Source of the DNA: Verrucomicrobiota bacterium
GTDB lineage: Bacteria; Verrucomicrobiota; Kiritimatiellia; UBA8416; JABMPJ01
NCBI GenBank assembly: GCA_018648805.1
Contig: JABGQM010000024.1
Coordinates: 1,065 to 65,064, forward strand
Direction: 5' to 3'
DNA: 64,000 nucleotides
Shown here: piece by piece, positions 1-64,000 of the stretch
How positions within the stretch are numbered: position 1 is the stretch's first letter
How the letters are laid out: each line of letters opens with the position of its first letter
Made by a program: the position numbers and the translations under genes
Notes under the pieces: model-generated
Databases searched by the model: none
What the model was told of the DNA's origin: nothing
What the model saw: only the letters and a program-made list of their open reading frames with translations

Positions 1-1198
1 GGCTGCCAGTGCACTGATCAGGCCGGACAACAGCAGTGCCCCGACTGCTTTTCTCGGACCGGACGCGGCGATCGCCCGGTGAAGCAGGCAGTCGACGCCC
101 CACAGCACAGGGACCACCACCGTGACTAGGGCCAGGTACATGCGATGTTCATTGTAGACATTCAGAGTGGGGGCCAGGCTGGATGATGGGGCCAGCAGCA
201 CGAAGAAGGCAAAGCCAAGGAATCCGAGCGGACGCCGCTTGATCGTACCGATCAGGCTGAACACAAACAGGATCGCCAATGGCAGCGCCGGCAGCAGGAT
301 TTCCTGCCAGCCTTGCGAGATGTGGTTGGTGTAGTCGAGCACGAGTCCGCGCGGCCAGAAGGCGAGCCGGAGGTACTTCAAGATGACCAAGGGCTGTGAA
401 GCGGCGTACCTCAGAACTCCGGTAGTGGATGCGTCGCGCGACATCCCTTCAAACGTCGCCGCCACCAGCAGGATCATGATGATCCAGGTTGAGATAAGCC
501 CGAGGTAGAGACCGCGTCGTTGCCGCCAGAGGTGCGCGGGCTTCTGTCCGCTGAACACGTAGTCGTACAGCATCACCAGTATGGGTGCAGTCACCATGCT
601 CTCCTTGGTTCCCATTCCCAGCGCGCAGGCGATCACGGCGATGGTCGGCCAGAGGCGTGGGCGGGTGGTGCTGGAGGCACGGATCGACGCGTAGAGCGTG
701 AGCAGATAGAACATCCCCATCAGCGAGACGGCGCGCTGCACGGTGTAGGTGACCGCCTCCGTCTGCAGCGGATGTACCGCCCACACCATCGCGGCAACCG
801 CGGCGAACGCCGCTGGAACGGCGTGCGGCCGGGACGCCGGCGGCAGGCCCGCGAGGGTCCGCCTCACGATACCGAACAGCAGGAGCGCCGAGGCCAGGTG
901 CACCAGAATATTGATGAGATGAAAGCCCCACGGCGCATCGCCCGTGAGCTGGTAGTTCAGCGCCAGGGAGAGGGCGAGGACCGGGCGCGTATCGACCGTC
1001 GCGCCCGTGTTCCAGAGCGGCAGGCAGAGCGGCTCGGAGAGCGGCCACAGTCGGCGGATATGGGGATTGTCACGGATCGATTCGACATCATCGACCTCAA
1101 AGAACTCCCCCTGCAGACCGCTGGAGAAGGCCAGAATGACGGGAAGGAGGATAAGGAGGAGGGGGAGGAAGCGGTGAAGTTGATGCTTCTTGGTCATA
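1..1198 (-). CDS. TMTC/PMT-like GT-C membrane glycosyltransferase paralog (N-terminal multi-pass domain; C-terminal TPR part lies beyond window edge), partial
   Basis: Reverse-strand translation from ATG at 1198 (MTKKHQLHRFLPLLLILLPVILAFSSG...SIRDNPHIRRLWPLSEP...HLINILVHLASALLLFG...VHPLQTEAVTYTVQRA) is >90% identical to paralog 2531..4492; single frame to window edge; not in ORF track because no stop in window. Confidence 0.7.
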
Positions 1199-1235
1199 CT
1201 TTCTCGTCCGTGCTCATCCACCCATCTCGATTCTG

Positions 1236-1330
1236 ATCAGAGATTAAGGCGAAAGACCAGGGAACCCAAGCACGGATACCTTAATCTTTCGCCTTAATCT
1301 TTTGCCCTGATCTTCTGCCCTGATTTTCTG
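1236..1330. repeat. GATTAAGGCGAAAG hairpin element (family D) + 12-nt tandem (ccctgatcttctg) upstream of paralog 1
   Basis: gattaaggcgaaagaccaggg aacccaagcacggatac cttaatctttcgccttaatc: arms reverse-complementary. Confidence 0.7.
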
Positions 1331-2400
1331 CGCGCCAGATGGTCTGCGATCCAGCGGGCAATCTGACGATTCGCGGGTGCGTTCCAATGTCCATCCGGTG
1401 CCAGCCACTCGCCGCCGTGCGCCAGGTACCCGCGTTCGAGGGGACCATAGAGGTCGAGCAGATCCACACCGGTCTCCTCGAAGGCCTGCCGCATCATCCC
1501 GTAAACGGGCGCATACGGTGCGTTGCGGCGCACATCGTTGATCCCCCGCGCCACGGGCATGGTCACCACGGTCAGTCCGATGTCGTGTTTCTCACACGTG
1601 GCTCTCACCCGAGCCAGTATCAGCCGACTGACCTCAATGGTTTCGTCCGCCTGGACCGGCCTGTCAAGCGTGTCCGGGAGTCGGCCGAAAAGGATGGCGG
1701 CAAGAAAGCAATGGCGGAAGATCCACGGCTGATGAGTGGCCGTCGGCACCGGAACGTTACGGACCGCCAATCCGGCATCGTCCACGTCGAAGTACGGCTT
1801 GGGATGCGTATAGAGGTCAGTCCGGTCACGGACGACGTCCGACGGCAGCATCACCACGAACACCGCGTGATCGGGGTTGAAACCGACCCCCTGCTGCTCC
1901 AGCCGGAGCATCATCTGACCGAAACCGTACGAATTCTCCCCGAAGTTAAGTGCTTCGGTGCCGGGCAGACATGTTTCCAAGAAGGCCGGTACCGTTTGGT
2001 CGTTGTCAACCCACTGCCCCCAGACGCAGGAGTCGCCAAACACGGCAATGCGCGTGATTCCCGAAGCAGGAGAAGGTGCGTAATCGCGAGTGGCGCGCAA
2101 CCCCTGGTTGTTAATTGTCAGCTTGAAGGGAAACAAGGCATCGCCGCGGAGCCCTGGGAGACTGGTCCACCCCAACACCCGGTGATACGTCTCGCCGTTG
2201 GAACGAAAAGCATCGCGCCCCCCGGACTCGGATATCCATTGAGCCACGCCGGTGATGCGCTCGATCTTCCTGTACCGCCAACGCAGGACAAGCTCGGCAC
2301 CAACCAGCACCACTAGCACGGCGAGCAGCACGGTGAGCAGGGCAAACACGCGCCGCTTTCCGCGCGTCGGCGCGTCACTAATGGAGTCGGCTTGTTTCAT
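1294..2400 (-). CDS. SGNH/GDSL-family hydrolase with N-terminal membrane anchor
   Basis: N-terminal TM helix (FALLTVLLAVLVVLVGAELVL); block I IAVFGDSCVWGQ (GDS), block V DGHWNAPAN (DxxH); C-terminal 12 codons read into hairpin repeat D. Confidence 0.65.
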   Translation of the reverse strand: MKQADSISDAPTRGKRRVFALLTVLLAVLVVLVGAELVLRWRYRKIERITGVAQWISESGGRDAFRSNGETYHRVLGWTSLPGLRGDALFPFKLTINNQGLRATRDYAPSPASGITRIAVFGDSCVWGQWVDNDQTVPAFLETCLPGTEALNFGENSYGFGQMMLRLEQQGVGFNPDHAVFVVMLPSDVVRDRTDLYTHPKPYFDVDDAGLAVRNVPVPTATHQPWIFRHCFLAAILFGRLPDTLDRPVQADETIEVSRLILARVRATCEKHDIGLTVVTMPVARGINDVRRNAPYAPVYGMMRQAFEETGVDLLDLYGPLERGYLAHGGEWLAPDGHWNAPANRQIARWIADHLARRKSGQKIRAKD

Positions 2401-2530
2401 TGGAGCATCGGCTCGGTCGCACTTCGCAGCTTGGGTACTTCGGGTTTCATCATTCCTTCAGGCTTCGCGCTTCGCTTGCTACGCCTGGACAAGTGGGTAT
2501 TGGGGTACCTTCCTCCAGAGGCGGACCAGC

Positions 2531-4492
2531 CTATGGCTGGGGGTATTGGGGTATTTCCACCCCTCCCTTTCCCATCATCTCCCTTGTCTTGCGCAGATTC
2601 TCACGTGCCGCATTATAATCCGGCTTCAGTCGCAACGCCCGCTCGAAATGCCGGATCGCGTCGGGAAGCCGGCCGCCGGCCCGGTAGACAATGCCCAGGT
2701 TGTTGTGAGCTTCAGCGAAGTCCGGCTTGAGCCGGACGGCCTGCCGGTAGTGCTCAATCGCTTCGCGGGGGCGGCCCAGCTTCAGCAGGGCGTTGCCCAG
2801 GTTGTAGTGGGCATCCGCCAGGTTCGGCTTGATCCGCACAGCCTCTTGATAGTGGACAATCGCTTCCTGCGGTCGCCCGAGCGCCTCGAGTGCGATGCCC
2901 CAGTTGAAGTGTGCCTCCGCGTGGTCGGGCTCGAGCCGTAGGGCTTCGCTGTAGAGAGGGATCGCCTCCAGTGGGCGGCTCAACTTCAATAGGACATTGC
3001 CCAGGTTGCTGTGAGCGTCTGCCATGCCGGGCTCGAGCCGCAGCGCTTCCTGCAAGTGCAGAACGGCTTCGCGCGGACGTCCCAGCTCCAGCAGGGCATT
3101 GCCCAGATCGTTGTGGGCGGTTGAAGAGTGGGGCCGTTTCTCGACGTTGTCGGTCCAGAATGCCAATGAAGTGCGCCAATCGCGGTTGCGCACGAAGGTT
3201 CCCGTGGCCAGGGCGACTATCAAGGCCGCCGCCAAGAACGCCTCAACGGCTCTGCGTGGGCCGGCCCTGGCGATCCCCCGACGCAGCAGGAGATCAAGCC
3301 CCGCCAGGGCGGAAATCACAACCGTGGCCAACGCCAGGTACATGCGGTGTTCATTGTAGACGTTCAGCGTGGGGGCAATGCTCGACGACGGAGCCAGCAG
3401 CACGAAGAAGGCGAAGCCCAGAAAAGCGACGGGACGCCGCTTGATGATACCGACTAGGCTGAAAACAAACAGAATGACCAACGGAAGCGCCGGCAGCAGG
3501 ATCTCCAACCAGCCTTGCGAGACGCGATTGGTGTAGTCGAGCACGAGCCCGCGTGGCCAGAAGGCGAGGCGCAGGTATTTCAGGATGACCAGGGGCTGTG
3601 ATCCGGCGTAGTGCAGAACGCCCGTACTGGACGCGTCGTGCGCCATCTTCCCGAATGTCGCCGCCACTAGGAGGATCATAATGACCCAGGTCGAGATCAG
3701 CCCGAGGTAGAGGCCGCGGCGTTGGCGCCAGAGGTGGGCGGGCGCCTGTCTACTTGTCTCTGATCCCCCTATGTGGCCTCGCTCTCGGCGAGAGCGGGCT
3801 ACACCCATTGTGCGTCCCTGTAGCCCGCGCTCGCCGAGCGCGAGGCCGCCCCTAAACACGTAGTCATACAGCATCACCAACAAAGGCGCAGTCACCATGC
3901 TCTCCTTGGTTCCCATTCCCAGCGCACAGGCGACGATGGCAATGGCGGTCCAGCGGCATGGGCGGGTGCTGGTGAAGGCGCGAATCGACGCATAGAGCGT
4001 GAGGAGGTAGAACATCCCCATCAGGGAGACGGCGCGCTGCACGGTGTAGGTGACCGCCTCGGTCTGCAGCGGGTGCACCGCCCAGACGGTCGCCGCGACG
4101 GCGGCGAACACCGTCGGCCCGGCGCGCGGCCGGGATGCCTCCGGCAGGGCGGCGAGGGTCCGCCGTGCGATACCGAACAGCAATAGCGCCGAGGCCAGGT
4201 GCACCAGCAGGTTGACCAGATGGAAGCCCCAGGGCGCATCGCCCGTGAGCTGGTAGTTCAGCGCCAAGGAGAGGGCGAGGACCGGTCGCGTATCGACCGT
4301 GGCGCCCGTGTTCCAGAGCGGCAGGCAGAGCGGCTCGGAGAGAGGCCACAGCCGGCGGATATGGGGATTGTCGCGGATCGATTCGACATCATCGACCTCA
4401 AAGAACTCGCCCTGCAGACCGCTGGAAAAGGCCAGAATGACGGGAAGGACGATCAGGAGGAGGGGGAGGAGACGTTTGAGTGGATGTTTCAT
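2531..4492 (-). CDS. TMTC/PMT-like GT-C membrane domain + TPR-repeat protein (paralog 2), with in-frame REP/BIME insertion
   Basis: Conserved N-term YDDxxSIRDNPHIR, HLVNLLVHLA, VHPLQTE(A/S)VTY, MGxK; C-terminal TPR units (AEAHxNLGxAL...). Insertion RGGLALGERGLQGRTMGVARSRRERGHIGGSETS absent from copy 1. Confidence 0.7.
   Translation of the reverse strand: MKHPLKRLLPLLLIVLPVILAFSSGLQGEFFEVDDVESIRDNPHIRRLWPLSEPLCLPLWNTGATVDTRPVLALSLALNYQLTGDAPWGFHLVNLLVHLASALLLFGIARRTLAALPEASRPRAGPTVFAAVAATVWAVHPLQTEAVTYTVQRAVSLMGMFYLLTLYASIRAFTSTRPCRWTAIAIVACALGMGTKESMVTAPLLVMLYDYVFRGGLALGERGLQGRTMGVARSRRERGHIGGSETSRQAPAHLWRQRRGLYLGLISTWVIMILLVAATFGKMAHDASSTGVLHYAGSQPLVILKYLRLAFWPRGLVLDYTNRVSQGWLEILLPALPLVILFVFSLVGIIKRRPVAFLGFAFFVLLAPSSSIAPTLNVYNEHRMYLALATVVISALAGLDLLLRRGIARAGPRRAVEAFLAAALIVALATGTFVRNRDWRTSLAFWTDNVEKRPHSSTAHNDLGNALLELGRPREAVLHLQEALRLEPGMADAHSNLGNVLLKLSRPLEAIPLYSEALRLEPDHAEAHFNWGIALEALGRPQEAIVHYQEAVRIKPNLADAHYNLGNALLKLGRPREAIEHYRQAVRLKPDFAEAHNNLGIVYRAGGRLPDAIRHFERALRLKPDYNAARENLRKTREMMGKGGVEIPQYPQP
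3775..3848. repeat. REP pair (BIME-like) inside CDS 2531..4492, in frame
   Basis: ggcctcgctctcggcgagagcgggctaca...ctgtagcccgcgctcgccgagcgcgaggcc; each REP = GTAG tail + 7-bp stem CGCGCTC/GAGCGCG with 3-nt loop. Confidence 0.85.
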
Positions 4493-4495
4493 CCT

Positions 4496-6460
4496 TCAGC
4501 CTTCATCCTTCATCCCTCTCTTCATCGTCGCCCTCGTCTCCCGCAGATTCCTCTGCGCCGCAGTATAATCCGGCTTCAGTCGCAACGCCCGCTCGAAATG
4601 CCGGATCGCGTCGGGAAGCCGGCCGCCGGCCCGGTAGACAATGCCCAGGTTGTTGTGAGCTTCAGCGAAGTCCGGCTTGAGCCGGACGGCCTGCCGGTAG
4701 TGCTCAATCGCTTCGCGGGGGCGGCCCAGCGCGACCACGGCATTGCCCAGGTTGTAGTGGGCCTCCGGCAGGCCCGGGCTGAGCCGCAGCGCTTCCCGGC
4801 AGTGCTCAGCCGCTTCCCGGGAGCGGCCCAAAGCGTGTAGCGTACTGCCCAGGTTGTTGTGGGCGTCGGCAAAGTCAGGCTTGTGCTGAAGGGCCTCCTC
4901 ATAGTGCAGAATCGCCTGAGCGATGTGCCCCAACGCCTGCAGGGCATTGCCCAGGTTGTGGTGGGCGCGGGCGAAGTCGGGATCGAGCGCCACGGCTGCC
5001 TTAAGATGCTGGGCCGCTTCCGCGTATCGTCCATCCTTCAGCAGGCACCAGCCCACGCCGTTCCGGGCAAACGAACTCTCCGGACGATGGGCGACATTGT
5101 CCTGCCAGATCCGCAGTTCACTGTGATAGTCCCTGTTGCGGGCGTGTGTGAGGCACCCGAGCGCGGCTACGACGGTCAGCGTCAGGCAGCCGCCCAGCAC
5201 GGCCCGCCGTTTCGGATGCGGGGCGAGCTTCCGAATAGCGTATTCAGCGCCAAGAACGGCAAGCATGACGACGGCAGCCAGCGACAGGTACATGCGGTGC
5301 TCAAAGATCGCCTGCCGCATGGGCGCGATGCTCGAGGTCGGCGCCAGGATCAGGAAGAACCACGCGAGCACAAACCCATACCACTTGCGGCGCCACAGGC
5401 CGCGGAACATCACGGCCAGCATGCCCAGGACGGCCAGCCCCGGGAACACGATGCGCGGCCATTGATCCTCCAGCGTCCAGCCGTAGGAGAGCACCAGCGG
5501 CGCGGGCCAGACCGCCAGACGCAGGTACTGCAGCAGAACGAGGGGCTGGGTCAGGGCATAGCGCAGCGGGCTGATGTTGACGAAATCGATCGTTGATTCC
5601 TGCCAGGTGGCGACGATGATCCCGAAGACGATCAGCCAGGTGGAACACAGGGCCGCGTAGAACCGGCCTCGCCCCGGACGTCCGGGGCGGGCTACATGGC
5701 CGCCTCTCTGTAGCCCGCGCTCGCCGAGCGCGAGGCCACCAGGTTTGAGGCCACCAGTGAATACGTAGTCATAGAGAATCACGAGCAGCGGCGCGCTGAA
5801 CATGGTTTGCTTGACCCCCATTCCGATGGCACAGGCGATGACGGCGGCCACGTACCAGCGTCCACCCTTGTCGCTCGTGAACCCACGGATGGAGCAGTAC
5901 ATCGTCAGGAGGAACAGCATGCCCATCAGTGATTCGGCACGTTGCACGATGTAGGTGACGCTCTCGGTCTGCAGCGGGTGCACCAGCCAGATCAGGGCGG
6001 TGGACAGGGCGAGCCAGGTTCCCCTCCTGCGCCAAGGCTCCGGCGGGCAGGCGCTGGATGCATACCGCTCCCGAAACTGCGGCAGGTCCAGCGTGCGCCT
6101 GACGATGCCAAACAGGAGCAGGCCGGCCGCGAGGTGGATCAGCAGGTTGACCAGGTGGTAGCCCCACGGCTCTGGACCGAAGAGCCAGTGGTTTAGGGCA
6201 AAGGAGAGGCTGAGCAGCGGCCGGCCATCCACGGTGACACCGGTGTTCCACAGCGGCAGCGACATGGATTCGCTGAGCGGCCACAGCGCCCGGATATGGG
6301 GATTGTCGCGAATGGAGTCGATATCGTCGAAGAGGAACACGCCGTCGAAACTGTTCCAGTACGCCAGCACCCCCACTAGGATGAGGAGCATGGGAGGGAG
6401 GAGGCGACTCAGCAGTATGTGAGTGTGTGGGTGTGTGGGTGTGTGGGTGTTGCTTTGCAT
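4496..6460 (-). CDS. TMTC/PMT-like GT-C + TPR protein (paralog 3), in-frame REP insertion
   Basis: Same architecture; stop 4 nt from start of paralog 2; loop insertion GGLALGERGLQRGGHVARPGRPGRGRF encoded by REP pair 5666..5737. Confidence 0.7.
   Translation of the reverse strand: MQSNTHTPTHPHTHILLSRLLPPMLLILVGVLAYWNSFDGVFLFDDIDSIRDNPHIRALWPLSESMSLPLWNTGVTVDGRPLLSLSFALNHWLFGPEPWGYHLVNLLIHLAAGLLLFGIVRRTLDLPQFRERYASSACPPEPWRRRGTWLALSTALIWLVHPLQTESVTYIVQRAESLMGMLFLLTMYCSIRGFTSDKGGRWYVAAVIACAIGMGVKQTMFSAPLLVILYDYVFTGGLKPGGLALGERGLQRGGHVARPGRPGRGRFYAALCSTWLIVFGIIVATWQESTIDFVNISPLRYALTQPLVLLQYLRLAVWPAPLVLSYGWTLEDQWPRIVFPGLAVLGMLAVMFRGLWRRKWYGFVLAWFFLILAPTSSIAPMRQAIFEHRMYLSLAAVVMLAVLGAEYAIRKLAPHPKRRAVLGGCLTLTVVAALGCLTHARNRDYHSELRIWQDNVAHRPESSFARNGVGWCLLKDGRYAEAAQHLKAAVALDPDFARAHHNLGNALQALGHIAQAILHYEEALQHKPDFADAHNNLGSTLHALGRSREAAEHCREALRLSPGLPEAHYNLGNAVVALGRPREAIEHYRQAVRLKPDFAEAHNNLGIVYRAGGRLPDAIRHFERALRLKPDYTAAQRNLRETRATMKRGMKDEG
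5666..5737. repeat. REP pair inside CDS 4496..6460, in frame
   Basis: gggctacatgg...ctgtagcccgcgctcgccgagcgcgaggcc. Confidence 0.85.
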
Positions 6461-6545
6461 GACAAACGATTAAGGTGAAAGATTAGGGCGAAAGATTAGG
6501 AAACCCAAGCACGGATACCTTAATCTTTCGCCTTAATCTTTTGCC
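6461..6545. repeat. Family D hairpin element, occupies whole 5' leader of paralog 3
   Basis: gattaaggtgaaagattagggcgaaagattagg aaacccaagcacggatac cttaatctttcgccttaatcttttgccctaatc; ends 5 nt before ATG (minus strand). Confidence 0.75.
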
Positions 6546-8606
6546 CTAATCCTCCACTCTCCCTTCCCCCTCCCCAATCATCTCCCTATCGATCATGCCC
6601 AAGTCTCGCAAAGCGATGCTCAGGTTGTTGTGGGCTTCGGCGTGGTCCGGCTTGAGCTGTAAGGCATGCCGGTAGTGCTCGACAGCCTCCCGCGGTTGCC
6701 CCAGTGCCAGCAGGGCGTTGCCCAGGTTGAAGGACGCTTCCGCCATATCAGGCTTGATCCGCAGCGCTTCCCGGCAGTGCGGGATGGCTGCCTGCAGGTG
6801 ACCCAGCGTCAGCAAGGCGTTGCCCAGGTTGTTGTGGGCTTCGGCGTGGTCGGGCTTGAGCTGCACGGCCTGCTGATAGTGGGGTATGGCTTCCTGCAGG
6901 CGCCCTGCCGCTGCCAGTGCCACCCCCAGGTTGTAGTGGGCCTCTACCCGGCCCGGATCGAGCTGCAAGGCCTGTTGATAATGTGATATCGCATCCTGTG
7001 GCCGCCCTGTCGCGTAAAGAGCCATACCCCAGTTGTTGTGGGCCTCCGCGTAGTCGGGTTTGAGCCGCAGCGCTTCCCGGTAGTGCGGGATGGCTTCCAG
7101 GGGCCGGCCCAGCGCATGCAAGGCGTTGCCCAGGTTGTTGTGGGCTTCGACGTGGTCGGGCTGGATCCTCAGGGCGGACCGGAGATGCCTGACCGCTTCC
7201 GCGTATCGTCCCTCATTCCGCAGGGAACAGGCCAGATTGTTGCGGGCAAAATGGCTCTCGGGGCAATGGGCGACATTGTCCTGCCAGATCCTCATCGCAC
7301 TGTGATAGTCCCGGTTGCGGTCGTGCGTGCGGTATCCCAACACGATCACGCTTGCCAGCGCCAGACAGCCGCCCACTGCGGCCCGTCGTTTCGGATGCGT
7401 GGCCAACTTTCGAACAGCGTATTCAGCGCCAAGAACGGCAAGCATGACGACGGCAGCCAGCGACAGGTACATGCGGTGCTCAAAGATCGCCTGCCGCATG
7501 GGCGCGATGCTGGAGGTCGGCGCCAGGATCAGGAAGAACCACGCGAGCACAAACCCGTACCACTTGCGGCGCCACAGGCCGCGGAACATCACGGCCAGCA
7601 TACCCAGGATGGCGATAGCCGGAAACACGATGCGCGGCCATTGATCCTCCAGTGTCCAGCCGTAGCTCAGCGCCAACGGCCAGGGCCAGATCGCTAAACG
7701 CAGGTAGGTTAGAAGTACGAGCGGCTGGGTGAGGGCATAGCGCAGCGGGCTGATTGTGACGAAATCGCTCGTCGACTCTTTCCAGGTGAGCCCGATGATC
7801 CCGAATACGATCAGCCAGGTGGAGCACAGGGCCGCGTAGAACCGGCCTCGCGCTCGGCGAGCGCGGGCTACAGGGGCCGCTCTCTGTAGCCCGCGCTCGC
7901 CGAGCGCGAGGCCACCAGGTTCGAGGCCACCAGTGAATACGTAGTCATAGAGAATCACGAGCAGCGGCACGCTGAACATCGTCTGCTTGACCCCCATGCC
8001 GATGGCGCAGGCGAGGACCGCCGCCACGTGCCAGCGTCCGCCCTTGTCGCTCGTGAACCCACGGATAGAGCAGTACATGGTCAACAGAAACAGCATGCCC
8101 ATCAGTGATTCAGCACGTTGCACGATATAGGTGACGCTCTCGGTTTGCAGCGGGTGCACGATCCAGATCAGGGCGGTGGCCAGGGCAAGCCAGGTCCCCC
8201 TGCTGCGCCAAGGCTCCGAAGGGCAAGCACTGCGTGCAAACCGCTCACGAAAGCGGGGCAGCGCAAGTGTGCGCCTGATCACCCCGAACAGCAGCAACCC
8301 GGCCCCGATGTGAATCAGCAGATTGACAAGATGGTAGCCCCACGGTTCCGGGCCAAAGAGCCAGTGGTTCAGGGCGAAAGAGAGGCTGAGCAGTGGCCGC
8401 CCGTCCACGGTCAACGCCGAGCTCCACAGCGGTAGCGACATGGCCTCGCTCAGCGGCCAGAGCTGGCGGATGTGGGGGTTATCGCGAATGGAGGCCAGGT
8501 CGTCGTAAACGAACACGCCGTCAAAGCTGCTCCAATAGACCAGCACACCCGCCAGGATGAGGAGGAGGGGGGGAAGGAGACGTCTTGTTTGCTGGAGGTC
8601 TTTCAT
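6546..8606 (-). CDS. TMTC/PMT-like GT-C + TPR protein (paralog 4), in-frame REP insertion
   Basis: Same motifs; insertion GGLALGERGLQRAAPVARARRARGRF encoded by REP pair 7855..7922. Confidence 0.7.
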   Translation of the reverse strand: MKDLQQTRRLLPPLLLILAGVLVYWSSFDGVFVYDDLASIRDNPHIRQLWPLSEAMSLPLWSSALTVDGRPLLSLSFALNHWLFGPEPWGYHLVNLLIHIGAGLLLFGVIRRTLALPRFRERFARSACPSEPWRSRGTWLALATALIWIVHPLQTESVTYIVQRAESLMGMLFLLTMYCSIRGFTSDKGGRWHVAAVLACAIGMGVKQTMFSVPLLVILYDYVFTGGLEPGGLALGERGLQRAAPVARARRARGRFYAALCSTWLIVFGIIGLTWKESTSDFVTISPLRYALTQPLVLLTYLRLAIWPWPLALSYGWTLEDQWPRIVFPAIAILGMLAVMFRGLWRRKWYGFVLAWFFLILAPTSSIAPMRQAIFEHRMYLSLAAVVMLAVLGAEYAVRKLATHPKRRAAVGGCLALASVIVLGYRTHDRNRDYHSAMRIWQDNVAHCPESHFARNNLACSLRNEGRYAEAVRHLRSALRIQPDHVEAHNNLGNALHALGRPLEAIPHYREALRLKPDYAEAHNNWGMALYATGRPQDAISHYQQALQLDPGRVEAHYNLGVALAAAGRLQEAIPHYQQAVQLKPDHAEAHNNLGNALLTLGHLQAAIPHCREALRIKPDMAEASFNLGNALLALGQPREAVEHYRHALQLKPDHAEAHNNLSIALRDLGMIDREMIGEGEGRVED
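7855..7922. repeat. REP pair inside CDS 6546..8606, in frame
   Basis: ggcctcgcgctcggcgagcgcgggctacag/ctgtagcccgcgctcgccgagcgcgaggcc, two inverted copies. Confidence 0.85.
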
Positions 8607-10145
8607 CTATAAAAGGGCCGCAGCCTTGGCCTCCTTTTCTATGGCCTCAGCCTGACGGTCCAGCTTCCGCAGGATGACTCCCCACGTCTGCCACACAGTC
8701 GCCTTTTCCGGTTCGAGGGCCGCGGCCTCCCGGCAGAGCGGCAGTGCTTCCTCGTCCCTCCCCAGCGTCGACAAGATCGTGGCAGCACTTATCCTGTACC
8801 CGGCCTTGTCGGGCGCCAATTCGGCCGCTTTCCGAAAGCCCGCCAATGCCGCCTGCAGATCGCCGGTTGCCGCCTGCATGACAGCCAACTCAGCCAACAG
8901 ATCGGGATCGTCCGGCCGCAGGCGCACCGCGTCCTGCAGGTGCTGAAGGCTTTTCTCGGGGTAAGAAGCCTGCAGACACCGCGCCTCACCGATGAGCGCG
9001 TCACTCATATCCTGCCAGCGCGCGTTCGTGCGCTGTGCGACGAACTCGGCCGCCGCAACGGCATCCTCGGTGAACGGTCCAGCGGCCGATGGAACGGCTC
9101 GCTCACCGCCCACCGCCGCCACCACCTCTTTGAGGGCCAGGGCCGCCACGGTACTCCCGGTTTCGTTGGGGTGCCACCCGTCGCCCACCGTGTAGGCGAG
9201 TTTCGGCCCGTTGCCAAGCTTTGTCGCGGCATAGTGTTGACGAAACGCGGGGGCAAGCCGGAAACACGGGATCCCCACCGCGCGGGCAAGCGGTTCAACG
9301 ATCAGGGTGGTGCCGTCCGGCATGAAAGGTATTTCGGTGATCGCGTCGTCCTCGAAGACGGGCCAAACAGCAACGGCCGGCCGAAACCCGTAGATGTCCG
9401 CGAGTCGCCGCAGCAGGGCCAGGCCCTGCACGACGTTGTTCGATCCGATCGCGGTCTTATTCCGCACTACCGGATCGCGCCGCATGCCGAAACTCGTCCA
9501 TCCGGCACTCACCAGCGTGGCGCGGAACAGGTGCGAACGGGCGAACAATGCCCGGAAGGCTGGCGAGGGCACGTCCTTGTCGGCAAGGGCCTCGACAATG
9601 GACGAATTAAAGTTCTCAAAATCGTTCCAAAAGAAGACGACGATCACGATGTCGGGTTCGAATTTCAGCCCTTTAACGCGCAGCAGTTCGACTTCGGCCA
9701 AGGTACAGTAGCCTCCGACGCCGAAGTTCAGTACCTCGGTCTTGCCGTCCGGGTAGAGCTTCTCGAGTTCACGATTCATGACATCGTTGACGTCGGAAAT
9801 CTCGGTGCTCTCGACGATAGAGTCGCCCAGCAGAATCACCCGGCGCACCCCCGGCGGCTTTGCGATGGTGCGCTCGATGTCGCGCTGCCCGTGGGCATTG
9901 ATCCTTTCGCAAGTAAAGTCGTGATCCGGACTCGGGTTGTAGTAGTCAGGCTTCAGCTCGTAGCCGAGGATGGGATTGTCCGAACGCCGGTAGATGGACT
10001 CGTGATCCTCGAAGGACACGGTGATACGCCGGAACGGCGGGGCGAGCTTGAGCGCCATGGCCAGGATCTCCCCCGCTCCGAGGGCCACTACAACCGCGAG
10101 GATCAGCAGCAGGAGGCGAAAGAGGAGGCGCGCGTTCTTGGTCAT
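8607..10145 (-). CDS. SGNH/GDSL hydrolase domain + C-terminal TPR protein, membrane anchored
   Basis: TM anchor LLFRLLLLILAVVVAL; ILLGDSIVES (GDS), GDGWHPNETG (DxxH); C-terminal TPR-like repeats; stop abuts start of paralog 4. Confidence 0.65.
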   Translation of the reverse strand: MTKNARLLFRLLLLILAVVVALGAGEILAMALKLAPPFRRITVSFEDHESIYRRSDNPILGYELKPDYYNPSPDHDFTCERINAHGQRDIERTIAKPPGVRRVILLGDSIVESTEISDVNDVMNRELEKLYPDGKTEVLNFGVGGYCTLAEVELLRVKGLKFEPDIVIVVFFWNDFENFNSSIVEALADKDVPSPAFRALFARSHLFRATLVSAGWTSFGMRRDPVVRNKTAIGSNNVVQGLALLRRLADIYGFRPAVAVWPVFEDDAITEIPFMPDGTTLIVEPLARAVGIPCFRLAPAFRQHYAATKLGNGPKLAYTVGDGWHPNETGSTVAALALKEVVAAVGGERAVPSAAGPFTEDAVAAAEFVAQRTNARWQDMSDALIGEARCLQASYPEKSLQHLQDAVRLRPDDPDLLAELAVMQAATGDLQAALAGFRKAAELAPDKAGYRISAATILSTLGRDEEALPLCREAAALEPEKATVWQTWGVILRKLDRQAEAIEKEAKAAALL

Positions 10146-12409
10146 TTCTGTATCTCCCCTCTCATCTCCCTCGTCTCCCGCAGATTCTCGACCGCTACAG
10201 CATAATCCGGATTCAATCGCACAGCCTCTTCGAAATGCCTGATCGCGTCCGTAAGCCGGCCGCTTTGCTGGTAGAGAGCACCCAGATTGTTGTGGGCCGA
10301 GGCGTCGGCCGGATTGATGCGCACCGCCTGCCGGCCGCGGGCGATGCCCTCATCGGTAAGGCCGAGATGGTGTAGAGCAACGCCCCAGTTCTTGTGGGCG
10401 CCAGCGTAATCCGGCTTGAGCTGCACGACCTGCCGGTAATGCTCGATGGCTTCCCGGGAGCGTCCCAATGCCAGCAGGGCATTGCCCAGGTTGTAGTGGG
10501 CGTCCACCAACGCCGGTTCGATCCGCACGGCCACTTGATAATGAGCAAGCGCGTCCTGCAACCGTCCTGCCGTCTGCAGTGCGATCCCCCAGTTGAAGTG
10601 GGTCTTTGCATCGCCGGGGTTAAGACGTAGCGCCTCCCGGTAGTGCCGAATGGCTTCCAGGGGTTGGCCCATCGCCAGTAGGGCATTGCCCAGGTTGAGA
10701 TGGGCCTCCCCCAGGCCCGGCTTGATCCGTAACGCTTCCCGGGAGTGCTCCGCAGCTTCCCGGGAGCGCCCCATCACCTGCAGAGCGTGACTCAGATTGC
10801 TGTGGGCTTCAGCGTAATTCGGCTGGATCCGCAGGGCCTGCTGATAGTGGACAATCGCCTCTTGCGGCCGCCCCAGGGCGTTAAGCGCAATCCCCAGGTT
10901 GTAGTGCGCCTCTGCGTAGTCCGGGCTGATCCGCAGCGCTTCGCGACAGTGCTCGAGCGCTTCCCGGGAGCGCCCCGAAGCCAGCAGGGCATTACCCAGG
11001 TTGTTGTGGGCCACATGACTCCCGGGACGATAGGTGACATTGTCCTGCCAGATCCCGATTTCGCTGTGATAGGTCCTGTTGCGACCGTGCGTCAGGACGC
11101 CCAACACGATCATGACCGCCATCGTCAGGCAGGCGCCCAGCGCCACACGTTGTTTCGGGATTTTGACGAGCTTTCGAATGGCAACGTCACCCAGCATGAC
11201 CGCCAACGTGACAACGGCAGCCAGCGAGAGATACATGCGATGTTCGAAGATCGCCTGGCGCGTGGGCGCAACGCTGGAGGTCGGGGCCAGGATCAGGAAG
11301 AACCATGCGAGCACAAACCCGTACCACTTGCGGCGCCGGATGCCGCGGCACATCACGGCCAGCAGGCCCAGGATGGCCAACGCAGGGAACACGATGCGAT
11401 ACCATTGATCCTCCATCCCCCATCCATAAGTGAGCACCAGCGGCGAGGGCCAGACCGCCAGACGAAGGTAATGAAGCAGGACAAGGGGTTGGGTAAGGAG
11501 ATAGCGCAGTGGGCTGATGTTGACGAAATCGCTCGTTGATTCCTGCCAGGTGAGCCCAATGATCCCGAAGACGATCAGCCAGGTCGAACAAAGGGCCGCG
11601 TAGAATCGGCCTCGCGCTCGGCCCATCCTTCGCGCTTCGCTGGCTACGGAGGGCAAGCGAGCGCGGGCTACAGAGAGTGGGCCTTGTAGCCCGCGCCCCG
11701 CAGAGCGGGGTAAACTCGCCGCTTGCCCCGCCTTGGCGGGGAGCGCGAGGCCACCAGGTTCGAGGCCACCAGTGAATATGTAATCGTAGAGAATCACGAG
11801 TAGCGGCGCGCTGAACATGGTCTGCTTGACCCCCATGCCGATGGCGCAGGCGAGGACCGCCGCCACGTGCCAGCGTCCACCCTTGTCGCTCGTAAACCCC
11901 CGAATCGAACAGTACATGGTCAGGAGAAACAGCATCCCCATGAGCGACTCGGCGCGTTGCACGATGTAGGTCACGCTCTCGGTCTGCAGCGGATGCACCA
12001 GCCAGATCAAGGCGACGGCAAGCGATAACCAGGTCGGGTTGCCCGGGCATCGCTCGCGAAGGCGCGGCAGGGCCAGTGTACGCCTGACCACCCCGAACAG
12101 CAGCAACCCGGCCCCGATGTGGATCAGCAGGTTGACTAGGTGATAGCCCCACGGTTCCGGGCCGAAGAGCCAGTGGTTCAGGGAGAAAGAGAGGCTGAGC
12201 AGTGGCCGCCCGTCCACGGTCAATGCCGAGCTCCACAGCGGTAGCGACATGGACTCGCTAAGCGGCCAGAGCAGGCGGATGTGGGGGTTATCGCGAATGG
12301 AGGCCAGGTCGTCGTAAACGAACACGCCATCGAAACTGTTCCAGTACGCAAGCACTCCTGCCAAGATGAGCAGGAGGAAGGGAAGCCAGCGCTTGAGTGG
12401 ATGTTTCAT
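10142..12409 (-). CDS. TMTC/PMT-like GT-C + TPR protein (paralog 5), long in-frame REP/BIME insertion
   Basis: Same architecture; ~57-aa insertion LALPAKAGQAASLPRSAGRGLQGPLSVARARLPSVASEARRMGRARGRF encoded by REP cluster 11608..11752. Confidence 0.7.
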   Translation of the reverse strand: MKHPLKRWLPFLLLILAGVLAYWNSFDGVFVYDDLASIRDNPHIRLLWPLSESMSLPLWSSALTVDGRPLLSLSFSLNHWLFGPEPWGYHLVNLLIHIGAGLLLFGVVRRTLALPRLRERCPGNPTWLSLAVALIWLVHPLQTESVTYIVQRAESLMGMLFLLTMYCSIRGFTSDKGGRWHVAAVLACAIGMGVKQTMFSAPLLVILYDYIFTGGLEPGGLALPAKAGQAASLPRSAGRGLQGPLSVARARLPSVASEARRMGRARGRFYAALCSTWLIVFGIIGLTWQESTSDFVNISPLRYLLTQPLVLLHYLRLAVWPSPLVLTYGWGMEDQWYRIVFPALAILGLLAVMCRGIRRRKWYGFVLAWFFLILAPTSSVAPTRQAIFEHRMYLSLAAVVTLAVMLGDVAIRKLVKIPKQRVALGACLTMAVMIVLGVLTHGRNRTYHSEIGIWQDNVTYRPGSHVAHNNLGNALLASGRSREALEHCREALRISPDYAEAHYNLGIALNALGRPQEAIVHYQQALRIQPNYAEAHSNLSHALQVMGRSREAAEHSREALRIKPGLGEAHLNLGNALLAMGQPLEAIRHYREALRLNPGDAKTHFNWGIALQTAGRLQDALAHYQVAVRIEPALVDAHYNLGNALLALGRSREAIEHYRQVVQLKPDYAGAHKNWGVALHHLGLTDEGIARGRQAVRINPADASAHNNLGALYQQSGRLTDAIRHFEEAVRLNPDYAVAVENLRETREMRGEIQK
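11608..11752. repeat. REP/BIME cluster (3-4 units) inside CDS 10142..12409, in frame
   Basis: contains gcgggctacagagagtgggccttgtagcccgcgccccgcagagcggggtaaactcgccgcttgccccgccttggcggggagcgcgaggcc. Confidence 0.8.
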
Positions 12410-12412
12410 CCT

Positions 12413-14455
12413 TCAGCCCTCATCCTTCATCCTTCTCGTCTCCCGCAAATTCTCTCGCGCCACACTGTACTCCGGTTTCAGTCGCAGCGCCTCTTCAAAA
12501 TGCCTGATCGCATCCGGGAGCCGGCCGCTTTCCTGATAGATGGCACCCAGGTTGTTGTGGGCCGAGGCGTCGGCGGGATTGATGCGCACCGCCTGCAGGC
12601 CGTGGACGATGGCCTCATCGTTGCGGCCCAGGTAGAGCAGCGCGACGCCCCAGTTTTTGTGGGCACCGGCGTAGTCCGGCTCACGCAGCAAGACCTGCCG
12701 GTACTGCTCGATCGCTTCCTGTGGTTGCCCCAGCGCCAGCAGGCGATTGCCCAGGTTGTAACGGGCGTCTACCAGGTCCGGGTCGATCCGCACGGCCTTC
12801 CGATAGTGAGACAGTGCGTCCCCCGGCTGCCCTCCCGCCTCAAGTGCGACCCCGTAGTTGTAAAGGGCCTCCGCGTGGCGGGGGTTTAGTCGCACAGCTT
12901 CGCGGTAGTGTTGCATGGCTTCGCGGAGGTCGCCCAGCGCCTGTAGGGCATTGCCCAGGTTGTTGTGGGCATCCGCGTCCATCGGGTCGATACGTAGCGC
13001 TTCCCGGCAGTGTTCGGCCGCTTCGCGGGAACGCCCCAGCGCCTGCAACGCATGGCCCAGGTTATTGTGGGCAACATGGCTCTCGGGTCGATGGGTGACA
13101 TTGTCCTGCCAGATCCGCAGTTGACTGTGATAGTCCCGGTTGCGATCGTGAGTGCGGTATCCCAACACGATCACGCTTGCCAGCGCCAGGCAGCCGCCCA
13201 CTGCGGCACGTCGTTTCGGGTCCGTGGCGAACTTTCGAACAGCGTACTCAGCGCCAAGAACGGCAAGCATGACAGCTGCCGCCAGCGACAGGTACATGCG
13301 ATGCTCGAAGATGGCCTGGCGCATGGGTGCGATGCTGGAGGTCGGGGCCAAGATCAGGAAGAACCACGCGAGAACGAATCCGTACCATTTGCGGCGGACT
13401 ATGCCGCGGAACATCACGGCGAGCATACCCAGGATGGCCAGAGCAGGAAACACGATGCGGGGCCATTGATCCTCCAGCGTCCAGCCGTAGGACAATACCA
13501 GCGGCGAAGGCCAGACCGCCAGGCGCAGGTACTGCAGCAGAACGAGGGGCTGGGTCAGGAGATAGCGCAGCGGGCTGATGCTGACGAAATCGCTCGTCGA
13601 TTCCTGCCAGGTGGCGACGATGATCGCAAAGACGATCAGCCAGGTCGAGCAAAGGGCCGCGTAGAACCGGCCTCGCGCTCGGCCCATCCTTCGCGCTTCG
13701 CTGGCTACGGAGGGCAGGCGAGCGCGGGCTACAGAGAGCGGGTCCTGTAGCCCGCGCCCCGCGGAGCGGGGTAAACTCGCCGCTTGCCCCGCCTTGGCGG
13801 GGAGCGCGAGGCCATCGGTGAATATGTAATCGTAGAGAATCACGAGTAGCGGCGCGCTGAACATGGTCTGCTTGACCCCCATCCCACAGGCACAGGCGAG
13901 GACGGTGGCCGCGTACCAGCGGCCACTCTTCTCGCCTCTGAGTCCCCGAATCGCGCAGTACATCGTCAGCAGGAAGAGCAGCCCCATCAGCGATTCGGCG
14001 CGCTGTACGATGTAGGTTACGCTCTCGGTCTGCAGGGGGTGGACCAGCCAGATCGCTGCCGTGGCCATGGCAATCCAACAGCCACTGCCCTCATACCGCT
14101 CGCGAAACTGTGGAAGATCAAGCGTGCGCCGGACCACTCCGAAGAGCAGCAGCCCGGCCGCGATATGAATCAGAAGGTTGACCAGATGGTAGCCCCGGGG
14201 CTCCGGACCGAGCAGGGCGTGGTTCAGGGCAAAGGAGAGGCTGAGCAGCGGCCGGCCATCCACGGTCATCCCCGTGCTCCACAGCGGCAGCGACATGGAT
14301 TCGCTCAGCGGCCACAGTCTACAGATGTGTGGGTTATCCCGGATGGAGTGGACGTCGTCGTACAGGAACACACCATCGAAGCTGTTCCAATACGCCGCCA
14401 CCCCCACCAGGATAAGGAGGAGGAAGGGAAGCCAGCTCTTGAGCGGATGTTTCAT
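12413..14455 (-). CDS. TMTC/PMT-like GT-C + TPR protein (paralog 6), in-frame REP/BIME insertion
   Basis: Same motifs; insertion identical in type to paralog 5 (REP cluster 13669..13813). Confidence 0.7.
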   Translation of the reverse strand: MKHPLKSWLPFLLLILVGVAAYWNSFDGVFLYDDVHSIRDNPHICRLWPLSESMSLPLWSTGMTVDGRPLLSLSFALNHALLGPEPRGYHLVNLLIHIAAGLLLFGVVRRTLDLPQFRERYEGSGCWIAMATAAIWLVHPLQTESVTYIVQRAESLMGLLFLLTMYCAIRGLRGEKSGRWYAATVLACACGMGVKQTMFSAPLLVILYDYIFTDGLALPAKAGQAASLPRSAGRGLQDPLSVARARLPSVASEARRMGRARGRFYAALCSTWLIVFAIIVATWQESTSDFVSISPLRYLLTQPLVLLQYLRLAVWPSPLVLSYGWTLEDQWPRIVFPALAILGMLAVMFRGIVRRKWYGFVLAWFFLILAPTSSIAPMRQAIFEHRMYLSLAAAVMLAVLGAEYAVRKFATDPKRRAAVGGCLALASVIVLGYRTHDRNRDYHSQLRIWQDNVTHRPESHVAHNNLGHALQALGRSREAAEHCREALRIDPMDADAHNNLGNALQALGDLREAMQHYREAVRLNPRHAEALYNYGVALEAGGQPGDALSHYRKAVRIDPDLVDARYNLGNRLLALGQPQEAIEQYRQVLLREPDYAGAHKNWGVALLYLGRNDEAIVHGLQAVRINPADASAHNNLGAIYQESGRLPDAIRHFEEALRLKPEYSVARENLRETRRMKDEG
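13669..13813. repeat. REP/BIME cluster inside CDS 12413..14455, in frame
   Basis: near-duplicate of 11608..11752 cluster. Confidence 0.8.
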
Positions 14456-14500
14456 CCTTCAGCTTTCATCCTTCATCCCTCATCCCTCATCCCTCATCCC
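14452..14500. repeat. Heptanucleotide tandem repeat (GAGGGAT)4-GAAGGAT spanning stop codon of paralog 7 and RBS/start of paralog 6
   Basis: minus-strand reading: agagggatgagggatgagggatgagggatgaaggatgaaagctgaaggATG; 2-3-unit versions at 4488..4520 and 12405..12440. Confidence 0.75.
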
Positions 14501-16699
14501 TCTCTTCATCATTTTCCTCGCCTTGCGCAGATTATCTCGCGCCGCAGTATAGTCCGGTTTCAATCGCAGCGCCTCTTCAAAATGCCGGATCGCCTCGGCG
14601 AGTCGGCCGCTTTTCTGGTAGGTCATGCCCAGCTTGTAGTGGGCTGGTGCGAACTCCGGTTCGAAACGCAGGGCGTCTCGATAGCAGTCCATCGCCTCCC
14701 CGGGCTTCCCGGCCGCTTCCAGTGCAATCCCCAGGTTGTACTTGACCTCGGGGGAGTGCGGCTTGAGACGGGCTGCTTCACGGTGGTGCCTGACCCCTTC
14801 CCGGGGCTGTCCCTGCGCCAATAGCGCGTTGCCCAGGTTGATGTGAGCTTCCGCGTGATTCGGGTCGAGCTGTATGGCCTCTCGGTAGCGGGCAATCGCT
14901 TGCCGCGGCTCACCGGCTGCCTCCAGGGCAACCCCCATATTGTAGTTGATTCCGACGGAGTCCGGCTTGAGCCTGAGCGCATCCCGGTAATGCACAATCG
15001 CCTCCCGTGGATGCCCGCCTCTCAGCAGGGCATCACCCAGATTGCCCTGGGCGTCTTCCAGGTCCGGCTTGATCCGTACGGCCTCTCGATAGTGATCTAT
15101 CGCCTCCCCCCGCTGTCCCGACACCTCCAGGGCGATACCCAGGTTGTAGTTGACATCGGCGTCGTCCGGTTTGAGCCGAAGCGCCGCCCGGTAGTGCCGT
15201 ATGGCTTCACGGGTCTGCTTCAGAGCTAGCAGGGCATTGCCCAGGTTGTTGTGAGCATCTGCATACTCCGGGTCGATCCGCAGCGCTTCCCGGCAATGCG
15301 GAAGCGCTTCCCGGGCGCGACCCGACGCCAGCAGGGCCTCGCCGAGATTGACGTGGGCCAGCTGGCTCTCCGGCCGATGCGCAACATTGTCCTGCCACAA
15401 CCCGATGGTGCTGTGATAGTCACGGTTGCGAGCATAGGTGAGGGCCCCGAGGACAACCACGACTACCGCTGCCAGGGCGCCACGCGCCATTGCACGCGTT
15501 GAAACCGTGCGAACGCATCGGACCACGCGCGAGACGCCGATCACCGCGAGGACCACGACCGCCGCGAGCGACAGGTACATGCGGTGCTCGACCATCGCCT
15601 GCCGTGTGGGTGCGATGCTGGAGGTCGGTGCGAGGATCAGGAGGAACCACGCCAGGACGAACCCATACCAGCGGCGGCGCCACAGGCCCCGAATCATCAC
15701 GGCCAGCATGCCCAGAATAACCAGGGCCGGAAACACGATGGGTGGCCACTGAGTTGTAAATGGCCACTCGTAAGACAGAACCAGTGGCGACGGCCAGACC
15801 GCCAGGCGCAGATACTGCAGTAGAACGAGGGGCTGGGTAAGGGCGTAGCGCAGCGGACTGATCTCGACAAAATCGATCGTCGATTCCTTCCAGGTTAACC
15901 CGATGATGCCGAGAACGATCAGCCAGGTGGCAAAGAGGCCCGCGTAGAACCGGCCTCGCGCTCGGCGAGCGCGGGCTACATGGCCCGATCTCTGTAGCCC
16001 GCGCTCGCCGAGCGCGAGGCCATCGGTGAATACGTAGTCATAGAGAATCACCAGCAGCGGTGCACTGAACATCGTCTGCTTGACTCCCATGCCGATGGCG
16101 CAGGCGACGACGGCGGCCACGTACCAGCGTCCACCCTTGTCGCTCGTGAACCCCCTAATCGCACAATACATCGTCAACAGAAACAACATCCCCATCAGTG
16201 ACTCGGCGCGTTGCACGATGTAGGTGACGCTCTCGGTCTGCAGCGGATGCACCAGCCAGATCAAGGCGACGGCAAGCGACAACCAGGTCGGGTTGCCCGG
16301 GCATCGCTCGCGAAAGCGCGGCAGGTCCAGTGTACGCCTGACCACCCCGAAGAGGAGCAACCCGGCCACGAGGTGAATCAGCAGGTTGACCAGGTGGTAG
16401 CCCCACGGTTCCGGGCCGAACAAGAAATGATTCAGAGCAAATGACAGACTGAGCAACGGCCGCCCGTCCACGGTCGTAGCCGTGCTCCACAGCGGCAGCG
16501 ACATAGCCTCACTGAGCGGCCACAGCGTGCGGATATGTGGGTTATCCCGAATGGAGGTTAGATCGTCGTACAGGAACACGCCGTCGAAGCTGTTCCAGTA
16601 CGCCAGCACACCCGCCAAGATCAGGAGCAAGGGGGGGAGGAAACGACTCAGCAGTATGTGAGTGTGTGGGTGTCTGGGTATGTTGGTGTTGCGTTGCAT
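14480..16699 (-). CDS. TMTC/PMT-like GT-C + TPR protein (paralog 7), in-frame REP insertion
   Basis: N-term MQRNTNIPRHPHTHILLSRFLPPLLLIL then conserved core; insertion DGLALGERGLQRSGHVARARRARGRF from REP pair 15952..16021. Confidence 0.7.
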   Translation of the reverse strand: MQRNTNIPRHPHTHILLSRFLPPLLLILAGVLAYWNSFDGVFLYDDLTSIRDNPHIRTLWPLSEAMSLPLWSTATTVDGRPLLSLSFALNHFLFGPEPWGYHLVNLLIHLVAGLLLFGVVRRTLDLPRFRERCPGNPTWLSLAVALIWLVHPLQTESVTYIVQRAESLMGMLFLLTMYCAIRGFTSDKGGRWYVAAVVACAIGMGVKQTMFSAPLLVILYDYVFTDGLALGERGLQRSGHVARARRARGRFYAGLFATWLIVLGIIGLTWKESTIDFVEISPLRYALTQPLVLLQYLRLAVWPSPLVLSYEWPFTTQWPPIVFPALVILGMLAVMIRGLWRRRWYGFVLAWFLLILAPTSSIAPTRQAMVEHRMYLSLAAVVVLAVIGVSRVVRCVRTVSTRAMARGALAAVVVVVLGALTYARNRDYHSTIGLWQDNVAHRPESQLAHVNLGEALLASGRAREALPHCREALRIDPEYADAHNNLGNALLALKQTREAIRHYRAALRLKPDDADVNYNLGIALEVSGQRGEAIDHYREAVRIKPDLEDAQGNLGDALLRGGHPREAIVHYRDALRLKPDSVGINYNMGVALEAAGEPRQAIARYREAIQLDPNHAEAHINLGNALLAQGQPREGVRHHREAARLKPHSPEVKYNLGIALEAAGKPGEAMDCYRDALRFEPEFAPAHYKLGMTYQKSGRLAEAIRHFEEALRLKPDYTAARDNLRKARKMMKRGMRDEG
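15952..16021. repeat. REP pair inside CDS 14480..16699, in frame
   Basis: ggcctcgcgctcggcgagcgcgggctaca...ctgtagcccgcgctcgccgagcgcgaggcc. Confidence 0.85.
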
Positions 16700-16775
16700 G
16701 ACAAACGATTAAGGCGAGAGATTAAGGCGAAAGAGTGGAAAACCCAAGCCGGAAACCCTAGTCCTTCGCCCTGAT
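16700..16775. repeat. Family D hairpin element (degenerate copy) in 5' leader of paralog 7
   Basis: gattaaggcgagagattaaggcgaaagagtgg aaaacccaagccggaaacc ctagtccttcgccctgatc. Confidence 0.6.
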
Positions 16776-17025
16776 CGTCCGGGGGCCTCGCCCGGACTTC
16801 CGACGCGGGCGAGAAAGGGAGGGCGGGGTCGAAAGGCGGGGGCATTGAGTGAGGCAGGGCCAGACCTAGAAACTGGAAAGTAGAGTGACGTTCGGGCGTG
16901 GCAGTCTTTCTGCATGCCGAGACCGTGGCGAGTACGATATCCTGGGCGAAGTACCATGTGACCAGCAGAGGCAATGGGCGAGCGCGTATCTTTCTGTGCC
17001 GGTCAGACAACCTGCGATTCCTCGA

Positions 17026-18357
17026 TCAGCTCGCGGCAGCGCTGGAGGCCGACAGCAGCCACTTCCAGGCGGGGATCACTTCAACGGTGACACCGTCGAT
17101 GTTCGTCGTTTCTTCGCTGTTGAACGTGATGATGCAGTTCCGGGTCGTTTTCAGGTGGGCGGCCGCCGGTGGAATGGCTCGGAGTTCACGCTCGCGCACC
17201 GAGGCGGTATCCATTGCATAGCACACCTGGTAGAGCTCCCTGTCTGAGGACCTTCCGCGCTTTCGAACCGCCACGAAATCCACTTCATGTCCCTGGCGTG
17301 TGCGGTAGTATGAAATCTTGTATCCCCGTCTCCGAAGCTCCAGGTAGATGAGATTCTCAAACTGCCGGGTTGGATCAACTCCCTCCGCTGGTACTATCGC
17401 GTCGGCTAAGGCCCAGTCCACTGCGTAGACCTTTCGGTAGTTCTGGCTTCGTACCTTCTCTGAACTGGAGAAGAACTCGACGGAAAACAGCATGTAGGCT
17501 TCCTGGAGATAGTGCATATATCTGTACAGGGTCTCCGCCGAGAACCTGACGCCATCCCGCCGCAGGTTGACGATGATCTTGTTTATCGTGACAGGACACG
17601 ACGTCCTGGACAGCAGGGCGTGCGAGAATCGCGAGAAGGCCACGATGTTGATGTTGTCGTCAGGATGGGCTTCAATGATGTCCCGCAGCACCATCGTATC
17701 CCAGTAGCTCTCCAGAAGGTCGCGATGCAGCTCAGGGGGTAGGTCCAGTAGCCCAGGGAAGCCGCCCTGTCGAATATAGCGTTGCAGCAGCTTTATGAGG
17801 CGCGTCGCACCGCCTGTTGAGACTGTATCCGGTTCGACCTCGTAGTGTCTTGCGAACTCACCAAACGAAAAGGGGAGGAGTTCGCGTGAAAAATTCTTGC
17901 CGCGCAACCCCGACGCAATATCTCCCTTGAGCAGCTTCGATGTAGACCCTGTGATCAGCACCTTGTTCCTGTGCCCGTCGAGAAGGTGAAGGACGTAATC
18001 TTCCCATCCCTCGATTCGATGGATTTCATCGAATATAAAGAAGATGTCTTCCTTACCTTGTTTCTCCGGATACAGCGCGAAGTAAGCGGTGTCGATCTGG
18101 GTCAGGTCGTCCACGGAGAGTGTTCTCAACCTTGGATCGTGAAACTGAATGCGGCAGATATTCTCCCGTGCCACCCCACGCTCAATCAGTTCGCTTGCAT
18201 ATTGGTAGGTCCTGAACGTCTTGCCGGCACGCCTGGAGCCAACGACGGCGAAAGACATGTTTGCGATGGGCGTTATCTCCAGATCCCGGCGGGTGAGGGG
18301 GGGGAACTCTGACTTCTGGAAATCGAGAATAATTCGCTGTAAAACCTCGATATTCAT
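17026..18357 (-). CDS. AAA+ superfamily ATPase (COG1373 / DUF4143-type)
   Basis: Walker A VVGSRRAGKT, Walker B IFFIFDEIH; start set at MNIEVLQ where GGGAG RBS precedes ATG (18357); the longer ORF-track start 18435 lacks an RBS. Confidence 0.7.
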   Translation of the reverse strand: MNIEVLQRIILDFQKSEFPPLTRRDLEITPIANMSFAVVGSRRAGKTFRTYQYASELIERGVARENICRIQFHDPRLRTLSVDDLTQIDTAYFALYPEKQGKEDIFFIFDEIHRIEGWEDYVLHLLDGHRNKVLITGSTSKLLKGDIASGLRGKNFSRELLPFSFGEFARHYEVEPDTVSTGGATRLIKLLQRYIRQGGFPGLLDLPPELHRDLLESYWDTMVLRDIIEAHPDDNINIVAFSRFSHALLSRTSCPVTINKIIVNLRRDGVRFSAETLYRYMHYLQEAYMLFSVEFFSSSEKVRSQNYRKVYAVDWALADAIVPAEGVDPTRQFENLIYLELRRRGYKISYYRTRQGHEVDFVAVRKRGRSSDRELYQVCYAMDTASVRERELRAIPPAAAHLKTTRNCIITFNSEETTNIDGVTVEVIPAWKWLLSASSAAAS

Positions 18358-18574
18358 GATCTGTAACTCCCTTTTTTTTTTGCGCGGCGATCTGGTATTG
18401 CGCGGTTGAGTTGTTGTCTTGTGAACAGAAGACATAGCATAAATAGTCTTCTTCTCGCAAGAAGATTGTCAAAAGGAAGAGGAGGATGAGAAGACCAAAG
18501 CGCTTAGGGCCAGGCCGGTGAAGCATTCGCCAAGGCCCTGGCCCCATCGCTCCAATCCAGCGTCAGTTAGCGCC

Positions 18575-18720
18575 CTGTAGCCCGTCCCGATTGCGAAACG
18601 CATCGGGACCAAGCGCGAGGCCCTCCCTGTAGCCCGCTCTCGCCGAGAGCGAGGCCGCTCTGTAGGTGGGCAGAGCTCTTGAGCATCCTGCCTCGCGCTC
18701 GGCGAGCGCGGGCTACAGGA
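18575..18720. repeat. Intergenic REP cluster
   Basis: four GTAGCCCG/CGGGCTAC units in alternating orientation. Confidence 0.8.
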
Positions 18721-18782
18721 CTCAGAGTGAAGGTGGCCCTCCCTGTGGTGTAGCGCGAGATCCGAGCTGGCACGGGGCCGGG

Positions 18783-18947
18783 TTAGAACAGCGTGTAGAT
18801 GAAGGGCGCGGCCGACTGACCCACGACCAGCAGCGCCGCCAGCAACAGCAGGACCAGCACGATGGGGATAATCCACCACGCCTTGTTATGCCAGGCGAAC
18901 TCGCCGAATTCCTTGAGCAGCCGCCCTATATGTTTAAGAAATAGCAT
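18783..18947 (-). CDS. SxtK-like small membrane protein (54 aa) of the kind associated with O-carbamoyltransferases
   Basis: MLFLKHIGRLLKEFGEFAWHNKAWWIIPIVLVLLLLAALLVVGQSAAPFIYTLF: single TM helix, C-terminal APFIYTLF signature recalled from sxtK-type proteins. Confidence 0.5.
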   Translation of the reverse strand: MLFLKHIGRLLKEFGEFAWHNKAWWIIPIVLVLLLLAALLVVGQSAAPFIYTLF

Positions 18948-19084
18948 GGAAGCGCATCTCCTCTTGTCCCATCCACCGCACCGATGTTCCAAACCCCAAT
19001 ATTAGCCTGATCTATTCATAAAATCCACTACGAATGCATATCTCCCGCCATCTCAAGGACTTTGCGACGAATGCCGATCTCAAC

Positions 19085-19545
19085 GTGTGCTAGCCGATCT
19101 GTTCATCACCTCTATGGCAACTCGACCAGACAGGAGAAGTTGCCCGCAGATCCCGCAGATGGACGCAGAAGAGAGTAGAGAGAGGGAGAATGTTGCGGGA
19201 ATCCGTCGGCGATGGAATACCATCGCCATAGGATTCCCGCAACGTGGCTCCCCGGCTGCTAATCGCAGCCGGTTGGGGCACTGGGAGCGCCGGAACGCTG
19301 GGCGTGAAGTACAGACGGGCGACACGTGCAGGCTCCCTATCGATGGGTCCTGACACGGGTCTTCCCGGGCGCGATTAGCGCCCGGCGGATAACGTTGCGG
19401 AAATTGAGTGGGGCCGGCATACCGCGCCGTAGCCTTGGCGAAGGCGGGTATTCCGGCCACGCCAATTCCCGCAACATTTCCCATCTCCCGATCTGCGTCC
19501 ATCTGCGTAATCTGCGGGCAGTCTCTCCCGTGAGTTGGTGAACAA
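19085..19545. repeat. Complex nested inverted-repeat region (MITE or structured RNA) between carbamoyltransferase and sxtK-like gene
   Basis: outer arms cccgcagatcccgcagatggacgcag (19137-19162) vs ctgcgtccatctgcgtaatctgcggg (19494-19519); inner hairpins gttgcgggaatcc...ggattcccgcaac and ccggcataccgcgcc...ggcgggtattccggcc. Confidence 0.6.
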
Positions 19546-19551
19546 TTCTGT

Positions 19552-21381
19552 CTAGTCCAGAACCCGCTCTTCGCGCCAGTCCTTTTCCTCGCTCCAGGGC
19601 GGTTGGTCCGGTTTGGCCACGAGGTAGGATCCCAGGACCAGGTAGTCCATCTCGGTGCGCATGAAGCAGGTGTAGGCATCCTCGGGCGTGCAGACAATCG
19701 GTTCCCCGCGCACGTTGAACGAGGTATTGATCAGAATGCCGTACTCCGTACGGTCTTCGAAGGACTTGATCAGGTCGTAATAACGGCCATTGGTTTCGTG
19801 ATTGACGGTCTGTACGCGGGCGGAGTAGTCCACGTGGGTGATCGCGGGCACATCCGAGCGCACCATGTTGACGCGCTCTGTCATCGGCACGTCTCCCGCA
19901 TCATCGCGGCGCACACAGCGCTCTTCGCGTAGCGGAGCGACCAGGAGCATATACGGCGATGGCTTATCCAGCTCGAAGAAGTCGCTCACGCGCTCTTCCA
20001 GACAGCTCGGCGCGAAGGGTCTGAAAGACTCCCGGTACTTGATTTTCAGGTTCATGACCGACTGCATCTTCGGTGAACGGGCATCGCCCACGATCGACCG
20101 GTTGCCCAGCGCCCGCGGTCCGAATTCCATGCGTCCGAGACAGAGCCCCACGACGTTCTCCTCGTCGATCAGCGCGGCGATGGTCGCGGCCCATTCCTCG
20201 TCCGCCAGCTTGCGCGCCGGATAGCCCCGCGCTTCCAGGAACGCCCCGATCTCGTCGTCGGAAAACTCCGGCCCCAGGTAAGAGCCCTTCATCGTGTCGT
20301 GCACACCGTCGGCTTTCCGGGGGTTGCCCTGAATGCCGTGCCAGGTGAACAGTGCCGCGCCCAGCGCCCCGCCGGCATCACCCGCCGCCGGCTGGATCCA
20401 CACGTTCTCGAAAGGCCCTTCGCGCAGTAGGCGGCCGTTCGCCACGCAATTGAGTGCCACCCCACCGGCCAGGCAGAGGTTCTTCTCGCCTGTGATCTCG
20501 TGCGCATGCCGCGCCATGCGCAAGACGATCTCCTCGGTGACGACCTGGATCGATTTGGCCATGTCCATCTCCCGCCGGGTGATGTCGCTTTCTTTCTTGC
20601 GCGCGGGCCCTTCAAACAGTTCCTCGAACTTCTTGTTGGTCATGCGCAGTTCGTCCAGATAACCGAAGTAGTCCATGTTCAAGCGGAACGAACCGTCTTC
20701 GCGCAGATCGACGAGGTTGTCGAGGATGAGGTCCACGTAGCGCGGCTCGCCGTAAGGGGCCAACCCCATCAGCTTGTATTCGCCCGAATTGACCCTGAAC
20801 CCCGCAAAGTAGGTAAAGGCGGAGTAGAGCAGCCCCAGTGAATGCGGAAAACGGATCTCCTTGATAATTTCGATCGTGTTGTCCTTGCCCCGGCCCACGG
20901 TGGTGGTGTCCCATTCGCCGACCCCGTCCAGGGTCAGGATCGCCGCGCTCTGGAACGGCGACGGCAGGAATGCGCTGGCGGCATGCGATTCATGGTGCTC
21001 GGGGAAGAAGAGGTCCTTCGGCATACGGAAACCGCTCTTCTCCACGGCCGATTCGATATGGTAAGGGATCCAGAGTTTCTCCTTCATGCAGACCGGCATG
21101 GCCATGAGGAACGAACGCAACCCCTTGGGTGCTACGGAGAAATACGTTTCCAGGATGCGGACGAACTTCGATATTGGCTTGTCATAGAAGGCCACGGCGT
21201 CCAACCCGTCGGCGGCCACCTCGCCCTTCGCCAGACAGTAATTGACGGCATTCACCGGGAAGCCGGCGTCCTGTTTCTTGCGGGTGAACCGCTCTTCCTG
21301 CGCCGCGGCGATGATGTCGCCGTCGCGGACCAGGACCGCTGCCGAATCATGGTAGAAAGCGCTAATGCCGAGAATGTTCAT
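19552..21381 (-). CDS. NodU/CmcH-family carbamoyltransferase
   Basis: MNILGISAFYHDSAAVLVRDGDIIAAAQEERFTRKK... and C-terminal YgjD-like and carbamoyltransferase blocks (GGVALNC, ITHVDYSARVQTV, LINTSFNVRGEPIV); start ATG 21381 overlaps stop of upstream gene (TGATG). Confidence 0.9.
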   Translation of the reverse strand: MNILGISAFYHDSAAVLVRDGDIIAAAQEERFTRKKQDAGFPVNAVNYCLAKGEVAADGLDAVAFYDKPISKFVRILETYFSVAPKGLRSFLMAMPVCMKEKLWIPYHIESAVEKSGFRMPKDLFFPEHHESHAASAFLPSPFQSAAILTLDGVGEWDTTTVGRGKDNTIEIIKEIRFPHSLGLLYSAFTYFAGFRVNSGEYKLMGLAPYGEPRYVDLILDNLVDLREDGSFRLNMDYFGYLDELRMTNKKFEELFEGPARKKESDITRREMDMAKSIQVVTEEIVLRMARHAHEITGEKNLCLAGGVALNCVANGRLLREGPFENVWIQPAAGDAGGALGAALFTWHGIQGNPRKADGVHDTMKGSYLGPEFSDDEIGAFLEARGYPARKLADEEWAATIAALIDEENVVGLCLGRMEFGPRALGNRSIVGDARSPKMQSVMNLKIKYRESFRPFAPSCLEERVSDFFELDKPSPYMLLVAPLREERCVRRDDAGDVPMTERVNMVRSDVPAITHVDYSARVQTVNHETNGRYYDLIKSFEDRTEYGILINTSFNVRGEPIVCTPEDAYTCFMRTEMDYLVLGSYLVAKPDQPPWSEEKDWREERVLD

Positions 21382-21899
21382 CAATACTGTTTCCGGTAAT
21401 AGTCGGGGGTTGAACGGCGCGGCGTCGATGTCCAGTATGTCTTCGTGTCCTTGTTCAGCTTGCGCTGCATGGGGTCCACCCCCCGCACAGCGAGAATGAG
21501 CCGACCCGGGATGAAGCAGAGCACGAAGAAGGGCACCAGCAAGATCCAGGTCAGTGCCAGACCTACTGCCTTCCCCAACCACGCCCCGAACCGTTCGATG
21601 GCCGCAAAGACCGGCGGCACGAACAGGCCGCTGAGCAATACCACGGTCGCCAGAACGCAAACCACGACCGCCATAGCCGGGTGTTTGACGACAAAAGCCA
21701 TCACGGCGGCAATGGCCGTCATCACGCAAGCCTGGATAAGCGCCTGGCGTCGTCGCGCACCGCCAGCGGCTGCCCCGGTCTGCCCCGCCGCGGTAACCCA
21801 GGGCCATATCGTCGCCGAGACACTGCTCTGCCGGTAGGGCGTTGCCGTATCTTCCGCCGCGTTAACCTGTTCGTTCATCATGGTCTCCCTCTCCCGCAC
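21381..21899 (-). CDS. SxtJ-like polytopic membrane protein translationally coupled to carbamoyltransferase (start may be the internal MMNEQ)
   Basis: Three to four predicted TM helices (AIAAVMAFVV, VVVCVLATVVLLSGLFV, ALTWILLVPFFVLCF); stop overlaps carbamoyltransferase start; size and context match sxtJ-type partners. Confidence 0.5.
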   Translation of the reverse strand: MRERETMMNEQVNAAEDTATPYRQSSVSATIWPWVTAAGQTGAAAGGARRRQALIQACVMTAIAAVMAFVVKHPAMAVVVCVLATVVLLSGLFVPPVFAAIERFGAWLGKAVGLALTWILLVPFFVLCFIPGRLILAVRGVDPMQRKLNKDTKTYWTSTPRRSTPDYYRKQY

Positions 21900-21929
21900 T
21901 GGTTTCTATCAAACCCACGCACGCCTGGC

Positions 21930-22223
21930 CAGCGCGGGCTACGTAGCCCAGAGTGAAGTTGGCCGGTCCGCATCCCGCATGGCCCTCCCAGTAGCCCGCT
22001 CTCGCCTGCCCTCCGTCTTGTCCTCCAAAGCTCGCAGAGCGACGGAGGAAGCCAGCGAAGCGCGAAGGATGGGCCGAGAGCGAGGCCGCTCTATGATGGT
22101 GCAGAGCTCTTAAGCATCCTGCCTCGCGCTTGGCAAGCGCGGGCTACATAGCCCAGAGTGAAGTCACCCGGTCCGCATCCTGCATGGCCCTCCCTGTAGC
22201 CCGCGCTCGCCGAGCGCGAGGCC
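21930..22223. repeat. Intergenic REP/BIME array (about six units with a ~90-bp composite unit duplicated at 21932 and 22138)
   Basis: gcgcgggctac(g/a)tagcccagagtgaagt...ctgtagcccgcgctcgccgagcgcgaggcc. Confidence 0.8.
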
Positions 22224-22345
22224 TCCCGGAAGATTACCTCGGAAGAATACGCAAACGCTCTGGGATGCTCTGGGACTGAAACACCCATTGCGTAGCGACA
22301 GGAACAGTGTTAGAGTTACAACCAATGGGTACGAGGTCGGGTGAC

Positions 22346-22639
22346 ATGATGCAATACGATTTCGAGTGGGACCCCGAGAAGGCTAGTCAGAACAGGGGGA
22401 AGCACGGCGTCACCTTCGACCAGGCCGCTGGAGTTTTTCATGACCCCAGGGCAGCATCGCTCTATGACACGGAACACAGCGAGACGGAAGACCGCTGGAT
22501 AACCATGGGTCTCTCGGCAGCAGGAGGCCTGCTGGTGGTGCACCACACATACTAGGAAATCGATGACAGCCGTGTGCGGATCAGAGTATTCTCCAGTCGC
22601 AAGGCGACACCTGAAGAGATCAGGCAATATACGGAATAG
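22346..22639 (+). pseudogene. brnT: BrnT-family (DUF497) toxin interrupted by an in-frame amber stop at 22553-22555
   Basis: MMQYDFEWDPEKASQNRGKHGVTFDQAAGVFHDPRA...LVVHHTY*EIDDSRVRIRVFSSRKATPEEIRQYTE: same frame on both sides of TAG; the downstream part is the canonical BrnT C-terminus. Confidence 0.7.
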
Positions 22640-22642
22640 GCC

Positions 22643-22843
22643 ATGAAGAAACAGTATGACTTTTCTACAGCGACGCGTGGTAAATTCTATCATCCGGATG
22701 CCCGGTTGAACCTTCCGGTATACCTGGAGGAAGAGGTGCGGCAGTTTGTTGCAGTGATTGCCGAGCGTAAGCACTCCGACGTGAATGAGGTCGTGAACGC
22801 CCTGCTTCGGTCCGATATTGGCTTGGCCAAGGCCATGCAGTAA
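22643..22843 (+). CDS. brnA: BrnA-family antitoxin
   Basis: MKKQYDFSTATRGKFYHP... 66 aa, directly after brnT remnant, typical BrnA N-terminus. Confidence 0.65.
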   Translation: MKKQYDFSTATRGKFYHPDARLNLPVYLEEEVRQFVAVIAERKHSDVNEVVNALLRSDIGLAKAMQ

Positions 22844-22860
22844 CGGATTCCGCCCGCTCC

Positions 22861-23030
22861 CTGTAGCCCGCCCCGCAGATGCAGGGCTTAACGTCGCCCA
22901 TTGGCCTCGCGCTTGGCAAGCGCGGGCAACATGCATCAGCTCCCCTGTAGCCCGCTCTCGCCGAGAGCGAGGCCGACTCCAGGTGGAAGCCTTGCCCTCC
23001 ATCATCCTGCCTCACGCTCGCCGAGCGCGG
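22861..23030. repeat. Intergenic REP cluster
   Basis: ctgtagcccgccccgcag...ctgtagcccgctctcgccgagagcgaggcc...cctcacgctcgccgagcgcgg. Confidence 0.75.
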
Positions 23031-23444
23031 GGTGTGCCCTGGCATCTTATCGATACGCTTAGCAGAGAAGTCCAGCCTGGGCGAGGTAGGCTACAGAAGA
23101 CCCCGAGACTGTCCGTTGACAGATGGTCTCTTCCTTTGACCTTTTCCAGGCGCACGGACGGCGTGGAAGCCGTCCCTCCAGCCCGATCGGCCAGCTCTGG
23201 TGTCCTGGAGGGTCGGGTTCCATCCCGACCGGGCCACTATCGGGCCAATCTGTCGTGGCGCATGGATGCGTTGCGCACTTTTGCGCCATAGACTCTGTCG
23301 CCCGTCATAAATCCGTTCGTTTTCGGAAAGATCGTAAAGTATGACTTCTCTACAGCGATCCTTTTGCCGCTTGGCGAAAGACCTCTGCCGCCTAACTCTG
23401 GTGACCCGAGGTCGCTCGTGAGAGGAGTCCCTGTCCCGATCTGC

Positions 23445-23681
23445 CTATTTTGCATCATGTGGATCAGCGGGAACGTCAGGAACTCTGGACATGATGTCAC
23501 GGAACTCCTTGCGCGAACCCGTGGCGGCACGTTTGGCAAGGTAGGTTTCTGTCATGAGTGCTGAAATCTTCTCGGCGACAGCCGTGGAGATTAGCTGATT
23601 GACAGAAATATGCTCTTCTCGGGCAAGGGCACGCGCCGTTTCATGAAGAGAGTCAGGCAGTCTTAGGCTGAGTGTGCTCAT
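23445..23681 (-). CDS. Ribbon-helix-helix type antitoxin
   Basis: 78 aa, ...HISVNQLISTAVAEKIS... (RHH/HicB-like C-terminal motif); overlaps PIN gene by 4 nt. Confidence 0.6.
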   Translation of the reverse strand: MSTLSLRLPDSLHETARALAREEHISVNQLISTAVAEKISALMTETYLAKRAATGSRKEFRDIMSRVPDVPADPHDAK

Positions 23682-24106
23682 TTCTCTTTCCCTTTCTCTT
23701 TCAGGAAGTCACCCGGGGTGATGGCAACAATCCCGAACTTTCCAATATCTCTGAAATCTCGAAGATTGAAGGTGACAATATACTCACATCGTCCGCTGAC
23801 AGCGGCCTCTAGGACCATGTCATCTTTCGGGTCCCGAAGAAACGGTCGCCACAGAAAGTGCACCTTGCGGCAGTCACTGACAGAGCAGACAAAACTCAAG
23901 TATCTTTCGATATCGATAGCACTGAAGGGCACTTCGGTTCGTGGGTCACACAGTGACTTTTCGTACTCCACCACCAGGGGCACCGTCACCACCGGGCGGT
24001 ACAACCGGCCCCCCAGAAATGACAGCATGCGGTAAGACATACCCCGTCTGGAGCGCAGGCCCGACACAAGGACGTTAGTGTCAATTACGACTCTGACCAA
24101 GCTCAT
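23678..24106 (-). CDS. PIN-domain toxin
   Basis: VVIDTNVLVSGL at N-terminus, acidic residues spaced as in PIN; 142 aa. Confidence 0.65.
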   Translation of the reverse strand: MSLVRVVIDTNVLVSGLRSRRGMSYRMLSFLGGRLYRPVVTVPLVVEYEKSLCDPRTEVPFSAIDIERYLSFVCSVSDCRKVHFLWRPFLRDPKDDMVLEAAVSGRCEYIVTFNLRDFRDIGKFGIVAITPGDFLKEKGKEK

Positions 24107-24509
24107 GGTGATACCGTATACGGTATTCCTCTGACTGTCAACTCATCCAGCAGAATGTGTCCGTATGGTCTTTCCCTATGGCCCGACAGTGCCCCGGTCG
24201 GGGTGGAACCCGACCCTCCACAGCACCACAATGGGCCGATGTCCAGTTGGAGGGCCGGCTTTTGTCCGCGCGCCTGGAAAAACCAAGGGAAAAGCCCATG
24301 TTTTGTCTCCTTCTTCGCAATCCCCGCTCGAATTCACTCGACAGGGGGGGGGGGATGGTATTTTTGACGGAGAGTTGAGCCAATATTATGTCTAAAAGCG
24401 TCAGTCTACATCCGAAAATAGAATTCAACGCGATGTCCCGTGGGGGGGATCGCGCGAGGCAGGGGAACCAACAAGTCAACAAACAAGTCAACAATATGGA
24501 GGACAGGCA

Positions 24510-25280
24510 GTGATGAAGAAACAATGGATAACAACAGTGGTCATGATCGCGATGGTGTTGGGTTTAGTGTCAGGAACGGTGTTGGGGGCTGACCTGTTCA
24601 GTGAACTCGGTATACTGGATCTGGATGCCAACGGCGGGATCAATCCAGCAACCGGCAACCCCTGGCAGGCTGGCGATACGTATCGGTTCGTCTTTTCATC
24701 CAGCGAGGTTTACCCCAGCGATATAACCAGTTCGGACACGATTGCCACGTACAACAACTGGATCCAGGGGCTCGCCGATGCCAGCAGCCTGCGTATTGGC
24801 ACCGCCGAAGGTGTCACATGGAACGCGCTCGTCTCTACAGCATCCGTCAACGCACGCGACAACACCTCAACCAATCCCAATACAGACGGGGATGGCGAAG
24901 GGATTTTCCTGTTGAATGGCACTACACGGGTTGTGGATGATTACGTTGAAGTCTGGAATGTTGGTGGTGTGAATGCCAGTCAGAATAGCGGTATCGTTAT
25001 AGACGAGAATGGGGATCCGTGGAATAACACTGACGCGACAATATGGGCAAACGCGAGCTACGGAGGCACATGGACAGGTACCAAGAACGACGGAACGGTT
25101 GGCTCTCCTCTGGCGACCGATGCCGATGTCACCTGGGGCGGGACGCCCTGGACCGACTACAACCACTGGATCTATCGGTCCAATGCGGACCCCTCCGCCA
25201 ATGCGGGGTTGATGTACGGCCTCTCCGAGACCCTGACGGTGTGGACCCCGCCCGCCGGAACGCTTGTGACAATCAGGTAG
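24510..25280 (+). CDS. Secreted hypothetical protein (signal peptide; Gly/Asn/Thr/Trp-rich)
   Basis: N-terminal signal MMKKQWITTVVMIAMVLGLVSGTVLGA; no recognised catalytic motif; 3' end lies inside a ~160-bp direct repeat. Confidence 0.5.
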   Translation: MMKKQWITTVVMIAMVLGLVSGTVLGADLFSELGILDLDANGGINPATGNPWQAGDTYRFVFSSSEVYPSDITSSDTIATYNNWIQGLADASSLRIGTAEGVTWNALVSTASVNARDNTSTNPNTDGDGEGIFLLNGTTRVVDDYVEVWNVGGVNASQNSGIVIDENGDPWNNTDATIWANASYGGTWTGTKNDGTVGSPLATDADVTWGGTPWTDYNHWIYRSNADPSANAGLMYGLSETLTVWTPPAGTLVTIR

Positions 25281-25420
25281 GACGCAAGACTCCCTGAGAC
25301 AGGGGTGAAGTGAATCACGAATGGGGTGGGGCATCTGTTGCCCCACCCCTCGTGTTATAGGTCCCCAATCGGACGCTAGCTCGACCGCCGCCCTGTCTCT
25401 CCCGCTCCCTGTAGCCCACT
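25262..25420. repeat. Direct repeat copy 1 (~160 bp; partner 28013..28178; fragment near 46270..46300)
   Basis: ...cgcttgtgacaatcaggtag...gggtgaagtgaatcacgaatggggtggggcatctgttgccccacccctcgtgttataggtccccaatcggacgctagctcgaccgccgccctgtctctcccgctccctgtagccc. Confidence 0.75.
25285..25370 (+). terminator. Probable intrinsic terminator hairpin after secreted-protein gene (inside direct repeat)
   Basis: ggggtggggcatctgttgccccacccc stem-loop followed by tcgtgttat. Confidence 0.45.
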
Positions 25421-25632
25421 CATTTGAGCGCAGTTCGCATCGCATTCTGAGGTGTGGCCAGATATGGCCGGATTTGCCAGCATAGCGACGATAGGTCGTC
25501 CCGTAATTCGCAACTGATTGTACTCCAGATGGATAGCAAACAACGACGCCCCAGGTCAGTCGCCACAGTGAAGCGTTTGCTCCCCCAAGAAGAATGATGT
25601 CCGGATTTGGCCGGATTTGGCCGGATTTTCGA

Positions 25633-27015
25633 TCACCGAGGCCCCCCTTGCACCCGGCGGTAGAGCGTGGCTCGTCCCTTTCCATGGCGCTCAATGATGC
25701 CGCGATCTTCCATGTCGGCCAGGTCACGCCGCGCTTGCCGTTCGCTGACGCCGGTGGCAGTCAGATAGTCCGCTGTCTTGAACTCCGCGCCGGGCTTGAG
25801 CGATTCGACGAACTCAGCCTGGCGGCCAGTCAGGGCCTCCTCCGCGGCCGGCTCGGGTGCCCGAAAGAGCGTTACGGACACGATCCCTCCTTCGGCACGC
25901 CACCTCGGCGTTTTTGCGCCAAGCTCCTTACATTCCCAGATCATCCTCTGCGTACCTATGCCGAGCTGGTCCATGAGTCTTCGCAGGTAGAAGACACGGG
26001 CAATGTCCGGGTTTACGGGAATTGAGCGGTGTTCCGTTCTGAGGCTGCCTGGCGTCAGATCACCCGGTAGGCTGCCCGGGTTGGTAACCACCAGTCGATC
26101 CGGGTAGATCTCTACCCGGATGCATCCCCCCACGGTCTCGTAGGATCGATGCGTAATGGCATTCACCAGGGATTCCCTGAGCGCGTAAACGGCGTAGGCA
26201 GGCCGGTCAACTCGCTCCAACTGATCCTTCTTGAAGCGTCCGGAGAACCCGGTGCGTTGCTGTATGATGGAGACGGCCTCACGCAGTGTGCTAACCGCGG
26301 GTCCATCCAGGATAACATCGTTGGCAATGGGGCCGGACTTGTTCCCTGCATATGAAATGACCCGCATGTATATGCTGGGGGACCATCTCCGCGTCTCAGC
26401 AGCGAAAAGGACCAAGGCCGCATTGGTAAGGACGCCGCCACGTCGCAGGTAGAGCTGCTCAAAAAGCGCGCCATCTTCAGCCGGAATGTTCCCACCGAAG
26501 CGCCCGGCCTCAGCTATGTCCGTGCGGGTCTTGGCCAGTTCATCCGTTCTGCAGTCCTCGATGCCGAAGCCGGGCATAGGGTCCCGCTCCCAGCGCTCAA
26601 GATCCGCTGCCGCCCGTTCGACGAGATCAGCACTGCGTTCTTCGCCTGCGCGCATCGTTGCGCTGCCAATGCGCACCCAAATCTGGCGATTGACGGAGTA
26701 GGGTTTGTCGGAGCCCGGGGGGACCCGAATGACGATGACGTCGATCCCATGGGCCTCCTGAACGGAAACAGAAAGGAAAGGACGCGGATTGATTCTGGAC
26801 ATGAAGAGTCGGTTCAGTTCCTCTGCCACGTCTGTTGCGTGTTGGATGCCCGTGGGCTCGCCCTGATCGTTCACACCCCATAGCAGAAAACCGCCTTGCT
26901 GGTTCAGCAAACCACAGACCGCACGTGAAAGCGTGTCTGGGGAACTCCGAGGCCCCTTGAACTCAACCGTTTCGGACTCACCCAGCTTGATCAACTGAAG
27001 GACACGTGAATTCAT
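25633..27015 (-). CDS. Schlafen/AlbA_2-like DNA-binding domain + HATPase-like + C-terminal wHTH protein (often annotated RecG-like regulator)
   Basis: N-term ESETVEFKGPRSSPDTLSRAVCGLLNQQGGFLLWGV (AlbA_2 signature); C-terminal HTH ...ADYLTATGVSERQARRDLADMEDRGII. Confidence 0.55.
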   Translation of the reverse strand: MNSRVLQLIKLGESETVEFKGPRSSPDTLSRAVCGLLNQQGGFLLWGVNDQGEPTGIQHATDVAEELNRLFMSRINPRPFLSVSVQEAHGIDVIVIRVPPGSDKPYSVNRQIWVRIGSATMRAGEERSADLVERAAADLERWERDPMPGFGIEDCRTDELAKTRTDIAEAGRFGGNIPAEDGALFEQLYLRRGGVLTNAALVLFAAETRRWSPSIYMRVISYAGNKSGPIANDVILDGPAVSTLREAVSIIQQRTGFSGRFKKDQLERVDRPAYAVYALRESLVNAITHRSYETVGGCIRVEIYPDRLVVTNPGSLPGDLTPGSLRTEHRSIPVNPDIARVFYLRRLMDQLGIGTQRMIWECKELGAKTPRWRAEGGIVSVTLFRAPEPAAEEALTGRQAEFVESLKPGAEFKTADYLTATGVSERQARRDLADMEDRGIIERHGKGRATLYRRVQGGPR

Positions 27016-27656
27016 GCCGGTCCTCCCTTGACGCGATTGCGAATTGCTTTTGTGTCTTTCAAGCGAGGCAGGTATTTCTCTGCAAGCTCACGATATCGAC
27101 GGAACTGAGCCGTGGCGAACAGTCTGGCGTCATCGTCCGGACCGAATGGCTGTACCCAGTTGGCTCGTCTGTGTTTGACCTCGGCAGCATCCAGGTTCAT
27201 AGCCTTCTCATAGAGGTCCAGAATGCGAAGATCTTCGAGAATAGGCGTGGCCTGGAATTCGATACCCGGCTTCAAACGGAATGTCGTCTCGTGATCGGGA
27301 TCTCGGTACGGTTTGAGGAGATGCCGGGCAATAGCGACGTTCTCGTGCACCAGGAACCAGCGAGGTTTGTTCAACTCGATGGCCCGAAGGGCCTCCCGGT
27401 GCGTGATGGAAAGCGAGTCCTTCTCTTCTCTGCCGGACCCATAGCGAGGCAGGATCATCCCAAGGAAGACGTCACACTTCTCTACGGCTTCAAGGCAGCT
27501 CGTCATGGCCGAGAGTTCGGGATCGATGGGCACGGTTCCCTTGTGGGACATCAGTACATCATACTGGTACTCGTCGAGCAAGGAGTAGATGCTTTCCAGC
27601 AGATCTTCGTAGCCATAGACAACAGATGACACAAGTATCTTCAGCTTTGTGCTCAT
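27012..27656 (-). CDS. DUF4062-domain protein
   Basis: MSTKLKILVSSVVYGYEDLLESIYSLLDE matches DUF4062 N-terminal pattern; start ATG 27656 with GGAGAG RBS; ATGA overlap with downstream gene. Confidence 0.5.
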   Translation of the reverse strand: MSTKLKILVSSVVYGYEDLLESIYSLLDEYQYDVLMSHKGTVPIDPELSAMTSCLEAVEKCDVFLGMILPRYGSGREEKDSLSITHREALRAIELNKPRWFLVHENVAIARHLLKPYRDPDHETTFRLKPGIEFQATPILEDLRILDLYEKAMNLDAAEVKHRRANWVQPFGPDDDARLFATAQFRRYRELAEKYLPRLKDTKAIRNRVKGGPA

Positions 27657-28012
27657 GAGAATGCTCTCTCCAGTAATCCGTCCTGCACAGCTATGGGTGT
27701 CGCGTATCGGTCGAGTTTGAGACGCGCTGGAAAGACGACCGTTGGTCGTCCCCCACTGATGAACAGGATGGGCATATGCCCTTGGAAACCAGCCTGAAAC
27801 AGCGTCGTCATGTGAAGAGAGCATGCCGCATAGGTGCTGGACGGTCAAGGCCGGGGATAAACGGCGTATGGGAGGCAGCGTGGCGGAGATGTCACCGCCA
27901 GGGTCAGACTGGAATAGCCCTGTCCTGCATAATGATGAACCCCACCTCGCCTGGCAATCCGATAGCCGTTGACTGAAGGCGGCCCCTACCTGTGCGCAAG
28001 CACGCGGTCCGC

Positions 28013-28178
28013 GCCCCCTCCGGCACGCTCGTGACGATCAGGTAAGGCGCAAGAATCCCTGAGAAAAGGGTGAAGTGAATCACGAATGGGGTGGGGCATC
28101 TGATGCACCACCCCTCGTGTTATAGGTCCCCAAAATCGGACGCTAGCTCGACCGCCGCCCTGTCTCTCCCGCTCCCTG
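28013..28178. repeat. Direct repeat copy 2 (~90% identical to 25262..25420)
   Basis: ...cgctcgtgacgatcaggtaag...gggtgaagtgaatcacgaatggggtggggcatctgatgcaccacccctcgtgttataggtccccaaaatcggacgctagctcgacc...ctccctgtagccc. Confidence 0.75.
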
Positions 28179-28243
28179 TAGCCCGCTCCCCGCGGAGCGG
28201 GGTAAACTCGCCGCTTGCCCCGCCTTGGCGGGGAGAGCGAGGC
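28176..28243. repeat. Intergenic REP units
   Basis: ctgtagcccgctccccgcggagcggggtaaactcgccgcttgccccgccttggcggggagagcgaggc. Confidence 0.75.
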
Positions 28244-28661
28244 TGGCTCTGCAGGTGGAGTAGAGCTCTTGAGTATCCCGACGTGACCCCGGCCTCAACC
28301 GGCCTTGTCCCGCGGCACTCGGGATACCCCCTGCAGCCCCAGAATTCGCCCCGGGTGGAGCTGCGCTTTTGCATGGGCTTTGCGCACTGCGGGCAGGTCG
28401 GGGCATTCAACCGGGAAAGAGCAGTTGGCCGAGAAGACAAGGGCAAAGATTAGGGTAAAGACGAGGGGACTGGATCTCTCCCTTAATCTCTCCAAAAGCG
28501 GCGGCGCTACCGAAGTACACCCAGCGGGTGCAAGCTCGGAGAACCGGATCGTCAATGCCGACAGGCTATTCCGGTGTTTCGCGCAGTTGAACTGCCGACT
28601 ATAAACTCAACCGGCGCCAGCATGATCGAGAGGGATATCCTCTGACCTGTGCCTTTGGCCC

Positions 28662-29120
28662 CTATTTCTTGGCCCAGTTTTCCACCTTCAGGCCCTGGAC
28701 GCGCTTGAATTCGGCTTCGTTGTTCGTCACAAGCGTCGCACCTTGCGCCTGGGCATGCGCGGCAATCATGAGGTCCATCGCCCCAATGGGGACGCCGGCC
28801 TTCTCTAGCATGCAGCGTATCTCGCCGTAGTGACGAGGAACATGAACGGCGTCGCAATCCAACAGGGCAAATGGCGCCAGAAGCTTCGATACGGCCCGTC
28901 GCTCCTTTTCTGGATGTGCGGACTTCCCGGCACCATACTCAAGTTCACAGACGGTCACCATGGACACACCCACAGTGGCACCGGCAGTGAGGTGACGCTG
29001 TATACGTCGCCGGATACGTTGCGCCTTTGTGTGGCGGGCAGACGTGTGGTCGGGATCCTTCAGTCCCCGGATCATGAAGATCAGAATATCCGTGTCGAGC
29101 ATGTAGAGGCCGGCAGCCAT
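28662..29120 (-). CDS. vapC: VapC-type PIN toxin
   Basis: MLDTDILIFMIRG...; conserved acidic residues; true start probably Met at 29102. Confidence 0.7.
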   Translation of the reverse strand: MAAGLYMLDTDILIFMIRGLKDPDHTSARHTKAQRIRRRIQRHLTAGATVGVSMVTVCELEYGAGKSAHPEKERRAVSKLLAPFALLDCDAVHVPRHYGEIRCMLEKAGVPIGAMDLMIAAHAQAQGATLVTNNEAEFKRVQGLKVENWAKK

Positions 29121-29123
29121 AAC

Positions 29124-29345
29124 TCAAAAGCCCCTGTCTTCAAGCGGCGGCTGATTCCGCTCTGCCAGGAAATCAGCCGGCAGCTCGGACACGCCCTCGT
29201 CAAACAGCGTCCACGGCTCCTTTTCTGTGAGAAGCAATCCATCAGCGGTGGGCTGGACGTTGACCTCCCGCGAATGGAAGCGATAACGCTTGGGCAACCT
29301 GACGGCCTGGCTGCGGCCCGATGTAAATACCTTGGCTGTGATCAT
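29124..29345 (-). CDS. vapB: AbrB/MazE/SpoVT-family antitoxin (VapB-like)
   Basis: MITAKVFTSGRSQAVRLPKRYRF (SpoVT/AbrB swapped-hairpin motif); 3 nt upstream of vapC. Confidence 0.7.
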   Translation of the reverse strand: MITAKVFTSGRSQAVRLPKRYRFHSREVNVQPTADGLLLTEKEPWTLFDEGVSELPADFLAERNQPPLEDRGF

Positions 29346-29460
29346 AGGGCACCGATCCTTTCTTTCCGTGATACCTACCAATGGGTATATACCATATGCG
29401 CCGGAATGTCAAGTCGAACGGGCTCCCATGATTATGCATCCGTCTCCCTTGCAGCCCTCC

Positions 29461-29658
29461 CTGTAGCCTTCCCTGTAGCCCGCGCTCGGCTCCCCCTGAG
29501 CTTGCCGAAGGGCCGAGCGCGAGGCAATCCTGCCACATGATTCTGCTCAGGTCCGATTTTGCCACGTTTGCCACACCACGCCGCCCGTCCCGCGTCGCTA
29601 CATCTTTCTTCCCCTGCAGCCCTCTTCCCTGTAGCCCGCGCTCGCCGAGCGCGAGGCC
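29461..29658. repeat. REP cluster flanking RAYT (downstream side)
   Basis: ctgtagcc...ctgtagcccgcgctcggc...ctgtagcccgcgctcgccgagcgcgaggcc. Confidence 0.8.
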
Positions 29659-29681
29659 AAAACTCGCAGAGTCTTACGCCA

Positions 29682-30332
29682 TCACAGCACGCGTCCTCCC
29701 CACGACCCATACGGCCACGCCTCGGCATCATCTACCAGGCCTGCTCGAACGGGGTTCTGCCTGATATAGTGGGCGATGCGGTCGGTCTCGTCGGCGGACC
29801 TCGACCAGTGATCGAACCATTCGTCCTGCCAGAACCGTTGGCCGGTGCGTCCGAGAAGCTGGTTCGCCTGTCGAGCGGTCCAGCGCTTGAAATCGGTCAG
29901 CAGCTCTCTCATGCCCACTTGGCCACCGATGTAGAGAATGTGGAGGTGACTCGGCATGACAACCCAGTGCAGAGGACGCCAGACACCGTTTGCGGCCCGT
30001 TTGGCGATGGCTTCACCCAGCATGCGGGCCACCTCCGGATTGCCCAGCCACTGCACGCGCTCGGTGTGGTCGAGCCATTCCTCCATCTGCTTGAAGATAA
30101 GCTTCAGCCTGCGGGTGTAGTCCCTGTCGCCCCGGTGGCAGAGCGATGCCGCATCCGCACGGATGCGCTGCATCGCCTCCTTGGGAATAGCACCACGCAG
30201 ATGCAGCGTCAGAAAGATCGGGCGGCCCAGCACATCCCAGTGCGGCAGGTTGCCACCCCAGAACGCGCGTGTCTGTGGCTGGCCGTCGTAGACAACCGGA
30301 GGATAGCCATCATGCGGGCGGGCAGATTGCAT
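29682..30332 (-). CDS. REP-associated tyrosine transposase (RAYT, IS200/IS605 Y1 family)
   Basis: HUH-like motif MPSHLHILY, C-terminal ...WQDEWFDHWSRS...IAHYIRQNPVRAGLV typical of Y1 transposases; flanked on both sides by REP clusters (29461..29658 and 30352..30509); start set at second Met because the first 12 codons are REP sequence. Confidence 0.7.
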   Translation of the reverse strand: MQSARPHDGYPPVVYDGQPQTRAFWGGNLPHWDVLGRPIFLTLHLRGAIPKEAMQRIRADAASLCHRGDRDYTRRLKLIFKQMEEWLDHTERVQWLGNPEVARMLGEAIAKRAANGVWRPLHWVVMPSHLHILYIGGQVGMRELLTDFKRWTARQANQLLGRTGQRFWQDEWFDHWSRSADETDRIAHYIRQNPVRAGLVDDAEAWPYGSWGGRVL

Positions 30333-30351
30333 AGGCGCAGTGTGGCAGATG

Positions 30352-30509
30352 GGCCTCGCGCTTGGCAAGCGCGGGCTACAGGAAACCCATCCAGCCTCCC
30401 CGCATCACTTCTCCGCCATGTAGCCCGCGCTCGCCGAGCGCGAGGCAAGATGCTCGATGGCATTACTCCCAATGAAACCAGCCACGCTCTCGCCGAGAGC
30501 GGGCTACAG
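30352..30509. repeat. REP cluster flanking RAYT (upstream side)
   Basis: ggcctcgcgcttggcaagcgcgggctacagg...tgtagcccgcgctcgccgagcgcgaggc...ctctcgccgagagcgggctacag. Confidence 0.8.
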
Positions 30510-31568
30510 AGAAAGTCTCTCCCGTGCCGACAGGTTGCCGGTCAACGCCGCGACGAGACCGCCGGGCAGCGCGCTCAACAGTGTCATGGCGCGCACCAGC
30601 ACGGCGAGGGTGAGGACCAGGCTCGGATTGCCCGCCGCGACGAAGTAGAGCAGGTAGAGCTCTTCCATCACACCGATTCCGCCGGGGGTGATGGGCAGGG
30701 CCGAGATGATCAGGATCAGCGGAACATGCAGGAAGTAGTGCGGCCAGGGCACATCCAGCCCGAGCGCCACGCCCAGCAGGAAGACGAAAGCGCTGCCGAG
30801 AAACTGGGCCAGCAGGGAGATGAGGAATGCCCGCACCAGTGTGCCCGGGGCCGCGCGGTAGCCATCCGCGGCGTCACCTGCTGCCGCGAGGTGTTTCGCG
30901 ATCGGCAGGCGGGCATAGAGCTTCTGGAGACCGCACAGGCGCCGCAGGCGTGGACTCAGCAACAACGCCAGAACGGCGCAGGCAGCGGTAAACACAACGG
31001 CCACGGATGGTGCGCTGACATGGAGTAGATCGCGGTCGCGCACTCCCATGGCCAGGAGAAGCGCCAACATGACGGCGGCCGTAAAGACCATGGCGCAGAC
31101 CCCCAGCAGGCGGTCCACAAAAACACTGACAAGCACGTGCGCCTTGTGCGTCGTCTTTCGCATCACGCAATAGGCCTTTACGACATCCCCGCCAACCATC
31201 CCGGGAATCACGGTATTGAAGAACTCACCCATGAACTGCAGCTTGACCATCTCGCCGATGGAGATGTGGACGCCCTGTACGGCAAGCAGGAGACGCCATC
31301 GCAACGCGGCGACCCCCAGCGAGGCGATCGAAACGGCGAATGCTGCCGCCAGCCACCGCGGGTCCGCGCCGGACATGCTGGAGAGGATTCCCGGGCAGCT
31401 AACCGTAAGGCCGGCCTCATCCGTCACCGGGTAGTCACGCCAGTGCACTTGCGAGATCACGAATCCCAGGAGGGCGAGCGCGATGATGATTTGCAGAGCC
31501 CGGAACAGCGGGTGGCGTGCCTTACGGGATGCGAAGTGCGCGAGGCGGGTCAGGGCATGCAAGGGCAT
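30504..31568 (-). CDS. Lysylphosphatidylglycerol-synthase-TM-like (UPF0104) flippase-like membrane protein
   Basis: 8 predicted TM helices, motif FMGEFFNTVIPGMVGGDVVKAY typical of LPG_synthase_TM family. Confidence 0.65.
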   Translation of the reverse strand: MPLHALTRLAHFASRKARHPLFRALQIIIALALLGFVISQVHWRDYPVTDEAGLTVSCPGILSSMSGADPRWLAAAFAVSIASLGVAALRWRLLLAVQGVHISIGEMVKLQFMGEFFNTVIPGMVGGDVVKAYCVMRKTTHKAHVLVSVFVDRLLGVCAMVFTAAVMLALLLAMGVRDRDLLHVSAPSVAVVFTAACAVLALLLSPRLRRLCGLQKLYARLPIAKHLAAAGDAADGYRAAPGTLVRAFLISLLAQFLGSAFVFLLGVALGLDVPWPHYFLHVPLILIISALPITPGGIGVMEELYLLYFVAAGNPSLVLTLAVLVRAMTLLSALPGGLVAALTGNLSARERLSL

Positions 31569-31577
31569 TGGCGCGCC

Positions 31578-32243
31578 TTACTCAAAATAGATGAAGGAGT
31601 AATCACCGCTGTAGCCGAAGTGCCCGTACAACCACACCCACTCTTCCGGCGTAAAGAAACACTCGCACGTGAGCTGCCAGTACAGGAGATTGGCCTTCTC
31701 TTTTTCGGACCGGTAGGACTCGACCACAAGGTAGCTGTTGGTGCGCGTGACGCGTTCGATCTCGGTGAGGGCCGACGCCAGTCCATCGATGGTGAGGTTG
31801 TGCAGGGTATTCAGGGAAATCACCAGGTCAAAGCTGTTGTCTTCGTAGGGCAGGTCGCGCGCGTTGCCCTCATCCAGAAAGGGTCGGACCTCTTCTTTGG
31901 CGTGCTCGATGGCGTAGGGCGAGACGTCCAGCCCGCGGATCTCGATGCCGGGCGCTGCCACCTGGAGTTCGTACAGCAGGTGCGCCTTGCCACAGCCGAC
32001 ATCCAGTACGCGGCTGCCCTCGCGCAGACCATAGTGTTCGATCAACGCCTTGGCGATCGGGGCCCACCGCCCATCGTACGTGTACCCGCCATACCCGTGG
32101 CGGCGGTCACCGTCCCAGTAGTCGCGACCGAACTGCTTGGCCACGGCGGCGCACGCCGCCTTGTCGTGTTCGGCGACGCGTTCGAGATAGTTTCGCTGTG
32201 TGCTTGTGTGTAGCGGCGCAAGAAAGTCTACGTATTCCATCAC
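31578..32243 (-). CDS. Class I SAM-dependent methyltransferase
   Basis: Motif I VLDVGCGKAHLL, motif II/post-I DLVISLNTLHNL. Confidence 0.75.
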   Translation of the reverse strand: MMEYVDFLAPLHTSTQRNYLERVAEHDKAACAAVAKQFGRDYWDGDRRHGYGGYTYDGRWAPIAKALIEHYGLREGSRVLDVGCGKAHLLYELQVAAPGIEIRGLDVSPYAIEHAKEEVRPFLDEGNARDLPYEDNSFDLVISLNTLHNLTIDGLASALTEIERVTRTNSYLVVESYRSEKEKANLLYWQLTCECFFTPEEWVWLYGHFGYSGDYSFIYFE

Positions 32244-32278
32244 TCTTCTCCTGGTTGTGCCTCTGATCTCCCGGGGTG

Positions 32279-32347
32279 GCCTCGCTCTCGGCGAGAGCGG
32301 GCTACAGGGAGGTGCATCATGTAGCCCGCGCTCGCCGAGCGCGAGGC
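32279..32347. repeat. Intergenic REP pair
   Basis: ggcctcgctctcggcgagagcgggctacaggg...tgtagcccgcgctcgccgagcgcgaggcc. Confidence 0.85.
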
Positions 32348-32372
32348 CATTCCTGATAGCCCAAAATCATCA

Positions 32373-33452
32373 TCAAACAAAATCCATGTGCTCCTGGTCG
32401 GCCTCGAAGAAGTCGATCAGCGCAAGGTTCTTTCCGTGGGAGACGCAGTGGTGGCGACACTCCCGGCTTGGGTCCAGGTTCTGCAGCCGCTCGCGCAGCT
32501 CTGTGCTGGACCACAGGTCCGCGAAGCTGCGCTCGCGAATCGACCCCAGCAGCCCATCTGTCGTGTAGGCTTTGTCCTGGCAGGTGTAGACATTCTGGTC
32601 GGCGGCGATGATCGTCAGGCAGCGCGTCATGGGGCACCACGTGTACTCCCGCACGTAATTTTCGCGCATCGAGTCGGGGAAGTGGACCTTATCGATGACC
32701 GAGAAGTGCTCGTTGGCCAGCGTGGTCTCTGCCTCCCTGATCTGCGCCTTGACCTCGTCGTAGAATGCGGCCATGTAACGGCGATTCTCCTCCGGTTCGG
32801 TCGACGTGACCACTCCGGATACCTTGACGTGATCGACGCCGATCTCCCGGGCCATTTCCAGGAAGTGGAGCACCTGGGCGCTGTTCTCCTGCGTCACGAT
32901 AAAGTTCACCCCCAGCACGCACGTGCGGCCGGGCATGGCCGCGAAAGCCCGCATGTTGTTGCAGACGCGATCGAATTCCCCGAGCCCCACCGAGCGTACG
33001 CGTGCATAGGATTCGGGGTCGACTGCACCGATCGACACGCGGACCCACGTGGCGCGTTGCGCCAGCAGCTCGGCGGCCTCGCCGTCGAGCCGGGCGCCGT
33101 TGGTCAGCATGGCAACCTTGATTCCGCCGTCCATCAAAGCGTTCGCCGTCTCCACGATGTGCGGATAGCAGAGCGGCTCACCGCCCCCGCTGAACGTCAC
33201 TGCGCGCACGCCCATGTCAACCAGGTCGGCCACAATCTCGCGCATCTTGGCCGGTGGGATCTGGTCGCGCTCCTGCATGTGCTCGCCAAGCTGGAGGTCC
33301 GGGTTGCGGTAGCAGCAGTAGGCGCAGTTGTGATTGCACCGGTTGGTCGGCTTGAGCCGTATATGGATCGGCGGGGGGATCTCCTTTGCCGCGATCTTTT
33401 GGAGTCGGTCCGGGAAATGAAAAATCTTACTGCTGGAATAGACATTACCCAT
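32373..33452 (-). CDS. Radical SAM / SPASM-type enzyme
   Basis: CNHNCAYCC (CxxxCxxC), GGGEPL; C-terminal Cys cluster CPMTRC...CQDK...CRHHC. Confidence 0.85.
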   Translation of the reverse strand: MGNVYSSSKIFHFPDRLQKIAAKEIPPPIHIRLKPTNRCNHNCAYCCYRNPDLQLGEHMQERDQIPPAKMREIVADLVDMGVRAVTFSGGGEPLCYPHIVETANALMDGGIKVAMLTNGARLDGEAAELLAQRATWVRVSIGAVDPESYARVRSVGLGEFDRVCNNMRAFAAMPGRTCVLGVNFIVTQENSAQVLHFLEMAREIGVDHVKVSGVVTSTEPEENRRYMAAFYDEVKAQIREAETTLANEHFSVIDKVHFPDSMRENYVREYTWCPMTRCLTIIAADQNVYTCQDKAYTTDGLLGSIRERSFADLWSSTELRERLQNLDPSRECRHHCVSHGKNLALIDFFEADQEHMDFV

Positions 33453-34362
33453 GATTCAGGATCCTCCCGGCGATATCGCCTGCCGTCAATCCGTAGGCTG
33501 CCCGCAGGTACGCCTGGCTACCGGCCTCGCACGCGTAGGCGTCGGGCAGAGCGAACCGTAACATCCGCACGCCGGCACCGGCCGCCAGGATGGTGTCGCC
33601 CACCGCGCTGCCCAGCCCGCCCCGTGCCACATGCTCTTCGATGGTCGCGATCGTTCCACAACGGCGCGCGACGTCGAGAACCAGCTCCTCATCCAGCGGC
33701 TTCACGGTGTGCATGCTGATGACTTCCGGTTCGAGTCCACTTTCGGCGAGAATCTCGGCGGCGGCGACGGCCGTCGGCAGCATGCTGCCGGACGCGATCA
33801 ACGCCACGCCGCGCCCCTCGCGCAAGCGGATGCCGCGGCCAATGCGGAAATCGGCGGGCTCGTCTTGATGCACGACCGGTTCGCCGCTCTTGCCCAGCCT
33901 GAGGTAGCAGGGACCCGGTAGCGACATGATCTCCCTGGTGGCGGCGCCGGCCTCTACCGGATCGCCCGGGCAGACAACGGTCATGTTGGGCAGAGCGCTC
34001 AGCACCGCGACGTCTTCGATCGTGTGATGGGTCACCCCGGCCGGTCCGTAGGTCAGCCCGGCCCCGACCCCGACGATCGTCACAGGCAGATTGGCGTAGC
34101 AGAGATCGACACGAATCTGCTCAAAGCAGCGGAAGGTCACAAAGGGGGCAATTCCGTAGACGAATACCCGTTTACCGGCCACGGCCAGTCCGGCGGCCAT
34201 GCCGACCATGGCGGCCTCGCAGAGGCCCGTGTTGAGGTAACGGTCACGGAACGTCTCCTGAAAATCGTCGAAGACGTGGAAACCCGTATCGCCCACCAAG
34301 AGATAGACGGAAGGATCCTGCTCCATGCTACGCGTCAGTTCTTTCAGAAACGCCTGTCTCAT
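33445..34362 (-). CDS. Transketolase, C-terminal (pyrimidine-binding) subunit of split transketolase
   Basis: ...FHVFDDFQETFRDRYLNTGLCEAAMVGMAAGLA..., typical TK C-terminal half; overlaps N-subunit gene. Confidence 0.85.
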   Translation of the reverse strand: MRQAFLKELTRSMEQDPSVYLLVGDTGFHVFDDFQETFRDRYLNTGLCEAAMVGMAAGLAVAGKRVFVYGIAPFVTFRCFEQIRVDLCYANLPVTIVGVGAGLTYGPAGVTHHTIEDVAVLSALPNMTVVCPGDPVEAGAATREIMSLPGPCYLRLGKSGEPVVHQDEPADFRIGRGIRLREGRGVALIASGSMLPTAVAAAEILAESGLEPEVISMHTVKPLDEELVLDVARRCGTIATIEEHVARGGLGSAVGDTILAAGAGVRMLRFALPDAYACEAGSQAYLRAAYGLTAGDIAGRILNHG

Positions 34363-35171
34363 GGGGTCTCCCCATCAATCTCACTCACAAACGCGTCCAC
34401 CTTATCTTCGGGTACGGAGAAGTAGTGCCACCCCAGCCTGTCTTCCATTTCGGCGACGCCCTTGCCCAGCACCGTCCGTGCGATCAGAACCGAGGGCTTG
34501 CCCGGCTCAAAGGGCGTCCGGGCGAAGGTCTCCGAGAGCTGCGTCAGGTCGTGTCCGTCGACCTCGGCCGTCGCCCAGCCAAAAGCGTCAAACCGGCGCG
34601 CCAGTGTCTCAACAGGCTGGATCTCCCCCACGCGGCCGTAGCCCTGCAAGTCGTTGGCGTCGATCACCGCCGTAATGGAGTCGAGCCCCAGGCGTGCTGC
34701 CTGGATCGCGGCTTCCCACACGGTTCCCTCCTGCAGCTCGCCGTCCCCCATCAGGACGAAGAAGCGGTGCGTCTCGTCGTCGTGGGCGGCGGCCAGAGCC
34801 ATGCCCACGGTAAGCGCCAGTCCGTGTCCCAGTGAACCGGTCGAGAGCTCCACCCCCGGGACCAAGCCGGCGCAGGGGTGGCCCATCAACGGGCTGCCGT
34901 CGGCCAGGAACTGCGTGAGGGTCGATCGATCGATGAACCCCTTCTGCGCCAACGTCGCGTAGAGGGCCGCCGCCGCGTGGCCCTTGCTGAGAATGAAGCG
35001 GTCCCGCGCGGGATCGTCGGGGGAGGGCAGATGCATCCGGTCGAAGTAGAGCGCGGTCAGGATGTCGACGGCCGACATCGCCGATCCCACGTTCGATCCC
35101 CGGCGATGCATGCGCACCACGTCTTTCCGAATCTCACGGGCTATGGAATCGAGTGTCATGTCAGTCACCAC
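34359..35171 (-). CDS. Transketolase, N-terminal (TPP-binding) subunit
   Basis: SKGHAAAALYA, GSLGHGL, MGDGELQEG TPP-binding motif. Confidence 0.85.
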   Translation of the reverse strand: MVTDMTLDSIAREIRKDVVRMHRRGSNVGSAMSAVDILTALYFDRMHLPSPDDPARDRFILSKGHAAAALYATLAQKGFIDRSTLTQFLADGSPLMGHPCAGLVPGVELSTGSLGHGLALTVGMALAAAHDDETHRFFVLMGDGELQEGTVWEAAIQAARLGLDSITAVIDANDLQGYGRVGEIQPVETLARRFDAFGWATAEVDGHDLTQLSETFARTPFEPGKPSVLIARTVLGKGVAEMEDRLGWHYFSVPEDKVDAFVSEIDGETP

Positions 35172-35204
35172 CCAACCTGTGCTGTGGTATGCGGTTTGTG
35201 CAAC

Positions 35205-35296
35205 ATGTAGCCCGCGCTCGCCGAGCGCGAGGCCGACTCCATGTAGAAGCCCTGCCCTTGACTATCCTGCCTCGCGCTTGGCAAGCGCGGGCTACA
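35205..35296. repeat. Intergenic REP pair
   Basis: tgtagcccgcgctcgccgagcgcgaggcc...cctcgcgcttggcaagcgcgggctaca. Confidence 0.85.
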
Positions 35297-35324
35297 TTCG
35301 GATGGACCCTCTGCGTAACAGAAA

Positions 35325-36386
35325 CTAAATAAAATCATCATGATCCATCGGATTCTTGAGGCGGTCGAGGTAGCAGTTGCATTCGTCCATGCGGCAGATG
35401 TCGCGGCATTCCTTTGCGATGTCGAGGTCGTGGTCGATGAAATCCAGGACGGCCTGCCGTCGCGGCCCACGCCAGATGGCCCCCAGACTCTCTTCGCGCG
35501 CATTGCCCGTCAGGAACCGGGGGTCTCCGTCGAACACGTTACATTCGCACACGTTGCCATTGGCCGAGACGAAACTGATAAAATGCGTGCCGTGGCATTT
35601 CTCGTACCGCTTTTCGCTGTTCACCCGATCGATCGACCGGGCACGGTAAATGACCTTGAACGACTCGTCCTGCAGGGCTTCCAGTGCGTCCTCAAGATGC
35701 GCTTGCGCGGCATAATCCGGCTTCAATTGACACTCGCTCAGCGGATGCTGTGAAAAGGGCTTCACGCTAAAATAGTCCACGCCTACCGCTTTCAGGCGAC
35801 GCGCGAAGTCGACCAGTTCTCCTGCATTTTCGTCGAGCAGCACGAGCTGAACACCGATCACGACACCCAGTTTGCGGCTTCGCTTGCGTTCAACCGCCCG
35901 CTCAAGGTTCGTCATCACTTGGTCGAAGGCGGCTTCGGGGACACGGTGCACGGCGGCATAGTTGGCGGCATCGCACCCGTTGATCGAGAAGCGAATCCAT
36001 TTCAGTCCGTCGATCAGCGGCAACTTGGCGTCGTCAAGCGGGTAGCCATTCGTCGTGACCGAGGTACTCATCTTGGCTGATGCGTGCGAAATGATCTCCA
36101 ACGCGTCGGTGTGCAGAAGTGATTCCCCGTGCCCGGCGAACATGACCGCGCGGTTGCCGAGGCCGTGCAGCTCGTCGATGATGCGCTTCGCGTCGGCCGT
36201 CTCGATATCGTCATGCGTCTTGTTGACAAGGTAATCAACGCCGCAGAAAACGCAGCGGCAATTGCAGCGTGTCGACAGCGCCATCTCCGTATAGAGCGGG
36301 CCACGCGACTGTCCGTGCTCGAGCCAGTGGGCCACCTCGCCGGGATGGAACATTAGACGTTGCATATCGAAATTGCTGTCGTACAT
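35325..36386 (-). CDS. Radical SAM / SPASM-type enzyme
   Basis: CNCRCVFCG; C-terminal CxxC/CxC cluster (CHGTHF...CECNVF...CRDICRMDECNC). Confidence 0.85.
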   Translation of the reverse strand: MYDSNFDMQRLMFHPGEVAHWLEHGQSRGPLYTEMALSTRCNCRCVFCGVDYLVNKTHDDIETADAKRIIDELHGLGNRAVMFAGHGESLLHTDALEIISHASAKMSTSVTTNGYPLDDAKLPLIDGLKWIRFSINGCDAANYAAVHRVPEAAFDQVMTNLERAVERKRSRKLGVVIGVQLVLLDENAGELVDFARRLKAVGVDYFSVKPFSQHPLSECQLKPDYAAQAHLEDALEALQDESFKVIYRARSIDRVNSEKRYEKCHGTHFISFVSANGNVCECNVFDGDPRFLTGNAREESLGAIWRGPRRQAVLDFIDHDLDIAKECRDICRMDECNCYLDRLKNPMDHDDFI

Positions 36387-37315
36387 CAGACTAGTATCCT
36401 CTCAACGTGTTCGAATATCAATGCGGGACTGATCCCGCGCATGCAGGTCTCATCCAAAACGCAGTCGGTGGCATAGCATGGACGGCAGGCGCAGGGCGTG
36501 GGCGAGCTGGCGATGTGCAGGTTATCCCAGTGGCCCAGGTCAGACGACGTGGTCGGCCCGAACAGGGCAAGGACCTGTTTGCCGAGGGCCAGCCCCAGGT
36601 GCAGCCCGAGCGAGTCGTTGGTGACCAGGAGTCGACAGCTGTTAATCCAGTCCATGTAGCCGTCAAGATCCTGCAGGCATTGTTGATAGGACGTCCGGTA
36701 CTTCCCCGCGACGCGCGCATTCAAATCGTCCCAGCAATCCGCGGGCCAGGCCTTGAGAGGACAGAGCGTGCCAACATTCACGTTGAAGCCAATATCGTAG
36801 CACTCGCTGGTTTTCGGCTGATAGCCGAGAAGATAGCCCTCGCCCTGCCAGGTGGCGCCGAGCATATCGTACACCAGCTCGACCCAGGATCGCGTCAAGC
36901 GCTGCGCATCTTCATGTGTGCGGATGACAAGGGATTCGTAGGCCTCTTCACAGGCCGCGGCTTTTCCGGTTCGGGGGTCCAGCGTGAACCCGTACCGCTT
37001 CCAGGCCTGGATTCGGTCCGCCATCCCGCAAAGCTCGGGCACCTTCTCCAGGTTGACCACCTTGTCAAAACGTTCACCCTCTATCTCAAGCACCTTCAGA
37101 TCGCCGAACGTGACCAACCGGTCGATGCGTGAATTGCCCTGCAACAGCGGGACGGCCGCTTCATCCGTCAGCCATGTCACGTGGTGGTCCTTGAAAAGAT
37201 GCAGAATCGGCGTGGTACGCAGCACGTCACCCAGGCTGCAAACGGCACGCACATGCGGCACGAACGTCTCGGAGTAGCCGGGCTTGATAATCAGGACGGT
37301 GTGCTGGCGGCTCAT
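36386..37315 (-). CDS. Glycosyltransferase family 9 (heptosyltransferase-like)
   Basis: N-term LIIKPGYSETF...LGDVLRTTPIL matches GT9 N-terminal signature; C-terminal LVTNDSLGLHLGLALG. Confidence 0.7.
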   Translation of the reverse strand: MSRQHTVLIIKPGYSETFVPHVRAVCSLGDVLRTTPILHLFKDHHVTWLTDEAAVPLLQGNSRIDRLVTFGDLKVLEIEGERFDKVVNLEKVPELCGMADRIQAWKRYGFTLDPRTGKAAACEEAYESLVIRTHEDAQRLTRSWVELVYDMLGATWQGEGYLLGYQPKTSECYDIGFNVNVGTLCPLKAWPADCWDDLNARVAGKYRTSYQQCLQDLDGYMDWINSCRLLVTNDSLGLHLGLALGKQVLALFGPTTSSDLGHWDNLHIASSPTPCACRPCYATDCVLDETCMRGISPALIFEHVERILV

Positions 37316-37321
37316 CTGATC

Positions 37322-38188
37322 CTATGCCCCCGCTTCCCGCGCACCGCGAATGTCGACGGAGGTGTGGCCGAACTGCTGAAAACGGTTTGTCTTGATCTTA
37401 ATATCACAGGGGTTGCAGAAACCAAAGGACGTGCAGGGCCGGAAGTCGGTGTCGATGTCAAAATCCTCGTGACAGAGATGCCCAATGCCCGGTCGCCCCT
37501 CGTACAGGTCACCGTGGCAGCGGAAGATGTCACCGGAAGGACCGACGATCAATTCGGTCGTCCGGCAGTCTACGGATGGATGCTGGCGGCGACTCAACCC
37601 GTCGGGATACTTGTACGATCCGTATAAGCGTCCCTCGTGATCGCCCAGAAACTCCTTCAGGCGGAAGTCAATGCCGCGCTCCGTGCAGACCCGCCGGGCT
37701 TCATCGATGGCCGGCCCGTTGCCGGGGTGGTCAACCGCCCACACGCCGATCGAATAGCCGCGCTCAAGCATCCGGCTGACCTTGGCCACCGTTGCTTCAA
37801 GCGCCATCTCGCCGGGGTGATACGAAACGCGAATGGAGGCGTAGGGCGCATCGCGGCTGACGCGTTCGGGCGGTACCGACGCCATGAAGGCCTCGATATC
37901 GAACTGCAGGTTCGTCAGGATATCGATTCTGAGGTCACTGCGCAGGCCGTTGACGATGCTGAAGAAGTCGGGGTGCAGGCTCGGTTCGCCGCCCTGCAAC
38001 GTAATCGGCAGGTTGGGTCGGGACACAATACGATTGAGACCGGCAAGCCACTGATCGCCGCTCATCATGGGGTAACGCTGGTCGGCATCGCCGTAGCGGT
38101 TGATACAGAACGGGCAGCGCAGATTGCATCCCAGCGTGAGAAACACAGCGATGTAGTTGTAGTCTTCTGGTATGGTTAACGCATTCAT
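37322..38188 (-). CDS. Radical SAM enzyme
   Basis: CNLRCPFC, LQGGEPSL. Confidence 0.8.
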   Translation of the reverse strand: MNALTIPEDYNYIAVFLTLGCNLRCPFCINRYGDADQRYPMMSGDQWLAGLNRIVSRPNLPITLQGGEPSLHPDFFSIVNGLRSDLRIDILTNLQFDIEAFMASVPPERVSRDAPYASIRVSYHPGEMALEATVAKVSRMLERGYSIGVWAVDHPGNGPAIDEARRVCTERGIDFRLKEFLGDHEGRLYGSYKYPDGLSRRQHPSVDCRTTELIVGPSGDIFRCHGDLYEGRPGIGHLCHEDFDIDTDFRPCTSFGFCNPCDIKIKTNRFQQFGHTSVDIRGAREAGA

Positions 38189-38243
38189 GTCTGACAAACA
38201 CATAGTCTAGTTTCTGCCACGGAAAGGGCCTGCCATCGCGCTC

Positions 38244-38337
38244 CCTGTAGCCCGCTCTCGCCGAGAGCGAGGCCAGATGCTCGAGGGCAATACGCCAACA
38301 TGGTGCCGGCCTCGCGCTCGGCGAGCGCGGGCTACAA
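38244..38337. repeat. Intergenic REP pair
   Basis: ctgtagcccgctctcgccgagagcgaggcc...ggcctcgcgctcggcgagcgcgggctaca. Confidence 0.85.
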
Positions 38338-38640
38338 CCATGAACAGTCCTTATACACAACAAGAGACAGTCTAACATCCATGGCGCTTGAATAGGCACA
38401 CTTTTTTCCAGCAAACTTGTCTGAGGGCGCATCTACGATCTGTTGCATAGAGAGGCGCAGTAGGCACATATCTCCGAGATGTGCCCATGGTGAGGGAGTG
38501 CGTCTCGGAGATACGCACGTACAGTCCACTACTTCGCCATGTGCACCACATCACTCATGGCACATTGCACTATTGCGGTCGGAGTGCCTCTGCGGCTAGA
38601 CTATCCATTCGCCGCTTTGTTGAAAGGACTGAACAACACT

Positions 38641-39765
38641 ATGAAATCGAGCGAGGCGATAGCAACACCAGCCGCTAGGTCTGACGTTCCGTGGTGGTGG
38701 GTAGACATCGGTGATGATGAGGCCCGCGCTATCGTTGCCGCTATCCGGGATCACCGCATTCAATGCGGCCCGATCTGTCGCGAGCTGGAATCGCGCCTGG
38801 CCGAGGAGCTCCAGGTGGCCCACGTGGTCATGATGTCCTCCGGCAGTGCCGCGCTGGCGGCCGCGCTGATGGCGTGCGGGATCGGACCCGGCGACGAGGT
38901 CATCATTCCCGCCGCGTCGTACATTGCCACCGCGCATGCCTGCCTGCTGATCGGCGCCAAGGTCGTCCTGGTCGATATCGGCCCCGACCGACCGGTCATC
39001 GATCCGGCCGGCATCGAGGCGGCTGTCACGGACAAGACCCGCGCGATCATGCCCGTGCACCTGAATGGCGCTGCCTGTGATATGGGCGCTATCGGGGCTA
39101 TCGCCAAACGCCACGGACTGCGCGTCGTCGAGGATGCCGCCCAGGCGTTCTGCTCCCGCACATCAGACCGTTTTCTCGGAACACAGGGCGACGTCGGTGC
39201 ATTCTCGATGTCGATCGCCAAGCTGGTCACCACCGGCGAAGGCGGGTTTGCCGTCACGAACGATGATGATCTGGCCGACCGGCTGCACAAGGCGCGCAAC
39301 CAGGGCGTGCAGGCGGTGGCGAACAACCTTTTCGATGCTCTGGGCTTCAATTTCCGCCTGACAGACATGCTCGCGGCCATGGGCGTAGCCCAGCTCGGCA
39401 AACTGGAAGAGAAGGTCGATACGACGCGACGGGTGTACGCATTCTACAAGGAGGCGCTGGCCGACCTGCCGACCATCGATCTCCTGCCGTGCCGGATTGA
39501 CGAAGGGGAACTGCCGCTGTGGCCCGTGGCGCTCTGCCGCGATCGCGAGCGCGTCGTGGAGCTGCTGGCGGCCCGCGGCATTCAGACCCGCCCGGTCAAC
39601 CCGTGCCTGGCCGAGTCTCCCCAGGTGCACTGCGCGGGTCGCTTCGAGAATGCGCAGCGGTTCGCGGCCGCCGGCCTGCGCCTGCCCGGCGGACCCGACC
39701 AGCCGCGTGAAAACCTCGAACGGACCGCAGAGGCACTGCACGACATTGGAAACAGTGAACCGTGA
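38641..39765 (+). CDS. DegT/DnrJ/EryC1/StrS-family PLP-dependent sugar aminotransferase
   Basis: GDEVIIPAASYIATAHA, MPVHLNGAACDM, SMSIAKLVTTGEGG (active-site Lys). Confidence 0.85.
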   Translation: MKSSEAIATPAARSDVPWWWVDIGDDEARAIVAAIRDHRIQCGPICRELESRLAEELQVAHVVMMSSGSAALAAALMACGIGPGDEVIIPAASYIATAHACLLIGAKVVLVDIGPDRPVIDPAGIEAAVTDKTRAIMPVHLNGAACDMGAIGAIAKRHGLRVVEDAAQAFCSRTSDRFLGTQGDVGAFSMSIAKLVTTGEGGFAVTNDDDLADRLHKARNQGVQAVANNLFDALGFNFRLTDMLAAMGVAQLGKLEEKVDTTRRVYAFYKEALADLPTIDLLPCRIDEGELPLWPVALCRDRERVVELLAARGIQTRPVNPCLAESPQVHCAGRFENAQRFAAAGLRLPGGPDQPRENLERTAEALHDIGNSEP

Positions 39766-40493
39766 CTGACACCCACCCTATACAAGCCAACACACTATCG
39801 GTCGCTGTCCCGGCGCGGGACGAGGAAGCCAACCTTGAAGAGGCCGTGGCCGTGATGATTCCGGTCATCGAGCGCCATTTCAGCGACTACGAGATCTTCA
39901 TCTACGATGACGGCAGCTCGGACCGCACCGGTGAGATTGCCGAGCAGCTGGCCGCACAATACGAGCATGTCAGCGCGTTCCACAACCGGCCCTCAATCGG
40001 ACTGGGCGGTGTCGTTCGCGAAGGGCTTAAGCGGGCCGGCATGGAGTATTTCATGTATATTGACGGCAAAGCGGCCACAACAGCCGCGGCCCTCGATCTG
40101 ATCTTCGCGGCACGCACGGAGGCCGATCTCGTCGTGCCGTATATGGCCAACCGTGGGGAACGCTCCCTGGGACGGCGTGTGGTCTCCCGGCTGTTCGTGG
40201 CGATCCTCAACACCACGTTCAGACTCGACCTGCAGTACTACAACCACCTCCTGCTGTGCCGCACGGAAGTCGCCCGGCGCGCGAACGTGCGGACCGCGTC
40301 CTACGCCTTCCAGGCGGAACGCACCATCAAGCTGATCAAGTCGGGTTGCAGCTACGTGCAGGTTGGTGTCGAGGATCGCTACGACCTTCCCGGGCGGCGA
40401 ACCAAGGCCTTCCATCTGCGCAACGTGCTGGGCGTGGCCGCTTTCTATATTCACGTCCTGCGGGATGTGCGTGCCATGCGAGGGCGTCAATGA
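39762..40493 (+). CDS. GT2 glycosyltransferase, DPM1-like (polyprenol-phosphate sugar synthase type), paralog A
   Basis: LSVAVPARDEEANLE, IFIYDDGSSDRTGEIA, DLVVPY; GTG start overlaps degT stop. Confidence 0.8.
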   Translation: MTDTHPIQANTLSVAVPARDEEANLEEAVAVMIPVIERHFSDYEIFIYDDGSSDRTGEIAEQLAAQYEHVSAFHNRPSIGLGGVVREGLKRAGMEYFMYIDGKAATTAAALDLIFAARTEADLVVPYMANRGERSLGRRVVSRLFVAILNTTFRLDLQYYNHLLLCRTEVARRANVRTASYAFQAERTIKLIKSGCSYVQVGVEDRYDLPGRRTKAFHLRNVLGVAAFYIHVLRDVRAMRGRQ

Positions 40494-41875
40494 AACGGGT
40501 CCTGCTCCTTAATCCCCCCGCCGATCCGCCTGTTTCGCGTGACTACTATTGCGGGCACTTCACCAAGGGGCGCTACTACTGGCCCCAGATTGACCTGCTG
40601 GTGATGAGCGGCATGCTGGCCGGGCACTACGAGGTGCAGGTGCTTGACGCCGTGGTCGAGGACCTTACCCCGGACGAGACCCACGCCCGGATCGCGGCGC
40701 TCAGCCCCGATGCCGTGGTAGCCGTAACGGCCTCGGTCTCGTGGTCGGGCGACATGGCATTCCTCTCCCGACTCAAAGAAACACACCCGTTGCCGATTCT
40801 CGTCAGCGGCGATTACCCCAGGGCAGAGCCGCAAGCCGTGCTGGCGCACCACCCGGCTATCGACGCGGTTGTCCTTGATTTCACGGAGAACGACGCCGTC
40901 GCATTCATCGGCGGGAAACGCGGGCCGGGGCTGCGCAATCTCTACACGCGCACGGATTCCGGTGAACCCCAGATTGAAGGCTCCAGCGTCTTCTGCTATC
41001 CGACACCGCGCCATGAGCTCTTTCCCCTCAAGCGTTACTACATGCCACAGAGCCTGCACCATCCGGCCGTCCCGATTCTGACGGACTTCGGATGCCCTTT
41101 CGCCTGCGACTTCTGTTTCATGGAGCGCGTCCAATACAGGCTGCGCGATATGGCCGATGTGACCGCCGAGCTGGCGGCACTACGCAAGCTGGGTGTCAGG
41201 GAACTGTTCCTGGCCGACCAGAGTTTCGGCTCGCATGCGACCCACGCCCGCGAGGTCTGTCAGACCATCCGCGATGTGGGACGGGGACGTTTCACGTGGG
41301 CGGCCTCCATGCGGGTCGATGCCGCTACCCCGGAACTCTTGCAGGTCATGCGGGATGCCGGCTGCCACACGCTGATGTTTGGTGTAGAGACGCCTTCGCA
41401 GGAAGTTCTGGATGCCCATCACAAGCGTACAACGGTAGACCAAATACAGGTCGCCTTTGCCCTCGCAAGGAAAATGGGATTCCGCAGGTTGGCCCATTTC
41501 ATTATCGGGCTGACCGGTGAAGATGAAGCGTCGTTGGAGCGTCTGGTCGAGTTTGCGATTGCGCTGGATCCCGATATTGCCTCTTTCAATGTCGCCGCCC
41601 CGGCATGGAATACCTCTTTTGGCGACCACATCCGGGACGAAAGCTGGCAGCTCGGTGAAGGCGTGGAGATCGCCGGACCCGACGCGGCACCGGTATGGGA
41701 ACAGCCCGGGTTGCCCATCCAGACGATTCTGCGGCTGCGGGACCAGGCCGTCCGCCGTTTCTACATGCGGCCCGGCTACATCCTGAAACAGCTCACGCGC
41801 GTCCGCTCAACTTACCAGTTGCGTACCCTCTTCCGTGAAGGCATCGGTATGCTTAGAGATCGCATGGGGAGCTAG
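40490..41875 (+). CDS. B12-binding radical SAM enzyme (probable C- or N-methyltransferase type)
   Basis: N-terminal B12-binding-like region then DFGCPFACDFC; ATGA overlap with upstream GT2. Confidence 0.8.
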   Translation: MKRVLLLNPPADPPVSRDYYCGHFTKGRYYWPQIDLLVMSGMLAGHYEVQVLDAVVEDLTPDETHARIAALSPDAVVAVTASVSWSGDMAFLSRLKETHPLPILVSGDYPRAEPQAVLAHHPAIDAVVLDFTENDAVAFIGGKRGPGLRNLYTRTDSGEPQIEGSSVFCYPTPRHELFPLKRYYMPQSLHHPAVPILTDFGCPFACDFCFMERVQYRLRDMADVTAELAALRKLGVRELFLADQSFGSHATHAREVCQTIRDVGRGRFTWAASMRVDAATPELLQVMRDAGCHTLMFGVETPSQEVLDAHHKRTTVDQIQVAFALARKMGFRRLAHFIIGLTGEDEASLERLVEFAIALDPDIASFNVAAPAWNTSFGDHIRDESWQLGEGVEIAGPDAAPVWEQPGLPIQTILRLRDQAVRRFYMRPGYILKQLTRVRSTYQLRTLFREGIGMLRDRMGS

Positions 41876-42122
41876 CGGGTAGTGCTCAGGCTTATGACAA
41901 TGGGAAATCGGTTGACGATGTCGGCGACGAGAGCGGATAACGAGGGGAGAGCAACCAATCAGCCTGCCCTCCATAGCGCGAAGCGCGACGGAGGGTCCAC
42001 CGCTATCGTCGCCGCTATCGTCCACCGGAATGGCAGGAAAATGAGGAGCAGACAGAGATGCTGCTGATTTCGTATGCTGTCAGTTGTGACAGCACGAGTC
42101 AGCCGAAGAGGAATACACAATT

Positions 42123-43154
42123 ATGACCATTGCCATCAATAGCCACGCCGAATGGCACCCGCTGAAGGACGTCGTCGTGGGAATCGCCACCGGCGCGCGC
42201 AACCCCACTGTCAAGGACGAGTCGCTGCACAGTATCTGCTACGGCGATCTTTCCGACGAGGCCTTTGCCGCCGCCAGCTCGGGGCCCTTTCCTGATCGCA
42301 TTATCAAGGAGACCAACGAGGATCTCGATGGCTTTGCCGACAAACTGCGCAACCTGGGCATCACGGTCCATCGCCCGCGTGAGGTGGACTTCGGTCAACT
42401 GTATAGTACCGATGACTGGACCGTTGACGGGTATTACGGTTACTGTCCGCGCGATACGGTGCTGACGGTCGCCAATGAGGCGATCGCCGCCCCCATGGTC
42501 CTGCGCCATCGCCAGAACGAAGCCGACCGGATTTTTGATGGGCTGTTCGACATGACATCGGCCCCCGTACCGCGCCTGCTCGACAGCATGTACGACCGCA
42601 GCCACCTGGGGAAGCCGACCCTGATGAACCATGAGCCCGCTTTTGACGCGGCGAACTGCCTGAAAATCGGTGAGGACATTCTCTACCTGGTCTCCAACAC
42701 CGGCAACCATGCCGGTGCCGACTGGCTCCAGGATCACCTCGGTAGCGGCTATCGCGTTCATCGCGTCGAGGATGTCTATGTCTTCATTCACATTGACTCC
42801 ACGTTCACGGTGCTGCGGCCCGGCCTGGTGCTGCTCTGCCCCGACCGCGTCAACGAAAAGAACCTGCCCGACCTGTTCCGCGGGTGGGACAAGATCTATG
42901 CGCCCGAGCCGGATCCGATCTCGTGCCTGGAAGGGTGGGGCGGCGCGTCGAAATGGATCGCGATGAACCTGCTCAGTCTGGGCCCCGACCTCGTGGCCGT
43001 TGAAGAGAACCAGGTCGCCTTGATGCGCGTCCTCGCCGGCTACGGCATCGACTCTCTGCCCATCCGCCTTCGGCACACGCGCACGCTCGGCGGCGGCCCA
43101 CACTGCACCACCCTTGACCTCGTGCGGGAAGGAGAACTGGAGGACTACCGGTGA
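42123..43154 (+). CDS. Amidinotransferase (glycine/inosamine-phosphate amidinotransferase superfamily, StrB1-like)
   Basis: Overall architecture plus C-terminal catalytic Cys motif RTLGGGPHCTTLDL (GGGxHCxT). Confidence 0.75.
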   Translation: MTIAINSHAEWHPLKDVVVGIATGARNPTVKDESLHSICYGDLSDEAFAAASSGPFPDRIIKETNEDLDGFADKLRNLGITVHRPREVDFGQLYSTDDWTVDGYYGYCPRDTVLTVANEAIAAPMVLRHRQNEADRIFDGLFDMTSAPVPRLLDSMYDRSHLGKPTLMNHEPAFDAANCLKIGEDILYLVSNTGNHAGADWLQDHLGSGYRVHRVEDVYVFIHIDSTFTVLRPGLVLLCPDRVNEKNLPDLFRGWDKIYAPEPDPISCLEGWGGASKWIAMNLLSLGPDLVAVEENQVALMRVLAGYGIDSLPIRLRHTRTLGGGPHCTTLDLVREGELEDYR

Positions 43155-44251
43155 CGAATACAGCCATCAGCTCCGATACCGGACCGGCCACCCCGCGCGC
43201 TATTTTCAACCAGGATCGCGTCTGTGTCGTCGATGCGGCGCTGATTGAGAAGCTGAAGACGGAGGCACTGCGCTCCCCGCTGGGGCGCTATCGGCTCTGC
43301 ATGCATCACTCCACCGGCGACCCCGCCCAGGACATGGTCGTCGCGCATCGGTGCGGCACCTACACGCAGCCGCACTGCCACCCTGCTGCGGCCACGTCGT
43401 TCGCGATGATCGAAGGGCGATTGGATGTCCTGATCTTCGACGACACCGGTGCCTTGACGCGGCGAGTTCGCATGGGACGTTTGGGTGACCGCTACGCCGA
43501 CACCGTCAGCCTGCATCTCTCCACCGGTGTAATACACATGGAAGACTGCCTGACCGAGACCGCCGTGTTCCACGAAACCCTGTCGGCGCCCAACCAGGAT
43601 GGCGGGGCGACGCGCTACGCCGCGTGGAGCCCCCCCGAGGACGACCCCGATCGCGCGGCGGCATTTCGCCGCCGGCTGGGACAGGAACGTCAGTCAAACG
43701 AGAGCGATGAAACGCTTCGACCGCGTGTCGCTGCCGACCAGCCTTCGGGGCCCGGTGCCTTTTTTAACCGGGATCGCGTCTGTGCGGTCGATGCGACGTT
43801 GATTGAAAGGCTGAAGACGGAGGCGTTGCGCTCCCCGCTCGGCCGCTTCCGGCTGTGCATGCATCACTCCACGAGTGACCCGATGCAGGACATGATTATC
43901 GTGCATCGGCGCGGCAACTACTCCCGGCCGCACTACCACCCGAACGCGGCCATGTCCTATACGATGATCGAAGGACGCATGGATATACTGCTTTTTGACG
44001 ATGCCGGCTCCGTGACGGAGCGCGTTCGCATGGGGTGTCACGGAGACCCCGAATCCGATGCCGTTGGCATCCGCCTCGCTGCCGGGACCGTCTACACGCC
44101 GGTTTGCCTCACGGAGGCCGCCGTCTTCCACGAAACTCTATCTGCGCCGAACCCGGATGGCGAAGCGACGCACTACGCCGCGTGGAGTCCCGCTGACGAT
44201 GAACCGGACCGCATCGCGGCATTTCACCGCGGGCTGGGCATTGGAGTGTAA
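43151..44251 (+). CDS. Tandem double WbuC-family cupin protein
   Basis: Two ~170-aa halves each with LRSPLGR(Y/F)RLCMHHST(G/S)DP(A/M)QDM..H..G.Y..PH.HP; DNA 43190-43690 and 43750-44240 ~85% identical. Confidence 0.7.
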   Translation: MTNTAISSDTGPATPRAIFNQDRVCVVDAALIEKLKTEALRSPLGRYRLCMHHSTGDPAQDMVVAHRCGTYTQPHCHPAAATSFAMIEGRLDVLIFDDTGALTRRVRMGRLGDRYADTVSLHLSTGVIHMEDCLTETAVFHETLSAPNQDGGATRYAAWSPPEDDPDRAAAFRRRLGQERQSNESDETLRPRVAADQPSGPGAFFNRDRVCAVDATLIERLKTEALRSPLGRFRLCMHHSTSDPMQDMIIVHRRGNYSRPHYHPNAAMSYTMIEGRMDILLFDDAGSVTERVRMGCHGDPESDAVGIRLAAGTVYTPVCLTEAAVFHETLSAPNPDGEATHYAAWSPADDEPDRIAAFHRGLGIGV

Positions 44252-44260
44252 ATCGACCGT

Positions 44261-44390
44261 GTAGCCCGCTCTCGCCGAGAGCGAGGCTCCCCGTGGATAT
44301 GGGCATTGGCGCCATCTCTGCCTCGCGCTCGGCGAGCGCGGGCTACATGATGCACGTTCCCTGTAGCCCGCGCTTGCCAAGCGCGAGGCC
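44261..44390. repeat. Intergenic REP cluster (3 units)
   Basis: tgtagcccgctctcgccgagagcgaggc...cctcgcgctcggcgagcgcgggctaca...ctgtagcccgcgcttgccaagcgcgaggcc. Confidence 0.85.
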
Positions 44391-44401
44391 ATCCCGGAAG
44401 A

Positions 44402-45166
44402 CTAGGGCAAAAGATTCGGGTCGGACCGATCTCTCACGGCTTTCCGTCCTCGAACGCGCAGATCCCAGAGCAGCCGGAACAGGCATGCGATCACGGCGAC
44501 ACTGTTCCGCCACCGATAAGATCGCGTGCGCCCACCATCTTCGAACGCATCCGTTACCCCTACCTCGCAATAGCTGCAGCCGCCACGAATCAGCTTGCAC
44601 AAGGCCTCGGCTTGAAAGGCATAGCTGCAGGTCCGAATCTCTATGCCGTTGAGATCCTCCCGCCTGTACAGGGGCAAGTGCATGTAGTACTTCAACTTCA
44701 GGCCGGCCACGAGCCCTATGGCGCTTGTCAGGCCATGCGAAATGAGTCGCCGTAGCACAGGCCGCTCGTGGCTATTCAGAGTATAGGGCACGATGATGTC
44801 GGCGCTTCCGGCCCGTTCCCATATCCGGCTCATCTCCTCGGCCGTGTTGCCGCCCTTGCCGTGGTAAAGCGTAACAAAGTCCATCCCGGCGCGGGTCAGC
44901 CCGCTCTTGAACGCGCCGCCAAGGTTGTGTGGCCGGTCGTGATGGATGACACTGATCCGCCCGTCCGCGGCGGCCAGCTCGTCCGCGATGCGGCCCGTGC
45001 CGTCCGTGCTGCCGTCATCGACGATAATGATCTCGTAGTCCCGGAAATGGCGTGGCGCGGCATCTGCCACGACACCGACCGAACGCCTGAGAAAACGCTC
45101 CTCGTTCAATGCCGGGATGATCACCGATACCGTTTTGCGGTGCGATGCACCGTCGTCCTGTTGCAT
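44402..45166 (-). CDS. GT2 glycosyltransferase, DPM1-like, paralog B
   Basis: VSVIIPALNEERFL, IIIVDDGSTDGTGRIA, DIIVPY. Confidence 0.8.
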   Translation of the reverse strand: MQQDDGASHRKTVSVIIPALNEERFLRRSVGVVADAAPRHFRDYEIIIVDDGSTDGTGRIADELAAADGRISVIHHDRPHNLGGAFKSGLTRAGMDFVTLYHGKGGNTAEEMSRIWERAGSADIIVPYTLNSHERPVLRRLISHGLTSAIGLVAGLKLKYYMHLPLYRREDLNGIEIRTCSYAFQAEALCKLIRGGCSYCEVGVTDAFEDGGRTRSYRWRNSVAVIACLFRLLWDLRVRGRKAVRDRSDPNLLP

Positions 45167-45172
45167 GGCTGC

Positions 45173-46102
45173 TCAGCTTTGCTTTGTTCCGGTTCCGTCG
45201 GTGGCGTGCTTGTTTTCGTTCCAGGTCATGCACCCGTCGCACAGCTCGATAGTGTGACGCTGATGGTTCAGGTGCAGCTCGCGTATGCGGGTCATCTCGG
45301 GTCCCTGCCATATCTCGGCCAGAGAGTGCGTGCGCGTGTCGCCCACCACGATGTCGCCATTCGTGTCGTTGCAGCACATGTGTACCTTGCCATCCGCGTA
45401 GATGTCCATCGATCCCCACAAGGTGATGCACGGAATGGCGTTGGCGGCCGCGCTCCTGGGCTCCAGGTCCCGGATGCGCCCCCAGCCGAACACACGTTGA
45501 ATCACGACTTGATCGTGCGACATCAGATGTTCGGTCCAGTGCCGCATAAAGTCCTCTTGCTCGCCCGCGTTCAGGTCCTGGGCCACCATCTGGATCCGTA
45601 TCTGTGTTTCCGGTCGCAGCGCGTCCCGCGCCCAAATGAAGTTCCGTAGGTTGCGATAGACGTCGTCAAAATTCAACCCGATGCGAATCGCTTCAAACGT
45701 AGCCTTGTCGAGCGAGTCCAGTGAGATGCCGACATAGTCGATCCCGGCACGAAGCAGCCCCTCGGCTCTCGCTTCGGTCAGCAAGCTGGCGTTTGTGGTG
45801 ACATGCACGCGCCGGATGCCGGCCTGCTTGAGGCGCGCGACCTTATCCTCGAGCCCGGAATCCGCCAGGGCCTCACCGTTCCCCCCCAGCGACACCCACC
45901 GGACGTGTTCGGCGTTCTCCGCAAGCTCGCCAAGCAGCTTGTCGAAGATCTCCGGCGGCAGCTTCTGACGGCTTCGCCTGTCCGGGTCGACGCCGCACAT
46001 GACACAGCGGGCATTGCAGAAATCGATCACCTCAATGCTGACATATTTCGGATAGCGCACCAGCTCGTGCAAGGGCAAGCCTTGCCGCCGTTCAACATGC
46101 AC
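45173..46102 (-). CDS. Radical SAM enzyme (SPASM/twitch-like C-terminus)
   Basis: CNARCVMC, SLGGNGEAL; C-terminal CCNDTNG...CDGC. Confidence 0.8.
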   Translation of the reverse strand: MHVERRQGLPLHELVRYPKYVSIEVIDFCNARCVMCGVDPDRRSRQKLPPEIFDKLLGELAENAEHVRWVSLGGNGEALADSGLEDKVARLKQAGIRRVHVTTNASLLTEARAEGLLRAGIDYVGISLDSLDKATFEAIRIGLNFDDVYRNLRNFIWARDALRPETQIRIQMVAQDLNAGEQEDFMRHWTEHLMSHDQVVIQRVFGWGRIRDLEPRSAAANAIPCITLWGSMDIYADGKVHMCCNDTNGDIVVGDTRTHSLAEIWQGPEMTRIRELHLNHQRHTIELCDGCMTWNENKHATDGTGTKQS

Positions 46103-46500
46103 CCGTGCCTCTTCTTCGCTGTCGATCGTACACCCCTTTTCCCGCTAGCGGCTCGTACTCTGCCTGGCGCCTATTGTTAAGTCTCTTGTCTTATTCTAAA
46201 GGCTCTGGCAAATTGAGTGCATAACACAGATGCATTTCCCGCGCAATAGAATCGTAGCTGCAGAGACTCACCGTGTTGTAGGGCCCCAATCGGATGTTAC
46301 TCTCTTGCCGTGTGCATTGCCTCCAGCGGCCACGCAGACCAGATTGGCTCGCCTGCGCTGGGTCGGCCCGAACGCGTTGCGCAGCAACGTGTCTGGGGAC
46401 TCCGTGGAAACCGTCTCGGGTGACCACCGCCCTACGTGTCATCATTTGCAGTGAGCCTGAACCCCATGTGTTCCTTGCGGCACGAGCGCTTGCATCCTTT

Positions 46501-47538
46501 CTACCCCGTGATGGTTGCCAGTATGCCGGCGATGTCCCGTTCAAAGATGGGGAGATAGGCTTCTGCGACGTAGTTCCTGTCGTCCGTGATGTCGAATTCG
46601 ATTCCGCTAGCGTGCAAGTCGTCTCGGGCCTCCCGCATAGCTGATCGCATCTTTGACGAAACAATATACTCGTCTGCGCGCGACTCATCCAGGCCATATG
46701 CTTCACGCCAAACTGCTGTCAGACCACGGACAAGCGGTCGCCAATTCACCCAGCGCGGAGGGCAAGTCTGATCTGGCAGCATGACGGGGTTCCATCGGTC
46801 CCGATCAATCCGGTATTGCTTGGCTTTCCCCTCGGTACGGACAACGATGAACCCGGCATCTGCCAGCGCCGTCAGAACACTCTGCACTCGCATATGGTTG
46901 AAGCCGAGAAGCTCCGCAATACGTCGCGCATGTCCGCCTTCTGTTGTCAGCAGATAGGCTACAACATCTGCACGGATGTTGATGCCGAACAGGGCACGGG
47001 AGCGAAAGATGATGTTTGCCGCATCACTCATGTTTACGGGCTGGGTCATGCCGCGCGTTTGTACCACTTCACGTATCAGGCCATACTGCTCGAAATGCGG
47101 GTCCGGTTGCTCGACCACCAACATGGGACCGGTCGGCGCGGATCGGAACAGAACCTCTGTCGGGGGCGGTACATCGGTCTTATGTCGTTTCGCGATACCC
47201 CTCCATTTCATCGACTTGTCGCGGGCACACATCCACGCCGCCATCGCACCGACTGCCTTTGGGCAACCGATCCGATCCCGTTTCATGATGGCCGTCAGGC
47301 GTTGTGTGTTGATCCACGCGCCGTTCTTGGCGAGCCAGTCGAGTACTTCATCAAACAGGCGTGCATCGTACCGACCTACTTCGCTTGTGAACGCCAGCAG
47401 CGCTTCCGGGTCAATCACCCAGTTGTTGCCCATCCGTGAGGAGCCAGATACACCCAGCCTACACCATTGCTGCCAGACAAAATCGAGCAGCCGCTCCTTC
47501 AGCTCATTCCGGAATGTCATTGCTGATATTGTCATAGT
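46501..47538 (-). CDS. Hypothetical protein with winged-HTH (partner of NTase gene)
   Basis: HARRIAELLGFNHMRVQSVLTALADAGFIV helix-turn-helix; start uncertain (47520-47553). Confidence 0.45.
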   Translation of the reverse strand, partial: TMTISAMTFRNELKERLLDFVWQQWCRLGVSGSSRMGNNWVIDPEALLAFTSEVGRYDARLFDEVLDWLAKNGAWINTQRLTAIMKRDRIGCPKAVGAMAAWMCARDKSMKWRGIAKRHKTDVPPPTEVLFRSAPTGPMLVVEQPDPHFEQYGLIREVVQTRGMTQPVNMSDAANIIFRSRALFGINIRADVVAYLLTTEGGHARRIAELLGFNHMRVQSVLTALADAGFIVVRTEGKAKQYRIDRDRWNPVMLPDQTCPPRWVNWRPLVRGLTAVWREAYGLDESRADEYIVSSKMRSAMREARDDLHASGIEFDITDDRNYVAEAYLPIFERDIAGILATITG

Positions 47539-48118
47539 CCAATGCTCCCACAACCGTCCTCATGTTGTTTCGAAATTGAGGAGATGTCTCTCTGTTCAGC
47601 AGCCACTCAACAGCAGCGCGCACTTCCTCCTCAGATGGCTTGATACGGTACACCAAATCCTCCAAGTGTCTCGCACGGGCCTTGGGGTCCATCGCTGCCA
47701 GCAGTTTGAAATGCACCTGGTCCAAGCGGCTGATGAAGAACGCTTTCAGCGACGGTCCATAGTCGCGCACCTCCCACCGTTTCATCATCCCTTCCGGTGC
47801 ACCGTAGACAGCCAGCACGTCCTTCGGCCCCATGTTCAGCCAGTCCTCCTCCAACTGCAGATCCTGTGCAACCCAGGCAACTACTTCCCGGAAGTCGTCC
47901 GGCAACGTCTTGTCAGGCCGAAGCACAACTCCAGACTCCGTTTCCTCCACAATCGCCAGCACATCAACGTCTTTGGTTGTCCGGTGGGCCACATTCAGAA
48001 CATTCAATGCACTGCCGCCGCAGATTACCAAGGCGATCGGATCCGTGTATTCATACACCAAACGCGACCCAAGCCGCTGCAAAGCACCGTCAATTTGATC
48101 TGGACTGTCAAAACTCAT
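47504..48118 (-). CDS. Minimal nucleotidyltransferase-fold protein (possible AbiEii/MNT-like toxin)
   Basis: ICGGSALNV...TKDVDVL = hG[GS]...DhD pol-beta NTase signature. Confidence 0.45.
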   Translation of the reverse strand: MSFDSPDQIDGALQRLGSRLVYEYTDPIALVICGGSALNVLNVAHRTTKDVDVLAIVEETESGVVLRPDKTLPDDFREVVAWVAQDLQLEEDWLNMGPKDVLAVYGAPEGMMKRWEVRDYGPSLKAFFISRLDQVHFKLLAAMDPKARARHLEDLVYRIKPSEEEVRAAVEWLLNRETSPQFRNNMRTVVGALDYDNISNDIPE

Positions 48119-48356
48119 GACTGCACTGTAGCATACAATGCGGCTGCTACAATGCAAAAAAACTGTACGACGCTGGAGGCACTAGTTTAGCGGTCTCAAC
48201 CGACTTTCAAGCGCTTCGGGCGCACCGCCCGTCTTTCGCGGACCCCTACAAGGCGGGGAACTTACTGGGGCTGGAGTAATGGGAAGGATTTGACGTAAGG
48301 TCTGTAATATCGTACGTTATGGTGTTTACTGGTCAGTTTCATAGGATTTATGAATC

Positions 48357-48710
48357 ATGAGTGCGCGAGATAACAAGCTGCCGATTCCCGTCCGTAGGGC
48401 CTTGGTCAAGCTGGGCGAGGACATTCGTGATGCGCGGCGGCGGCGGCGCATACAAGTCAAAGTAATGGCTGAGCGGGCCTCAATCACGCGTTCCACACTT
48501 CACCGCGTCGAAAAGGGCGATTCAGGGGTCTCACTGGGCATCTACGCATCGGTGCTGTTCGTCTTGGGGATGCTTGATCGCCTGGTTGATATTGCCGACG
48601 TGGCGCACGATCAGCTCGGCCTGTCCCTTGAGGCAGAAGCCCTTCCCAAACGGATTCGGCATTCCGCGCCACGTGTCGTAGGTCAGAGAGGCGGTCAGCG
48701 GCTGGCGTGA
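48357..48710 (+). CDS. XRE-family HTH transcriptional regulator
   Basis: IQVKVMAERASITRSTLHRVEKGDSGVSLGIYASVL Cro/C1-type HTH. Confidence 0.65.
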   Translation: MSARDNKLPIPVRRALVKLGEDIRDARRRRRIQVKVMAERASITRSTLHRVEKGDSGVSLGIYASVLFVLGMLDRLVDIADVAHDQLGLSLEAEALPKRIRHSAPRVVGQRGGQRLA

Positions 48711-48812
48711 TGTGGCGGCAGGTCTGGATATTTCTCCCCGCCAGATCGATCGAATGGCCTCCGCCTTCTGGGAGTAGCATGCCATAGAGATGGCGACTGT
48801 GAGTGTATAGAG

Positions 48813-51170
48813 ATGAACGACAGGATAGACAAACAAGAGCCCCACACACCCACACACTCACACGCTCATGCTCTGCTCCCCCGTCTCCTCCCCTTCCTCC
48901 TCATCATCCTGGCCGGCGTGCTGGCCTACTGGAACAGCTTCGACGGTGTGTTCGTCTATGACGACCTGGACTCCATTCGCGATAACCTGCACATCCGCAA
49001 GCTCTGGCCGCTCAAGGAGTCCCTCTCGCTGCCGCTGCTGAGCAGTGCAACCACCGTGGACGGGCGGCCGTTGCTGAGTCTCTCACTGGCGTTGAACCAC
49101 TCGCTTTTCGGTCCGGAGCCGTGGGGCTACCACCTGGTCAACCTGCTAATCCACCTCGCGGCCGGACTGCTCCTGTTTGGCGTCGTCAGGCGTACGCTGC
49201 ACCTGCCGCAGTTTCGTGAGCGCTACGCGCGAAGTGCTTGCCCTTCGGAGCCTTGGCGCAGTAGGGGACGCTGGCTCGCCCTGGCCACCGCCCTGATCTG
49301 GCTGGTCCATCCCCTGCAGACCGAGAGCGTCACCTATATCGTGCAACGCGCCGAATCACTGATGGGCATGCTGTTTCTGCTGACGATGTATTGTGCGATT
49401 CGCGGGTTTACGAGTGGGGAGAGTCGGGAGGAAGACGGGTCGCACGGTGCCCAGGAACATGCAAAGGTCCCGGCCGAGAGGAACTACAGCGAGAACTTTG
49501 TCGTGAACCATTCCGATTCTAACTATTCCGTGAACTTTGCCGAGAACTACTTCGGACTAGTTTACGGCAAAGTTTACGGGATAGTCCGGCGATGTAGTTT
49601 ACGACAAAGTTCACGATGTAGCTGCAGGTCAGGCACAAAGAACCCATCCCTTTGGTACGTGGCGGCGATCATCGCCTGCGCCATCGGGATGGGGGTCAAG
49701 CAAACCATGTTCAGCGTGCCGCTACTGGTCTTGCTCTACGACGCCCTGTTCATCTCCGACTCGTTTCGTGCCGCGCTGACGAAGCGGTGGCGGCTCTACG
49801 CGGCCCTCTGTTCGACCTGGCTGATCATTTTCGGGATCATGGCGCTCTCATGGCAGGAATCGACGATCGACTTCGTCAAGATCAGTCCGCTGCGCTACGC
49901 CCTCACTCAGCCGCTTGTGATTCTGTACTACCTGCGCTTGGTGTTCTGGCCCTCGCCGCTGGTGCTGGAGTACGGCTGGGCATTGGAGGATCAATGGCAT
50001 CGCATCGTGTTCCCGGCTCTCGCCATCCTGGGCATGCTTGCCGCAATGTTCCGCGGCATAGTCCGCCGCAAGTGGTACGGGTTCGTGGCCGCGTGGTTCT
50101 TCCTGATCCTGGCCCCGACGTCAAGCATTGCGCCCACACGGCAGGCCATCTTCGAACACCGCATGTACCTGTCGCTGGCAGCGGTTGTCATGCTCGTGGT
50201 CGTTGGTGGTGAGGCCGCGCTGCGCAAGCTGGTCACGGAGCGGAAACGACGTGTCGTGCTCGGTGGCTGCATGGTGACGGCAATCATGATTGTACTCGGA
50301 TGCCTGACACACAACCGCAACACGGATTATCATAGTGAGATCGGGATTTGGCAGGATGATGTCGCCCATCGCCCCGGGAACGCGCTCGCGCATCTCAACC
50401 TGGGCAATGCCGTGCAGGGGGTGGGACGTCCGCGGGATGCGGTCGCACATTACCGCGAAGCGCTGCGATTGAAACCGGACTACGCGGAGGCTCACTACAA
50501 TTGGGGGGTTGCACTGGAGGCGGCGGGTCAGACGCAGGAGGCGATGGTCCACTATCAACAGGCCCTGCAGCTCAAGCCGGACTATGCCGAAGCCCACAAC
50601 AACATGGCCCACGCGCTGGAGGCCTCGGGACGCCCCCGGGAAGCTGTTGAGCACTGCCGCAAGGCCCTGCAAATCAGGCCTGGACTGCCGGACGTCCACT
50701 TCAACCTGGGCAACGCCCTGCAGGCGCTGGGCCGTTCCGGGGAAGCTATTCAGCACTACCGTGAGGCGCTACGGCTGAGACCCGACTACGCCGAAGCCCA
50801 TCTTGGCTGGGGCAACGTGCTGTTGGTGTCGGGCCGGCTGGAGGAAGCGGTCGGGCAGTACCGGGAAGCGCTGCGACTGAAACCGGACTACGCGGAGGCC
50901 CACTATCACTGGGGGATGGCACTGGACGCGGCACGGCGGCCGCAGGAATCGATGACGCACTATCAACAGGCCGTGCGGATCAAGCCGACTATGGCGGCCG
51001 CGCACCTTAACCTGGGCAATGCCGTGCTGGCGCTGGGCCGCCCCCGCGAAGCAATTCCACATTACCGGCAGGCCCTGCGGATCAGGCCGGACTACGTCCA
51101 CGCCCGCGACAACCTGCGTCAAGTCCAGGCGATGCTGCGGGAGGGCAGGGGGACGAACATCGAACACTGA
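48813..51170 (+). CDS. TMTC/PMT-like GT-C + TPR protein (paralog 8, plus strand) with in-frame insertion of GTGAAC-type repeat
   Basis: Same conserved core as array paralogs; ~70-aa low-complexity insertion (NYSENFVVNHSDSNYSVNFAENYFGLVYGKVYG...) encoded by repeat 49480..49626; no REP insertion. Confidence 0.7.
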   Translation: MNDRIDKQEPHTPTHSHAHALLPRLLPFLLIILAGVLAYWNSFDGVFVYDDLDSIRDNLHIRKLWPLKESLSLPLLSSATTVDGRPLLSLSLALNHSLFGPEPWGYHLVNLLIHLAAGLLLFGVVRRTLHLPQFRERYARSACPSEPWRSRGRWLALATALIWLVHPLQTESVTYIVQRAESLMGMLFLLTMYCAIRGFTSGESREEDGSHGAQEHAKVPAERNYSENFVVNHSDSNYSVNFAENYFGLVYGKVYGIVRRCSLRQSSRCSCRSGTKNPSLWYVAAIIACAIGMGVKQTMFSVPLLVLLYDALFISDSFRAALTKRWRLYAALCSTWLIIFGIMALSWQESTIDFVKISPLRYALTQPLVILYYLRLVFWPSPLVLEYGWALEDQWHRIVFPALAILGMLAAMFRGIVRRKWYGFVAAWFFLILAPTSSIAPTRQAIFEHRMYLSLAAVVMLVVVGGEAALRKLVTERKRRVVLGGCMVTAIMIVLGCLTHNRNTDYHSEIGIWQDDVAHRPGNALAHLNLGNAVQGVGRPRDAVAHYREALRLKPDYAEAHYNWGVALEAAGQTQEAMVHYQQALQLKPDYAEAHNNMAHALEASGRPREAVEHCRKALQIRPGLPDVHFNLGNALQALGRSGEAIQHYREALRLRPDYAEAHLGWGNVLLVSGRLEEAVGQYREALRLKPDYAEAHYHWGMALDAARRPQESMTHYQQAVRIKPTMAAAHLNLGNAVLALGRPREAIPHYRQALRIRPDYVHARDNLRQVQAMLREGRGTNIEH
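49480..49626. repeat. GTGAAC-type palindromic element (family B) inside CDS 48813..51170, in frame
   Basis: gagaactttgtcgtgaacca...ccgtgaactttgccgagaactac...gtagtttacgacaaagttcacgatgtag; arms are reverse complements. Confidence 0.75.
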
Positions 51171-51254
51171 ACACTGAACATCGAAGGGCGCATGGCAGTT
51201 GCGTAGGTTCCTCCTACATCATGCAGGACGGAAATATGAGGTTAGTCGCAGCCG

Positions 51255-51455
51255 ACGTAGTTCACGACAAAGTCCACGGGCTGGTTTTTCGAGGTAGTTC
51301 ACGACAATGTTCACGATGTAGTGTTCAGCTCCATCGCATGGGGCGCGAAGCCACTGTTGTCCATAGTCCTGTTAGAGCACTCACCTCGTGAACTTTGTCG
51401 TGAACTACCCCGCAATAACTACAGCGTTGAACTTTGTCGTCAACTATTTCGATCC
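51255..51455. repeat. Family B palindromic element, intergenic
   Basis: gtagttcacgacaaagtccacggg/gtagttcacgacaatgttcacgatgtag ... cgtgaactttgtcgtgaactacc/gttgaactttgtcgtcaactatttc. Confidence 0.75.
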
Positions 51456-51617
51456 ACCAGGCACTCCGCCCACCTCAGATGTTCGAATTATCCACACAGC
51501 TGCCATGCGCCCAACATCGAACATCCCCGTTTTCCTCCGTGACTTCGCGTTCCCGGGGCGAGTACTCTCGGGAGCACTGGAAAACGAGAATCGAGAGAGT
51601 ACGGTAACCTGACTATC

Positions 51618-52634
51618 ATGACGTCCGATGTAGCACCACAGACGGCCATCGATCTGCTCCGGCGTATGGAGCGTATACGCCTCCTCGAGGAGGCGATTGC
51701 GGAGCGCTATCCCGAGGAGAAGATGCGCTGTCCCACGCATCTCTCGACCGGGCAGGAGACGGTGCCATCGGCCATTGGCGTTGCCCTCCGCCGGGACGAC
51801 CAGGTTTTCAGCACCCACCGCTCGCATGCACACTACGTCGGGAAAGGCGGCGACCTGGGCGCGTTGGTCGCCGAGCTGTACGGCAAGGCCGGCGGCTGCT
51901 GCGGCGGGCGCGGCGGGTCGATGCACCTGTCGGACCGGTCGGTCGGCTTCGTGGCCAGCACGGCCATCGTGGCCAACTCGATCCCGCTGGCCGTAGGCGC
52001 GGCCCTGGCGAATCGCCTGCTTGGCAACGGGCGGGTCGGCTGCGCACTCTTCGGCGATGCGGCGGTTGAGGAAGGCGTTTTCAGCGAATCGGTCAACTTC
52101 GCGGCCCTGCGCGCGCTGCCCGTCCTCTTCGTCTGCGAGAACAACCAGTATTCCGTCTTCACGCATCTGCGTGACCGGCAGCCCGCGGGGCGCCGCATTC
52201 ACGAGATGGTGGCGGCGATGGGGGTGCGGACGGTGGTGGGCGACGGGAACGATGCCCTCGCGGTGCTGGCGGCCGTGGAGGATGCCGCGGCCCATGCCCG
52301 CAACAGGAAGGGCCCCGTTTTCCTCGAGTTTGCGACGTATCGCTGGCGGGAGCATTGCGGGCCGTTCTACGACAACGACCTGGGCTACCGGACGGCCGGG
52401 GAGTTCGAGGCGTGGCGCGCGCGTGATCCGGTGGCCCGGCTGGAGGGCGAGCTGGTGTCGCGCGGCGACCTGGACGCGGCCGGGCTGCGCTCGCTGCAGG
52501 AATCGGTGCGCGCGGAAGTCGCCGCCGCGTTCGACGTTGCGGAGGCCTCGCCGTTCCCGCCGGCGGCGGACGCCTACCGGGAACTGTTCGTGGCGCAAGA
52601 CGGCATGCCGTCGCAAGGGAGCCACACGGAGTAG
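51618..52634 (+). CDS. TPP-dependent dehydrogenase E1 component alpha subunit
   Basis: GQE, HRSHAHY, GGCCGGRGGSMH, CENNQY motifs. Confidence 0.85.
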   Translation: MTSDVAPQTAIDLLRRMERIRLLEEAIAERYPEEKMRCPTHLSTGQETVPSAIGVALRRDDQVFSTHRSHAHYVGKGGDLGALVAELYGKAGGCCGGRGGSMHLSDRSVGFVASTAIVANSIPLAVGAALANRLLGNGRVGCALFGDAAVEEGVFSESVNFAALRALPVLFVCENNQYSVFTHLRDRQPAGRRIHEMVAAMGVRTVVGDGNDALAVLAAVEDAAAHARNRKGPVFLEFATYRWREHCGPFYDNDLGYRTAGEFEAWRARDPVARLEGELVSRGDLDAAGLRSLQESVRAEVAAAFDVAEASPFPPAADAYRELFVAQDGMPSQGSHTE

Positions 52635-52635
52635 T

Positions 52636-53697
52636 ATGACTGCGCGATCCATCACATATGCCGCCGCGATCCATGAGGCCATCCAGACGGCGATGACGCT
52701 CGATGAGCGGGTGATCTGCTACGGGCTCGGCGTTCCGGATCCCAAGGGCGTCTTCGGAACGACACTCGGCCTCCAGGAGCAGTTCGGGGCCGAGCGCGTG
52801 TTCGATATGCCTACCTCCGAGAACGCGATGACCGGGGTGGCGGTCGGCGCGGCGTTGGCCGGGTTGCGTCCCGTGGTCACACACCAGCGTGTCGATTTTT
52901 TCCTCCTGGCCATGGACCAGTTGGTCAACAGCGCGGCGAAATGGCGCTACATCTTCCGCGGGGAGATGGCCGTGCCGCTGACGATCCGACTCGTGATCGG
53001 GCGCGGGTGGGGCCAGGGCCCGACCCACTCACAGAGCCTGCAGGCCTGGTTTGCGCATGTGCCGGGGCTGAAGGTGGTCATGCCGTCCCTTGCGGCTGAC
53101 GCGAAGGGCCTGCTGCTCGCCAGCATCGCCGACAACAACCCCGTCGTGTTTCTCGAACACCGCTGGCTGCACAACCAGGCGGGGGCTGTTCCCGAGGGGG
53201 ACTACCGCGTGCCACTTGGCAAGGCCGCCGTGCTGCGCGAGGGGGCGGATGTCACGCTGGTCGGGATGTCCTTTATGACGATGGAGGCGCTGCGGGCGGC
53301 GGAGCACCTGGCCGGCCGCGGTGTGACGTGTGACGTGGTGGACCTGCGCACGATCGCCCCTCTGGACTGGGACACCGTGCTGGGCTCGGTTTCGAAAACG
53401 GGCCGTCTGCTCGCACTCGACACGAGCTGGATCACCGGTTCGGTTGCCGGCGAGATCGTGGCCCGTGCCGCCACCGAGTGCTGGGAGGCTCTCAAGTGCG
53501 CGCCGCAGCGGCTGGGCCTGCCGGACTTCCCTGTCCCCGCCGGCTACTCTCTCACGCGCGGGTTCTATCCCACCGCCTGCGACGTGGTGCGCAAGGTTGA
53601 GCAGATGCTGGGGCGCGAGCTGGGGGCGGAGGCACTTGCGATTCCGGCCGACGAGCACCATGACGTCCCCGGGGAGTGGTTCAAGGGGCCTTTTTGA
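52636..53697 (+). CDS. TPP-dependent dehydrogenase E1 component beta subunit
   Basis: FDMPTSENAMTGVAVGAALAG, transketolase-like C-terminal domain; ATG 2 nt after alpha stop. Confidence 0.85.
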   Translation: MTARSITYAAAIHEAIQTAMTLDERVICYGLGVPDPKGVFGTTLGLQEQFGAERVFDMPTSENAMTGVAVGAALAGLRPVVTHQRVDFFLLAMDQLVNSAAKWRYIFRGEMAVPLTIRLVIGRGWGQGPTHSQSLQAWFAHVPGLKVVMPSLAADAKGLLLASIADNNPVVFLEHRWLHNQAGAVPEGDYRVPLGKAAVLREGADVTLVGMSFMTMEALRAAEHLAGRGVTCDVVDLRTIAPLDWDTVLGSVSKTGRLLALDTSWITGSVAGEIVARAATECWEALKCAPQRLGLPDFPVPAGYSLTRGFYPTACDVVRKVEQMLGRELGAEALAIPADEHHDVPGEWFKGPF

Positions 53698-53814
53698 GTG
53701 AACCGGCCGCGGCTCGTCGCTGGGACAGACGCATGCAACGTCGCAGGACTATCCCCAGTTCTTGAGTAGTGTTTCTCGTCAGTCATTGCAGATGAATAAG
53801 CTGAGCCACAGGGC

Positions 53815-53965
53815 ATCTGAATATCCAATATCCAACACTCAAATCCAATGTCCAAGGATGGGCGCCCCGCAGGGGCGCAATTGCCTTGGACATTGGATAT
53901 TCCTTGTTGGCTGTTGGACATTGAACCGGGCTGGGGCTTTGAAACTGGGGAATGTCCAAATTCAA
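53815..53965. repeat. CCAATATCCAACAAGG-type MITE-like inverted-repeat element (family C)
   Basis: atccaatatccaacactcaaatccaatgtccaagg...ccttggacattggatattccttgttggctgttggacattg with central gggcgccccgcaggggcgc hairpin. Confidence 0.7.
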
Positions 53966-54048
53966 CGTCGTGCTTGACTCGCCCCCTCACCTTCTGGCTA
54001 CCCTTATTCAGTTGGCCGCACCGTTCCGCAGCTGCCTGAGGATCGTCC

Positions 54049-55140
54049 ATGAGTAACGAACACCTGCATGCAAAGCACGAGGCCATGACCAACGTGATCT
54101 ATGCCACCCCGGGCATGCTCCCCAACCGGTACGTGTTTGTGGTCACCAACCTGTGCAATCTGAAATGCCGTTTCTGTTTCCAGGCCCGTGACAAGAGGGC
54201 AGACGCCATGCGCTTGGAGGACTGGCTCAACGTGGCCCGTCAGCTGCCTTCCTACGCCCGCGTGACCCTCACGGGGGGCGAACCACTCATGTTCCCCGGC
54301 TTCAAGGAGCTCTTCGTCCATGTCGCCGAACGGTTTGACTGCAACATGATCACCAACGGCCTGCTGCTTGACGAGCAGACCATTGACCTCCTGCTCGAAC
54401 ACCCGAAGTTTCGCGTCCTGTCGATCTCGATGGACGGTCTGAACAACAAGAGCAGGGGCGTGAGCGAAGGACAGTGGCAGCGTGTGGAAGCCATGCTGCG
54501 GTACTTCGTAGAGCGTAAGGCTGCAACCGGGAGCAACTGCGTTCTGGACATCAAGGCTCTGATCCTGGACGAAAACGCGGAGTCCCTGTTCGAGCTGTAC
54601 CGGCACTGCGTCGAGGAGATAGGGTGCAATTCCTTTGCATTCCAGCTGCTGAAGGGCTCATCGATGCAGCACGCCGACGTGATGTACCCCTTCGACGATA
54701 TCTTCAAGGAATCTCCCGCGCCGGTCTATAAGAACTTCCCGGAGATCCTGAGGCAGCTCAAAAGGGTCCGCGAGTATAGCCTGAAGACAGGAACCAAGGC
54801 GTTCCTGCATCCCAAAGTCGCGTCCCTGATGTCGGATGCCGACATCGGGGATATTGACTACATCAACCGACGCACCTTTCCGCAAGAGCGCTTCCTGCCC
54901 TGTCGGGCGCCGTGGTCCAGTATCCATATCAATGTCGACGGAGACGTCTTCCCGTGTCTGGCCGTGCCGATGGGAAACGTCAAGACCATGCCGCTTGAGA
55001 AAATCATCCATGGAGAGGCGTTCTCGAGGTTCAAAGAAACCATCCGTGAGCGCGGGGAAGTGGCGGCATGCAACCGTTGCGGCTGGCTCAAGCCGGCACC
55101 GCCCGACGCTACCGTGCTCCCAAGATCGGATGTCGTCTAG
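54049..55140 (+). CDS. Radical SAM / SPASM-type enzyme
   Basis: CNLKCRFC, LTGGEPLM; C-terminal CRAPW...CLAVPMG...CNRCGW. Confidence 0.85.
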   Translation: MSNEHLHAKHEAMTNVIYATPGMLPNRYVFVVTNLCNLKCRFCFQARDKRADAMRLEDWLNVARQLPSYARVTLTGGEPLMFPGFKELFVHVAERFDCNMITNGLLLDEQTIDLLLEHPKFRVLSISMDGLNNKSRGVSEGQWQRVEAMLRYFVERKAATGSNCVLDIKALILDENAESLFELYRHCVEEIGCNSFAFQLLKGSSMQHADVMYPFDDIFKESPAPVYKNFPEILRQLKRVREYSLKTGTKAFLHPKVASLMSDADIGDIDYINRRTFPQERFLPCRAPWSSIHINVDGDVFPCLAVPMGNVKTMPLEKIIHGEAFSRFKETIRERGEVAACNRCGWLKPAPPDATVLPRSDVV

Positions 55141-55857
55141 ATGCCGGCCCCCACTATCTCCATAGTCATACCGGCGTTCAATGAAGAACAACACCTTGAG
55201 CAGACGGTCCTTGGTGTCATAGGCCTCCTCGACAGTAGCGTCGGGCGTGACTCCGAAATACTCATCTTCGATGATGGCAGCACGGACGGGACGGGCGTGA
55301 TCGCCGAGGAGCTGTCGCAACGATATCCGTTCATAAGGTCCTTCCATTTCAAGCAGAACCAGGGACTGGGTCACGTGGCACGCCGTGCGATAAAGGAGGC
55401 GGGCAAGGACTACATCATGTGGCATACGGGAGACGGCTCCGTTGACAGCCGGTCACTGGTCCCCGCCATGCGCTCGATTGGCAAGGCCGACATCATCGTC
55501 GCCTACCTGGAGAATCAGAACGACCGCATATGGATCAGGAGCGCCCTCTCCCGATCATTCGTGGCGCTCTATAACGTGCTGTTTCATTTGAAGCTCAGGT
55601 ACTACAGCGGACCGTCCATCTTCCCCTGTGAGGTCCTGAGGAGCCTGTCCATCAAGTCCGGCCGGTATGAGTTCTGGGCGGAGATCATGGTCCGATGCCT
55701 GAAGCTGGGACTGACGCATATCGAAATGCCTTTTGTCCACAACCCGCCCGCTGACAATTCCCTGGCAACCGTCAGACCGAAGAACGTGGGCAATGCGCTG
55801 AGGATCGCGCTCATCCTGATGAACGACCTGTACCTCAGGAAGAATGTACGGGGCTAG
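55141..55857 (+). CDS. GT2 glycosyltransferase, DPM1-like, paralog C
   Basis: ISIVIPAFNEEQHLE, ILIFDDGSTDGTGVIA, DIIVAY; ATG immediately after radical-SAM stop. Confidence 0.8.
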   Translation: MPAPTISIVIPAFNEEQHLEQTVLGVIGLLDSSVGRDSEILIFDDGSTDGTGVIAEELSQRYPFIRSFHFKQNQGLGHVARRAIKEAGKDYIMWHTGDGSVDSRSLVPAMRSIGKADIIVAYLENQNDRIWIRSALSRSFVALYNVLFHLKLRYYSGPSIFPCEVLRSLSIKSGRYEFWAEIMVRCLKLGLTHIEMPFVHNPPADNSLATVRPKNVGNALRIALILMNDLYLRKNVRG

Positions 55858-55892
55858 GGGGGAATGGCGCTTAGTTAAGCCACTTCTCCCAC

Positions 55893-56027
55893 TATTTCGT
55901 AAACTTTGTCGTGAACTATCTCGATCCCTACTACTCCGTGAACCTTGTCGTAAACTACTCCGGAATAGTTCACGACAAGGTTTGCGAGGTAGTTATTCGG
56001 TTATAGTTCACGACAAAGTTCACGATC
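55893..56027. repeat. Family B palindromic element, intergenic
   Basis: cgtaaactttgtcgtgaactatc...ccgtgaaccttgtcgtaaactac...tagttcacgacaaggtttgcgagg...tagttcacgacaaagttcacgatc. Confidence 0.75.
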
Positions 56028-56044
56028 CAGTCCAGCCCCCTCAC

Positions 56045-56140
56045 AGTCCCAAACTCTCTTATCTAAGTGCCATTCCAGGCTAGTACGGAATTCTCACCAA
56101 TGAACGCCTTATCTAAGCGCCATTCCAGGCTAGTAGGCCT
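56045..56140. repeat. Tandem direct repeat (2 x ~50 bp) related to family C
   Basis: cttatctaagtgccattccaggctagta(cggaattctcaccaatgaacgc)cttatctaagcgccattccaggctagta. Confidence 0.7.
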
Positions 56141-56582
56141 GCTGCACGAAGTGCTCGTTGATGTAGGTCACCGCCTCTTCGAGGGATGGCAGGATCTTGG
56201 TGCAGAACTTCACCATCCAGGGGTTGCACTCCTTGAAGTCGAACGGACTGAAGCCGACCACGAACTTGCCCAGGTCGTGCGAGGCATAGAAGACCTCCAT
56301 CGCGGTGCCGATGGAGGGCTTGTTGTAGTTCACCAGGATGATATCGGCGTCGCGTACGTCCTGCAGATCGAACTCGACGATCTCGTTGGCGCTGTCGACC
56401 TCGCGGTCCTTGAAATTGCGGCGCATCGGGTCGAGCATCACGAAGCGGCGGCCCAGTCCCTCATGCGCGGCCTCGCGCCACTCGCGGGCAGTGCCTGCAT
56501 GCTCGTCCATAATCGGACCACACAGATAAATTTTACGTAGGCTGTTGCTCACGGCTGTTTCTCCTGGTTTAGACCCCTGCAC
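56130..56582 (-). CDS. Nucleoside 2-deoxyribosyltransferase-like (flavodoxin-like fold) protein
   Basis: KIYLCGPIMDEH...DADIILVNYNKPSIGTAMEVFYA pattern; probable GTG start at 56541 with AGGAG RBS. Confidence 0.5.
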   Translation of the reverse strand: MQGSKPGETAVSNSLRKIYLCGPIMDEHAGTAREWREAAHEGLGRRFVMLDPMRRNFKDREVDSANEIVEFDLQDVRDADIILVNYNKPSIGTAMEVFYASHDLGKFVVGFSPFDFKECNPWMVKFCTKILPSLEEAVTYINEHFVQQAY

Positions 56583-57664
56583 AGTGACAGCAGAAAGTCC
56601 CGGTTGTCGGCGCAGGCATACCGCATGGCGCCCCCCATTCTGTTAAAGGTCTTGCAGTATCGCAGATAATAAGCCGGGTTGTCCATGGGCGGCTCGCCAT
56701 GGGCCTGCCAGTCCCACGTGGCCGCGGCCAGGTCGACCACGGCAATGAAGTGGTCATCAATGGGACCGCCCGCCTGGCGGGCCAGGTTCTGGGCCATCGC
56801 GAACGCCTTCTCGAAGATCATGGGCGACATGACGGCCGAGCCCACCGAGAGATAGACCCCCCCGTCAATCTGCCGTACGGCCTCCGCAAAACGCAGGTAG
56901 TCGCGCTGGGCCGTGCGGCCGATCGCGGCGCCGTGATTCATGGGGTGGTTGTAAATGATGTCGTGCCCGAACATGGGGTGACCGGTGAACGGAATCTCGA
57001 GGCGGCAGGCCGCCGCCTGGGCGCTGTAGGCTTTGGCGGGGTGGGGGATGGCCAGCCAACCGGGGGCCAGGTCAAAGTCGCGCATGCCGGCCAGCAGGTC
57101 GGCCGCCGCGGCGGCATGCTCCGGATCTTCGTTGGCCGCGGCACAGGCGGCGAGGAGGACCTCGGGTGTGGGCAGGTCCAGGCCGTCGTTGGCGATCATG
57201 TGGCCGACCGACTCGCCGTAGCCCCGTCCCTCCCAGGCCCCCACGCGCAGGGCCAGGTTAAGGTAGCGGCCGGTCTCCTCCCAGATGCCAAACTGACCCG
57301 TATGGACGTAGGCCTCCACGTCCTCGCTGGTCTGCCCCTGAAAGGCGAATTCCCAGTCGTGGATGATGCCGGCCCCGTTGGTGGCCAGGTGCGTTACCCA
57401 GCCGCGCTCCATCAGGTCGATCAGGACCGGGCCCAGCCCGTTTTTGATCGTGTGCGCCCCGAAGGCCAGGATCACGGATGCCCCGCGGGCGCGGGCGCGG
57501 CGGATGCGCCCGACTGTTTCGGTCACGACCGCCGTCGTGGCGTCTGAGAGGACACCCGGCTGCGCCGTGGGTGCAACATGGTCGCGCTCAATCTCCAGCT
57601 TGCTCGTGCGTTCGGCCAGTGGACGAATATGCAGCCGATGGCGATCAAACTCGGGATGGGTCAT
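56549..57664 (-). CDS. Conserved hypothetical protein (371 aa), function unrecognised
   Basis: ATG 57664 with GGAGGA RBS; ORF-track extension to 58141 has no RBS and overlaps upstream gene; no motif I can assign. Confidence 0.45.
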   Translation of the reverse strand: MTHPEFDRHRLHIRPLAERTSKLEIERDHVAPTAQPGVLSDATTAVVTETVGRIRRARARGASVILAFGAHTIKNGLGPVLIDLMERGWVTHLATNGAGIIHDWEFAFQGQTSEDVEAYVHTGQFGIWEETGRYLNLALRVGAWEGRGYGESVGHMIANDGLDLPTPEVLLAACAAANEDPEHAAAAADLLAGMRDFDLAPGWLAIPHPAKAYSAQAAACRLEIPFTGHPMFGHDIIYNHPMNHGAAIGRTAQRDYLRFAEAVRQIDGGVYLSVGSAVMSPMIFEKAFAMAQNLARQAGGPIDDHFIAVVDLAAATWDWQAHGEPPMDNPAYYLRYCKTFNRMGGAMRYACADNRDFLLSLCRGLNQEKQP

Positions 57665-57687
57665 GGGTCGTCCTCCAGCACGTCCAG

Positions 57688-58047
57688 TTAGGAGGAGTCT
57701 GTCATATACGCCTCGACCTTGGCAATCTTGCGGTCGGCATAGGCGCTTGCCGCTTCCGCCAGGCCGCGACGGGTAATGACGTCGTGACAACGCTGGCGGA
57801 TCGTGGCCACCAAGTGATCCAGGTTGTCGAAGTTGTCGACCTCCACCCCGTCGAGGATCTCGACAAAATGCTGTACCCCCAGCGCCTCGTTGCGCAGCGT
57901 GGCCACGTTTTCGAGGCAGACCCGCTCGCTCTCCTCGTGCGCCTCCTGTCGGCGGTAATTCTCTGCGACCAGGAACTCGAGGTCGGCCTCGAGGTCTTCC
58001 ATCTCTATGCGCAGTACCTTGACAAATTTCACCATCGCCATTCGCAT
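57688..58047 (-). CDS. Small acidic hypothetical protein (~119 aa)
   Basis: Start chosen at MRMAMVKFV; coding-like composition; no recognisable domain. Confidence 0.35.
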   Translation of the reverse strand: MRMAMVKFVKVLRIEMEDLEADLEFLVAENYRRQEAHEESERVCLENVATLRNEALGVQHFVEILDGVEVDNFDNLDHLVATIRQRCHDVITRRGLAEAASAYADRKIAKVEAYMTDSS

Positions 58048-58140
58048 CACATGCCCCTCTCGTGTACCAGGGGCAGTGTGAAACGATCGGATGACGATTG
58101 CAATGGGATTGTGCACTTCCCCCTCTACCCTCGAATGGCA

Positions 58141-58340
58141 CCTAGATAAGCACGGGTCTGCCCATTTCAATATCCAATATCCAACAAGGAACTCCCAATA
58201 TCCAAGTGAGCGCTATCAGCGAATGGTGTGTCATGTGACTGGACATTCGCCCTTCGCACGCACTTGGGAGTTGGGAGTTCCTTGTTGGATATTGGGTGTT
58301 CAATTTCCTCCAATGAGCGCCTTATCCAAGTGCTATTTTC
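58141..58340. repeat. Family C MITE-like element
   Basis: atccaatatccaacaaggaactcccaatatccaagtg...cacttgggagttgggagttccttgttggatattgggtg (≈38-bp terminal inverted repeats). Confidence 0.75.
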
Positions 58341-58342
58341 CA

Positions 58343-59143
58343 CTATCCCCTGATGGTGCCATCCACCCCGACGACGACCTCCTCGAAGACGAGATCGCTT
58401 CGTCCGCACTGGGCCACCGCCTCCTGAACGATGTGTGTCAGGCCGCCACAACAGGGCACTTCCATGCGTAGCACGATCACTTTCGGAATCGTGGTGTCCT
58501 GCAGGATACCCGCCAGCTTCTCGACGTAGGGTTCGGTGCGATCCAGCTTGGGGCAGGCCACCACCACGCCACGTCCACGCATATAGCGCCAGTGCACATC
58601 CGCTGAAGCGATGGGTGAACAGGTGCTCAGCACCACCAGCTCCTTGTTCTGGAAGAACGGCGCGCCCGGCTGCACGAGATGCAGCTGTACCGGCCATTGC
58701 TGCAGGGCGGAAGGGTTAACCTGGCCCGGCAGTCCGGCCGCGGTGGCCGTTGCCGCCGGAGCGTTCGCCGGCTGGGCCGTGCGCATGCGTGAACCCGGAC
58801 AGCCGCCGCCGGTTGGGGCCGCTAGCGGTGCCGGTGCCTCTACAGGCGGTGCGGCGTGACGGGCCGCGGCGGCCTTCATGCGGTCCACGGCGGCCTGACC
58901 GCTGCTCTCGAGGAGATGCTCCTCCACCGCCTTGGGGTCGAAGGGATCGCATTCGCGATCTTCAATCGTCAGCGCACCCGTGGGGCACTCGCCCATGCAG
59001 TCGCCAAATCCGTCGCAGAGCAGGTCTTTCACAATCTTGGCTTTGCCGTCAATCAGCGCCAAAGCGCCTTCGGCACAGGCCGTGATGCAATTTCCACAGC
59101 CATTGCAGAGCTCCTCGTCGATCTTGATGATCTTGCGTTTCAT
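58343..59143 (-). CDS. 4Fe-4S ferredoxin-domain protein (hcp-associated type)
   Basis: MKRKIIKIDEELCNGCGNCITAC...CDGFGDCMGECP: two CxxCxxCxxxCP clusters. Confidence 0.75.
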   Translation of the reverse strand: MKRKIIKIDEELCNGCGNCITACAEGALALIDGKAKIVKDLLCDGFGDCMGECPTGALTIEDRECDPFDPKAVEEHLLESSGQAAVDRMKAAAARHAAPPVEAPAPLAAPTGGGCPGSRMRTAQPANAPAATATAAGLPGQVNPSALQQWPVQLHLVQPGAPFFQNKELVVLSTCSPIASADVHWRYMRGRGVVVACPKLDRTEPYVEKLAGILQDTTIPKVIVLRMEVPCCGGLTHIVQEAVAQCGRSDLVFEEVVVGVDGTIRG

Positions 59144-59157
59144 TTCACTTCTCCTAT

Positions 59158-59305
59158 GTTCAACACCCAATATCCAACAAGGAATGTCCAACGTCCAAGT
59201 GCGCGAGGATTGAGAATGTCCGGTGTAGCACCATCCATTCTCGCCCCTCGCTCACCTTCTTCATTGGATATTGAGTGTTGGCTGTTGGATATTCAGCTTC
59301 CCTGT
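59158..59305. repeat. Family C MITE-like element between ferredoxin gene and hcp
   Basis: caacacccaatatccaacaaggaatgtccaacgtccaagtgcgc...cattggatattgagtgttggctgttggatattcag. Confidence 0.7.
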
Positions 59306-59329
59306 TCTCTTAGCCTCTTCGACCTTACC

Positions 59330-60979
59330 CTATCCCAGGATCGCCTTCAGGTCATCTTCGGCTGTGGTGATCGGCTTGATGCCGAACGTGTCAACCAGCA
59401 CCTGCAGCACGGCCGGTGTTACAAAGGCCGGCAGGCTCGGTCCGAGACGGATGTCTTTGATGCCGAGGTGCAGCAGCGACAGGAGGATACACACCGCCTT
59501 CTGTTCGTACCACGACAGCACCATCGAAAGCGGCAGGCTATTCACATCCGTGTCGAAGGCGTCGGCCAGGGCCACCGCAATCTGGATCGCCGAGTAGGCG
59601 TCGTTGCACTGTCCGCAGTCGAGCAGGCGTGGAATGCCGCCGATGTCACCGAAGTCGAGCTTGTTGAAGCGGTACTTACCGCAGGCCAGTGTCAGAATCA
59701 CGCAATCCTCCGGCACCCCTTCAGCCAGCTCGGTGTAGTAGTTGCGGCCGCTCTTGGCGCCGTCACAGCCGCCGATGAGGAAGAAGTGACGGATGTCACC
59801 CCCCTTGACCGCATCGATGACCTTATCGGCCACGCCCATCACCGCGTTGTGGGCGAACCCGACCATAATGGTCTTGTCCGATCCATCCTTGGTGAAGCCT
59901 TCGGCGGCCAGGGCCGCATCAATCACCGGCGCGAAGTCGTTGTTCTCGATATGGGTCACGCCCGGCCAGGCGACCAATCCGCTCGTGAAGAGTCGGCCCT
60001 GGTAGCTGTCGTGCGGACGCTGGATGCAGTTGGTGGTCATCAGGATCGAGCCCGGGAAGGCCTCGAACTCTTTCTGCTGATCCTGCCAGGCCCCGCCGTA
60101 GTTACCGGCCAGGTGGCTGTACCGCTTCAGCTCCGGGTAGCCGTGTGCGGGCAGCATCTCACCGTGCGTGTAGATGTTGATGTCTTCGCCCTCGGTCTGC
60201 TTGAGCAGCTCTTCGAGATCCTTCAGCTCATGCCCCGATACGAGAATCGCATTGCCCTTGATCGGTTCAATGCGCACAGATGTCGGAACGGGATGGCCGT
60301 AGGTGTCCGTGTTGGCGCTGTCCAACAGCCCCATCACCTTGAGATTGACCTCGCCGCAGCGCAGGTTCATGCCCAGCAGACCATCCACGGTCGGCGCATC
60401 CTGCGTCAGGAAGTCGAGGGCCTCGTGGAAGAACATGTAGACCGCACGGTCTTCCTTGCCGAGGATATAGGCGTGGTCGGCATAGGCGGCCGTGCCCTTG
60501 AGACCGTAAGTCAACAGCTCCATGAGGGCCGTAATATCCTCGCCGAGGGCTTCCTTGCGCGCCGGGATACCCACTTCGAGTCCTTCGGTCACCAGGCCCT
60601 GGCGGTCAGCGGCAGGCTGCCACATGGCCGGTCCTGAGAGCTCTTCTTCGATGTTTCCGGCCTTGATCGCGGCGTCATGGTAGAGCGTCTTGGCTGTGGC
60701 CTTGATCTCGGCGGCCTGGCGCACCAGTCCTTCGAGGCGCGCGGCATCAAAGTTGACGTTCGTGACCGTCGTGAAGAGGGCCTCCACCACGAAAAGGTCC
60801 ACATCGTGGTCGTGTGCGCCCAACAGCCCGGCGCGGTGCGCATACATCGAAATGCCCTTGGCCGCATGTACCAGGAGGTCCTGCAGCGCGGAGACCTCGG
60901 GATCCTTACCGCACACCCCGAACTTCGTACATCCCTCACCCTTGGCGGTCTGCTCACACTGATAACAAAACATGCTCAT
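59330..60979 (-). CDS. hcp: Hybrid-cluster protein / hydroxylamine reductase
   Basis: MSMFCYQCEQT..CTKFGVCGK N-terminal cluster motif and Hcp-length conserved body; GGAGAG RBS. Confidence 0.9.
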   Translation of the reverse strand: MSMFCYQCEQTAKGEGCTKFGVCGKDPEVSALQDLLVHAAKGISMYAHRAGLLGAHDHDVDLFVVEALFTTVTNVNFDAARLEGLVRQAAEIKATAKTLYHDAAIKAGNIEEELSGPAMWQPAADRQGLVTEGLEVGIPARKEALGEDITALMELLTYGLKGTAAYADHAYILGKEDRAVYMFFHEALDFLTQDAPTVDGLLGMNLRCGEVNLKVMGLLDSANTDTYGHPVPTSVRIEPIKGNAILVSGHELKDLEELLKQTEGEDINIYTHGEMLPAHGYPELKRYSHLAGNYGGAWQDQQKEFEAFPGSILMTTNCIQRPHDSYQGRLFTSGLVAWPGVTHIENNDFAPVIDAALAAEGFTKDGSDKTIMVGFAHNAVMGVADKVIDAVKGGDIRHFFLIGGCDGAKSGRNYYTELAEGVPEDCVILTLACGKYRFNKLDFGDIGGIPRLLDCGQCNDAYSAIQIAVALADAFDTDVNSLPLSMVLSWYEQKAVCILLSLLHLGIKDIRLGPSLPAFVTPAVLQVLVDTFGIKPITTAEDDLKAILG

Positions 60980-61094
60980 TGTCACTCTCCTATTTGAGTT
61001 GGTTCCCGTTCATCTATGGGCGTATGATCACACACGTCAGATTTTAGTTCCTTGATCCGGATCAAGAAAGACCATAATTAAGCAAAACATCACC

Positions 61095-61490
61095 ATGAAG
61101 GACATGAAGAACATGAAGAGGGAGTTCAGTGAATTGTCAAATTGTGTCATAGGGTGTGCAATCGAGGTGCACAAGGTTCTTGGTCCCGGGTTGTTGGAGT
61201 CTACATACCAGCACTGCTTGGCACATGAGTTAGATTTACGGGGAGTGCGGTACAAGACAGAGCATCCGTTGCCTGTTGAGTACAAAGATACTCGGCTGGA
61301 TTGCGGGTATCGTATCGATCTGCTGGTTGAAGATTGCATCATTCTTGAGCTTAAGAGTGTGAACGCACTTAAAGGCATCCATGAAGCTCAGCTGCTGACC
61401 TATATGAGGCTGGCCAACATCCAACAAGGATTTCTGATCAATTTCAACGTACGACTGCTGAAAGAAGGTTTGAAGAGTTTTGTGCTCTGA
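61095..61490 (+). CDS. GxxExxY-family protein (PD-(D/E)XK-like)
   Basis: CAIEVHKVLGPGLLESTYQHCLAHEL...YRIDLLVEDCIILELKSV...AQLLTYMRLANIQQGFLINFN. Confidence 0.8.
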   Translation: MKDMKNMKREFSELSNCVIGCAIEVHKVLGPGLLESTYQHCLAHELDLRGVRYKTEHPLPVEYKDTRLDCGYRIDLLVEDCIILELKSVNALKGIHEAQLLTYMRLANIQQGFLINFNVRLLKEGLKSFVL

Positions 61491-61542
61491 GCCGGCCCCG
61501 GCTCCCCTTCATGTCCTTCATGTCCTTCATGGTGAGATTCTA

Positions 61543-62187
61543 ATGAATGCTGAACAATTGCAGGCAGAGACCCTCCTTAGGCGAGCGGAATTCTTTGCGG
61601 GGCTTCCCGCTGCCGGCCTGCGCGCCCTGGCGCAGGTGGCGCGCCTGCAAGATCACCCCAAAGGCGAGGTGCTGTTCCATGAGGGACAGACCGGCAGCTC
61701 CATGTATCTTGTCGCCGCCGGCAAGGTCCAACTCTACCGCACAACGCCCGACGGGCGTGATGTCACGATCCGCGTGATTGGTGCCAATGAGGTCTTCGCC
61801 GAAGTGATCCTCTTCGAAAGCGATGAATACCCCGTCACGGCCGAATGTATCGCCGAGACACGCCTGATCGCGCTGCCACGCCGTGAGATCTACCGCCTCC
61901 TGGCCGATCCCGATTTTCGGGCCGCCTTTATCGGGCATCTCATGACCAAGATGCGCTACCTGACCGGACGCATCCGTGAGCTCACGCTGCACGATGTCGA
62001 AACCCGCTTCTTCACCTTCCTCGATGAGCACTATGGGGCGTGCGCCGAGATCACACTGGATATCTCTAAGAAGGATCTCGCCGCCGCCATCAGCACTACC
62101 CCCGAATCGCTCTCACGCCTCATTACCCGTCTCACCCGGGATGGTGTCATCACGTGGCAAGGCAAGGTGCTGCACCGACTTGGCTGA
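61543..62187 (+). CDS. Crp/Fnr-family transcriptional regulator (HcpR-like, divergent from hcp)
   Basis: cNMP-binding-like domain (GEVLFHEGQTGSSMYLVAAGKVQL) and C-terminal HTH (KKDLAAAISTTPESLSRLITRL). Confidence 0.75.
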   Translation: MNAEQLQAETLLRRAEFFAGLPAAGLRALAQVARLQDHPKGEVLFHEGQTGSSMYLVAAGKVQLYRTTPDGRDVTIRVIGANEVFAEVILFESDEYPVTAECIAETRLIALPRREIYRLLADPDFRAAFIGHLMTKMRYLTGRIRELTLHDVETRFFTFLDEHYGACAEITLDISKKDLAAAISTTPESLSRLITRLTRDGVITWQGKVLHRLG

Positions 62188-62313
62188 CAGCTCCGCCTTG
62201 GACATTGGGTGTTGAGCGTTCGATCGGTGGAAAATCGCGAAAATGCGGTTGGGAGATCCGGATTGAGCCATAAATGAGGTGATTCGGAAACAGCTTTCTG
62301 CAACCGGCACGAC

Positions 62314-63738
62314 CTACGGTTCGAGCAGACGCGAGAAGGGAACAAGAAAATCGAAGAACCCCTCTGTCTCGATGCGGGAGTCAAGGTTGCCCTCGTAGAC
62401 CAGAGCTGTTCTTACGGATTGGTGGCGGGCGACCGACAGGCGATGAACCTTCTCGCGCACCTCGTCGATCACGGAGAACCCGATCTTCCTGCGGCTCTTG
62501 ACTTCAACTACATAGAGCGAGTGCTTACTCCGCATCAACAAGTCGATCTGGCAGGCTTTCCGGCGGGCCGCGGCGCGCTGGATATAGGGGCCGGCGGCGA
62601 GCAACGGTGTGCGCCCAAGGCCAAGGATCCTCGCCACGGGCAACACGTTGCTCAGCACCAGGTTTTCGAACTGTAGCCCCATGGCAGCTTCCCATTCGGG
62701 AAGCTGGTCCACGGCCACGTCGTGCAGGAGCCCCTTTTCGATGCTCTCCCGTCGAGGCACAATGTATCGCAGATAGAAGCGGGAGTAGTTGTCACGCAGG
62801 CGATAGACCTCTTTGCGGCTCACGCGCCCCGTCGCGGGGTCGAATACGGCATCCTTTGCTACGAACCCGGCAAGAACCAAGTCGCGCATGTATTCGGTCA
62901 TATGGCCGCTGCGCGCCTTTCCAAGCGCCGCGCTGATCTCTGAAAGTGTCCGGCTCCCATGGGTAAGCGTCCCGAGGATTAACCGGTAGCCCTCCGAGCG
63001 TTTGCCAAAGACATCACTGAAGATCTGTCCGAAATCCCTAAACAGAATGCCGCCTCGCTGAAAGCAGAGCCGCCGGATATTCTCCTCGGCCGACAGCCCG
63101 GGATCCACTTCCTCAAGGTATTTCGGAATACCACCGGTAACGGACAGCAACCTGAATTTCTCCCTTGGACTGATACGCTCGCCCGCATCCCCCCAAAACC
63201 GATTGCAGTCGTGCAGCGGGAGCTCATCAAGAACGATATCCCAGGAATCGCGCCCCACGAAGCCGGTGTTCTCGAGGATGTTATCCACAATCCATGCCGA
63301 CACGGACCCGCATAGAACGAGAATGAGTTTCGGGTGCGCCTTGAACACCGTGTCCCAGGCCGCCTTCAAGTGCCCGGCAAAATCAGGATCGTACCCTCCC
63401 ATCCAGGAGATCTCATCCAACATCACGACCGTTGATTCGTCTCGAATGGTGCTGGCGAGAAGCTGAAATGCCTGCGGCCAGTTGTCCGGCGTAAGTGGAG
63501 GAAGTTCCGTCTGTTCGGCAAGCAGACGACCGAATTCGTGAAGTTGATCCCGGTTCGATAAGCCGGGGCGTGGGGGAAGTCCTTCGAGGGACATGAACCG
63601 TGCCGCCCGCTTCCCAAACTCGCGAATCAGCGTACTCTTGCCAATGCGGCGCCGTCCTCGGCAAGTAACGAGGGATGCGGTCTGTTTCCGCAACAGGGCT
63701 GACAGGTCAGCCAGCTCTTGCTCTCGGCCGAAAAACAT
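62314..63738 (-). CDS. AAA+ ATPase (PF01637-type ATPase domain + DUF234)
   Basis: MFFGREQELADL..., Walker A GRRRIGKST, Walker B VVMLDE; start 63738 has AGGAGG RBS. Confidence 0.7.
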   Translation of the reverse strand: MFFGREQELADLSALLRKQTASLVTCRGRRRIGKSTLIREFGKRAARFMSLEGLPPRPGLSNRDQLHEFGRLLAEQTELPPLTPDNWPQAFQLLASTIRDESTVVMLDEISWMGGYDPDFAGHLKAAWDTVFKAHPKLILVLCGSVSAWIVDNILENTGFVGRDSWDIVLDELPLHDCNRFWGDAGERISPREKFRLLSVTGGIPKYLEEVDPGLSAEENIRRLCFQRGGILFRDFGQIFSDVFGKRSEGYRLILGTLTHGSRTLSEISAALGKARSGHMTEYMRDLVLAGFVAKDAVFDPATGRVSRKEVYRLRDNYSRFYLRYIVPRRESIEKGLLHDVAVDQLPEWEAAMGLQFENLVLSNVLPVARILGLGRTPLLAAGPYIQRAAARRKACQIDLLMRSKHSLYVVEVKSRRKIGFSVIDEVREKVHRLSVARHQSVRTALVYEGNLDSRIETEGFFDFLVPFSRLLEP

Positions 63739-64000
63739 GGTCAACTCCTCCTTGGTTAACGCCCCGTCTGCCATCACACGGGGATCAATCCGGGCTCCAA
63801 ACAATCAATATGTTCGTCTGGTGCCCAAATGTCAAGGCTCAGATCGGGCACGAAATCGACATGTCGTCGCGATTGGAGCCCGGAATCCAGTGCCTTTTTC
63901 GGGCACGAACGATCGAACAGGGACCGGCCCCAGCGCCCCCAGCGCCCCAAGTAGTGACCCACAAATAGGCACACAAAGAGTGCGGGTGCAAGGCAGGGCG

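What the first reader, a model, noticed from the sequence alone, without database searches (positions are those of the whole stretch)
30504..46102. Radical-SAM-dense sugar-tailoring cluster predicted to build an unusual lipid-linked donor sugar for the GT-C array
A 15.6-kb run of co-oriented or overlapping genes encodes five radical-SAM enzymes (32373, 35325, 37322, 40490 which is B12-dependent, 45173), with a sixth at 54049. With them are a split transketolase, a DegT-family aminotransferase, an amidinotransferase, a double WbuC cupin, a SAM methyltransferase, a GT9 and two DPM1-like GT2 enzymes. A flippase-like LPG-synthase-TM protein sits at the upstream end. DPM1-type GT2 enzymes make polyprenol-P-monosaccharides, and GT-C enzymes such as the TMTC-like array consume exactly such donors. 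The coherent reading is a pathway that heavily modifies a sugar (C-methylation or epimerisation by radical SAM, amination, amidination, two-carbon extension), loads it on a polyprenol phosphate, flips it and hands it to the GT-C paralogs. I do not recognise this gene combination as any described O-antigen, aminoglycoside or protein-glycosylation cluster.
Basis: inference. Interest (0 to 1): 0.85.

Follow-up and report, generated by a model that had tools for sequence, protein, structure and literature searches.

The report
Guanidino-sugar pathway feeding GT-C glycosyltransferases
An uncultured Verrucomicrobia-type bacterium carries a conserved but undescribed gene cluster that most likely builds an unusual positively charged (guanidino) sugar, loads it on a membrane lipid carrier and passes it to a family of periplasmic glycosyltransferases, a new variant of a known kind of cell-surface glycosylation system.

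Summary
Window 30504-46102 carries 15 real, tightly packed genes in three transcription units. These include five radical-SAM enzymes, a split transketolase, a DegT aminotransferase, a StrB1-type amidinotransferase (E 5e-89 to PDB 1BWD), a tandem WbuC cupin, a methyltransferase, a GT9-like protein, two short GT2s and a PF03706 flippase-like protein. None reaches an NCBIfam equivalog cutoff, and no paper in the searched library describes the combination.

Best reading: an Arn/PMT-like three-component glycosylation system whose donor is aminated and then amidinated. The radical-SAM roles, the sugar's identity, B12 dependence and the acceptor remain unknown. A radical-SAM-poor version with heptose-pathway-like genes exists in other lineages.

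Verdict: new variant of a known kind; interest about 0.6.

The parts
30504..31568 (-). PF03706 (LPG_synthase_TM / AglD2-YbhN, COG0392) flippase-like membrane protein, about 8 TM; last gene of the minus-strand operon
   Evidence: Pfam 142.7 bits; TIGR00374 81 bits; TM scan; orthologues 46-50% identical in L007, L010, L013, L015, L090
31578..32243 (-). class I SAM-dependent methyltransferase (UbiE/MetW-like); the most conserved companion of the amidinotransferase
   Evidence: Pfam Methyltransf_31/11/25; 51-71% identical orthologues in 12 of 18 clade loci
32373..33452 (-). radical SAM / SPASM enzyme, unknown reaction
   Evidence: PF04055 78.8 bits, PF13186 25.9 bits; CNHNCAYC motif; 59-62% identical orthologues in L007, L010, L013, L015
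33445..34362 (-). split transketolase, pyrimidine-binding plus C-terminal half
   Evidence: PF02779 and PF02780; NF004559 176.6 bits; orthologues 49-63% identical
34359..35171 (-). split transketolase, ThDP-binding N-terminal half
   Evidence: PF00456 138 bits; GDG..N motif at residue 142; orthologues 42-68% identical
35325..36386 (-). radical SAM / SPASM enzyme, unknown reaction
   Evidence: PF04055 55.7 bits, PF13186 32.8 bits; CNCRCVFC motif; 60-63% identical orthologues in L007, L012, L015
36386..37315 (-). GT9-like protein (GT-B heptosyltransferase family; only the C-terminal nucleotide-sugar region aligns)
   Evidence: PF01075 33.2 bits over residues 216-287; PDB 3TOV E 1e-9 over 36 aa; orthologues 53-59% identical
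37322..38203 (-). short radical-SAM enzyme from a rare family; adjacent to the amidinotransferase in L007, L010, L012 and L090
   Evidence: PF04055 39.4 bits; CNLRCPFC motif; only 83 cluster representatives at E<=1e-30 among 1.84 billion
38539..39765 (+). DegT/DnrJ/EryC1-family sugar aminotransferase (probable start 38641)
   Evidence: PF01041 292.5 bits; nearest structures are GDP-perosamine synthases 3DR7/3BN1, E 8e-60; gene called as 374 aa in L001
39762..40493 (+). short soluble GT2, ArnC/DPM1/GtrB-like, with a non-canonical DxD position (D-G-K)
   Evidence: PF00535 54.7 bits; paralogue of 44402 at 42% identity; motif conserved in orthologues
40490..41875 (+). radical-SAM enzyme with an N-terminal B12-binding-like domain, AprD4/HpnJ-like
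   Evidence: PF04055 75 bits, PF02310 35.2 bits; HpnJ 135 bits against cutoff 577 and AprD4 family 82 bits against cutoff 500; PDB 6FD2 E 2e-19; no DxHxxG
42123..43154 (+). StrB1-type L-arginine amidinotransferase (distinct clade)
   Evidence: PDB 1BWD E 5e-89, SxtG, AGAT; invariant D175/H223/C328; clade-specific synteny
43151..44251 (+). tandem-duplicated WbuC-family cupin
   Evidence: TIGR04366 199.8 bits, two stretches; single-domain orthologues in L009, L013, L015
44402..45166 (-). short soluble GT2, ArnC/DPM1/GtrB-like (H-G-K at the DxD position)
   Evidence: PF00535 74.9 bits; ArnC and DPMS by sequence; the top 18 Foldseek hits of the model are all polyprenyl-P glycosyltransferases
45173..46102 (-). 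radical SAM / SPASM(twitch) enzyme; weak similarity to BtrN and BlsE
   Evidence: PF04055 65.4 bits, PF13186 54.6 bits; PDB 4M7T BtrN E 3e-7, BlsE E 1e-6; 45-48% identical orthologues in L005 and L013
1294..16699 (-). associated array: AlgX/SGNH-like protein, six PMT/TMTC-like GT-C proteins with C-terminal TPR domains, and one GDSL+TPR protein
   Evidence: Pfam; paralogy 44-77%; GT-C fold of 11050-12409; F-x-Y-DD motif
19552..21807 (-). NodU/CmcH-type carbamoyltransferase (possible further sugar tailoring; link untested)
   Evidence: PF02543 336 bits, PF16861 237 bits
48813..51170 (+). seventh GT-C/TPR paralogue
   Evidence: Pfam TPR plus weak PMT_2; 42-61% identical to the array members
51618..53697 (+). 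E1 alpha / E1 beta-like ThDP enzyme pair (beta subunit starts near 52640)
   Evidence: PF00676 205 bits; PF02779 and PF02780; TIGR03182 276 bits against cutoff 394
54049..55857 (+). sixth radical SAM/SPASM enzyme (54049-55140) and third GT2 paralogue (55141-55857): a second, smaller donor-sugar module

Best explanation
The cluster is the donor-sugar branch of a three-component, lipid-carrier-mediated extracytoplasmic glycosylation system of the Arn / Gtr / DPM1-PMT type. Shown by homology: the enzyme families. Inferred: the sequence of steps below. (1) A sugar precursor is made or drawn from central metabolism. The dedicated split transketolase probably supplies a ketose phosphate, and related loci activate it through GmhA-, HldE- and HAD-like enzymes, so a heptose-like higher-carbon sugar is possible. 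(2) A keto group is created on the sugar. In this anaerobe-type version, radical-SAM enzymes (AprD4-like dehydratase, BtrN-like dehydrogenase) would do this. Other lineages use SDR or Zn-ADH dehydrogenases and a PhyH dioxygenase instead. (3) The perosamine-synthase-like DegT enzyme converts the keto group to an amine. (4) The StrB1-type amidinotransferase moves the amidino group of L-arginine onto that amine, giving a guanidino sugar with a permanent positive charge. The methyltransferase and WbuC cupin tailor it further. (5) A short ArnC/DPM1-like GT2 puts the sugar on a polyprenyl phosphate. (6) The PF03706 protein flips the lipid-linked sugar. (7) The seven PMT/TMTC-like GT-C paralogues use it in the periplasm. 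Their TPR domains select different acceptors, most likely proteins, possibly envelope glycans. Neighbouring SGNH/GDSL enzymes modify the product. The order of steps 2-5 is unknown.
Against: There is no biochemical evidence for any step. The organism is an uncultured MAG. The GT2s lack the second Asp of the DxD motif (HGK, DGK, GDG) and have no TM helices, unlike ArnC and GtrB. The GT2 model is only moderate (pLDDT 65, with a poor C-terminal half). In this window the GT-C array is about 14 kb away, beyond mobile islets. The compact L007 cluster lacks GT2, DegT and GT-C within 10 kb. Most GT-C/TPR family members occur without this cluster. The roles of the radical-SAM enzymes, the GT9-like protein and the transketolase are not determined by homology: every NCBIfam score is far below cutoff. 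StrB1 acts on a phosphorylated cyclitol, not a sugar. PF03706 flippase activity on polyprenyl-P-sugars has never been shown.
Confidence: 0.5

Rival explanations
1. Cationic glycolipid pathway. The GT2 or GT9-like enzyme glycosylates a membrane glycerolipid, the headgroup is aminated and amidinated, and the PF03706 protein flips the finished guanidino-glycolipid to the outer leaflet to change surface charge. This would parallel MprF/Lys-PG, gpgSDF (GlcN-PG) and hexSDF. The GT-C proteins would not be the consumers.
For: All characterised or proposed PF03706 partners are cationic lipids (PMC12713373 and the papers listed). A guanidino group is cationic. The compact L007 cluster has PF03706 and a GT9-like protein but no GT2 or GT-C. 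GT9 enzymes act on lipid-anchored acceptors (established knowledge).
Against: Linkage to GT-C/TPR genes is strong and clade-specific, including overlapping reading frames. The GT2s resemble polyprenyl-P glycosyltransferases rather than the GT4 enzyme GpgS. Archaeal PF03706 proteins are linked to AglD-like GT2 and PMT/STT3-like enzymes (PMC5898192).
Confidence: 0.15
2. An ordinary LPS, O-antigen or capsule sugar pathway. The cluster makes a nucleotide-activated modified heptose-like sugar that cytoplasmic glycosyltransferases (the GT9-like protein and the GT2s) build into a polysaccharide. The GT-C/TPR genes are merely neighbours in a cell-envelope gene region.
For: GT9 is the heptosyltransferase family. 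Related loci carry GmhA-like, HldE-like, SDR dehydratase/epimerase and dTDP-sugar genes. WbuC and DegT are typical of O-antigen loci. AlgX/SGNH and GDSL enzymes usually act on polysaccharides.
Against: No Wzx/Wzy, Wzz, ABC exporter, initiating phosphoglycosyltransferase or O-antigen ligase was found among the window genes scanned with Pfam. The GT2s are short and ArnC/DPM1-like. The GT-C linkage is statistically strong. The GmhA/HldE-like proteins score far below equivalog cutoffs.
Confidence: 0.12
3. Composite locus. The radical SAM/SPASM enzymes are peptide or protein maturases (RiPP-like or cofactor maturases) unrelated to sugar chemistry, and only the DegT-GT2-amidinotransferase genes belong to a sugar pathway.
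For: SPASM enzymes most often modify peptides. The best NCBIfam hits are maturases (tungsten-cofactor maturase, PqqE, mycofactocin, NirJ), all far below cutoff.
Against: The radical-SAM genes are interleaved with the transketolase, GT9-like and methyltransferase genes, and their reading frames overlap those neighbours. They keep this arrangement in at least four lineages. I did not see a precursor-peptide, protease or exporter gene in the cluster, though ORFs shorter than about 70 aa were not systematically screened. Weak PDB similarities include the sugar- and cyclitol-modifying enzymes BtrN, BlsE, DesII and AprD4.
Confidence: 0.08
4. A secreted aminoglycoside- or aminocyclitol-like natural product cluster, in which StrB1-, StsC-, AprD4- and BtrN-like enzymes and a carbamoyltransferase make a guanidino-cyclitol antibiotic.
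For: There is StrB1 homology and AprD4 and BtrN similarities. DegT relatives include scyllo-inosose aminotransferases. A carbamoyltransferase lies nearby. APH-type kinase and HAD phosphatase genes occur in related loci, as I recall for the streptidine pathway.
Against: I found no cyclitol synthase (DHQS-like or inositol-phosphate synthase), resistance gene or exporter among the window genes scanned with Pfam. The amidinotransferase clade is distinct from the actinomycete StrB1 group (about 45% identity), and that group's loci share none of the other genes. The membrane GT2, flippase-like and GT-C context argues for a cell-bound product.
Confidence: 0.05

Closest known systems
Arn (PmrHFIJKLM) lipid A L-Ara4N modification pathway: ArnB, ArnC, ArnE/F, ArnT
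   Different: No ArnA or ArnD homologue was found in the cluster. The candidate flippase is PF03706, not the small ArnE/F proteins. The GT-C proteins carry TPR domains, are closer to PMTs, and come as seven paralogues. This cluster adds an amidinotransferase, a split transketolase, radical-SAM enzymes, a GT9-like protein and WbuC. The GT2s have no TM helices and a non-canonical DxD position.
Eukaryotic DPM1 / PMT / TMTC1-4 protein O-mannosylation (GT39 / GT105)
   Same: It pairs a short DPM1-like GT2 with a GT-C enzyme. The GT-C has a multi-spanning N-terminal membrane domain with helix boundaries compatible with the 11-TM TMTC layout and a C-terminal TPR domain. It carries a 'DD' motif in loop EL1 and a 'KE..T' motif (PMC7801869). 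The best structural matches are Pmt4 and Pmt2. Multiple paralogues suggest different acceptors.
   Different: This system is bacterial. The Pfam DUF1736 loop of TMTCs was not detected, and PMT_2 is mostly below threshold. The donor is presumably not mannose. The acceptors are unknown.
Archaeal AglD-like GT2 + UPF0104 (PF03706) + PMT/STT3-like neighbourhood (Makarova et al. 2015, PMC5898192)
   Same: It is the same three protein families in one neighbourhood, with the same predicted logic: lipid-phosphate sugar synthase, flippase, GT-C.
   Different: That module is only predicted, is archaeal, and has no sugar-tailoring enzymes. Here the three parts are bacterial, unfused and embedded in a 15-gene tailoring cluster.
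Streptidine branch of streptomycin biosynthesis (StrB1 amidinotransferase, StsC aminotransferase, kinase and phosphatase)
   Same: It uses the same chemistry: keto to amine (DegT family) to guanidine (StrB1 family, E 5e-89). Related loci also carry APH-type kinase and HAD phosphatase genes.
   Different: Identity to the StrB1 group is about 45%, and the window enzyme belongs to a separate clade with different neighbours. No cyclitol synthase was found among the scanned genes. The context is membrane glycosylation, not antibiotic production.
gpgSDF (GlcN-PG, P. aeruginosa) and hexSDF (C. difficile) cationic glycolipid operons
   Same: A stand-alone PF03706/COG0392 flippase-like protein is linked to a glycosyltransferase and to formation of an amino (cationic) sugar headgroup (PMC12713373).
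   Different: GpgS is a GT4 enzyme and the amine comes from de-N-acetylation. Those operons have no aminotransferase, amidinotransferase, GT-C, transketolase or radical-SAM enzymes.
Radical-SAM sugar and cyclitol tailoring enzymes AprD4 (apramycin), BtrN (butirosin), BlsE, DesII
   Same: These are the nearest solved relatives of three of the radical-SAM proteins. As I recall, AprD4 and BtrN generate keto groups on aminoglycoside intermediates without O2 or NAD, which is the step needed before transamination.
   Different: Similarity is weak (23-73 bits; NCBIfam AprD4 family 82 bits against cutoff 500). No orthology can be claimed.

Membership tests
Radical SAM superfamily (all six proteins) | PF04055 above the gathering score, and a CxxxCxxC cluster motif | tested here: met
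   39-79 bits against cutoff 29.5; one CxxxCxxC motif in each protein
SPASM/twitch subfamily (32373, 35325, 45173, 54049) | C-terminal auxiliary Fe-S domain: PF13186 above cutoff 21.5, with Cys-rich C-terminus | tested here: met
   25.9, 32.8, 54.6 and 51.7 bits; 4-7 Cys in the last 120 residues. The protein at 37322 has 6 C-terminal Cys but no PF13186 hit.
Cobalamin-dependent (class B) radical SAM (40490) | N-terminal B12-binding domain | tested here: met
   PF02310 35.2 bits against cutoff 32.1, a marginal pass
Cobalamin-dependent (class B) radical SAM (40490) | Actual cobalamin binding or use (DxHxxG ligand motif, or a biochemical demonstration) | tested here: inconclusive
   No DxHxxG motif. 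From memory, many class B enzymes lack it, and the nearest structure AprD4 is reported not to use cobalamin. All named subfamilies score far below cutoff (HpnJ 135 against 577, AprD4 82 against 500, PhpK 91 against 600).
StrB1/AGAT amidinotransferase family (42123) | Full-length homology to characterised amidinotransferases | tested here: met
   1BWD E 5e-89 over residues 5-343; SxtG E 2.5e-48; AGAT E 1e-47
StrB1/AGAT amidinotransferase family (42123) | Catalytic Asp-His-Cys triad | tested here: met
   D175, H223 and C328 are invariant in 35 sequences and present in the window protein. Their correspondence to StrB1 Asp179/His227/Cys332 is from memory.
StrB1/AGAT amidinotransferase family (42123) | Pfam PF02274 model match | tested here: not met
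   No Pfam hit at E<=0.01. Some relatives carry precomputed PF02274 hits. This reflects model sensitivity and does not count against homology.
Transketolase (33445 + 34359) | ThDP-binding, pyrimidine-binding and C-terminal domains, with the ThDP motif | tested here: met
   PF00456, PF02779 and PF02780; GDG-x28-N at residue 142. The NCBIfam equivalog cutoff is not reached (248 + 177 bits against 488), so substrate specificity is open.
Polyprenyl-phosphate glycosyltransferases (DPM1 / ArnC / GtrB type GT2) | GT-A fold closest to known members | tested here: met
   Foldseek top 18 hits are all ArnC, DPMS or GtrB, E 1e-12 to 1e-9, TM 0.53-0.65. Sequence hits to ArnC and DPMS span residues 9-191. 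Caveat: model pLDDT is 65.
Polyprenyl-phosphate glycosyltransferases (DPM1 / ArnC / GtrB type GT2) | Canonical DxD metal-binding motif | tested here: not met
   The position reads HGK, DGK and GDG in the three paralogues and DGK, DGQ and HAK in orthologues. The position was assigned by my own reading of the paralogue alignment and predicted strand order, not by an alignment to ArnC or DPMS.
Polyprenyl-phosphate glycosyltransferases (DPM1 / ArnC / GtrB type GT2) | Membrane anchoring by C-terminal TM helices (ArnC, GtrB, archaeal DPMS) | tested here: not met
   No TM segment was predicted; there is only a C-terminal helix at 215-239. From memory, human DPM1 also lacks a TM helix.
Polyprenyl-phosphate glycosyltransferases (DPM1 / ArnC / GtrB type GT2) | Transfer of a sugar to polyprenyl phosphate | not testable with these tools
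   Needs an enzyme assay
GT-C glycosyltransferases (PMT / ArnT / STT3 class) | GT-C membrane fold | tested here: met
GT-C glycosyltransferases (PMT / ArnT / STT3 class) | Acidic motif in the first extracytoplasmic loop | tested here: met
   F-x-Y-D33-D34 is invariant in the 7 paralogues. D33 is conserved at >=90% in 34 diverse homologues.
GT-C glycosyltransferases (PMT / ArnT / STT3 class) | Pfam PMT_2 above the gathering score | tested here: inconclusive
   26.9 bits (passes cutoff 26.1) for 14480. The others score 25.2, 24.8 and 20.0. A profile of the domain finds nothing in the PDB by sequence.
TMTC family (GT105) | N-terminal GT-C domain plus C-terminal TPR, with DD and KE..T motifs | tested here: met
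   TPR hits; motifs compared with PMC7801869
TMTC family (GT105) | DUF1736 (TM7-TM8 loop) Pfam signature | tested here: not met
   Not among the Pfam hits for any paralogue. These are TMTC-like in architecture but are not filed as TMTC members.
GT9 heptosyltransferases (36386) | Full-length match to the GT9 / heptosyltransferase models | tested here: not met
   PF01075 33 bits, but only residues 216-287 align. Heptosyltransferase I, II and III score 27-32 bits against cutoffs of 135-185. PDB 3TOV aligns over 36 aa.
PF03706 / COG0392 flippase-like family (30504) | Domain match and multi-TM topology | tested here: met
   142.7 bits against cutoff 33.4; 8 hydrophobic segments. Flippase activity cannot be tested here. 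GlcN-PG flippase scores 27 bits against cutoff 320 and MprF 21 against 600.
ADP-heptose pathway (GmhA / HldE / GmhB) in related loci | Equivalog-level match | tested here: not met
   In L008 the HldE-like protein scores 151 bits against 521 and has reversed domain order. The GmhA-like protein scores 72-78 against 209-276. The HAD and APH proteins have no NCBIfam hit. No such genes are in the window cluster.

The most novel reading that the evidence does not exclude
Bacteria of the PVC superphylum and a few other phyla decorate periplasmic or surface proteins (or envelope glycans) with a guanidinylated, transketolase-derived deoxy higher-carbon sugar. TMTC/PMT-like GT-C paralogues deliver it from polyprenyl phosphate. 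To my knowledge this would be the first guanidino sugar in a glycoconjugate rather than in an antibiotic. The pathway would exist in two interchangeable chemistries: radical-SAM enzymes in anaerobes, and NAD- or O2-dependent enzymes elsewhere.
Probability: 0.3. Interest if true: 0.8.

Novelty: new variant of a known kind. Interest (0 to 1): 0.6.

Why it matters
If the reading is right, it points to a new cationic sugar modification of the bacterial cell surface and gives a testable donor pathway. It would also give the very large, unstudied family of bacterial TPR-bearing GT-C proteins (more than 4,000 relatives, labelled only 'tetratricopeptide repeat protein') its first candidate substrate. 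It offers a natural experiment in which radical-SAM enzymes and oxygen- or NAD-dependent enzymes appear to replace each other in one pathway. Finally, it yields several uncharacterised radical-SAM families with a defined genomic context for enzymology. A guanidino sugar on the envelope could affect charge, resistance to antimicrobial peptides and adhesion in abundant but uncultured anaerobes.

Tried and rejected
1. Naming the enzymes with curated models.

2. Sequence-only assignment of the GT-C domain. Pfam PMT_2 and GtrII are mostly below threshold, and a seven-paralogue profile found nothing in the PDB. Structure prediction resolved this.

3. The afdb50 fold library was unavailable, so no comparison with TMTC AlphaFold models was possible.

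4. Literature searches for the gene combination, for guanidino sugars in polysaccharides, for PVC glycosylation with radical SAM, and for WbuC function found nothing relevant.

5. The promoter/terminator scan was uninformative: counts were at or below shuffle expectation. Rfam and tRNA scans were empty.

6. The exact-sequence look-up of DegT with the long ORF start failed, because the gene is called 34 codons shorter.

7. The canonical ADP-heptose pathway idea. The related-locus genes are only GmhA/HldE-like and are absent from the window cluster, so 'heptose' is kept only as a possibility.

8. The hopanoid HpnI/J/L analogy (GT2 + B12-domain rSAM + PF03706). HpnJ scores 135 bits against cutoff 577, and I saw no hopanoid-pathway domain among the window genes scanned. 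Rejected as membership and kept as a mechanistic analogy (ring contraction cannot be excluded).

9. Chance juxtaposition was rejected on synteny statistics.

Full report

Yes. The window is about 62% GC, so I filtered ORFs by third-position GC.

Pfam and NCBIfam give the following, by start coordinate and strand:
- 30504 (-): PF03706 LPG_synthase_TM
- 31578 (-): class I SAM methyltransferase
- 32373 (-): radical SAM/SPASM
- 33445 (-) and 34359 (-): transketolase C and N halves
- 35325 (-): radical SAM/SPASM
- 36386 (-): GT9-like, with only the last 70 residues aligning
- 37322 (-): short radical SAM
- 38539 (+): DegT aminotransferase
- 39762 (+): GT2
- 40490 (+): radical SAM with a B12-binding-like domain
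- 42123 (+): no Pfam or NCBIfam hit
- 43151 (+): two WbuC cupins fused in one protein
- 44402 (-): GT2
- 45173 (-): radical SAM/SPASM

All six radical-SAM proteins, counting 54049, have one CxxxCxxC motif. The transketolase N half has the GDG..N ThDP motif.

The protein at 42123 is a genuine amidinotransferase. It matches StrB1 (1BWD) at E 5e-89 over its full length, and also matches SxtG and AGAT. D175, H223 and C328 are invariant across 35 homologues.

The genes form three units: minus 38203->30504, plus 38539->44251, and minus 46102->44402. Six junctions overlap by 1-8 bp, which suggests translational coupling.

Corrections to the finding:
- The flippase-like gene is the last gene of its operon, not at the upstream end.
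- Cobalamin dependence of 40490 is unproven. The B12 domain barely passes threshold, there is no DxHxxG motif, and the nearest structure is AprD4.
- DegT probably starts at 38641.

**2. The surroundings**

Upstream, 1294-16699 (-) encodes an AlgX/SGNH-like protein, six 650-755-aa proteins with a multi-spanning N-terminal domain and C-terminal TPRs, and a GDSL+TPR protein. A seventh paralogue lies at 48813 (+). The seven are 42-77% identical to each other.

A NodU/CmcH-type carbamoyltransferase sits at 19552.

Downstream of 48813 come an E1 alpha/beta-like ThDP pair, the sixth radical SAM/SPASM enzyme and a third GT2 paralogue.

Lower-GC stretches (17-19.5 kb, 22-30.4 kb, 46.1-48.8 kb) carry PIN, BrnT, AbiEii-like, Schlafen/pAgo-associated, PDC-S01 and weak IS200-like genes. 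So roughly 55 kb of sugar-related genes are interrupted by small toxin-antitoxin and defence islets.

The source is an uncultured bacterium that NCBI names 'Verrucomicrobia bacterium'. P0121 and P0241 are 100% identical to window proteins.

**3. Comparative genomics**

The exact amidinotransferase occurs on metagenome contigs with the same gene order. Its family is large (2,355 hits).

A scan of one genome per species, followed by a BLAST matrix of window proteins against all fetched loci, shows a sharp split:
- Loci whose amidinotransferase is at least 59% identical to the window's also carry orthologues (42-81% identical) of the methyltransferase, both transketolase halves, the PF03706 protein, the GT9-like protein, three of the radical-SAM enzymes, DegT, GT2, the B12-domain enzyme and WbuC. 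These loci come from Kiritimatiellia, Victivallales, Pirellulaceae, Phycisphaerae, Planctomycetaceae, Binatia and Terriglobales.
- The 70 loci with StrB1-like enzymes at about 45% identity (Streptomyces, cyanobacteria, proteobacteria and others) carry none of them, apart from unrelated DegT genes.

GT-C/TPR membrane domains are present in 12 of the 18 clade loci and 0 of the 70 others (Fisher p 9e-11). After removing duplicate records this is about 10 of 14.

The linkage can be intimate:
- L009 (Kiritimatiellia) reads DegT-GT2-B12rSAM-Amid-WbuC-GT-C/TPR on one strand with no gaps.
- In L089 (Binatia) the GT-C/TPR gene overlaps the amidinotransferase gene by 4 bp.
- In L008 the order GT2-PF03706-GT-C/TPR is contiguous.

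Conversely, distant GT-C/TPR homologues occur in tandem arrays without any sugar genes. The GT-C family is therefore broader than this pathway.

**4. Two versions of the pathway**

The window, L007/L011, L010/L090 and L015 share the radical-SAM-rich form.

L008, L089 and L091 keep the amidinotransferase, split transketolase, methyltransferase (60% identical) and GT-C/TPR, and L008 also keeps GT2 and PF03706. They replace the radical-SAM and GT9-like genes with:
- a SIS isomerase;
- SDR epimerase/dehydratases;
- a PhyH dioxygenase;
- a HAD phosphatase;
- an APH-type kinase;
- a Zn-ADH;
- in L008 only, a kinase/nucleotidyltransferase.

By NCBIfam the SIS and kinase/nucleotidyltransferase proteins are closest to GmhA and HldE. 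They score far below the cutoffs, and the HldE-like domain order is reversed.

I read this as non-orthologous replacement of oxidoreductive and activation steps, and as a hint that the precursor is a transketolase-made ketose phosphate activated by a heptose-like route. Both points are inference.

**5. Structural tests of the two key claims**

The paralogues share an invariant F-x-Y-D-D motif after TM1 and a G-x-K-(E/Q)-x-M-x-(T/S) motif. These correspond to the 'DD' and 'KE(T/Q)xxT' motifs that PMC7801869 assigns to metal and Dol-P-Man binding in TMTCs. The TMTC-specific DUF1736 signature was not detected, so I describe these proteins as PMT/TMTC-like, not as TMTC members.

(b) GT2. By sequence, 44402 is closest to ArnC and Pyrococcus Dol-P-Man synthase over about 160-180 residues. 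A moderate model (pLDDT 65) has ArnC, DPMS and GtrB as its top 18 Foldseek hits.

Against a simple assignment:
- The three paralogues have no TM helices.
- The second Asp of the DxD motif is replaced (HGK, DGK, GDG). The change is conserved in orthologues, so it is a subfamily trait of unknown meaning.

**6. Most likely mechanism (confidence about 0.5)**

This is a three-component lipid-carrier glycosylation system whose donor is a specialised cationic sugar.
- Shown by homology: the enzyme families listed above, the GT-C fold and the genomic linkage.
- Inferred: a keto group is generated on the sugar, here plausibly by the AprD4-like and BtrN-like radical-SAM enzymes.
- Inferred: the perosamine-synthase-like DegT (E 8e-60 to 3DR7) makes the amine.
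- Inferred: the StrB1-type enzyme converts the amine to a guanidine using arginine.
- Inferred: the methyltransferase and cupin tailor the sugar, and a GT2 loads it on polyprenyl phosphate.
- Inferred: the PF03706 protein flips it, and the GT-C/TPR paralogues transfer it to periplasmic acceptors chosen by their TPR domains.

The order of steps, the sugar skeleton, and the roles of the transketolase, the GT9-like protein and three radical-SAM enzymes are open. The short radical-SAM protein at 37322 belongs to a rare family: 83 representatives at E<=1e-30 among 1.84 billion.

**7. Rivals**

- A cationic guanidino-glycolipid flipped by PF03706, by analogy with gpgSDF, hexSDF and MprF (PMC12713373): confidence 0.15.
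- An ordinary LPS or capsule heptose-type pathway with only coincidental GT-C neighbours: 0.12.
- A composite locus in which the SPASM enzymes are peptide maturases: 0.08.
- A secreted aminoglycoside-like product: 0.05.

Evidence for and against each is in the rival entries.

**8. Comparison with what is known, and verdict**

The architecture belongs to a known kind: Arn, Gtr, DPM1-PMT/TMTC, and the archaeal AglD/UPF0104/PMT-like neighbourhood (PMC5898192).

The following appear to be new:
- the tailoring set, which combines a StrB1-clade amidinotransferase, a split transketolase, a methyltransferase and radical-SAM enzymes or their replacements;
- its conserved coupling to bacterial TPR-bearing GT-C paralogues across at least five phyla.

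I found no curated family or paper describing it.

I rate it a new variant of a known kind. Interest is 0.6. It is a well-founded and testable hypothesis about an undescribed surface modification, but it rests entirely on inference from uncultured genomes.

Noticed in passing
window 17026-18435, 22307-29120, 29682-30368, 46501-48710, 62314-63804: Lower-GC islets (about 57% against 62%) carry toxin-antitoxin and defence genes and interrupt the sugar locus. They include PADLOC PDC-S01 (306 bits), BrnT, two PIN proteins, a Schlafen AlbA_2/HATPase_c_4 protein matching a pAgo-associated model, DUF4062, a weak IS200-like Y1 transposase, a weak AbiEii/DUF6036-like nucleotidyltransferase with HTH proteins, and PDC-S27 (243 bits). 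L090 has a similar toxin-antitoxin islet splitting its cluster.
   Followed up: partly
window 43151-44251: The WbuC cupin gene is a head-to-tail fusion of two closely similar halves. Orthologues in L009, L013 and L015 are single domains of about 170-190 aa, so the duplication looks recent and lineage-specific.
   Followed up: partly
window 39762-40493, 44402-45166, 55141-55857: The three short GT2 paralogues have HGK, DGK and GDG where GT2 enzymes normally have the DxD metal-binding motif. Orthologues in other phyla keep DGK, DGQ or HAK. This may mean metal-independent catalysis or an unusual donor.
   Followed up: partly
window 48813-55857: A second, smaller module has the same logic as the main cluster: GT-C/TPR, an E1 alpha/beta-like ThDP enzyme pair (from memory reminiscent of sugar two-carbon branching enzymes such as AviB1/B2), a radical SAM/SPASM enzyme and a GT2. 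A nucleoside 2-deoxyribosyltransferase-like gene follows on the opposite strand (56130-56582). None of the related loci fetched here contains orthologues of the E1 pair.
   Followed up: partly
window 19552-21807: A 751-aa NodU/CmcH-type carbamoyltransferase with about 140 extra N-terminal residues lies between the GT-C array and the cluster. It may be a further sugar-tailoring step. A 54%-identical homologue lies near the StrB1-like gene in L080.
   Followed up: no
L006 1-9830 and 16157-21092; L090 1-10: Giant predicted surface proteins (2,000-3,400 aa, with Laminin_G_3, Calx-beta, Chlam_PMP, DUF2341 and beta-helix domains) flank the amidinotransferase in Lentisphaerae-type loci. They are speculative candidates for the glycosylation acceptors.
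   Followed up: no
L008, L089, L091 (whole loci): The radical-SAM-poor version of the pathway always includes a PhyH-family dioxygenase, an APH-type kinase and a small HAD-like protein between the transketolase and the methyltransferase. The kinase and phosphatase echo my recollection that StrB1 requires a phosphorylated substrate.
   Followed up: partly
L093 5171-12028; L094 7876-12097: Distant homologues of the GT-C/TPR proteins occur as tandem arrays of two or three genes with no sugar genes nearby. Tandem paralogy therefore seems to be a general habit of this large, uncharacterised family.
   Followed up: partly
window 58343-62187: A hybrid-cluster protein (prismane, 564 bits), a 4Fe-4S ferredoxin-domain protein and a Crp/Fnr-type regulator sit at the right-hand end of the window. 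This is consistent with an anaerobic lifestyle for the host.
   Followed up: no

Follow-up and report, generated by a model that had tools for sequence, protein, structure and literature searches.

Three paralogous GT2 glycosyltransferases with separate sets of tailoring enzymes, candidate polyprenyl-phosphate sugar loaders, in a Verrucomicrobiota genome

Results

Three GT2 genes of one subfamily

The window, a stretch of 64,000 nucleotides of Verrucomicrobiota DNA, carries exactly three paralogous GT2 genes, at the positions where an earlier note made from the letters alone had placed them:

39762..40493, plus strand: G1, GT2 without a transmembrane (TM) segment, 243 aa, GTG start
44402..45166, minus strand: G2, TM-less GT2, 254 aa
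55141..55857, plus strand: G3, TM-less GT2 and most divergent paralog, 238 aa

When the six-frame translation of the window was searched with a subfamily profile, only G1, G2 and G3 were returned (scores 263-331). All three match Pfam PF00535 Glycos_transf_2 (E 1e-14 to 1e-21), and their codon-position GC is gene-like (GC3 0.74-0.77). Comparison with a relative gives dN/dS values of 0.20 for G1, 0.17 for G2 and 0.32 for G3, the last with a dS of only 0.25, and all three genes are under purifying selection. G1 and G2 are 41-42% identical and each is 30-33% identical to G3. The orthologues of G1 are 48-89% identical to it, above its 41% identity to G2, and the three proteins fall into different old orthologous groups.

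The earlier note had called these proteins DPM1-like on the strength of three motifs. DDGS.D.TG is present in all of them and DI[IV]V.Y in G2 and G3, but G1 reads DLVVPY at the latter position; the first pattern, as written, fits none of the three, G1 having PARDEE in place of PAxNEE. Moreover, PAxNEE and DDGSxD are generic nucleotide-binding motifs of GT2 enzymes and are not specific to DPM1. The size given, about 240 aa, agrees with the observed 238-254 aa, and the C-terminal TM segment is indeed missing: the maximal 19-residue Kyte-Doolittle mean is 1.10-1.16, whereas E. coli ArnC reaches 2.62 and E. coli GtrB 2.33. C-terminal TM anchors are typical of GtrB, ArnC and the type I and III DPMS, while type II DPM1 (for example human DPM1) is TM-less, and the architecture of G1, G2 and G3 is compatible with the latter. 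Amphipathic helices lie at residues ~137-154 and ~219-238.

Each GT2 lies in its own sub-module

The surroundings of G1 are as follows:

38539..39765, plus strand: sugar aminotransferase of the DegT/DnrJ/EryC1 family, opening the G1 operon (Pfam PF01041, E 7e-87)
40490..41875, plus strand: B12-binding radical SAM enzyme, class B (Pfam B12-binding and Radical_SAM)
42123..43154, plus strand: StrB1-type amidinotransferase (no Pfam match above threshold)
43151..44251, plus strand: tandem fusion of two DUF6016/WbuC-cupin units (Pfam DUF6016; NCBIfam cupin_WbuC in two stretches)
30504..38203, minus strand: divergent operon of the G1 module (Pfam and NCBIfam), with the genes below
37322-38203, minus strand: radical SAM enzyme
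36386-37315, minus strand: GT9-like protein
35325-36386, minus strand: radical SAM/SPASM enzyme
34359-35261 and 33445-34374, minus strand: split transketolase
32373-33455, minus strand: second radical SAM/SPASM enzyme
31578-32366, minus strand: methyltransferase
30504-31577, minus strand: LPG_synthase_TM flippase-like protein

The GTG start of G1 overlaps the stop of the DegT gene (GTGA), and the B12-radical SAM gene is translationally coupled to G1, whose stop overlaps its start (ATGA); this places that start at 40490 instead of the 40256 proposed before. DegT and the B12-radical SAM enzyme thus flank G1 as had been claimed, but the module is much larger, taking in the amidinotransferase and the divergent operon. 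The order GT2 followed by B12-radical SAM recurs in the loci L008, L096 and L097 of other genomes; for the B12 enzyme itself the best NCBIfam match is HpnJ, far below its cut-off. DegT orthologues 52-64% identical are found in the G1-type clusters L008 and L009. The amidinotransferase aligns over its full length with the inosamine-phosphate amidinotransferase of PDB entry 1bwd (E 5e-89); about 50% of its residues are identical to the StrB1 type, the GGGxHC active-site segment with its Cys is conserved, and orthologues 58-59% identical adjoin family GT2s in L007 and L009. Single-unit homologues of the cupin fusion are present in L001, L005, L006, L008 and L009. In the divergent operon, the radical SAM, radical SAM/SPASM and GT9-like proteins are 56-61% identical to those of L009, and the flippase-like protein, a weak match to the GlcN-PG flippase (NCBIfam), is 38% identical to its counterpart in L009 and 51% to that in L008.

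G2 and G3 have smaller sets of neighbors:

45173..46102, minus strand: radical SAM/SPASM enzyme, 309 aa (Pfam), 6 nt upstream of G2
51618..52634, plus strand: E1 alpha-like subunit of a TPP-dependent dehydrogenase (Pfam E1_dh, E 1e-60)
52651..53697 (start approximate), plus strand: E1 beta-like subunit (Transket_pyr and Transketolase_C)
54049..55140, plus strand: radical SAM/SPASM enzyme, 363 aa (Pfam), directly upstream of G3

The radical SAM enzyme that precedes G2 had been recognized as its neighbor. Its orthologues, 37-41% identical, stand directly beside family GT2s in L001 and L004, and its best PDB matches, BtrN and BlsE, are weak. Both the G1 and the G2 sub-modules recur in other genomes. 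G3 starts directly after the stop of its radical SAM gene (dS 0.20 against the relative), and this pair is kept, but relocated, in the close relative's fragment L097. Although E1 alpha, E1 beta and the radical SAM gene all precede G3, as had been noted, the adjacency of the E1 pair to G3 is not found in the relative's fragments L096 and L097, in which E1 alpha has no counterpart. The conserved unit is the GT2 with its radical SAM enzyme; the link of E1 alpha/beta to G3 is not conserved in this comparison.

Candidate GT-C partners

Elsewhere in the window are genes for large membrane proteins:

48813..51170, plus strand: TMTC-like GT-C membrane glycosyltransferase with a C-terminal TPR array, 785 aa (TPR Pfam matches, weak PMT_2)
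1..16708, minus strand: array of seven more TMTC-like GT-C/TPR paralogs (Pfam)
1294-2457 and 8607-10349, minus strand: two SGNH/GDSL-like proteins within this array

TMTC enzymes are characterized by a DD in the first extracytoplasmic loop and by HPxxTE and K(E/Q)T motifs (PMC7801869). The 785-aa protein has DD, HPxxTE and KQT, with six TM-like segments. In an alignment of all eight paralogs the DD is invariant; a strict pattern search finds HPxxTE in 8/8, and YDD/FDD and KQT in 6/8. TPR arrays are present in the seven full-length proteins, the eighth being truncated where the window ends. Against PMT_2 the scores are borderline (20-31 bits; the cut-off is 26.1), and searches for DUF1736 and for PDB sequence matches returned nothing. 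The assignment to GT-C, which rests on the motifs and these scores, is putative. The eight genes, 46-69% mutually identical, are recent duplicates. The number of donors had been thought to match that of the GT-C paralogs; against three old GT2 paralogs, however, such a set offers no one-to-one map.

Placement among GT2 enzymes

Among the three paralogs the structural comparison is based on G2, for which the AlphaFold (AF2) model has a pLDDT of 91.5. In a Foldseek search of the PDB, ranks 1-15 are all occupied by ArnC, PfDPMS or GtrB (E 1e-15 to 2e-11, TM-score 0.67-0.76), with only ~21-22% identity of G2 to the ArnC match. GpgS is the next-best fold neighbor after these polyprenyl-phosphate glycosyltransferases (Pren-P GTs), and no processive GT2 synthase occurs among the top 50 matches. 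The family profile discriminates in a similar manner. It aligns with PfDPMS over positions 6-228, with ArnC over 6-217 and with GtrB over 6-171, whereas other GT2s align over ~5-115 only. For the E. coli references the spans are 4-211 for ArnC and 5-177 for GtrB, and are confined to the N-terminal half for PgaC (4-111), WcaA (4-114), WcaE (6-115) and BcsA (4-105). With the C-terminal half of the profile alone, ArnC is the sole significant match, a weak one (E 1e-4).

None of the three comes near a curated NCBIfam cut-off: the ArnC model gives 22-41 bits against 529, PpgS 21.6 against 370 and AglJ 20-30 against 325. With such scores, and with DADLQ absent, G1, G2 and G3 are not orthologues of DPM1, GtrB or ArnC. 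Nor are they processive synthases of the BcsA or PgaC type, since QxxRW and TM helices are missing and the alignment with those enzymes covers the N-terminal half only; the paralogs do not group there, an outcome that the earlier note had named as fatal to its proposal.

Every solved Pren-P GT binds its metal through two residues of the DADLQ-type DXD motif, the second Asp and the Gln (PMC5526996, PMC12690121). At the position of PfDPMS 89-DADLQ-93, G1 has DGKAA, G2 HGKGG and G3 TGDGS, and in a motif scan all three proteins prove devoid of D-x-D tripeptides over their whole length. The metal-binding Asp is retained, as PGDNE, in most of the subfamily (116/143 representatives). In G1 and G2 a Lys takes its place, and the leaving diphosphate may therefore be neutralized without a metal in these two. 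At the acceptor site, Arg131 and Ser135 of PfDPMS bind the phosphate of Dol-P (PMC5526996), and the aligned R139 and S143 are nearly invariant in the subfamily, with R135 as an additional, invariant Arg; PfDPMS Arg117 has no equivalent in the subfamily alignment. Among 45 diverse members there is no variation at R135 or at the nucleotide-binding residues D51, S53, D55 and T57. The TK of the family's A-loop region is absent from G3.

As a whole, the fold, the full-length coverage by the profile and the conserved acceptor-phosphate residues lend partial support to a place for G1, G2 and G3 with the Pren-P GTs. They are old paralogs within a large uncharacterized subfamily (~2,800 clusters) of GT2 enzymes with the GT-A fold, and their closest characterized relatives are the Pren-P GTs ArnC, GtrB and DPMS. 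Biochemical data on a member of this subfamily were not found in the literature.

The subfamily in other phyla

In other phyla, gene neighborhoods and fusions tie the subfamily to enzymes that tailor sugars, to GT-C enzymes and to a flippase-like protein. In L007 the GT2 is followed by LPG_synthase_TM and then by a TPR/GT-C protein in which the YDD motif is again present; in L003, from a Pacearchaeota genome, a PMT-type GT-C gene overlaps the GT2 start; and YfhO lies near the GT2 of L006. The GT2 is fused to PMT_2 (P0337, P0448), to YfhO (P0364, P0455) and to radical SAM-SPASM domains (P0339, P0343), and also to DegT, methyltransferase and SDR domains.

Discussion

Proposed role and alternatives

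On balance we lean, with some reserve, toward the view that G1, G2 and G3 are polyprenyl-phosphate sugar loaders, each served by its own tailoring enzymes, with a flippase and GT-C enzymes downstream. Each GT2 would be a peripheral membrane protein on the cytoplasmic side, attached by its two amphipathic interface helices and without a TM anchor. It would bind a nucleotide-activated sugar already tailored by the enzymes of its sub-module, and transfer the sugar to the phosphate of polyprenyl phosphate, held by interface helix 1 through its conserved Arg/Arg/Ser site. The lipid-linked sugar would then be flipped, probably by the LPG_synthase_TM-like protein, and the TMTC-like GT-C/TPR enzymes would use it on the periplasmic side. 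The G1 sugar would receive an amino group from DegT and probably an amidino group from the StrB1-like enzyme, with radical SAM enzymes making other modifications; the G2 sugar would be modified by the conserved 309-aa radical SAM/SPASM partner; and the G3 sugar by its own radical SAM/SPASM enzyme, possibly gaining a TPP-dependent C2 branch in this genome. The window yielded neither a nucleotidyltransferase nor a 4,6-dehydratase that could make the donors. Of the earlier proposal that several differently modified polyprenol-P-sugars are made, the relation to Pren-P GTs and the separate tailoring sets stand; the function itself we infer.

The same genes may be read in other ways. G1, G2 and G3 might be ordinary peripheral, non-processive GT2s that add a sugar to a lipid-pyrophosphate-linked oligosaccharide, as do WcaA and PglI, or to a glycerolipid. 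Many O-antigen and capsule GT2s are likewise ~240-250 aa long and TM-less, the DXD typical of Pren-P GTs is missing, the N-terminal half weakly resembles the NCBIfam models of PglI, EpsE and TuaG, and the LPG_synthase_TM family also flips glycerophospholipids, as the weak GlcN-PG flippase match recalls. This would, however, leave aside the uniformity of the top structural neighbors, the half-length alignments of WcaA and WcaE, the conserved acceptor-phosphate Arg and Ser, and the fusions to GT-C enzymes, whose donors are linked to polyprenyl phosphate; further, the window showed neither a priming phosphoglycosyltransferase nor Wzx or Wzy. We regard it as unlikely, though deserving of some weight.

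A role in which the GT2 and radical SAM enzymes act on a soluble small molecule (an aminocyclitol phosphate, a cofactor-like compound or a glycosylated metabolite of the streptidine or mycofactocin kind) instead of a carrier lipid strikes us as rather improbable. The closest solved relative of the amidinotransferase acts on inosamine phosphate, DegT together with a weakly BtrN-like radical SAM enzyme recalls aminocyclitol pathways such as that of butirosin biosynthesis, MftF-type GT2s are weak NCBIfam matches, and GpgS, the neighbor in fold noted above, glycosylates a small phospho-metabolite. Yet the amphipathic interface helices are kept, adjacency or fusion to GT-C enzymes and adjacency to a flippase-like membrane protein are conserved, and genes that usually mark metabolite clusters (precursor peptide, NRPS/PKS, export) did not turn up in the window. 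Loss of the DXD, together with the frequency of fusions to tailoring enzymes, could even point to inactive GT2-like scaffolds that recruit radical SAM and other tailoring enzymes to the membrane. The invariance of the nucleotide-binding residues and R135, the PGDNE retained by most of the subfamily and the purifying selection on all three paralogs make this very hard to credit.

Comparison with known systems

The proposed loading of tailored sugars onto polyprenyl phosphate follows the same logic as ArnB-ArnC-ArnT, which places L-Ara4N on lipid A: a DegT-family aminotransferase tailors a nucleotide sugar, a GT2 loads undecaprenyl phosphate and, after further tailoring, the cationic sugar is passed on by a GT-C on the periplasmic side. 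ArnC is also the best structural and sequence match to the window GT2s, but has two TM helices and DADLQN, both of which they lack. The window adds radical SAM enzymes and an amidinotransferase, its GT-C bears TPR repeats, and its candidate flippase is LPG_synthase_TM-like where the Arn pathway uses ArnE/F. GtrA/GtrB/GtrC and CsbB/GtcA/YfhO consist of the same three parts (a GT2 Pren-P GT, a flippase and a GT-C), and subfamily members are found beside or fused to YfhO and PMT_2 proteins. Unlike these systems, the window has no GtrA-type flippase, its GT2s lack TM helices and DADLQD, and there is extensive radical-SAM tailoring.

In eukaryotes and archaea, DPM1/DPMS serves TMTC or PMT, as does Ppm1 for PMT in Actinobacteria. 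Here the likeness lies in the full-length alignment with PfDPMS, including the equivalents of Arg131 and Ser135, and in putative GT-C partners with the DD, HPxxTE and K(E/Q)T motifs and a C-terminal TPR array. The window GT2s differ from DPM1 in lacking DAD and an Arg117 equivalent and in scoring far below the curated cut-offs, and no DPM2/DPM3-like partner was identified; plain GDP-mannose is an unlikely donor because of the tailoring genes. Finally, the G1 module resembles streptidine and 2-deoxystreptamine biosynthesis (StrB1; BtrS with BtrN) in its StrB1-type amidinotransferase, DegT-family aminotransferase and radical SAM/SPASM enzymes, with which an OH could be turned into C=O, then NH2 and then guanidino. 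The similarity of these radical SAM/SPASM enzymes to their best solved relatives (BtrN, BlsE and DesII) is weak, and the genes around them in the window (GT2, flippase-like and GT-C) form a cluster for glycosylation rather than for an antibiotic.

The three GT2 genes

Three glycosyltransferase genes of the GT2 type, here called G1, G2 and G3, lie in the window, which derives from an uncultured PVC-group bacterium, exactly where an earlier note had placed them.

39762-40493, + strand: G1, 243 aa, GTG start
44402-45166, - strand: G2, 254 aa
55141-55857, + strand: G3, 238 aa

Their codon-position GC is that of the surrounding genes, and each matches Pfam PF00535 (E 1e-14 to 1e-21). When a profile of the subfamily that contains them was run against a six-frame translation of the window, it returned G1, G2, G3 and nothing else. 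G1 and G2 share 41-42% identity, and G3 is 30-33% identical to either of them. All three are under purifying selection, and a reading of these genes as decaying pseudogenes is ruled out by the dN/dS values (0.17-0.32) together with the invariant nucleotide-binding residues. Many orthologues of G1 were found in Kiritimatiellia, Proteobacteria and other metagenome bins, with identities (48-89%) that exceed the 41% between G1 and G2. Orthologues of G2 are found at about 50% identity, while G3 has close relatives in sister genomes only, the next ones being at about 40%. By sequence comparison, G1, G2 and G3 are old paralogs, each with its own partners.

The signature motifs by which these proteins had been called DPM1-like hold only approximately: none of the proteins contains the first pattern in its stated form, and G1 carries the variants PARDEE and DLVVPY. 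PAxNEE and DDGSxD are in any case generic nucleotide-binding motifs of GT2s. The reported lack of a C-terminal transmembrane (TM) helix is borne out, and none of the three has a TM helix at all, the maximum 19-residue Kyte-Doolittle mean being 1.10-1.16 in G1-G3, compared with 2.62 and 2.33 for ArnC and GtrB of E. coli.

G1-G3 resemble polyprenyl-phosphate glycosyltransferases

None of the curated NCBIfam models comes near its cut-off with G1-G3, which are therefore not orthologues of ArnC, GtrB/PgfS, PpgS, AglJ, PgaC or other characterised enzymes. The subfamily comprises 2,815 clusters at 50% identity (E below 1e-30), and our literature search found no publication on it. Its placement was derived from nearest-neighbour identities and profile coverage, supplemented by an AlphaFold2 model of G2 that was built on 45 diverse homologues and is confident (pLDDT 91.5, pTM 0.89). 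When this model was compared with the PDB by Foldseek, the best 15 matches were all polyprenyl-phosphate glycosyltransferases (Pren-P GTs), namely Salmonella ArnC, Pyrococcus DPMS and Synechocystis GtrB, with E values of 1e-15 to 2e-11 and TM-scores of 0.67-0.76. GpgS and assorted GT2s follow in the ranking, and no processive synthase appears in the top 50.

The identity that the earlier note had set as its refutation is that of a processive polysaccharide synthase. Such enzymes do match the family profile, but in their N-terminal half only. For chondroitin and heparosan synthases, SpsA, TarS and others the alignment stops at about position 115, and among reference proteins taken from the annotated E. 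coli K-12 genome the nucleotide-binding half alone is covered in PgaC (4-111), WcaA (4-114), WcaE (6-115) and BcsA (4-105). Near-full-length alignment was obtained only with PfDPMS (6-228), ArnC (6-217) and GtrB (6-171); the K-12 ArnC and GtrB/YfdH are covered over 4-211 and 5-177. With a profile of the C-terminal half alone, ArnC is the sole significant match, and a weak one (E 1e-4). No grouping with processive synthases was seen: profile coverage and fold side with the Pren-P GTs, and the lack of QxxRW, the lack of a TM helix and the confinement of the match to the N-terminal half rule out that identity. The proposal that the three are polyprenol-P-sugar synthases is partly supported. We think it somewhat probable that G1, G2 and G3 make polyprenyl-phosphate-linked sugars, and we place less confidence in the further idea that each makes a different one.

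A partly conserved acceptor site and an altered metal site

PfDPMS binds the Dol-P phosphate through Ser135, Arg117 and Arg131 of interface helix 1 (PMC5526996). The equivalents of Arg131 and Ser135 are nearly invariant in the subfamily (R139 and S143 in G2 numbering). No aligned counterpart of Arg117 was found in the subfamily, which has an additional, invariant Arg at R135. Helices at about 137-154 and 219-238 of the G2 model match the two interface helices, and the equivalent segments score as amphipathic in G1, G2 and G3. This predicted arrangement fits a peripheral, monotopic association with the membrane.

The metal site presents a different picture. Asp91 and Gln93 of the PfDPMS motif 89-DADLQH-94 are metal ligands (PMC5526996), and the motif has the same role in ArnC (DADLQN) and GtrB (DADLQD); its first Asp is a proposed catalytic base (PMC12690121). 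At this position a gap-free alignment gives DGKAA in G1, HGKGG in G2 and TGDGS in G3, and the tripeptide D-x-D is found nowhere in the three proteins. G1 and G2 have no acidic residue at the Gln position of DADLQ, and G3 keeps the metal-binding Asp alone. Among 143 further representatives from an unbiased library search, most have PGD(N)(E/D) here; at the metal site 116 have Asp and 10 have Lys, and only four have Asp at the first DXD position. This survey puts G1 and G2 in minority "GK" clades, whose members carry Lys instead of the metal-binding Asp. Lower-scoring, more distant relatives retain the canonical DADLQ or DGDGQ. A scan of genome contigs with a generic GT2 peptide pattern, which returned mostly canonical GT2s, served for this contrast and not as a survey. 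As far as alignments can tell, loss of the DXD motif is a property of the subfamily, most of which is inferred still to bind metal through Asp and Glu. Some metal-independent GT-A enzymes use basic residues to neutralise the diphosphate, and the Lys-type members, including G1 and G2, may do so directly.

The G1 module

The neighbours that the earlier note had named for each of the three genes are correct. For G1 these were DegT and a B12-radical SAM protein. Both are present, and DegT, G1 and the B12-radical SAM gene are translationally coupled through 4-nt overlaps, but the module is far larger than had been stated. In another genome (L008) the order DegT-DUF6016-GT2-B12-radical SAM is that of the window. 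In a Proteobacteria bin (L009) an orthologue of G1 is followed by genes for a 346-aa protein, DegT, DUF6016, a radical SAM protein, a radical SAM/SPASM protein, a GT9-like protein and LPG_synthase_TM. Because these L009 genes share 38-61% identity with genes in the 30504-44251 part of the window, the divergent minus-strand operon at 30504-38203 belongs to the G1 module. The start of the B12-radical SAM gene at 40256 was rejected since it overlaps the upstream gene and the domain match begins later; the likely start is 40490, with an ATGA overlap. One further gene deserves attention.

42123-43154, + strand: amidinotransferase of the StrB1 type, 343 aa

This protein matches PDB 1bwd over its full length (E 5e-89) and conserves the GGGxHC active-site segment, and no Pfam family scores above threshold. 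Orthologues with 58-59% identity adjoin subfamily GT2s in two other phyla. Its presence in the G1 module suggests a guanidino-modified sugar or cyclitol as the product. Literature searches for amidinotransferases in lipid-linked glycosylation (undecaprenyl phosphate) and for DUF6016/WbuC in this context found nothing relevant. The adjacent ORF at 43151-44251 (+) is a tandem fusion of two DUF6016/WbuC-cupin units; in the relatives (L096, L097, L008 and L009) there is a single unit of 140-190 aa.

The G2 and G3 modules

The partner of G2 is a 309-aa radical SAM/SPASM protein whose gene ends 6 nt before G2. Orthologues of this partner (37-41% identity) are direct neighbours of G2-like GT2s at two loci, L001 (from a Bacteriovoracaceae genome) and L004. 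The region 46191-48190, which separates the G2 pair from the GT-C gene described below, has lower GC and overlapping ORFs on both strands, of which 46501-47553 (-) has a weak TrmB-like HTH match and 46976-48190 (+) has no match of any kind.

G3 starts immediately after the stop codon of its radical SAM/SPASM gene. This pair (54049-55857) is kept in a related genome of 79-88% identity, at a different site (L097 7367-10717), where it is preceded by two small membrane proteins of 260 and 169 aa. The dS of the pair is 0.20-0.25, compared with 0.49-0.79 for other shared genes, and local GC is lower (0.573); the pair looks like a recently exchanged cassette. The earlier note had assigned to G3 both a radical SAM protein and E1 alpha/beta. 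The former pairing is kept in the relative, but no E1 alpha/beta was found in the two fragments of that genome that were covered (L096 and L097), so the E1 association is local to the present genome and the conserved unit is radical SAM plus GT2. At a Pacearchaeota locus, genes for a radical SAM protein and the two E1 subunits (alpha, then beta) are directly followed by those for a PMT-type GT-C and a GT2. Our literature search on Pren-P GTs with radical SAM found nothing relevant. Of the gene calls in this region, a start of E1 beta at 52021 was rejected because it overlaps the upstream gene and the domain match begins later (likely start about 52651), and the ORF at 51444-52682 (-) was taken as a probable shadow ORF, given the strong Pfam match of E1 alpha on the other strand. 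Directly downstream of G3, 56130-58141 (-) encodes two proteins, one of 150 aa that resembles nucleoside 2-deoxyribosyltransferases and one of 530 aa from the GSU2086 family, for which Pfam gave no match.

GT-C partners and fusions

GT-C enzymes take polyprenyl-phosphate-linked donors. Where a GT2 is fused to a GT-C, this therefore argues strongly, if indirectly, that the donor is made by the GT2. Such fusions occur among the best metagenomic representatives of the subfamily, as GT2::PMT_2 (P0337, P0448) and GT2::YfhO (P0364, P0455). In other phyla a PMT/PMT_2 GT-C gene overlaps the start of the GT2 gene (L003), and the GT2 belongs to an operon-like series that also includes a YfhO GT-C (L006). 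At L007, LPG_synthase_TM comes next after the GT2, and after it a 760-aa multi-TM TPR protein, which has the motif VFLYDD in common with the GT-C paralogs of the window; upstream lie genes for heptose-nucleotide synthesis (HldE-like, SIS), a split transketolase and an amidinotransferase. Tailoring enzymes are also fused to subfamily GT2s, namely radical SAM/SPASM (P0339, P0343), DegT (P0332), a methyltransferase (P0363) and an SDR (P0392). One protein, P0328 (494 aa), consists of two GT2 units in tandem.

The window itself has eight GT-C genes with TPR repeats, which are TMTC-like by their motifs.

1-16708, - strand: seven GT-C/TPR genes
48813-51170: one GT-C/TPR gene

These proteins are 46-69% identical to one another and have 6-7 TM-like segments. 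Their motifs match those described for the TMTC O-mannosyltransferases (PMC7801869). DD is invariant in an alignment of all eight; by strict pattern, HPLQTE is present in every one of them, and YDD/FDD and KQT in six. Scores against Pfam PMT_2 are borderline, an AlphaFold2 model of the 48813-51170 protein from an alignment of the eight paralogs has pLDDT below 50 across the membrane domain, and phmmer gave no PDB match for its N-domain. The assignment of the eight as TMTC-like is thus one of motifs only. The earlier suggestion that several modified polyprenol-P-sugars match the multiplicity of the GT-C paralogs finds no support as a one-to-one relation, with eight recent duplicates set against three GT2s. 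More plausibly, GT-C multiplicity reflects different acceptors, recognised through the TPR domains, rather than different donors.

Two SGNH/GDSL-like proteins (1294-2457 and 8607-10349) are interspersed among the seven minus-strand paralogs, and a carbamoyltransferase (Carbam_trans_N/C; 19552-21861, -) lies beyond the start of a lower-GC island. These genes hint that the transferred glycans carry O-acyl or carbamoyl groups. The island (about 16900-29700, GC 0.57-0.61) separates the GT-C array from the tailoring operons and contains genes for an AAA_14/DUF4143 ATPase, two PIN-domain proteins, a Schlafen-AlbA_2/HATPase_c_4 protein and a DUF4062 protein. An IS200-like Y1 transposase adjoins its far end (29682-30404). 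The island is probably mobile or serves in defence.

A proposed pathway

Judging from gene content, nucleotide sugars would be tailored in the cytoplasm by each sub-module. The enzyme set of the G1 route would allow conversion of a hydroxyl to a keto group, then to an amine and then to a guanidino group. The amidinotransferase and DegT assignments in this route are strong, and the roles of the radical SAM proteins, taken from remote similarity to BtrN, BlsE and DesII, are weak. E1-like enzymes act in branched-sugar pathways, and a TPP-dependent two-carbon branch would be possible in the G3 route of this genome. G1, G2 and G3 would then transfer the sugar to polyprenyl phosphate, as suggested by fold, conserved acceptor site, context and fusions. 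The LPG_synthase_TM protein, which is adjacent and matches the NCBIfam "flippase-like domain", would flip the lipid-linked sugar, and the GT-C/TPR enzymes would transfer it onward. Alternatively, tailoring may follow lipid loading, as with ArnD, which acts on the lipid-linked sugar after ArnC, and this order too would suit the fusions of GT2s with radical SAM, DegT, methyltransferase and SDR domains. The fullest version of the pathway holds that G1 and G2 are metal-independent Pren-P GTs with Lys for the metal-binding Asp of DXD, that the enzymes of the G1 operon (DegT, the StrB1-type amidinotransferase and radical SAM proteins resembling dehydrogenases) assemble, on a lipid carrier, a sugar or cyclitol with a guanidino group, and that the TMTC-like GT-C/TPR enzymes attach it to envelope proteins or glycans. 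Taken whole, we regard it as rather unlikely.

Comparison with known systems

Lipid-linked monosaccharide donors are the entry to periplasmic and surface glycosylation, including that with L-Ara4N, which confers resistance. The subfamily (about 2,800 clusters at 50% identity) lacks the anchor and the canonical metal motif that mechanistic models of ArnC, GtrB and DPMS treat as universal. Its recurrent coupling to radical SAM/SPASM proteins, sometimes by gene fusion, implies oxygen-independent sugar tailoring for lipid-linked donors. The locus also points to a possible guanidino-sugar donor. Three features go beyond the earlier note: the absence of DXD, with Lys in its place in G1 and G2; a radical SAM partner that is conserved and at times fused; and the amidinotransferase. 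If confirmed, these features would widen the known chemistry of lipid-linked donors and offer a natural test of Lys replacing metal in a GT-A enzyme. Were the guanidinylated-sugar reading true, anaerobic PVC-group bacteria would have a cationic surface modification of a new kind, and lipid-linked sugar chemistry a new branch that depends on radical SAM enzymes, possibly one that tailors the lipid-linked sugar itself.

As a whole, the system would be a bacterial counterpart to the eukaryotic route from DPM1 to TMTC, with an expanded set of TPR-bearing transferases. It shares its working logic with ArnB/C/T, GtrA/B/C, CsbB/YfhO and DPM1-TMTC, but the GT2s of the window belong to none of those enzyme families: G1-G3 have neither the DADLQ metal site that defines those GT2 families nor the TM anchor typical of ArnC and GtrB.

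What the first reader, a model, noticed from the sequence alone, without database searches (positions are those of the whole stretch)
49480..49626. Second palindromic element family (GTGAAC-N6-GTGAAC) inserted in-frame in the plus-strand paralog, at a different loop
Paralog 48813..51170 has a ~70-aa low-complexity insert (…NYSENFVVNHSDSNYSVNFAENYFGLVYGKVYG…) after IRGFTSGES, where the other copies read DKGGRW. The coding DNA is a palindromic element built from GTGAACTTTGTCGTGAACTA / TAGTTCACGACAAAGTTCAC units, which also occurs intergenically at 51255..51455 and 55893..56027. So two unrelated selfish-element families have independently landed in frame in permissive loops of the same protein family. 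The internal GTTCAC-6-GTTCAC direct-hexamer periodicity also resembles a winged-helix regulator binding site.
Basis: seen in the sequence. Interest (0 to 1): 0.6.

Follow-up and report, generated by a model that had tools for sequence, protein, structure and literature searches.

The report
Palindromic repeat inserted in-frame in gene
A 141-base palindromic repeat, one copy of a family scattered through Verrucomicrobia-type (PVC) bacteria, sits in frame inside a variable loop of a membrane glycosyltransferase-like gene, and the same repeat units flank a small "four-helix-bundle" gene inside a 1.1-kb mobile cassette, so this is selfish DNA tolerated in a protein rather than a regulator site.

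Summary
Window 49482-49622 is a four-unit palindrome, [- - + +] of the 20-mer TAGTTCACGACAAAGTTCAC. It lies in frame in ORF 48813..51170, and two more four-unit copies lie at 51258-51446 and 55899-56023 (12 unit matches against 0 expected). It is not an assembly artefact: the identical 785-aa protein occurs on 8 contigs read, with at least three separate metagenome assemblies shown.

The insert relative to the window's paralogs is 74 codons, but only about 47 come from the repeat. The rest is a hypervariable loop that is also expanded in other homologs. One homolog (P0006) has the homologous element at the same spot, still in frame.

The unit family is widespread in PVC-group MAGs and metagenomes (about 150 clusters). 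The intergenic copy at 51186-51512 is a true MITE, with 13-nt perfect terminal inverted repeats and a 9-bp target duplication. It is an internal-deletion derivative of a ~1.1-kb TIR/TSD-bounded cassette whose only gene is a tandem PF05635 (23S-rRNA-IVS-type) four-helix-bundle protein flanked by the units.

The ORF copy itself has no target duplication, so how it arrived is unknown. The winged-helix operator idea is not supported. The closest analogue is the Rickettsia palindromic elements. Interest is moderate.

The parts
48813..51170 (+). Host gene: 785-aa protein with an N-terminal multi-pass membrane domain (weak PMT_2 hit; JGI name 'protein O-mannosyl-transferase') and C-terminal TPR repeats. 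It is a paralog of six genes at 2531..16699 on the minus strand.
49416..49652 (+). Variable loop segment (residues 202-280) that replaces the 5-residue DKGGR of the window paralogs, a net +222 nt and in frame. The model has low confidence here (pLDDT <50 for residues 205-276).
49482..49622 (.). E1: the four-unit palindromic core [- - + +], read as NYSENFVVNHSDSNYSVNFAENYFGLVYGKVYGIVRRCSLRQSSRCS. Unit cores lie at 49491-49510(-), 49530-49549(-), 49558-49577(+) and 49595-49614(+).
49623..49652 (+). Right flank of the core. It is not a unit, but it is shared (87.5% over 40 nt) with the homologous insertion in homolog P0006/L038.
51186..51512 (.). E2: a 327-nt MITE with perfect 13-nt terminal inverted repeats GGGCGCATGGCAG and units [+ +] at 51258/51295 and [- -] at 51388/51427. 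The 73-nt centre is homologous to the gene-flanking parts of the four-helix-bundle cassette, so E2 is an internally deleted derivative of that cassette.
51177..51185 (.). Left copy of E2's 9-bp target-site duplication, AACATCGAA.
51513..51521 (.). Right copy of E2's 9-bp target-site duplication, AACATCGAA.
55854..56083 (.). E3: a ~216-230-nt element with outer inverted repeats (CTAGnnn)GGAATGGCRCTTAGNTAAG enclosing a [- - + +] core (55899, 55938, 55966, 56004). Copies with flanks identical up to the repeat ends lie on at least 6 other metagenome contigs. Homolog L077 has a 10-bp target duplication.
58132..58337 (.). A MITE with the same outer inverted repeats as E3 but an unrelated core. It shows that the unit core and the outer shell are separable modules.

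Best explanation
E1 is a copy of a non-coding, ~141-nt palindromic repeat module that became part of a protein-coding gene and is tolerated there.

The module. It consists of two inverted pairs of a 34-nt unit. Each unit is made of 12-nt sub-repeats, CGAnnnAGTTCA.

Shown:
- The module is dispersed in PVC-group bacteria.
- It lies in a hypervariable loop between two hydrophobic helices of a TPR/glycosyltransferase-like paralog.
- The reading frame is kept there, and also in a diverged homolog that carries the homologous insertion.
- The same unit pairs flank a tandem four-helix-bundle (PF05635) gene inside a ~1.1-kb cassette bounded by terminal inverted repeats and a 9-10-bp target duplication.
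- The neighbouring intergenic copy E2 is a deletion derivative (MITE) of that cassette.

Inferred:
- The insertion is neutral or nearly neutral 'selfish DNA in a permissive loop', surviving because this copy happened to fall in one of the few open frames with a length divisible by three.
- The units are sequence-specific recognition sites, for the cassette's four-helix-bundle protein, for a transposase acting in trans, or for a host factor, rather than a mere hairpin.
- The core reached the ORF without a classical cut-and-paste event, since there is no target duplication. Possible routes are hairpin/ssDNA-type transposition or recombination with another copy.
For: Repeat identity and non-randomness.

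Insertion relative to paralogs.

Independent assemblies.

Family distribution. The scans returned 35 genome loci and 95 metagenome loci. I estimate about 17 chance hits for the genome scan, but the multi-unit clusters are confined to Victivallales, Kiritimatiellia, Verrucomicrobia, Planctomycetota and unclassified PVC MAGs. Among 123 clusters away from contig ends, '--++' occurs 15 times and '++--' 11 times.

The loop is a hot spot. P0006 has the homologous [- - +] element with the same right flank, in frame. P0007 and P0011 carry a 66-nt palindrome of related 12-mers. Other homologs have unrelated expansions.

Conservation of the insert. The E1-versus-L038 insert region is ~81% identical, like the flanking coding DNA (79-80%) and above third-codon positions (64%).

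Open frames are rare. Only 15 of 114 frames of '--++' cores are stop-free, so an open in-frame copy is a selected survivor.

Cassette. L135 (protein P0124, found in sample ERZ508549, which also yielded a contig carrying the window's gene) runs TIR GGGCGCATGaCAG, [+ +], a 249-aa tandem PF05635 gene, [- -], TIR. It is 1104 nt long with target duplication (A)ATGTTGAGA. The same gene lies beside the units in L005, L020, L054, L088, L090, L109, L120 and L139, flanked on both sides where both are visible. A size series of 314, 327, 439, 496 and 1104 nt shares the same TIRs. E2's centre is homologous to the cassette (0 of 300 shuffles).

Gene content. The four-helix-bundle gene is the only recurrent neighbouring gene. 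Its model (pLDDT 89.9) matches only the S23p-family structures 2GSC and 2RLD.
Against: - No expression, proteomic or RNA data exist. The gene could be a recently dead paralog whose frame is open by luck, although the homolog P0006 keeps an even longer insert open.
- No empty-site ortholog was found. The next best homolog is only ~67% identical, so 'insertion' rests on comparison with paralogs.
- The core has no target duplication and no transposase or RAYT was found, so its mobility mechanism is unproven.
- The two unit arrangements ([+ +]..[- -] and [- -][+ +]) are not explained.
- Covariation between the arms is modest (16 of 500 shuffles reach the observed score) and shows no strand bias in G:U wobble (43 versus 31). 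Neither an RNA-hairpin reading nor a DNA-site reading is established.
Confidence: 0.75

Rival explanations
1. The units are operator sites of a host transcription factor (winged-helix or response regulator, or the adjacent XRE protein at 48357..48710). On this reading the ORF copy is an intragenic regulatory site.
For: There is a direct hexamer repeat, GTTCAC-N6-GTTCAC. The unit sequence is strongly conserved, with invariant positions. This fits protein recognition better than mere pairing, given that no strand-biased wobble is seen. E2 and E3 lie between co-directional genes.
Against: - The period is 12 nt, not the 10-11 nt of OmpR/PhoB-type sites (established knowledge).
- The same units occur in many PVC-group lineages, inside MITEs with target duplications, flanking a mobile cassette gene, and inside an ORF.
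- No promoter-like signal accompanies them.
- The XRE gene is not a recurrent neighbour.
Confidence: 0.07
2. The module's selected function is at the RNA level. On this reading it is a long hairpin that is processed by RNase III or stabilises transcripts, as in 23S rRNA intervening sequences and Correia elements. In the ORF it would down-regulate or split the mRNA.
For: E1 folds at -96.9 kcal/mol with z = -8.3. 95% of cells are paired across 14 copies, and two columns switch between U-A and C-G. In the cassette the unit pairs bracket the four-helix-bundle ORF exactly as IVS stems bracket S23p ORFs, which RNase III cleaves (PMC4990558). Correia hairpins are RNase III substrates (PMC10969869).
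Against: - There is no strand bias of G:U against A:C mismatches in gene-oriented elements (43 versus 31).
- The sequence itself, not just the pairing, is conserved across lineages.
- There is no Rfam match above threshold.
- Persistent in-frame maintenance in two diverged genes argues that the mRNA is translated through the element.
Confidence: 0.2
3. The paralog is a pseudogene or dispensable copy, and the open frame through the insert is chance.
For: The window holds seven or more paralogs, so redundancy is likely. Only about 13% of frames through such cores are open, which is rare but possible. The structure model of the insert has very low confidence.
Against: - The full 785-aa ORF is intact, with all family-invariant residues aligned.
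- P0006 keeps a ~250-aa longer composite insert open at the same place.
- The insert region is more conserved than third-codon positions.
Confidence: 0.1
4. The insert is an assembly or sequencing chimera created by a repeat.
For: Repeats of this family often end contigs: 28 of 151 clusters lie at contig edges.
Against: The identical protein is on 8 contigs read, from JGI, ENA and NCBI assemblies. L036 and L037 reproduce the element with identical unit positions.
Confidence: 0.01

Closest known systems
Rickettsia palindromic elements (RPEs; Ogata et al. 2000, summarised in PMC10969869)
   Same: Both are ~100-150-bp palindromic repeats. Both are found intergenically and also inserted in frame in protein-coding genes, adding a peptide in a structurally permissive place.
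   Different: The phylum and sequence differ. RPE copies sit in ORFs very often (nearly half in three of the ten families), whereas here only 1 of roughly 100 multi-unit clusters (plus its homolog) is mid-gene and most frames carry stops. This module is built of 12-nt sub-repeats and also travels inside other MITEs.
MITEs and mobile insertion cassettes (MICs: IS-type ends plus a passenger gene, no transposase)
   Same: E2 has perfect terminal inverted repeats, a 9-bp target duplication, multiple copies and a size series descending from a 1.1-kb gene-bearing element. The 1.1-kb element carries a non-transposase gene between TIRs and a TSD, as a MIC does.
   Different: No cognate transposase was found. 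The E1 core itself lacks TIR/TSD signatures beyond its own palindromy. The same inner module occurs in shells with three unrelated TIRs.
REP/BIME and REPIN-RAYT systems
   Same: Short units occur in alternating orientations in mosaic clusters. Hairpin doublets lack a target duplication. A gene is flanked by inverted copies of the repeat.
   Different: The flanked gene is a tandem four-helix-bundle protein, not an IS200/IS605-type Y1 transposase. The unit is not itself a palindrome.
23S rRNA intervening sequences encoding S23p (PF05635) proteins (PMC4990558)
   Same: A PF05635 four-helix-bundle ORF sits in the loop of a stem formed by flanking inverted repeats. The distribution looks 'selfish', and ORF-less versions exist.
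   Different: The element here is not in rRNA. The protein is a tandem duplication (~250 aa). The cassette has TIRs and a target duplication, which I did not find reported for IVSs. E1 has no ORF.
OmpR/PhoB-type direct-repeat operators
   Same: Direct hexamer repeats.
   Different: The period is 12 nt. The units occur as a multi-copy dispersed family inside mobile elements and an ORF.

Membership tests
MITE (applied to the E1 core, 49482-49622) | Terminal inverted repeats | tested here: met
   The core is itself an imperfect palindrome, with arms 74-88% complementary. Across 14 copies 95% of cells are paired.
MITE (applied to the E1 core, 49482-49622) | Target-site duplication flanking the element | tested here: not met
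   Only 1 of 20 '--++' cores has a flanking direct repeat of 6 nt or more (null mean 0.7). E1 has none, apart from an imperfect TGCA(AA)GGTC / TGCAGGTC.
MITE (applied to the E1 core, 49482-49622) | Many dispersed, small, non-coding copies | tested here: met
   About 150 clusters in 130 loci. Most frames carry stops.
MITE (applied to E2, 51186-51512) | TIRs, TSD, and derivation from a longer element | tested here: met
   Perfect 13-nt TIRs and a perfect 9-bp TSD, AACATCGAA. L017 has TSD TGCCGCCGG. A size series of 314-1104 nt shares the same TIRs. The centre is homologous to the cassette.
MITE / autonomous transposon pair | A cognate transposase-encoding element with the same ends | tested here: inconclusive
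   None was found among ~130 loci. The collection scans were exhausted, so absence is not shown.
REPIN-RAYT | A Y1 (IS200/IS605-like) transposase gene flanked by the repeat | tested here: not met
   The only gene flanked by the units is PF05635/TIGR02436. Its fold matches only 2GSC and 2RLD.
Rickettsia palindromic elements | Sequence membership in an RPE family | not tested
   No RPE sequences were available in the tools. Only the behaviour (in-frame palindromic insert) is compared, from PMC10969869.
23S rRNA IVS (S23p type) | A PF05635 ORF enclosed by stem-forming inverted repeats | tested here: met
   This holds for the cassette (L135, L139, L005, L020 and others). It does not hold for E1, which has no ORF.
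23S rRNA IVS (S23p type) | Location inside a 23S rRNA helix and excision by RNase III | tested here: not met
   All copies seen lie between or inside protein genes. Cleavage by RNase III is not testable here.
OmpR/PhoB-type winged-helix operator | Direct repeats spaced one helical turn apart (10-11 bp), upstream of regulated promoters | tested here: not met
   The period is 12 nt. Copies lie in an ORF, in MITEs, and with no promoter-like site nearby.
Rfam RNA families | A match at the family's gathering score | tested here: not met
   Only sub-threshold miRNA-hairpin look-alikes were found.

The most novel reading that the evidence does not exclude
The unit pairs may be the cis-acting arms of a previously undescribed class of mobile cassettes built around S23p/23S-IVS-type four-helix-bundle genes. 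On this reading, the cassette transposes, as its TIRs and 9-10-bp target duplication indicate. The tandem four-helix-bundle protein recognises the 12-nt-periodic units. The arms can also spread on their own as hairpin modules into other MITEs and even into protein-coding loops such as E1. That would give the long-puzzling 'selfish' scatter of PF05635 genes (rRNA intervening sequences, cas operons) a concrete, testable mobility mechanism.
Probability: 0.2. Interest if true: 0.7.

Novelty: new variant of a known kind. Interest (0 to 1): 0.45.

Why it matters
As given, the finding is another example, in a new phylum, of palindromic selfish DNA surviving in frame in a permissive protein loop. It is useful for annotation: low-complexity 'NFVVN...SSRQSSR' peptides in PVC proteins are translated repeats. 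It is also useful for thinking about how loops grow.

The less ordinary by-product is that the same units bracket a tandem four-helix-bundle (23S-IVS-protein family) gene in a TIR/TSD-bounded 1.1-kb cassette with MITE derivatives. This ties a protein family of unknown function and 'selfish' distribution to a defined mobile element that can be tested experimentally.

Tried and rejected
1. E1 as a circular permutation of the cassette (left flank equals cassette centre). Local alignments are no better than shuffles (p = 0.2-0.86).
2. E1's outer flanks as an outer palindrome or MITE shell. The flanks alone fold at z = -0.8. They have no similarity to the E2 or E3 spacers and TIRs (the one p = 0.007 among 24 tests is not significant after correction).
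3. Target duplications around the naked '--++' cores. None beyond chance.
4. Strand-specific RNA selection. G:U versus A:C mismatches in gene-oriented stems are 43 versus 31, not significant.
5. A recurrent transposase or RAYT near the units. All-against-all clustering of neighbouring ORFs finds only the four-helix-bundle gene, spurious ORFs across the repeats, and host sulfatases or TPR proteins. L056's apparent homology to the host gene is only the translated repeat.
6. A second, degenerate TIR ~1.48 kb away in L017 and L022. The interval holds a host nucleoside-phosphorylase-like gene, so the match is chance.
7. Rfam, promoter and terminator scans found nothing relevant.
8. The structure model of the host protein's N-terminal 530 aa has mean pLDDT 53.7, too poor for a fold search. 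It is used only to note low confidence over residues 205-276. A simple hydropathy scan did not resolve the topology.
9. Literature. No paper in the searchable library prints the unit sequence or links four-helix-bundle genes with MITE terms.
Full report
**1. Checking the observation**

The sequence at 49480-49626 is as described. It contains two copies of GTGAACTTTGTCGTGAACTA-like units followed by two copies of the reverse complement, TAGTTCACGACAAAGTTCAC. Allowing up to 3 mismatches, the 20-mer occurs 12 times in the 64-kb window against 0.00 expected from shuffles. The matches fall into three clusters of four:

| Cluster | Coordinates | Arrangement | Position |
|---|---|---|---|
| E1 | 49491-49614 | [- - + +] | inside ORF 48813..51170 |
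| E2 | 51258-51446 | [+ +, 73 nt, - -] | intergenic |
| E3 | 55899-56023 | [- - + +] | intergenic |

The ORF is open through E1. Against six paralogs in the window, residues 202-280 (nt 49416-49652) replace the pentapeptide DKGGR, a net gain of 74 codons.

It is about 34 nt, built from three 12-nt sub-repeats (CGAnGTAGTTCA, CGACAAAGTTCA, CGAnGTAGTT). Invariant positions are interrupted every fourth base by a mostly transitional variable position. The 12-nt period explains the N-x-x-x-N look of the peptide.

**2. Not an artefact, not unique**

The exact 785-aa protein, insert included, is encoded on 8 contigs read, from separate JGI, ENA and NCBI assemblies. The source is annotated as a Verrucomicrobia MAG. 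An independent 11-kb contig (L036) reproduces all three elements.

I scanned one genome per species (GTDB) and the JGI metagenomes with the degenerate unit. The scans returned 35 and 95 loci. By my own estimate about 17 hits in the genome scan are expected by chance. The single hits inside conserved genes of gut bacteria look like exactly that.

Multi-unit clusters with the same 37-39-nt spacing occur repeatedly in Victivallales, Kiritimatiellia, Verrucomicrobia, a Planctomycetota MAG and unclassified PVC bins. A profile search finds 151 clusters. Counted away from contig ends, '--++' occurs 15 times and '++--' 11 times, and 28 clusters sit at contig ends, as expected for a multi-copy repeat.

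**3. What exactly is inserted in the gene**

Only 49482-49622 (about 141 nt, residues ~224-270) is the repeat. The ~65 nt to its left and ~30 nt to its right are not units. They are not a significant palindrome without the core (z = -0.8), and they match nothing in E2, E3 or the cassette described below.

Homologs from the protein database show that this loop is hypervariable across the family:
- P0006 carries the homologous element ([- - +]) with the same right flank (87.5% over 40 nt) at the same position. Further nested palindromes follow it, and all of this is in frame.
- P0007 and P0011 carry a 66-nt palindrome of related 12-mers, CTTTGTCGCGAG three times and its inverse three times, read as NFVASFVASFVDKVTDKARDKV.
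- Other homologs have unrelated expansions.

The E1 and P0006 insert regions are ~81% identical. That equals the flanking coding DNA (79-80%) and exceeds third-codon positions (64%). The insertion is therefore shared by descent (or by conversion) and has not drifted freely.

Only 15 of 114 reading frames through '--++' cores are stop-free. Among roughly 100 multi-unit clusters, only E1 and its homolog are mid-gene. The other cases of overlap with long open stretches lie at gene ends or are translated repeat only. The in-frame copy is thus a rare survivor of selection, not a property designed into the element.

A structure model of the N-terminal 530 residues is poor overall (mean pLDDT 53.7). 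Confidence is below 50 for residues 205-276, between better-modelled helices. The side of the membrane on which the loop lies remains unresolved.

**4. What the family is**

The intergenic copies turned out to be composite.

*E2.* E2 spans 51186-51512. It has perfect 13-nt terminal inverted repeats, GGGCGCATGGCAG, and a perfect 9-bp target-site duplication, AACATCGAA. Elements with the same ends occur in Victivallales MAGs and in metagenomes at 314, 327, 439, 496 and 1104 nt, and L017 has the duplication TGCCGCCGG.

*The 1104-nt member.* L135 was found through its protein P0124, independently of the DNA motif, in samples that include ERZ508549, which also yielded a contig carrying the window's gene. 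Its layout is TIR, spacer, [+ +], a 249-aa gene, [- -], spacer, TIR, flanked by the duplication (A)ATGTTGAGA.

*The gene.* It is a tandem duplication of the PF05635/TIGR02436 'four helix bundle / 23S rRNA intervening sequence protein' domain.
- Its model is confident (pLDDT 89.9) and resembles only the S23p-family structures 2GSC and 2RLD. There is no nuclease or transposase fold.
- The same gene lies beside the units in L005, L020, L054, L088, L090, L109, L120 and L139, with units on both sides wherever both flanks are visible.
- It is the only gene family that recurs next to the units.
- Its database homologs sit overwhelmingly on ~1.0-1.5-kb contigs, the signature of a repeated ~1.1-kb element.

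E2's centre is significantly homologous to the sequence adjoining that gene (0 of 300 shuffles). E2 is therefore an internally deleted, MITE-type derivative of a 'mobile insertion cassette' whose passenger is the four-helix-bundle gene.

*Other shells.* The same four-unit core also sits inside two other shells:
- A 307-nt marine MITE with at least 8 copies at ~95% identity, TIR CGTGGGTGGCTGATT, and 8-bp target duplications such as TAAGGAAA, AAACCTTT and ATCCAATA.
- The E3 type, whose outer repeats are (CTAGnnn)GGAATGGCRCTTAGNTAAG. Homolog L077 has a 10-bp duplication, and copies identical up to the ends lie on at least 6 other contigs.

A further MITE at 58132-58337 has E3's outer repeats but an unrelated core. 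Core and shell are therefore separable modules, as in mosaic elements such as BIMEs.

**5. How it probably works, and what is not known**

*Shown.* The unit family is mobile as part of TIR/TSD-bounded elements. The units bracket a four-helix-bundle gene. E1 is a shell-less copy of the core within a variable loop, and it keeps the frame.

*Not shown: how a shell-less core moves.* The '--++' cores have no target duplication of their own (1 of 20 against a null of 0.7). No transposase or RAYT was seen. Arrival by a hairpin/ssDNA-type mechanism or by recombination with another copy is therefore only an inference.

*Not shown: what recognises the units.*
- Hairpin potential is strong, and two columns co-vary between arms.
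- However, the covariation is modest and could reflect shared ancestry.
- G:U against A:C mismatches show no strand bias in gene-oriented stems.
- The sequence itself is conserved across lineages.

I therefore lean towards sequence-specific recognition at the level of DNA or of either strand. Candidates are the cassette's own protein, a transposase acting in trans, or a host factor. An RNase III-type stem, as in S23p-encoding rRNA intervening sequences (PMC4990558), remains a live rival.

*Other open points and exclusions.*
- Why both arrangements exist is unexplained. A diverged homolog (P0204) even has the inverse orientation around its gene.
- The operator hypothesis is disfavoured by the 12-nt period, the distribution and the contexts.
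- No promoter, terminator or Rfam feature coincides with the elements.

**6. Comparison with known systems, and verdict**

In behaviour E1 is closest to Rickettsia palindromic elements, which insert in frame in genes (PMC10969869). It differs from them in that in-gene copies are rare here. E2 and the L135 cassette meet the MITE and mobile-insertion-cassette criteria, except that no cognate transposase was found. REPIN-RAYT membership fails because the flanked gene is not a Y1 transposase. IVS membership fails on location.

No paper in the searchable library prints the unit or links PF05635 genes to MITE features. The idea that intervening sequences are relics of transposition is old (cited in PMC4990558).

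The finding itself is real, and its core interpretation is right. It is of moderate interest as a new variant of a known phenomenon. The link to a four-helix-bundle gene cassette is the part most worth following up.

Noticed in passing
window 58132-58337: A ~206-nt MITE with the same outer inverted repeats as E3 (CGAATGGCACCTAGATAAG ... CTTATCCAAGTGCTATT) but a different palindromic core (CCAATATCCAACAAGGAACTCCCAA...). It shows that shell and core are exchangeable modules.
   Followed up: partly
window 56108-56135: A second copy of E3's right terminal repeat plus the following AGGCTAGTA lies 50 nt downstream of the first. This looks like a local duplication of the element end.
   Followed up: no
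window 3765-3848, 5700-5738, 7834-7914, 15942-16022 (in paralogs), plus at least 10 intergenic sites (e.g. 18619-18721, 22110-22224, 30342-30512, 44251-44391): The GC-rich palindrome family GCCTCGCGCTCGGCGAGCGCGGGCTACA is read in frame as GGLALGERGLQ in six minus-strand paralogs. In genes 10142..12409 and 12413..14455 its apex carries a further nested insert (PAKAGQAASLPRSA).
   Followed up: partly
L039 3510-3578 (protein P0007, a homolog of window gene 10142..12409): The same TM-helix loop holds a 66-nt palindrome of 12-mers, CTTTGTCGCGAG three times followed by the inverse three times, translated as NFVASFVASFVDKVTDKARDKV. This is a simpler relative of the unit, in frame at the same loop.
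   Followed up: partly
L038 632-1290 (protein P0006): The loop is about 250 aa longer than in the window paralogs. It is a chain of several different nested palindromic repeats (for example ENPPLAPPRRGT...SSPPWRGWGW), all kept in frame.
   Followed up: no
L050, L051, L073, L074, L083, L097, L104 (Ga03101xx marine metagenomes): A 307-nt MITE family at ~95% identity with sharp boundaries, TIR CGTGGGTGGCTGATT and clear 8-bp AT-rich target duplications, carrying the same [+ + - -] core. In L054 one copy abuts a 5'-truncated tandem four-helix-bundle gene.
   Followed up: partly
L001 2300-2599 and 4189-4488: Two 100%-identical copies (at least 300 nt) of an E2-type element flank an AbiEi/AbiEii-like gene pair, next to an IS1182/IS5-like transposase ORF (470..2092). 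This may be a composite or recombination-built cassette.
   Followed up: no
L141 2436-2452 / 3253-3269 (protein P0204): A 45%-identical tandem four-helix-bundle gene is flanked by diverged inverted repeats, TCACTTTGTCGCTCACT / AGTGGGAGACAAAGTGA. The unit orientation relative to the gene is the opposite of that in L135.
   Followed up: no
window 49416-49652, 51186-51521, 55861-56076: The three window elements have lengths divisible by three: the 222-nt net insert at E1 (49416-49652), the 327-nt E2 MITE plus its 9-bp duplication, and the 216-nt E3. This may be coincidence.
   Followed up: no
window 2531-16699 (minus strand) and 48813-51170: A tandem array of six to seven TPR/glycosyltransferase-like paralogs sits in a cluster with radical-SAM/SPASM, GT2 and GDSL-lipase-TPR genes. 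This is an unusually expanded family and a hot spot for repeat insertions.
   Followed up: no
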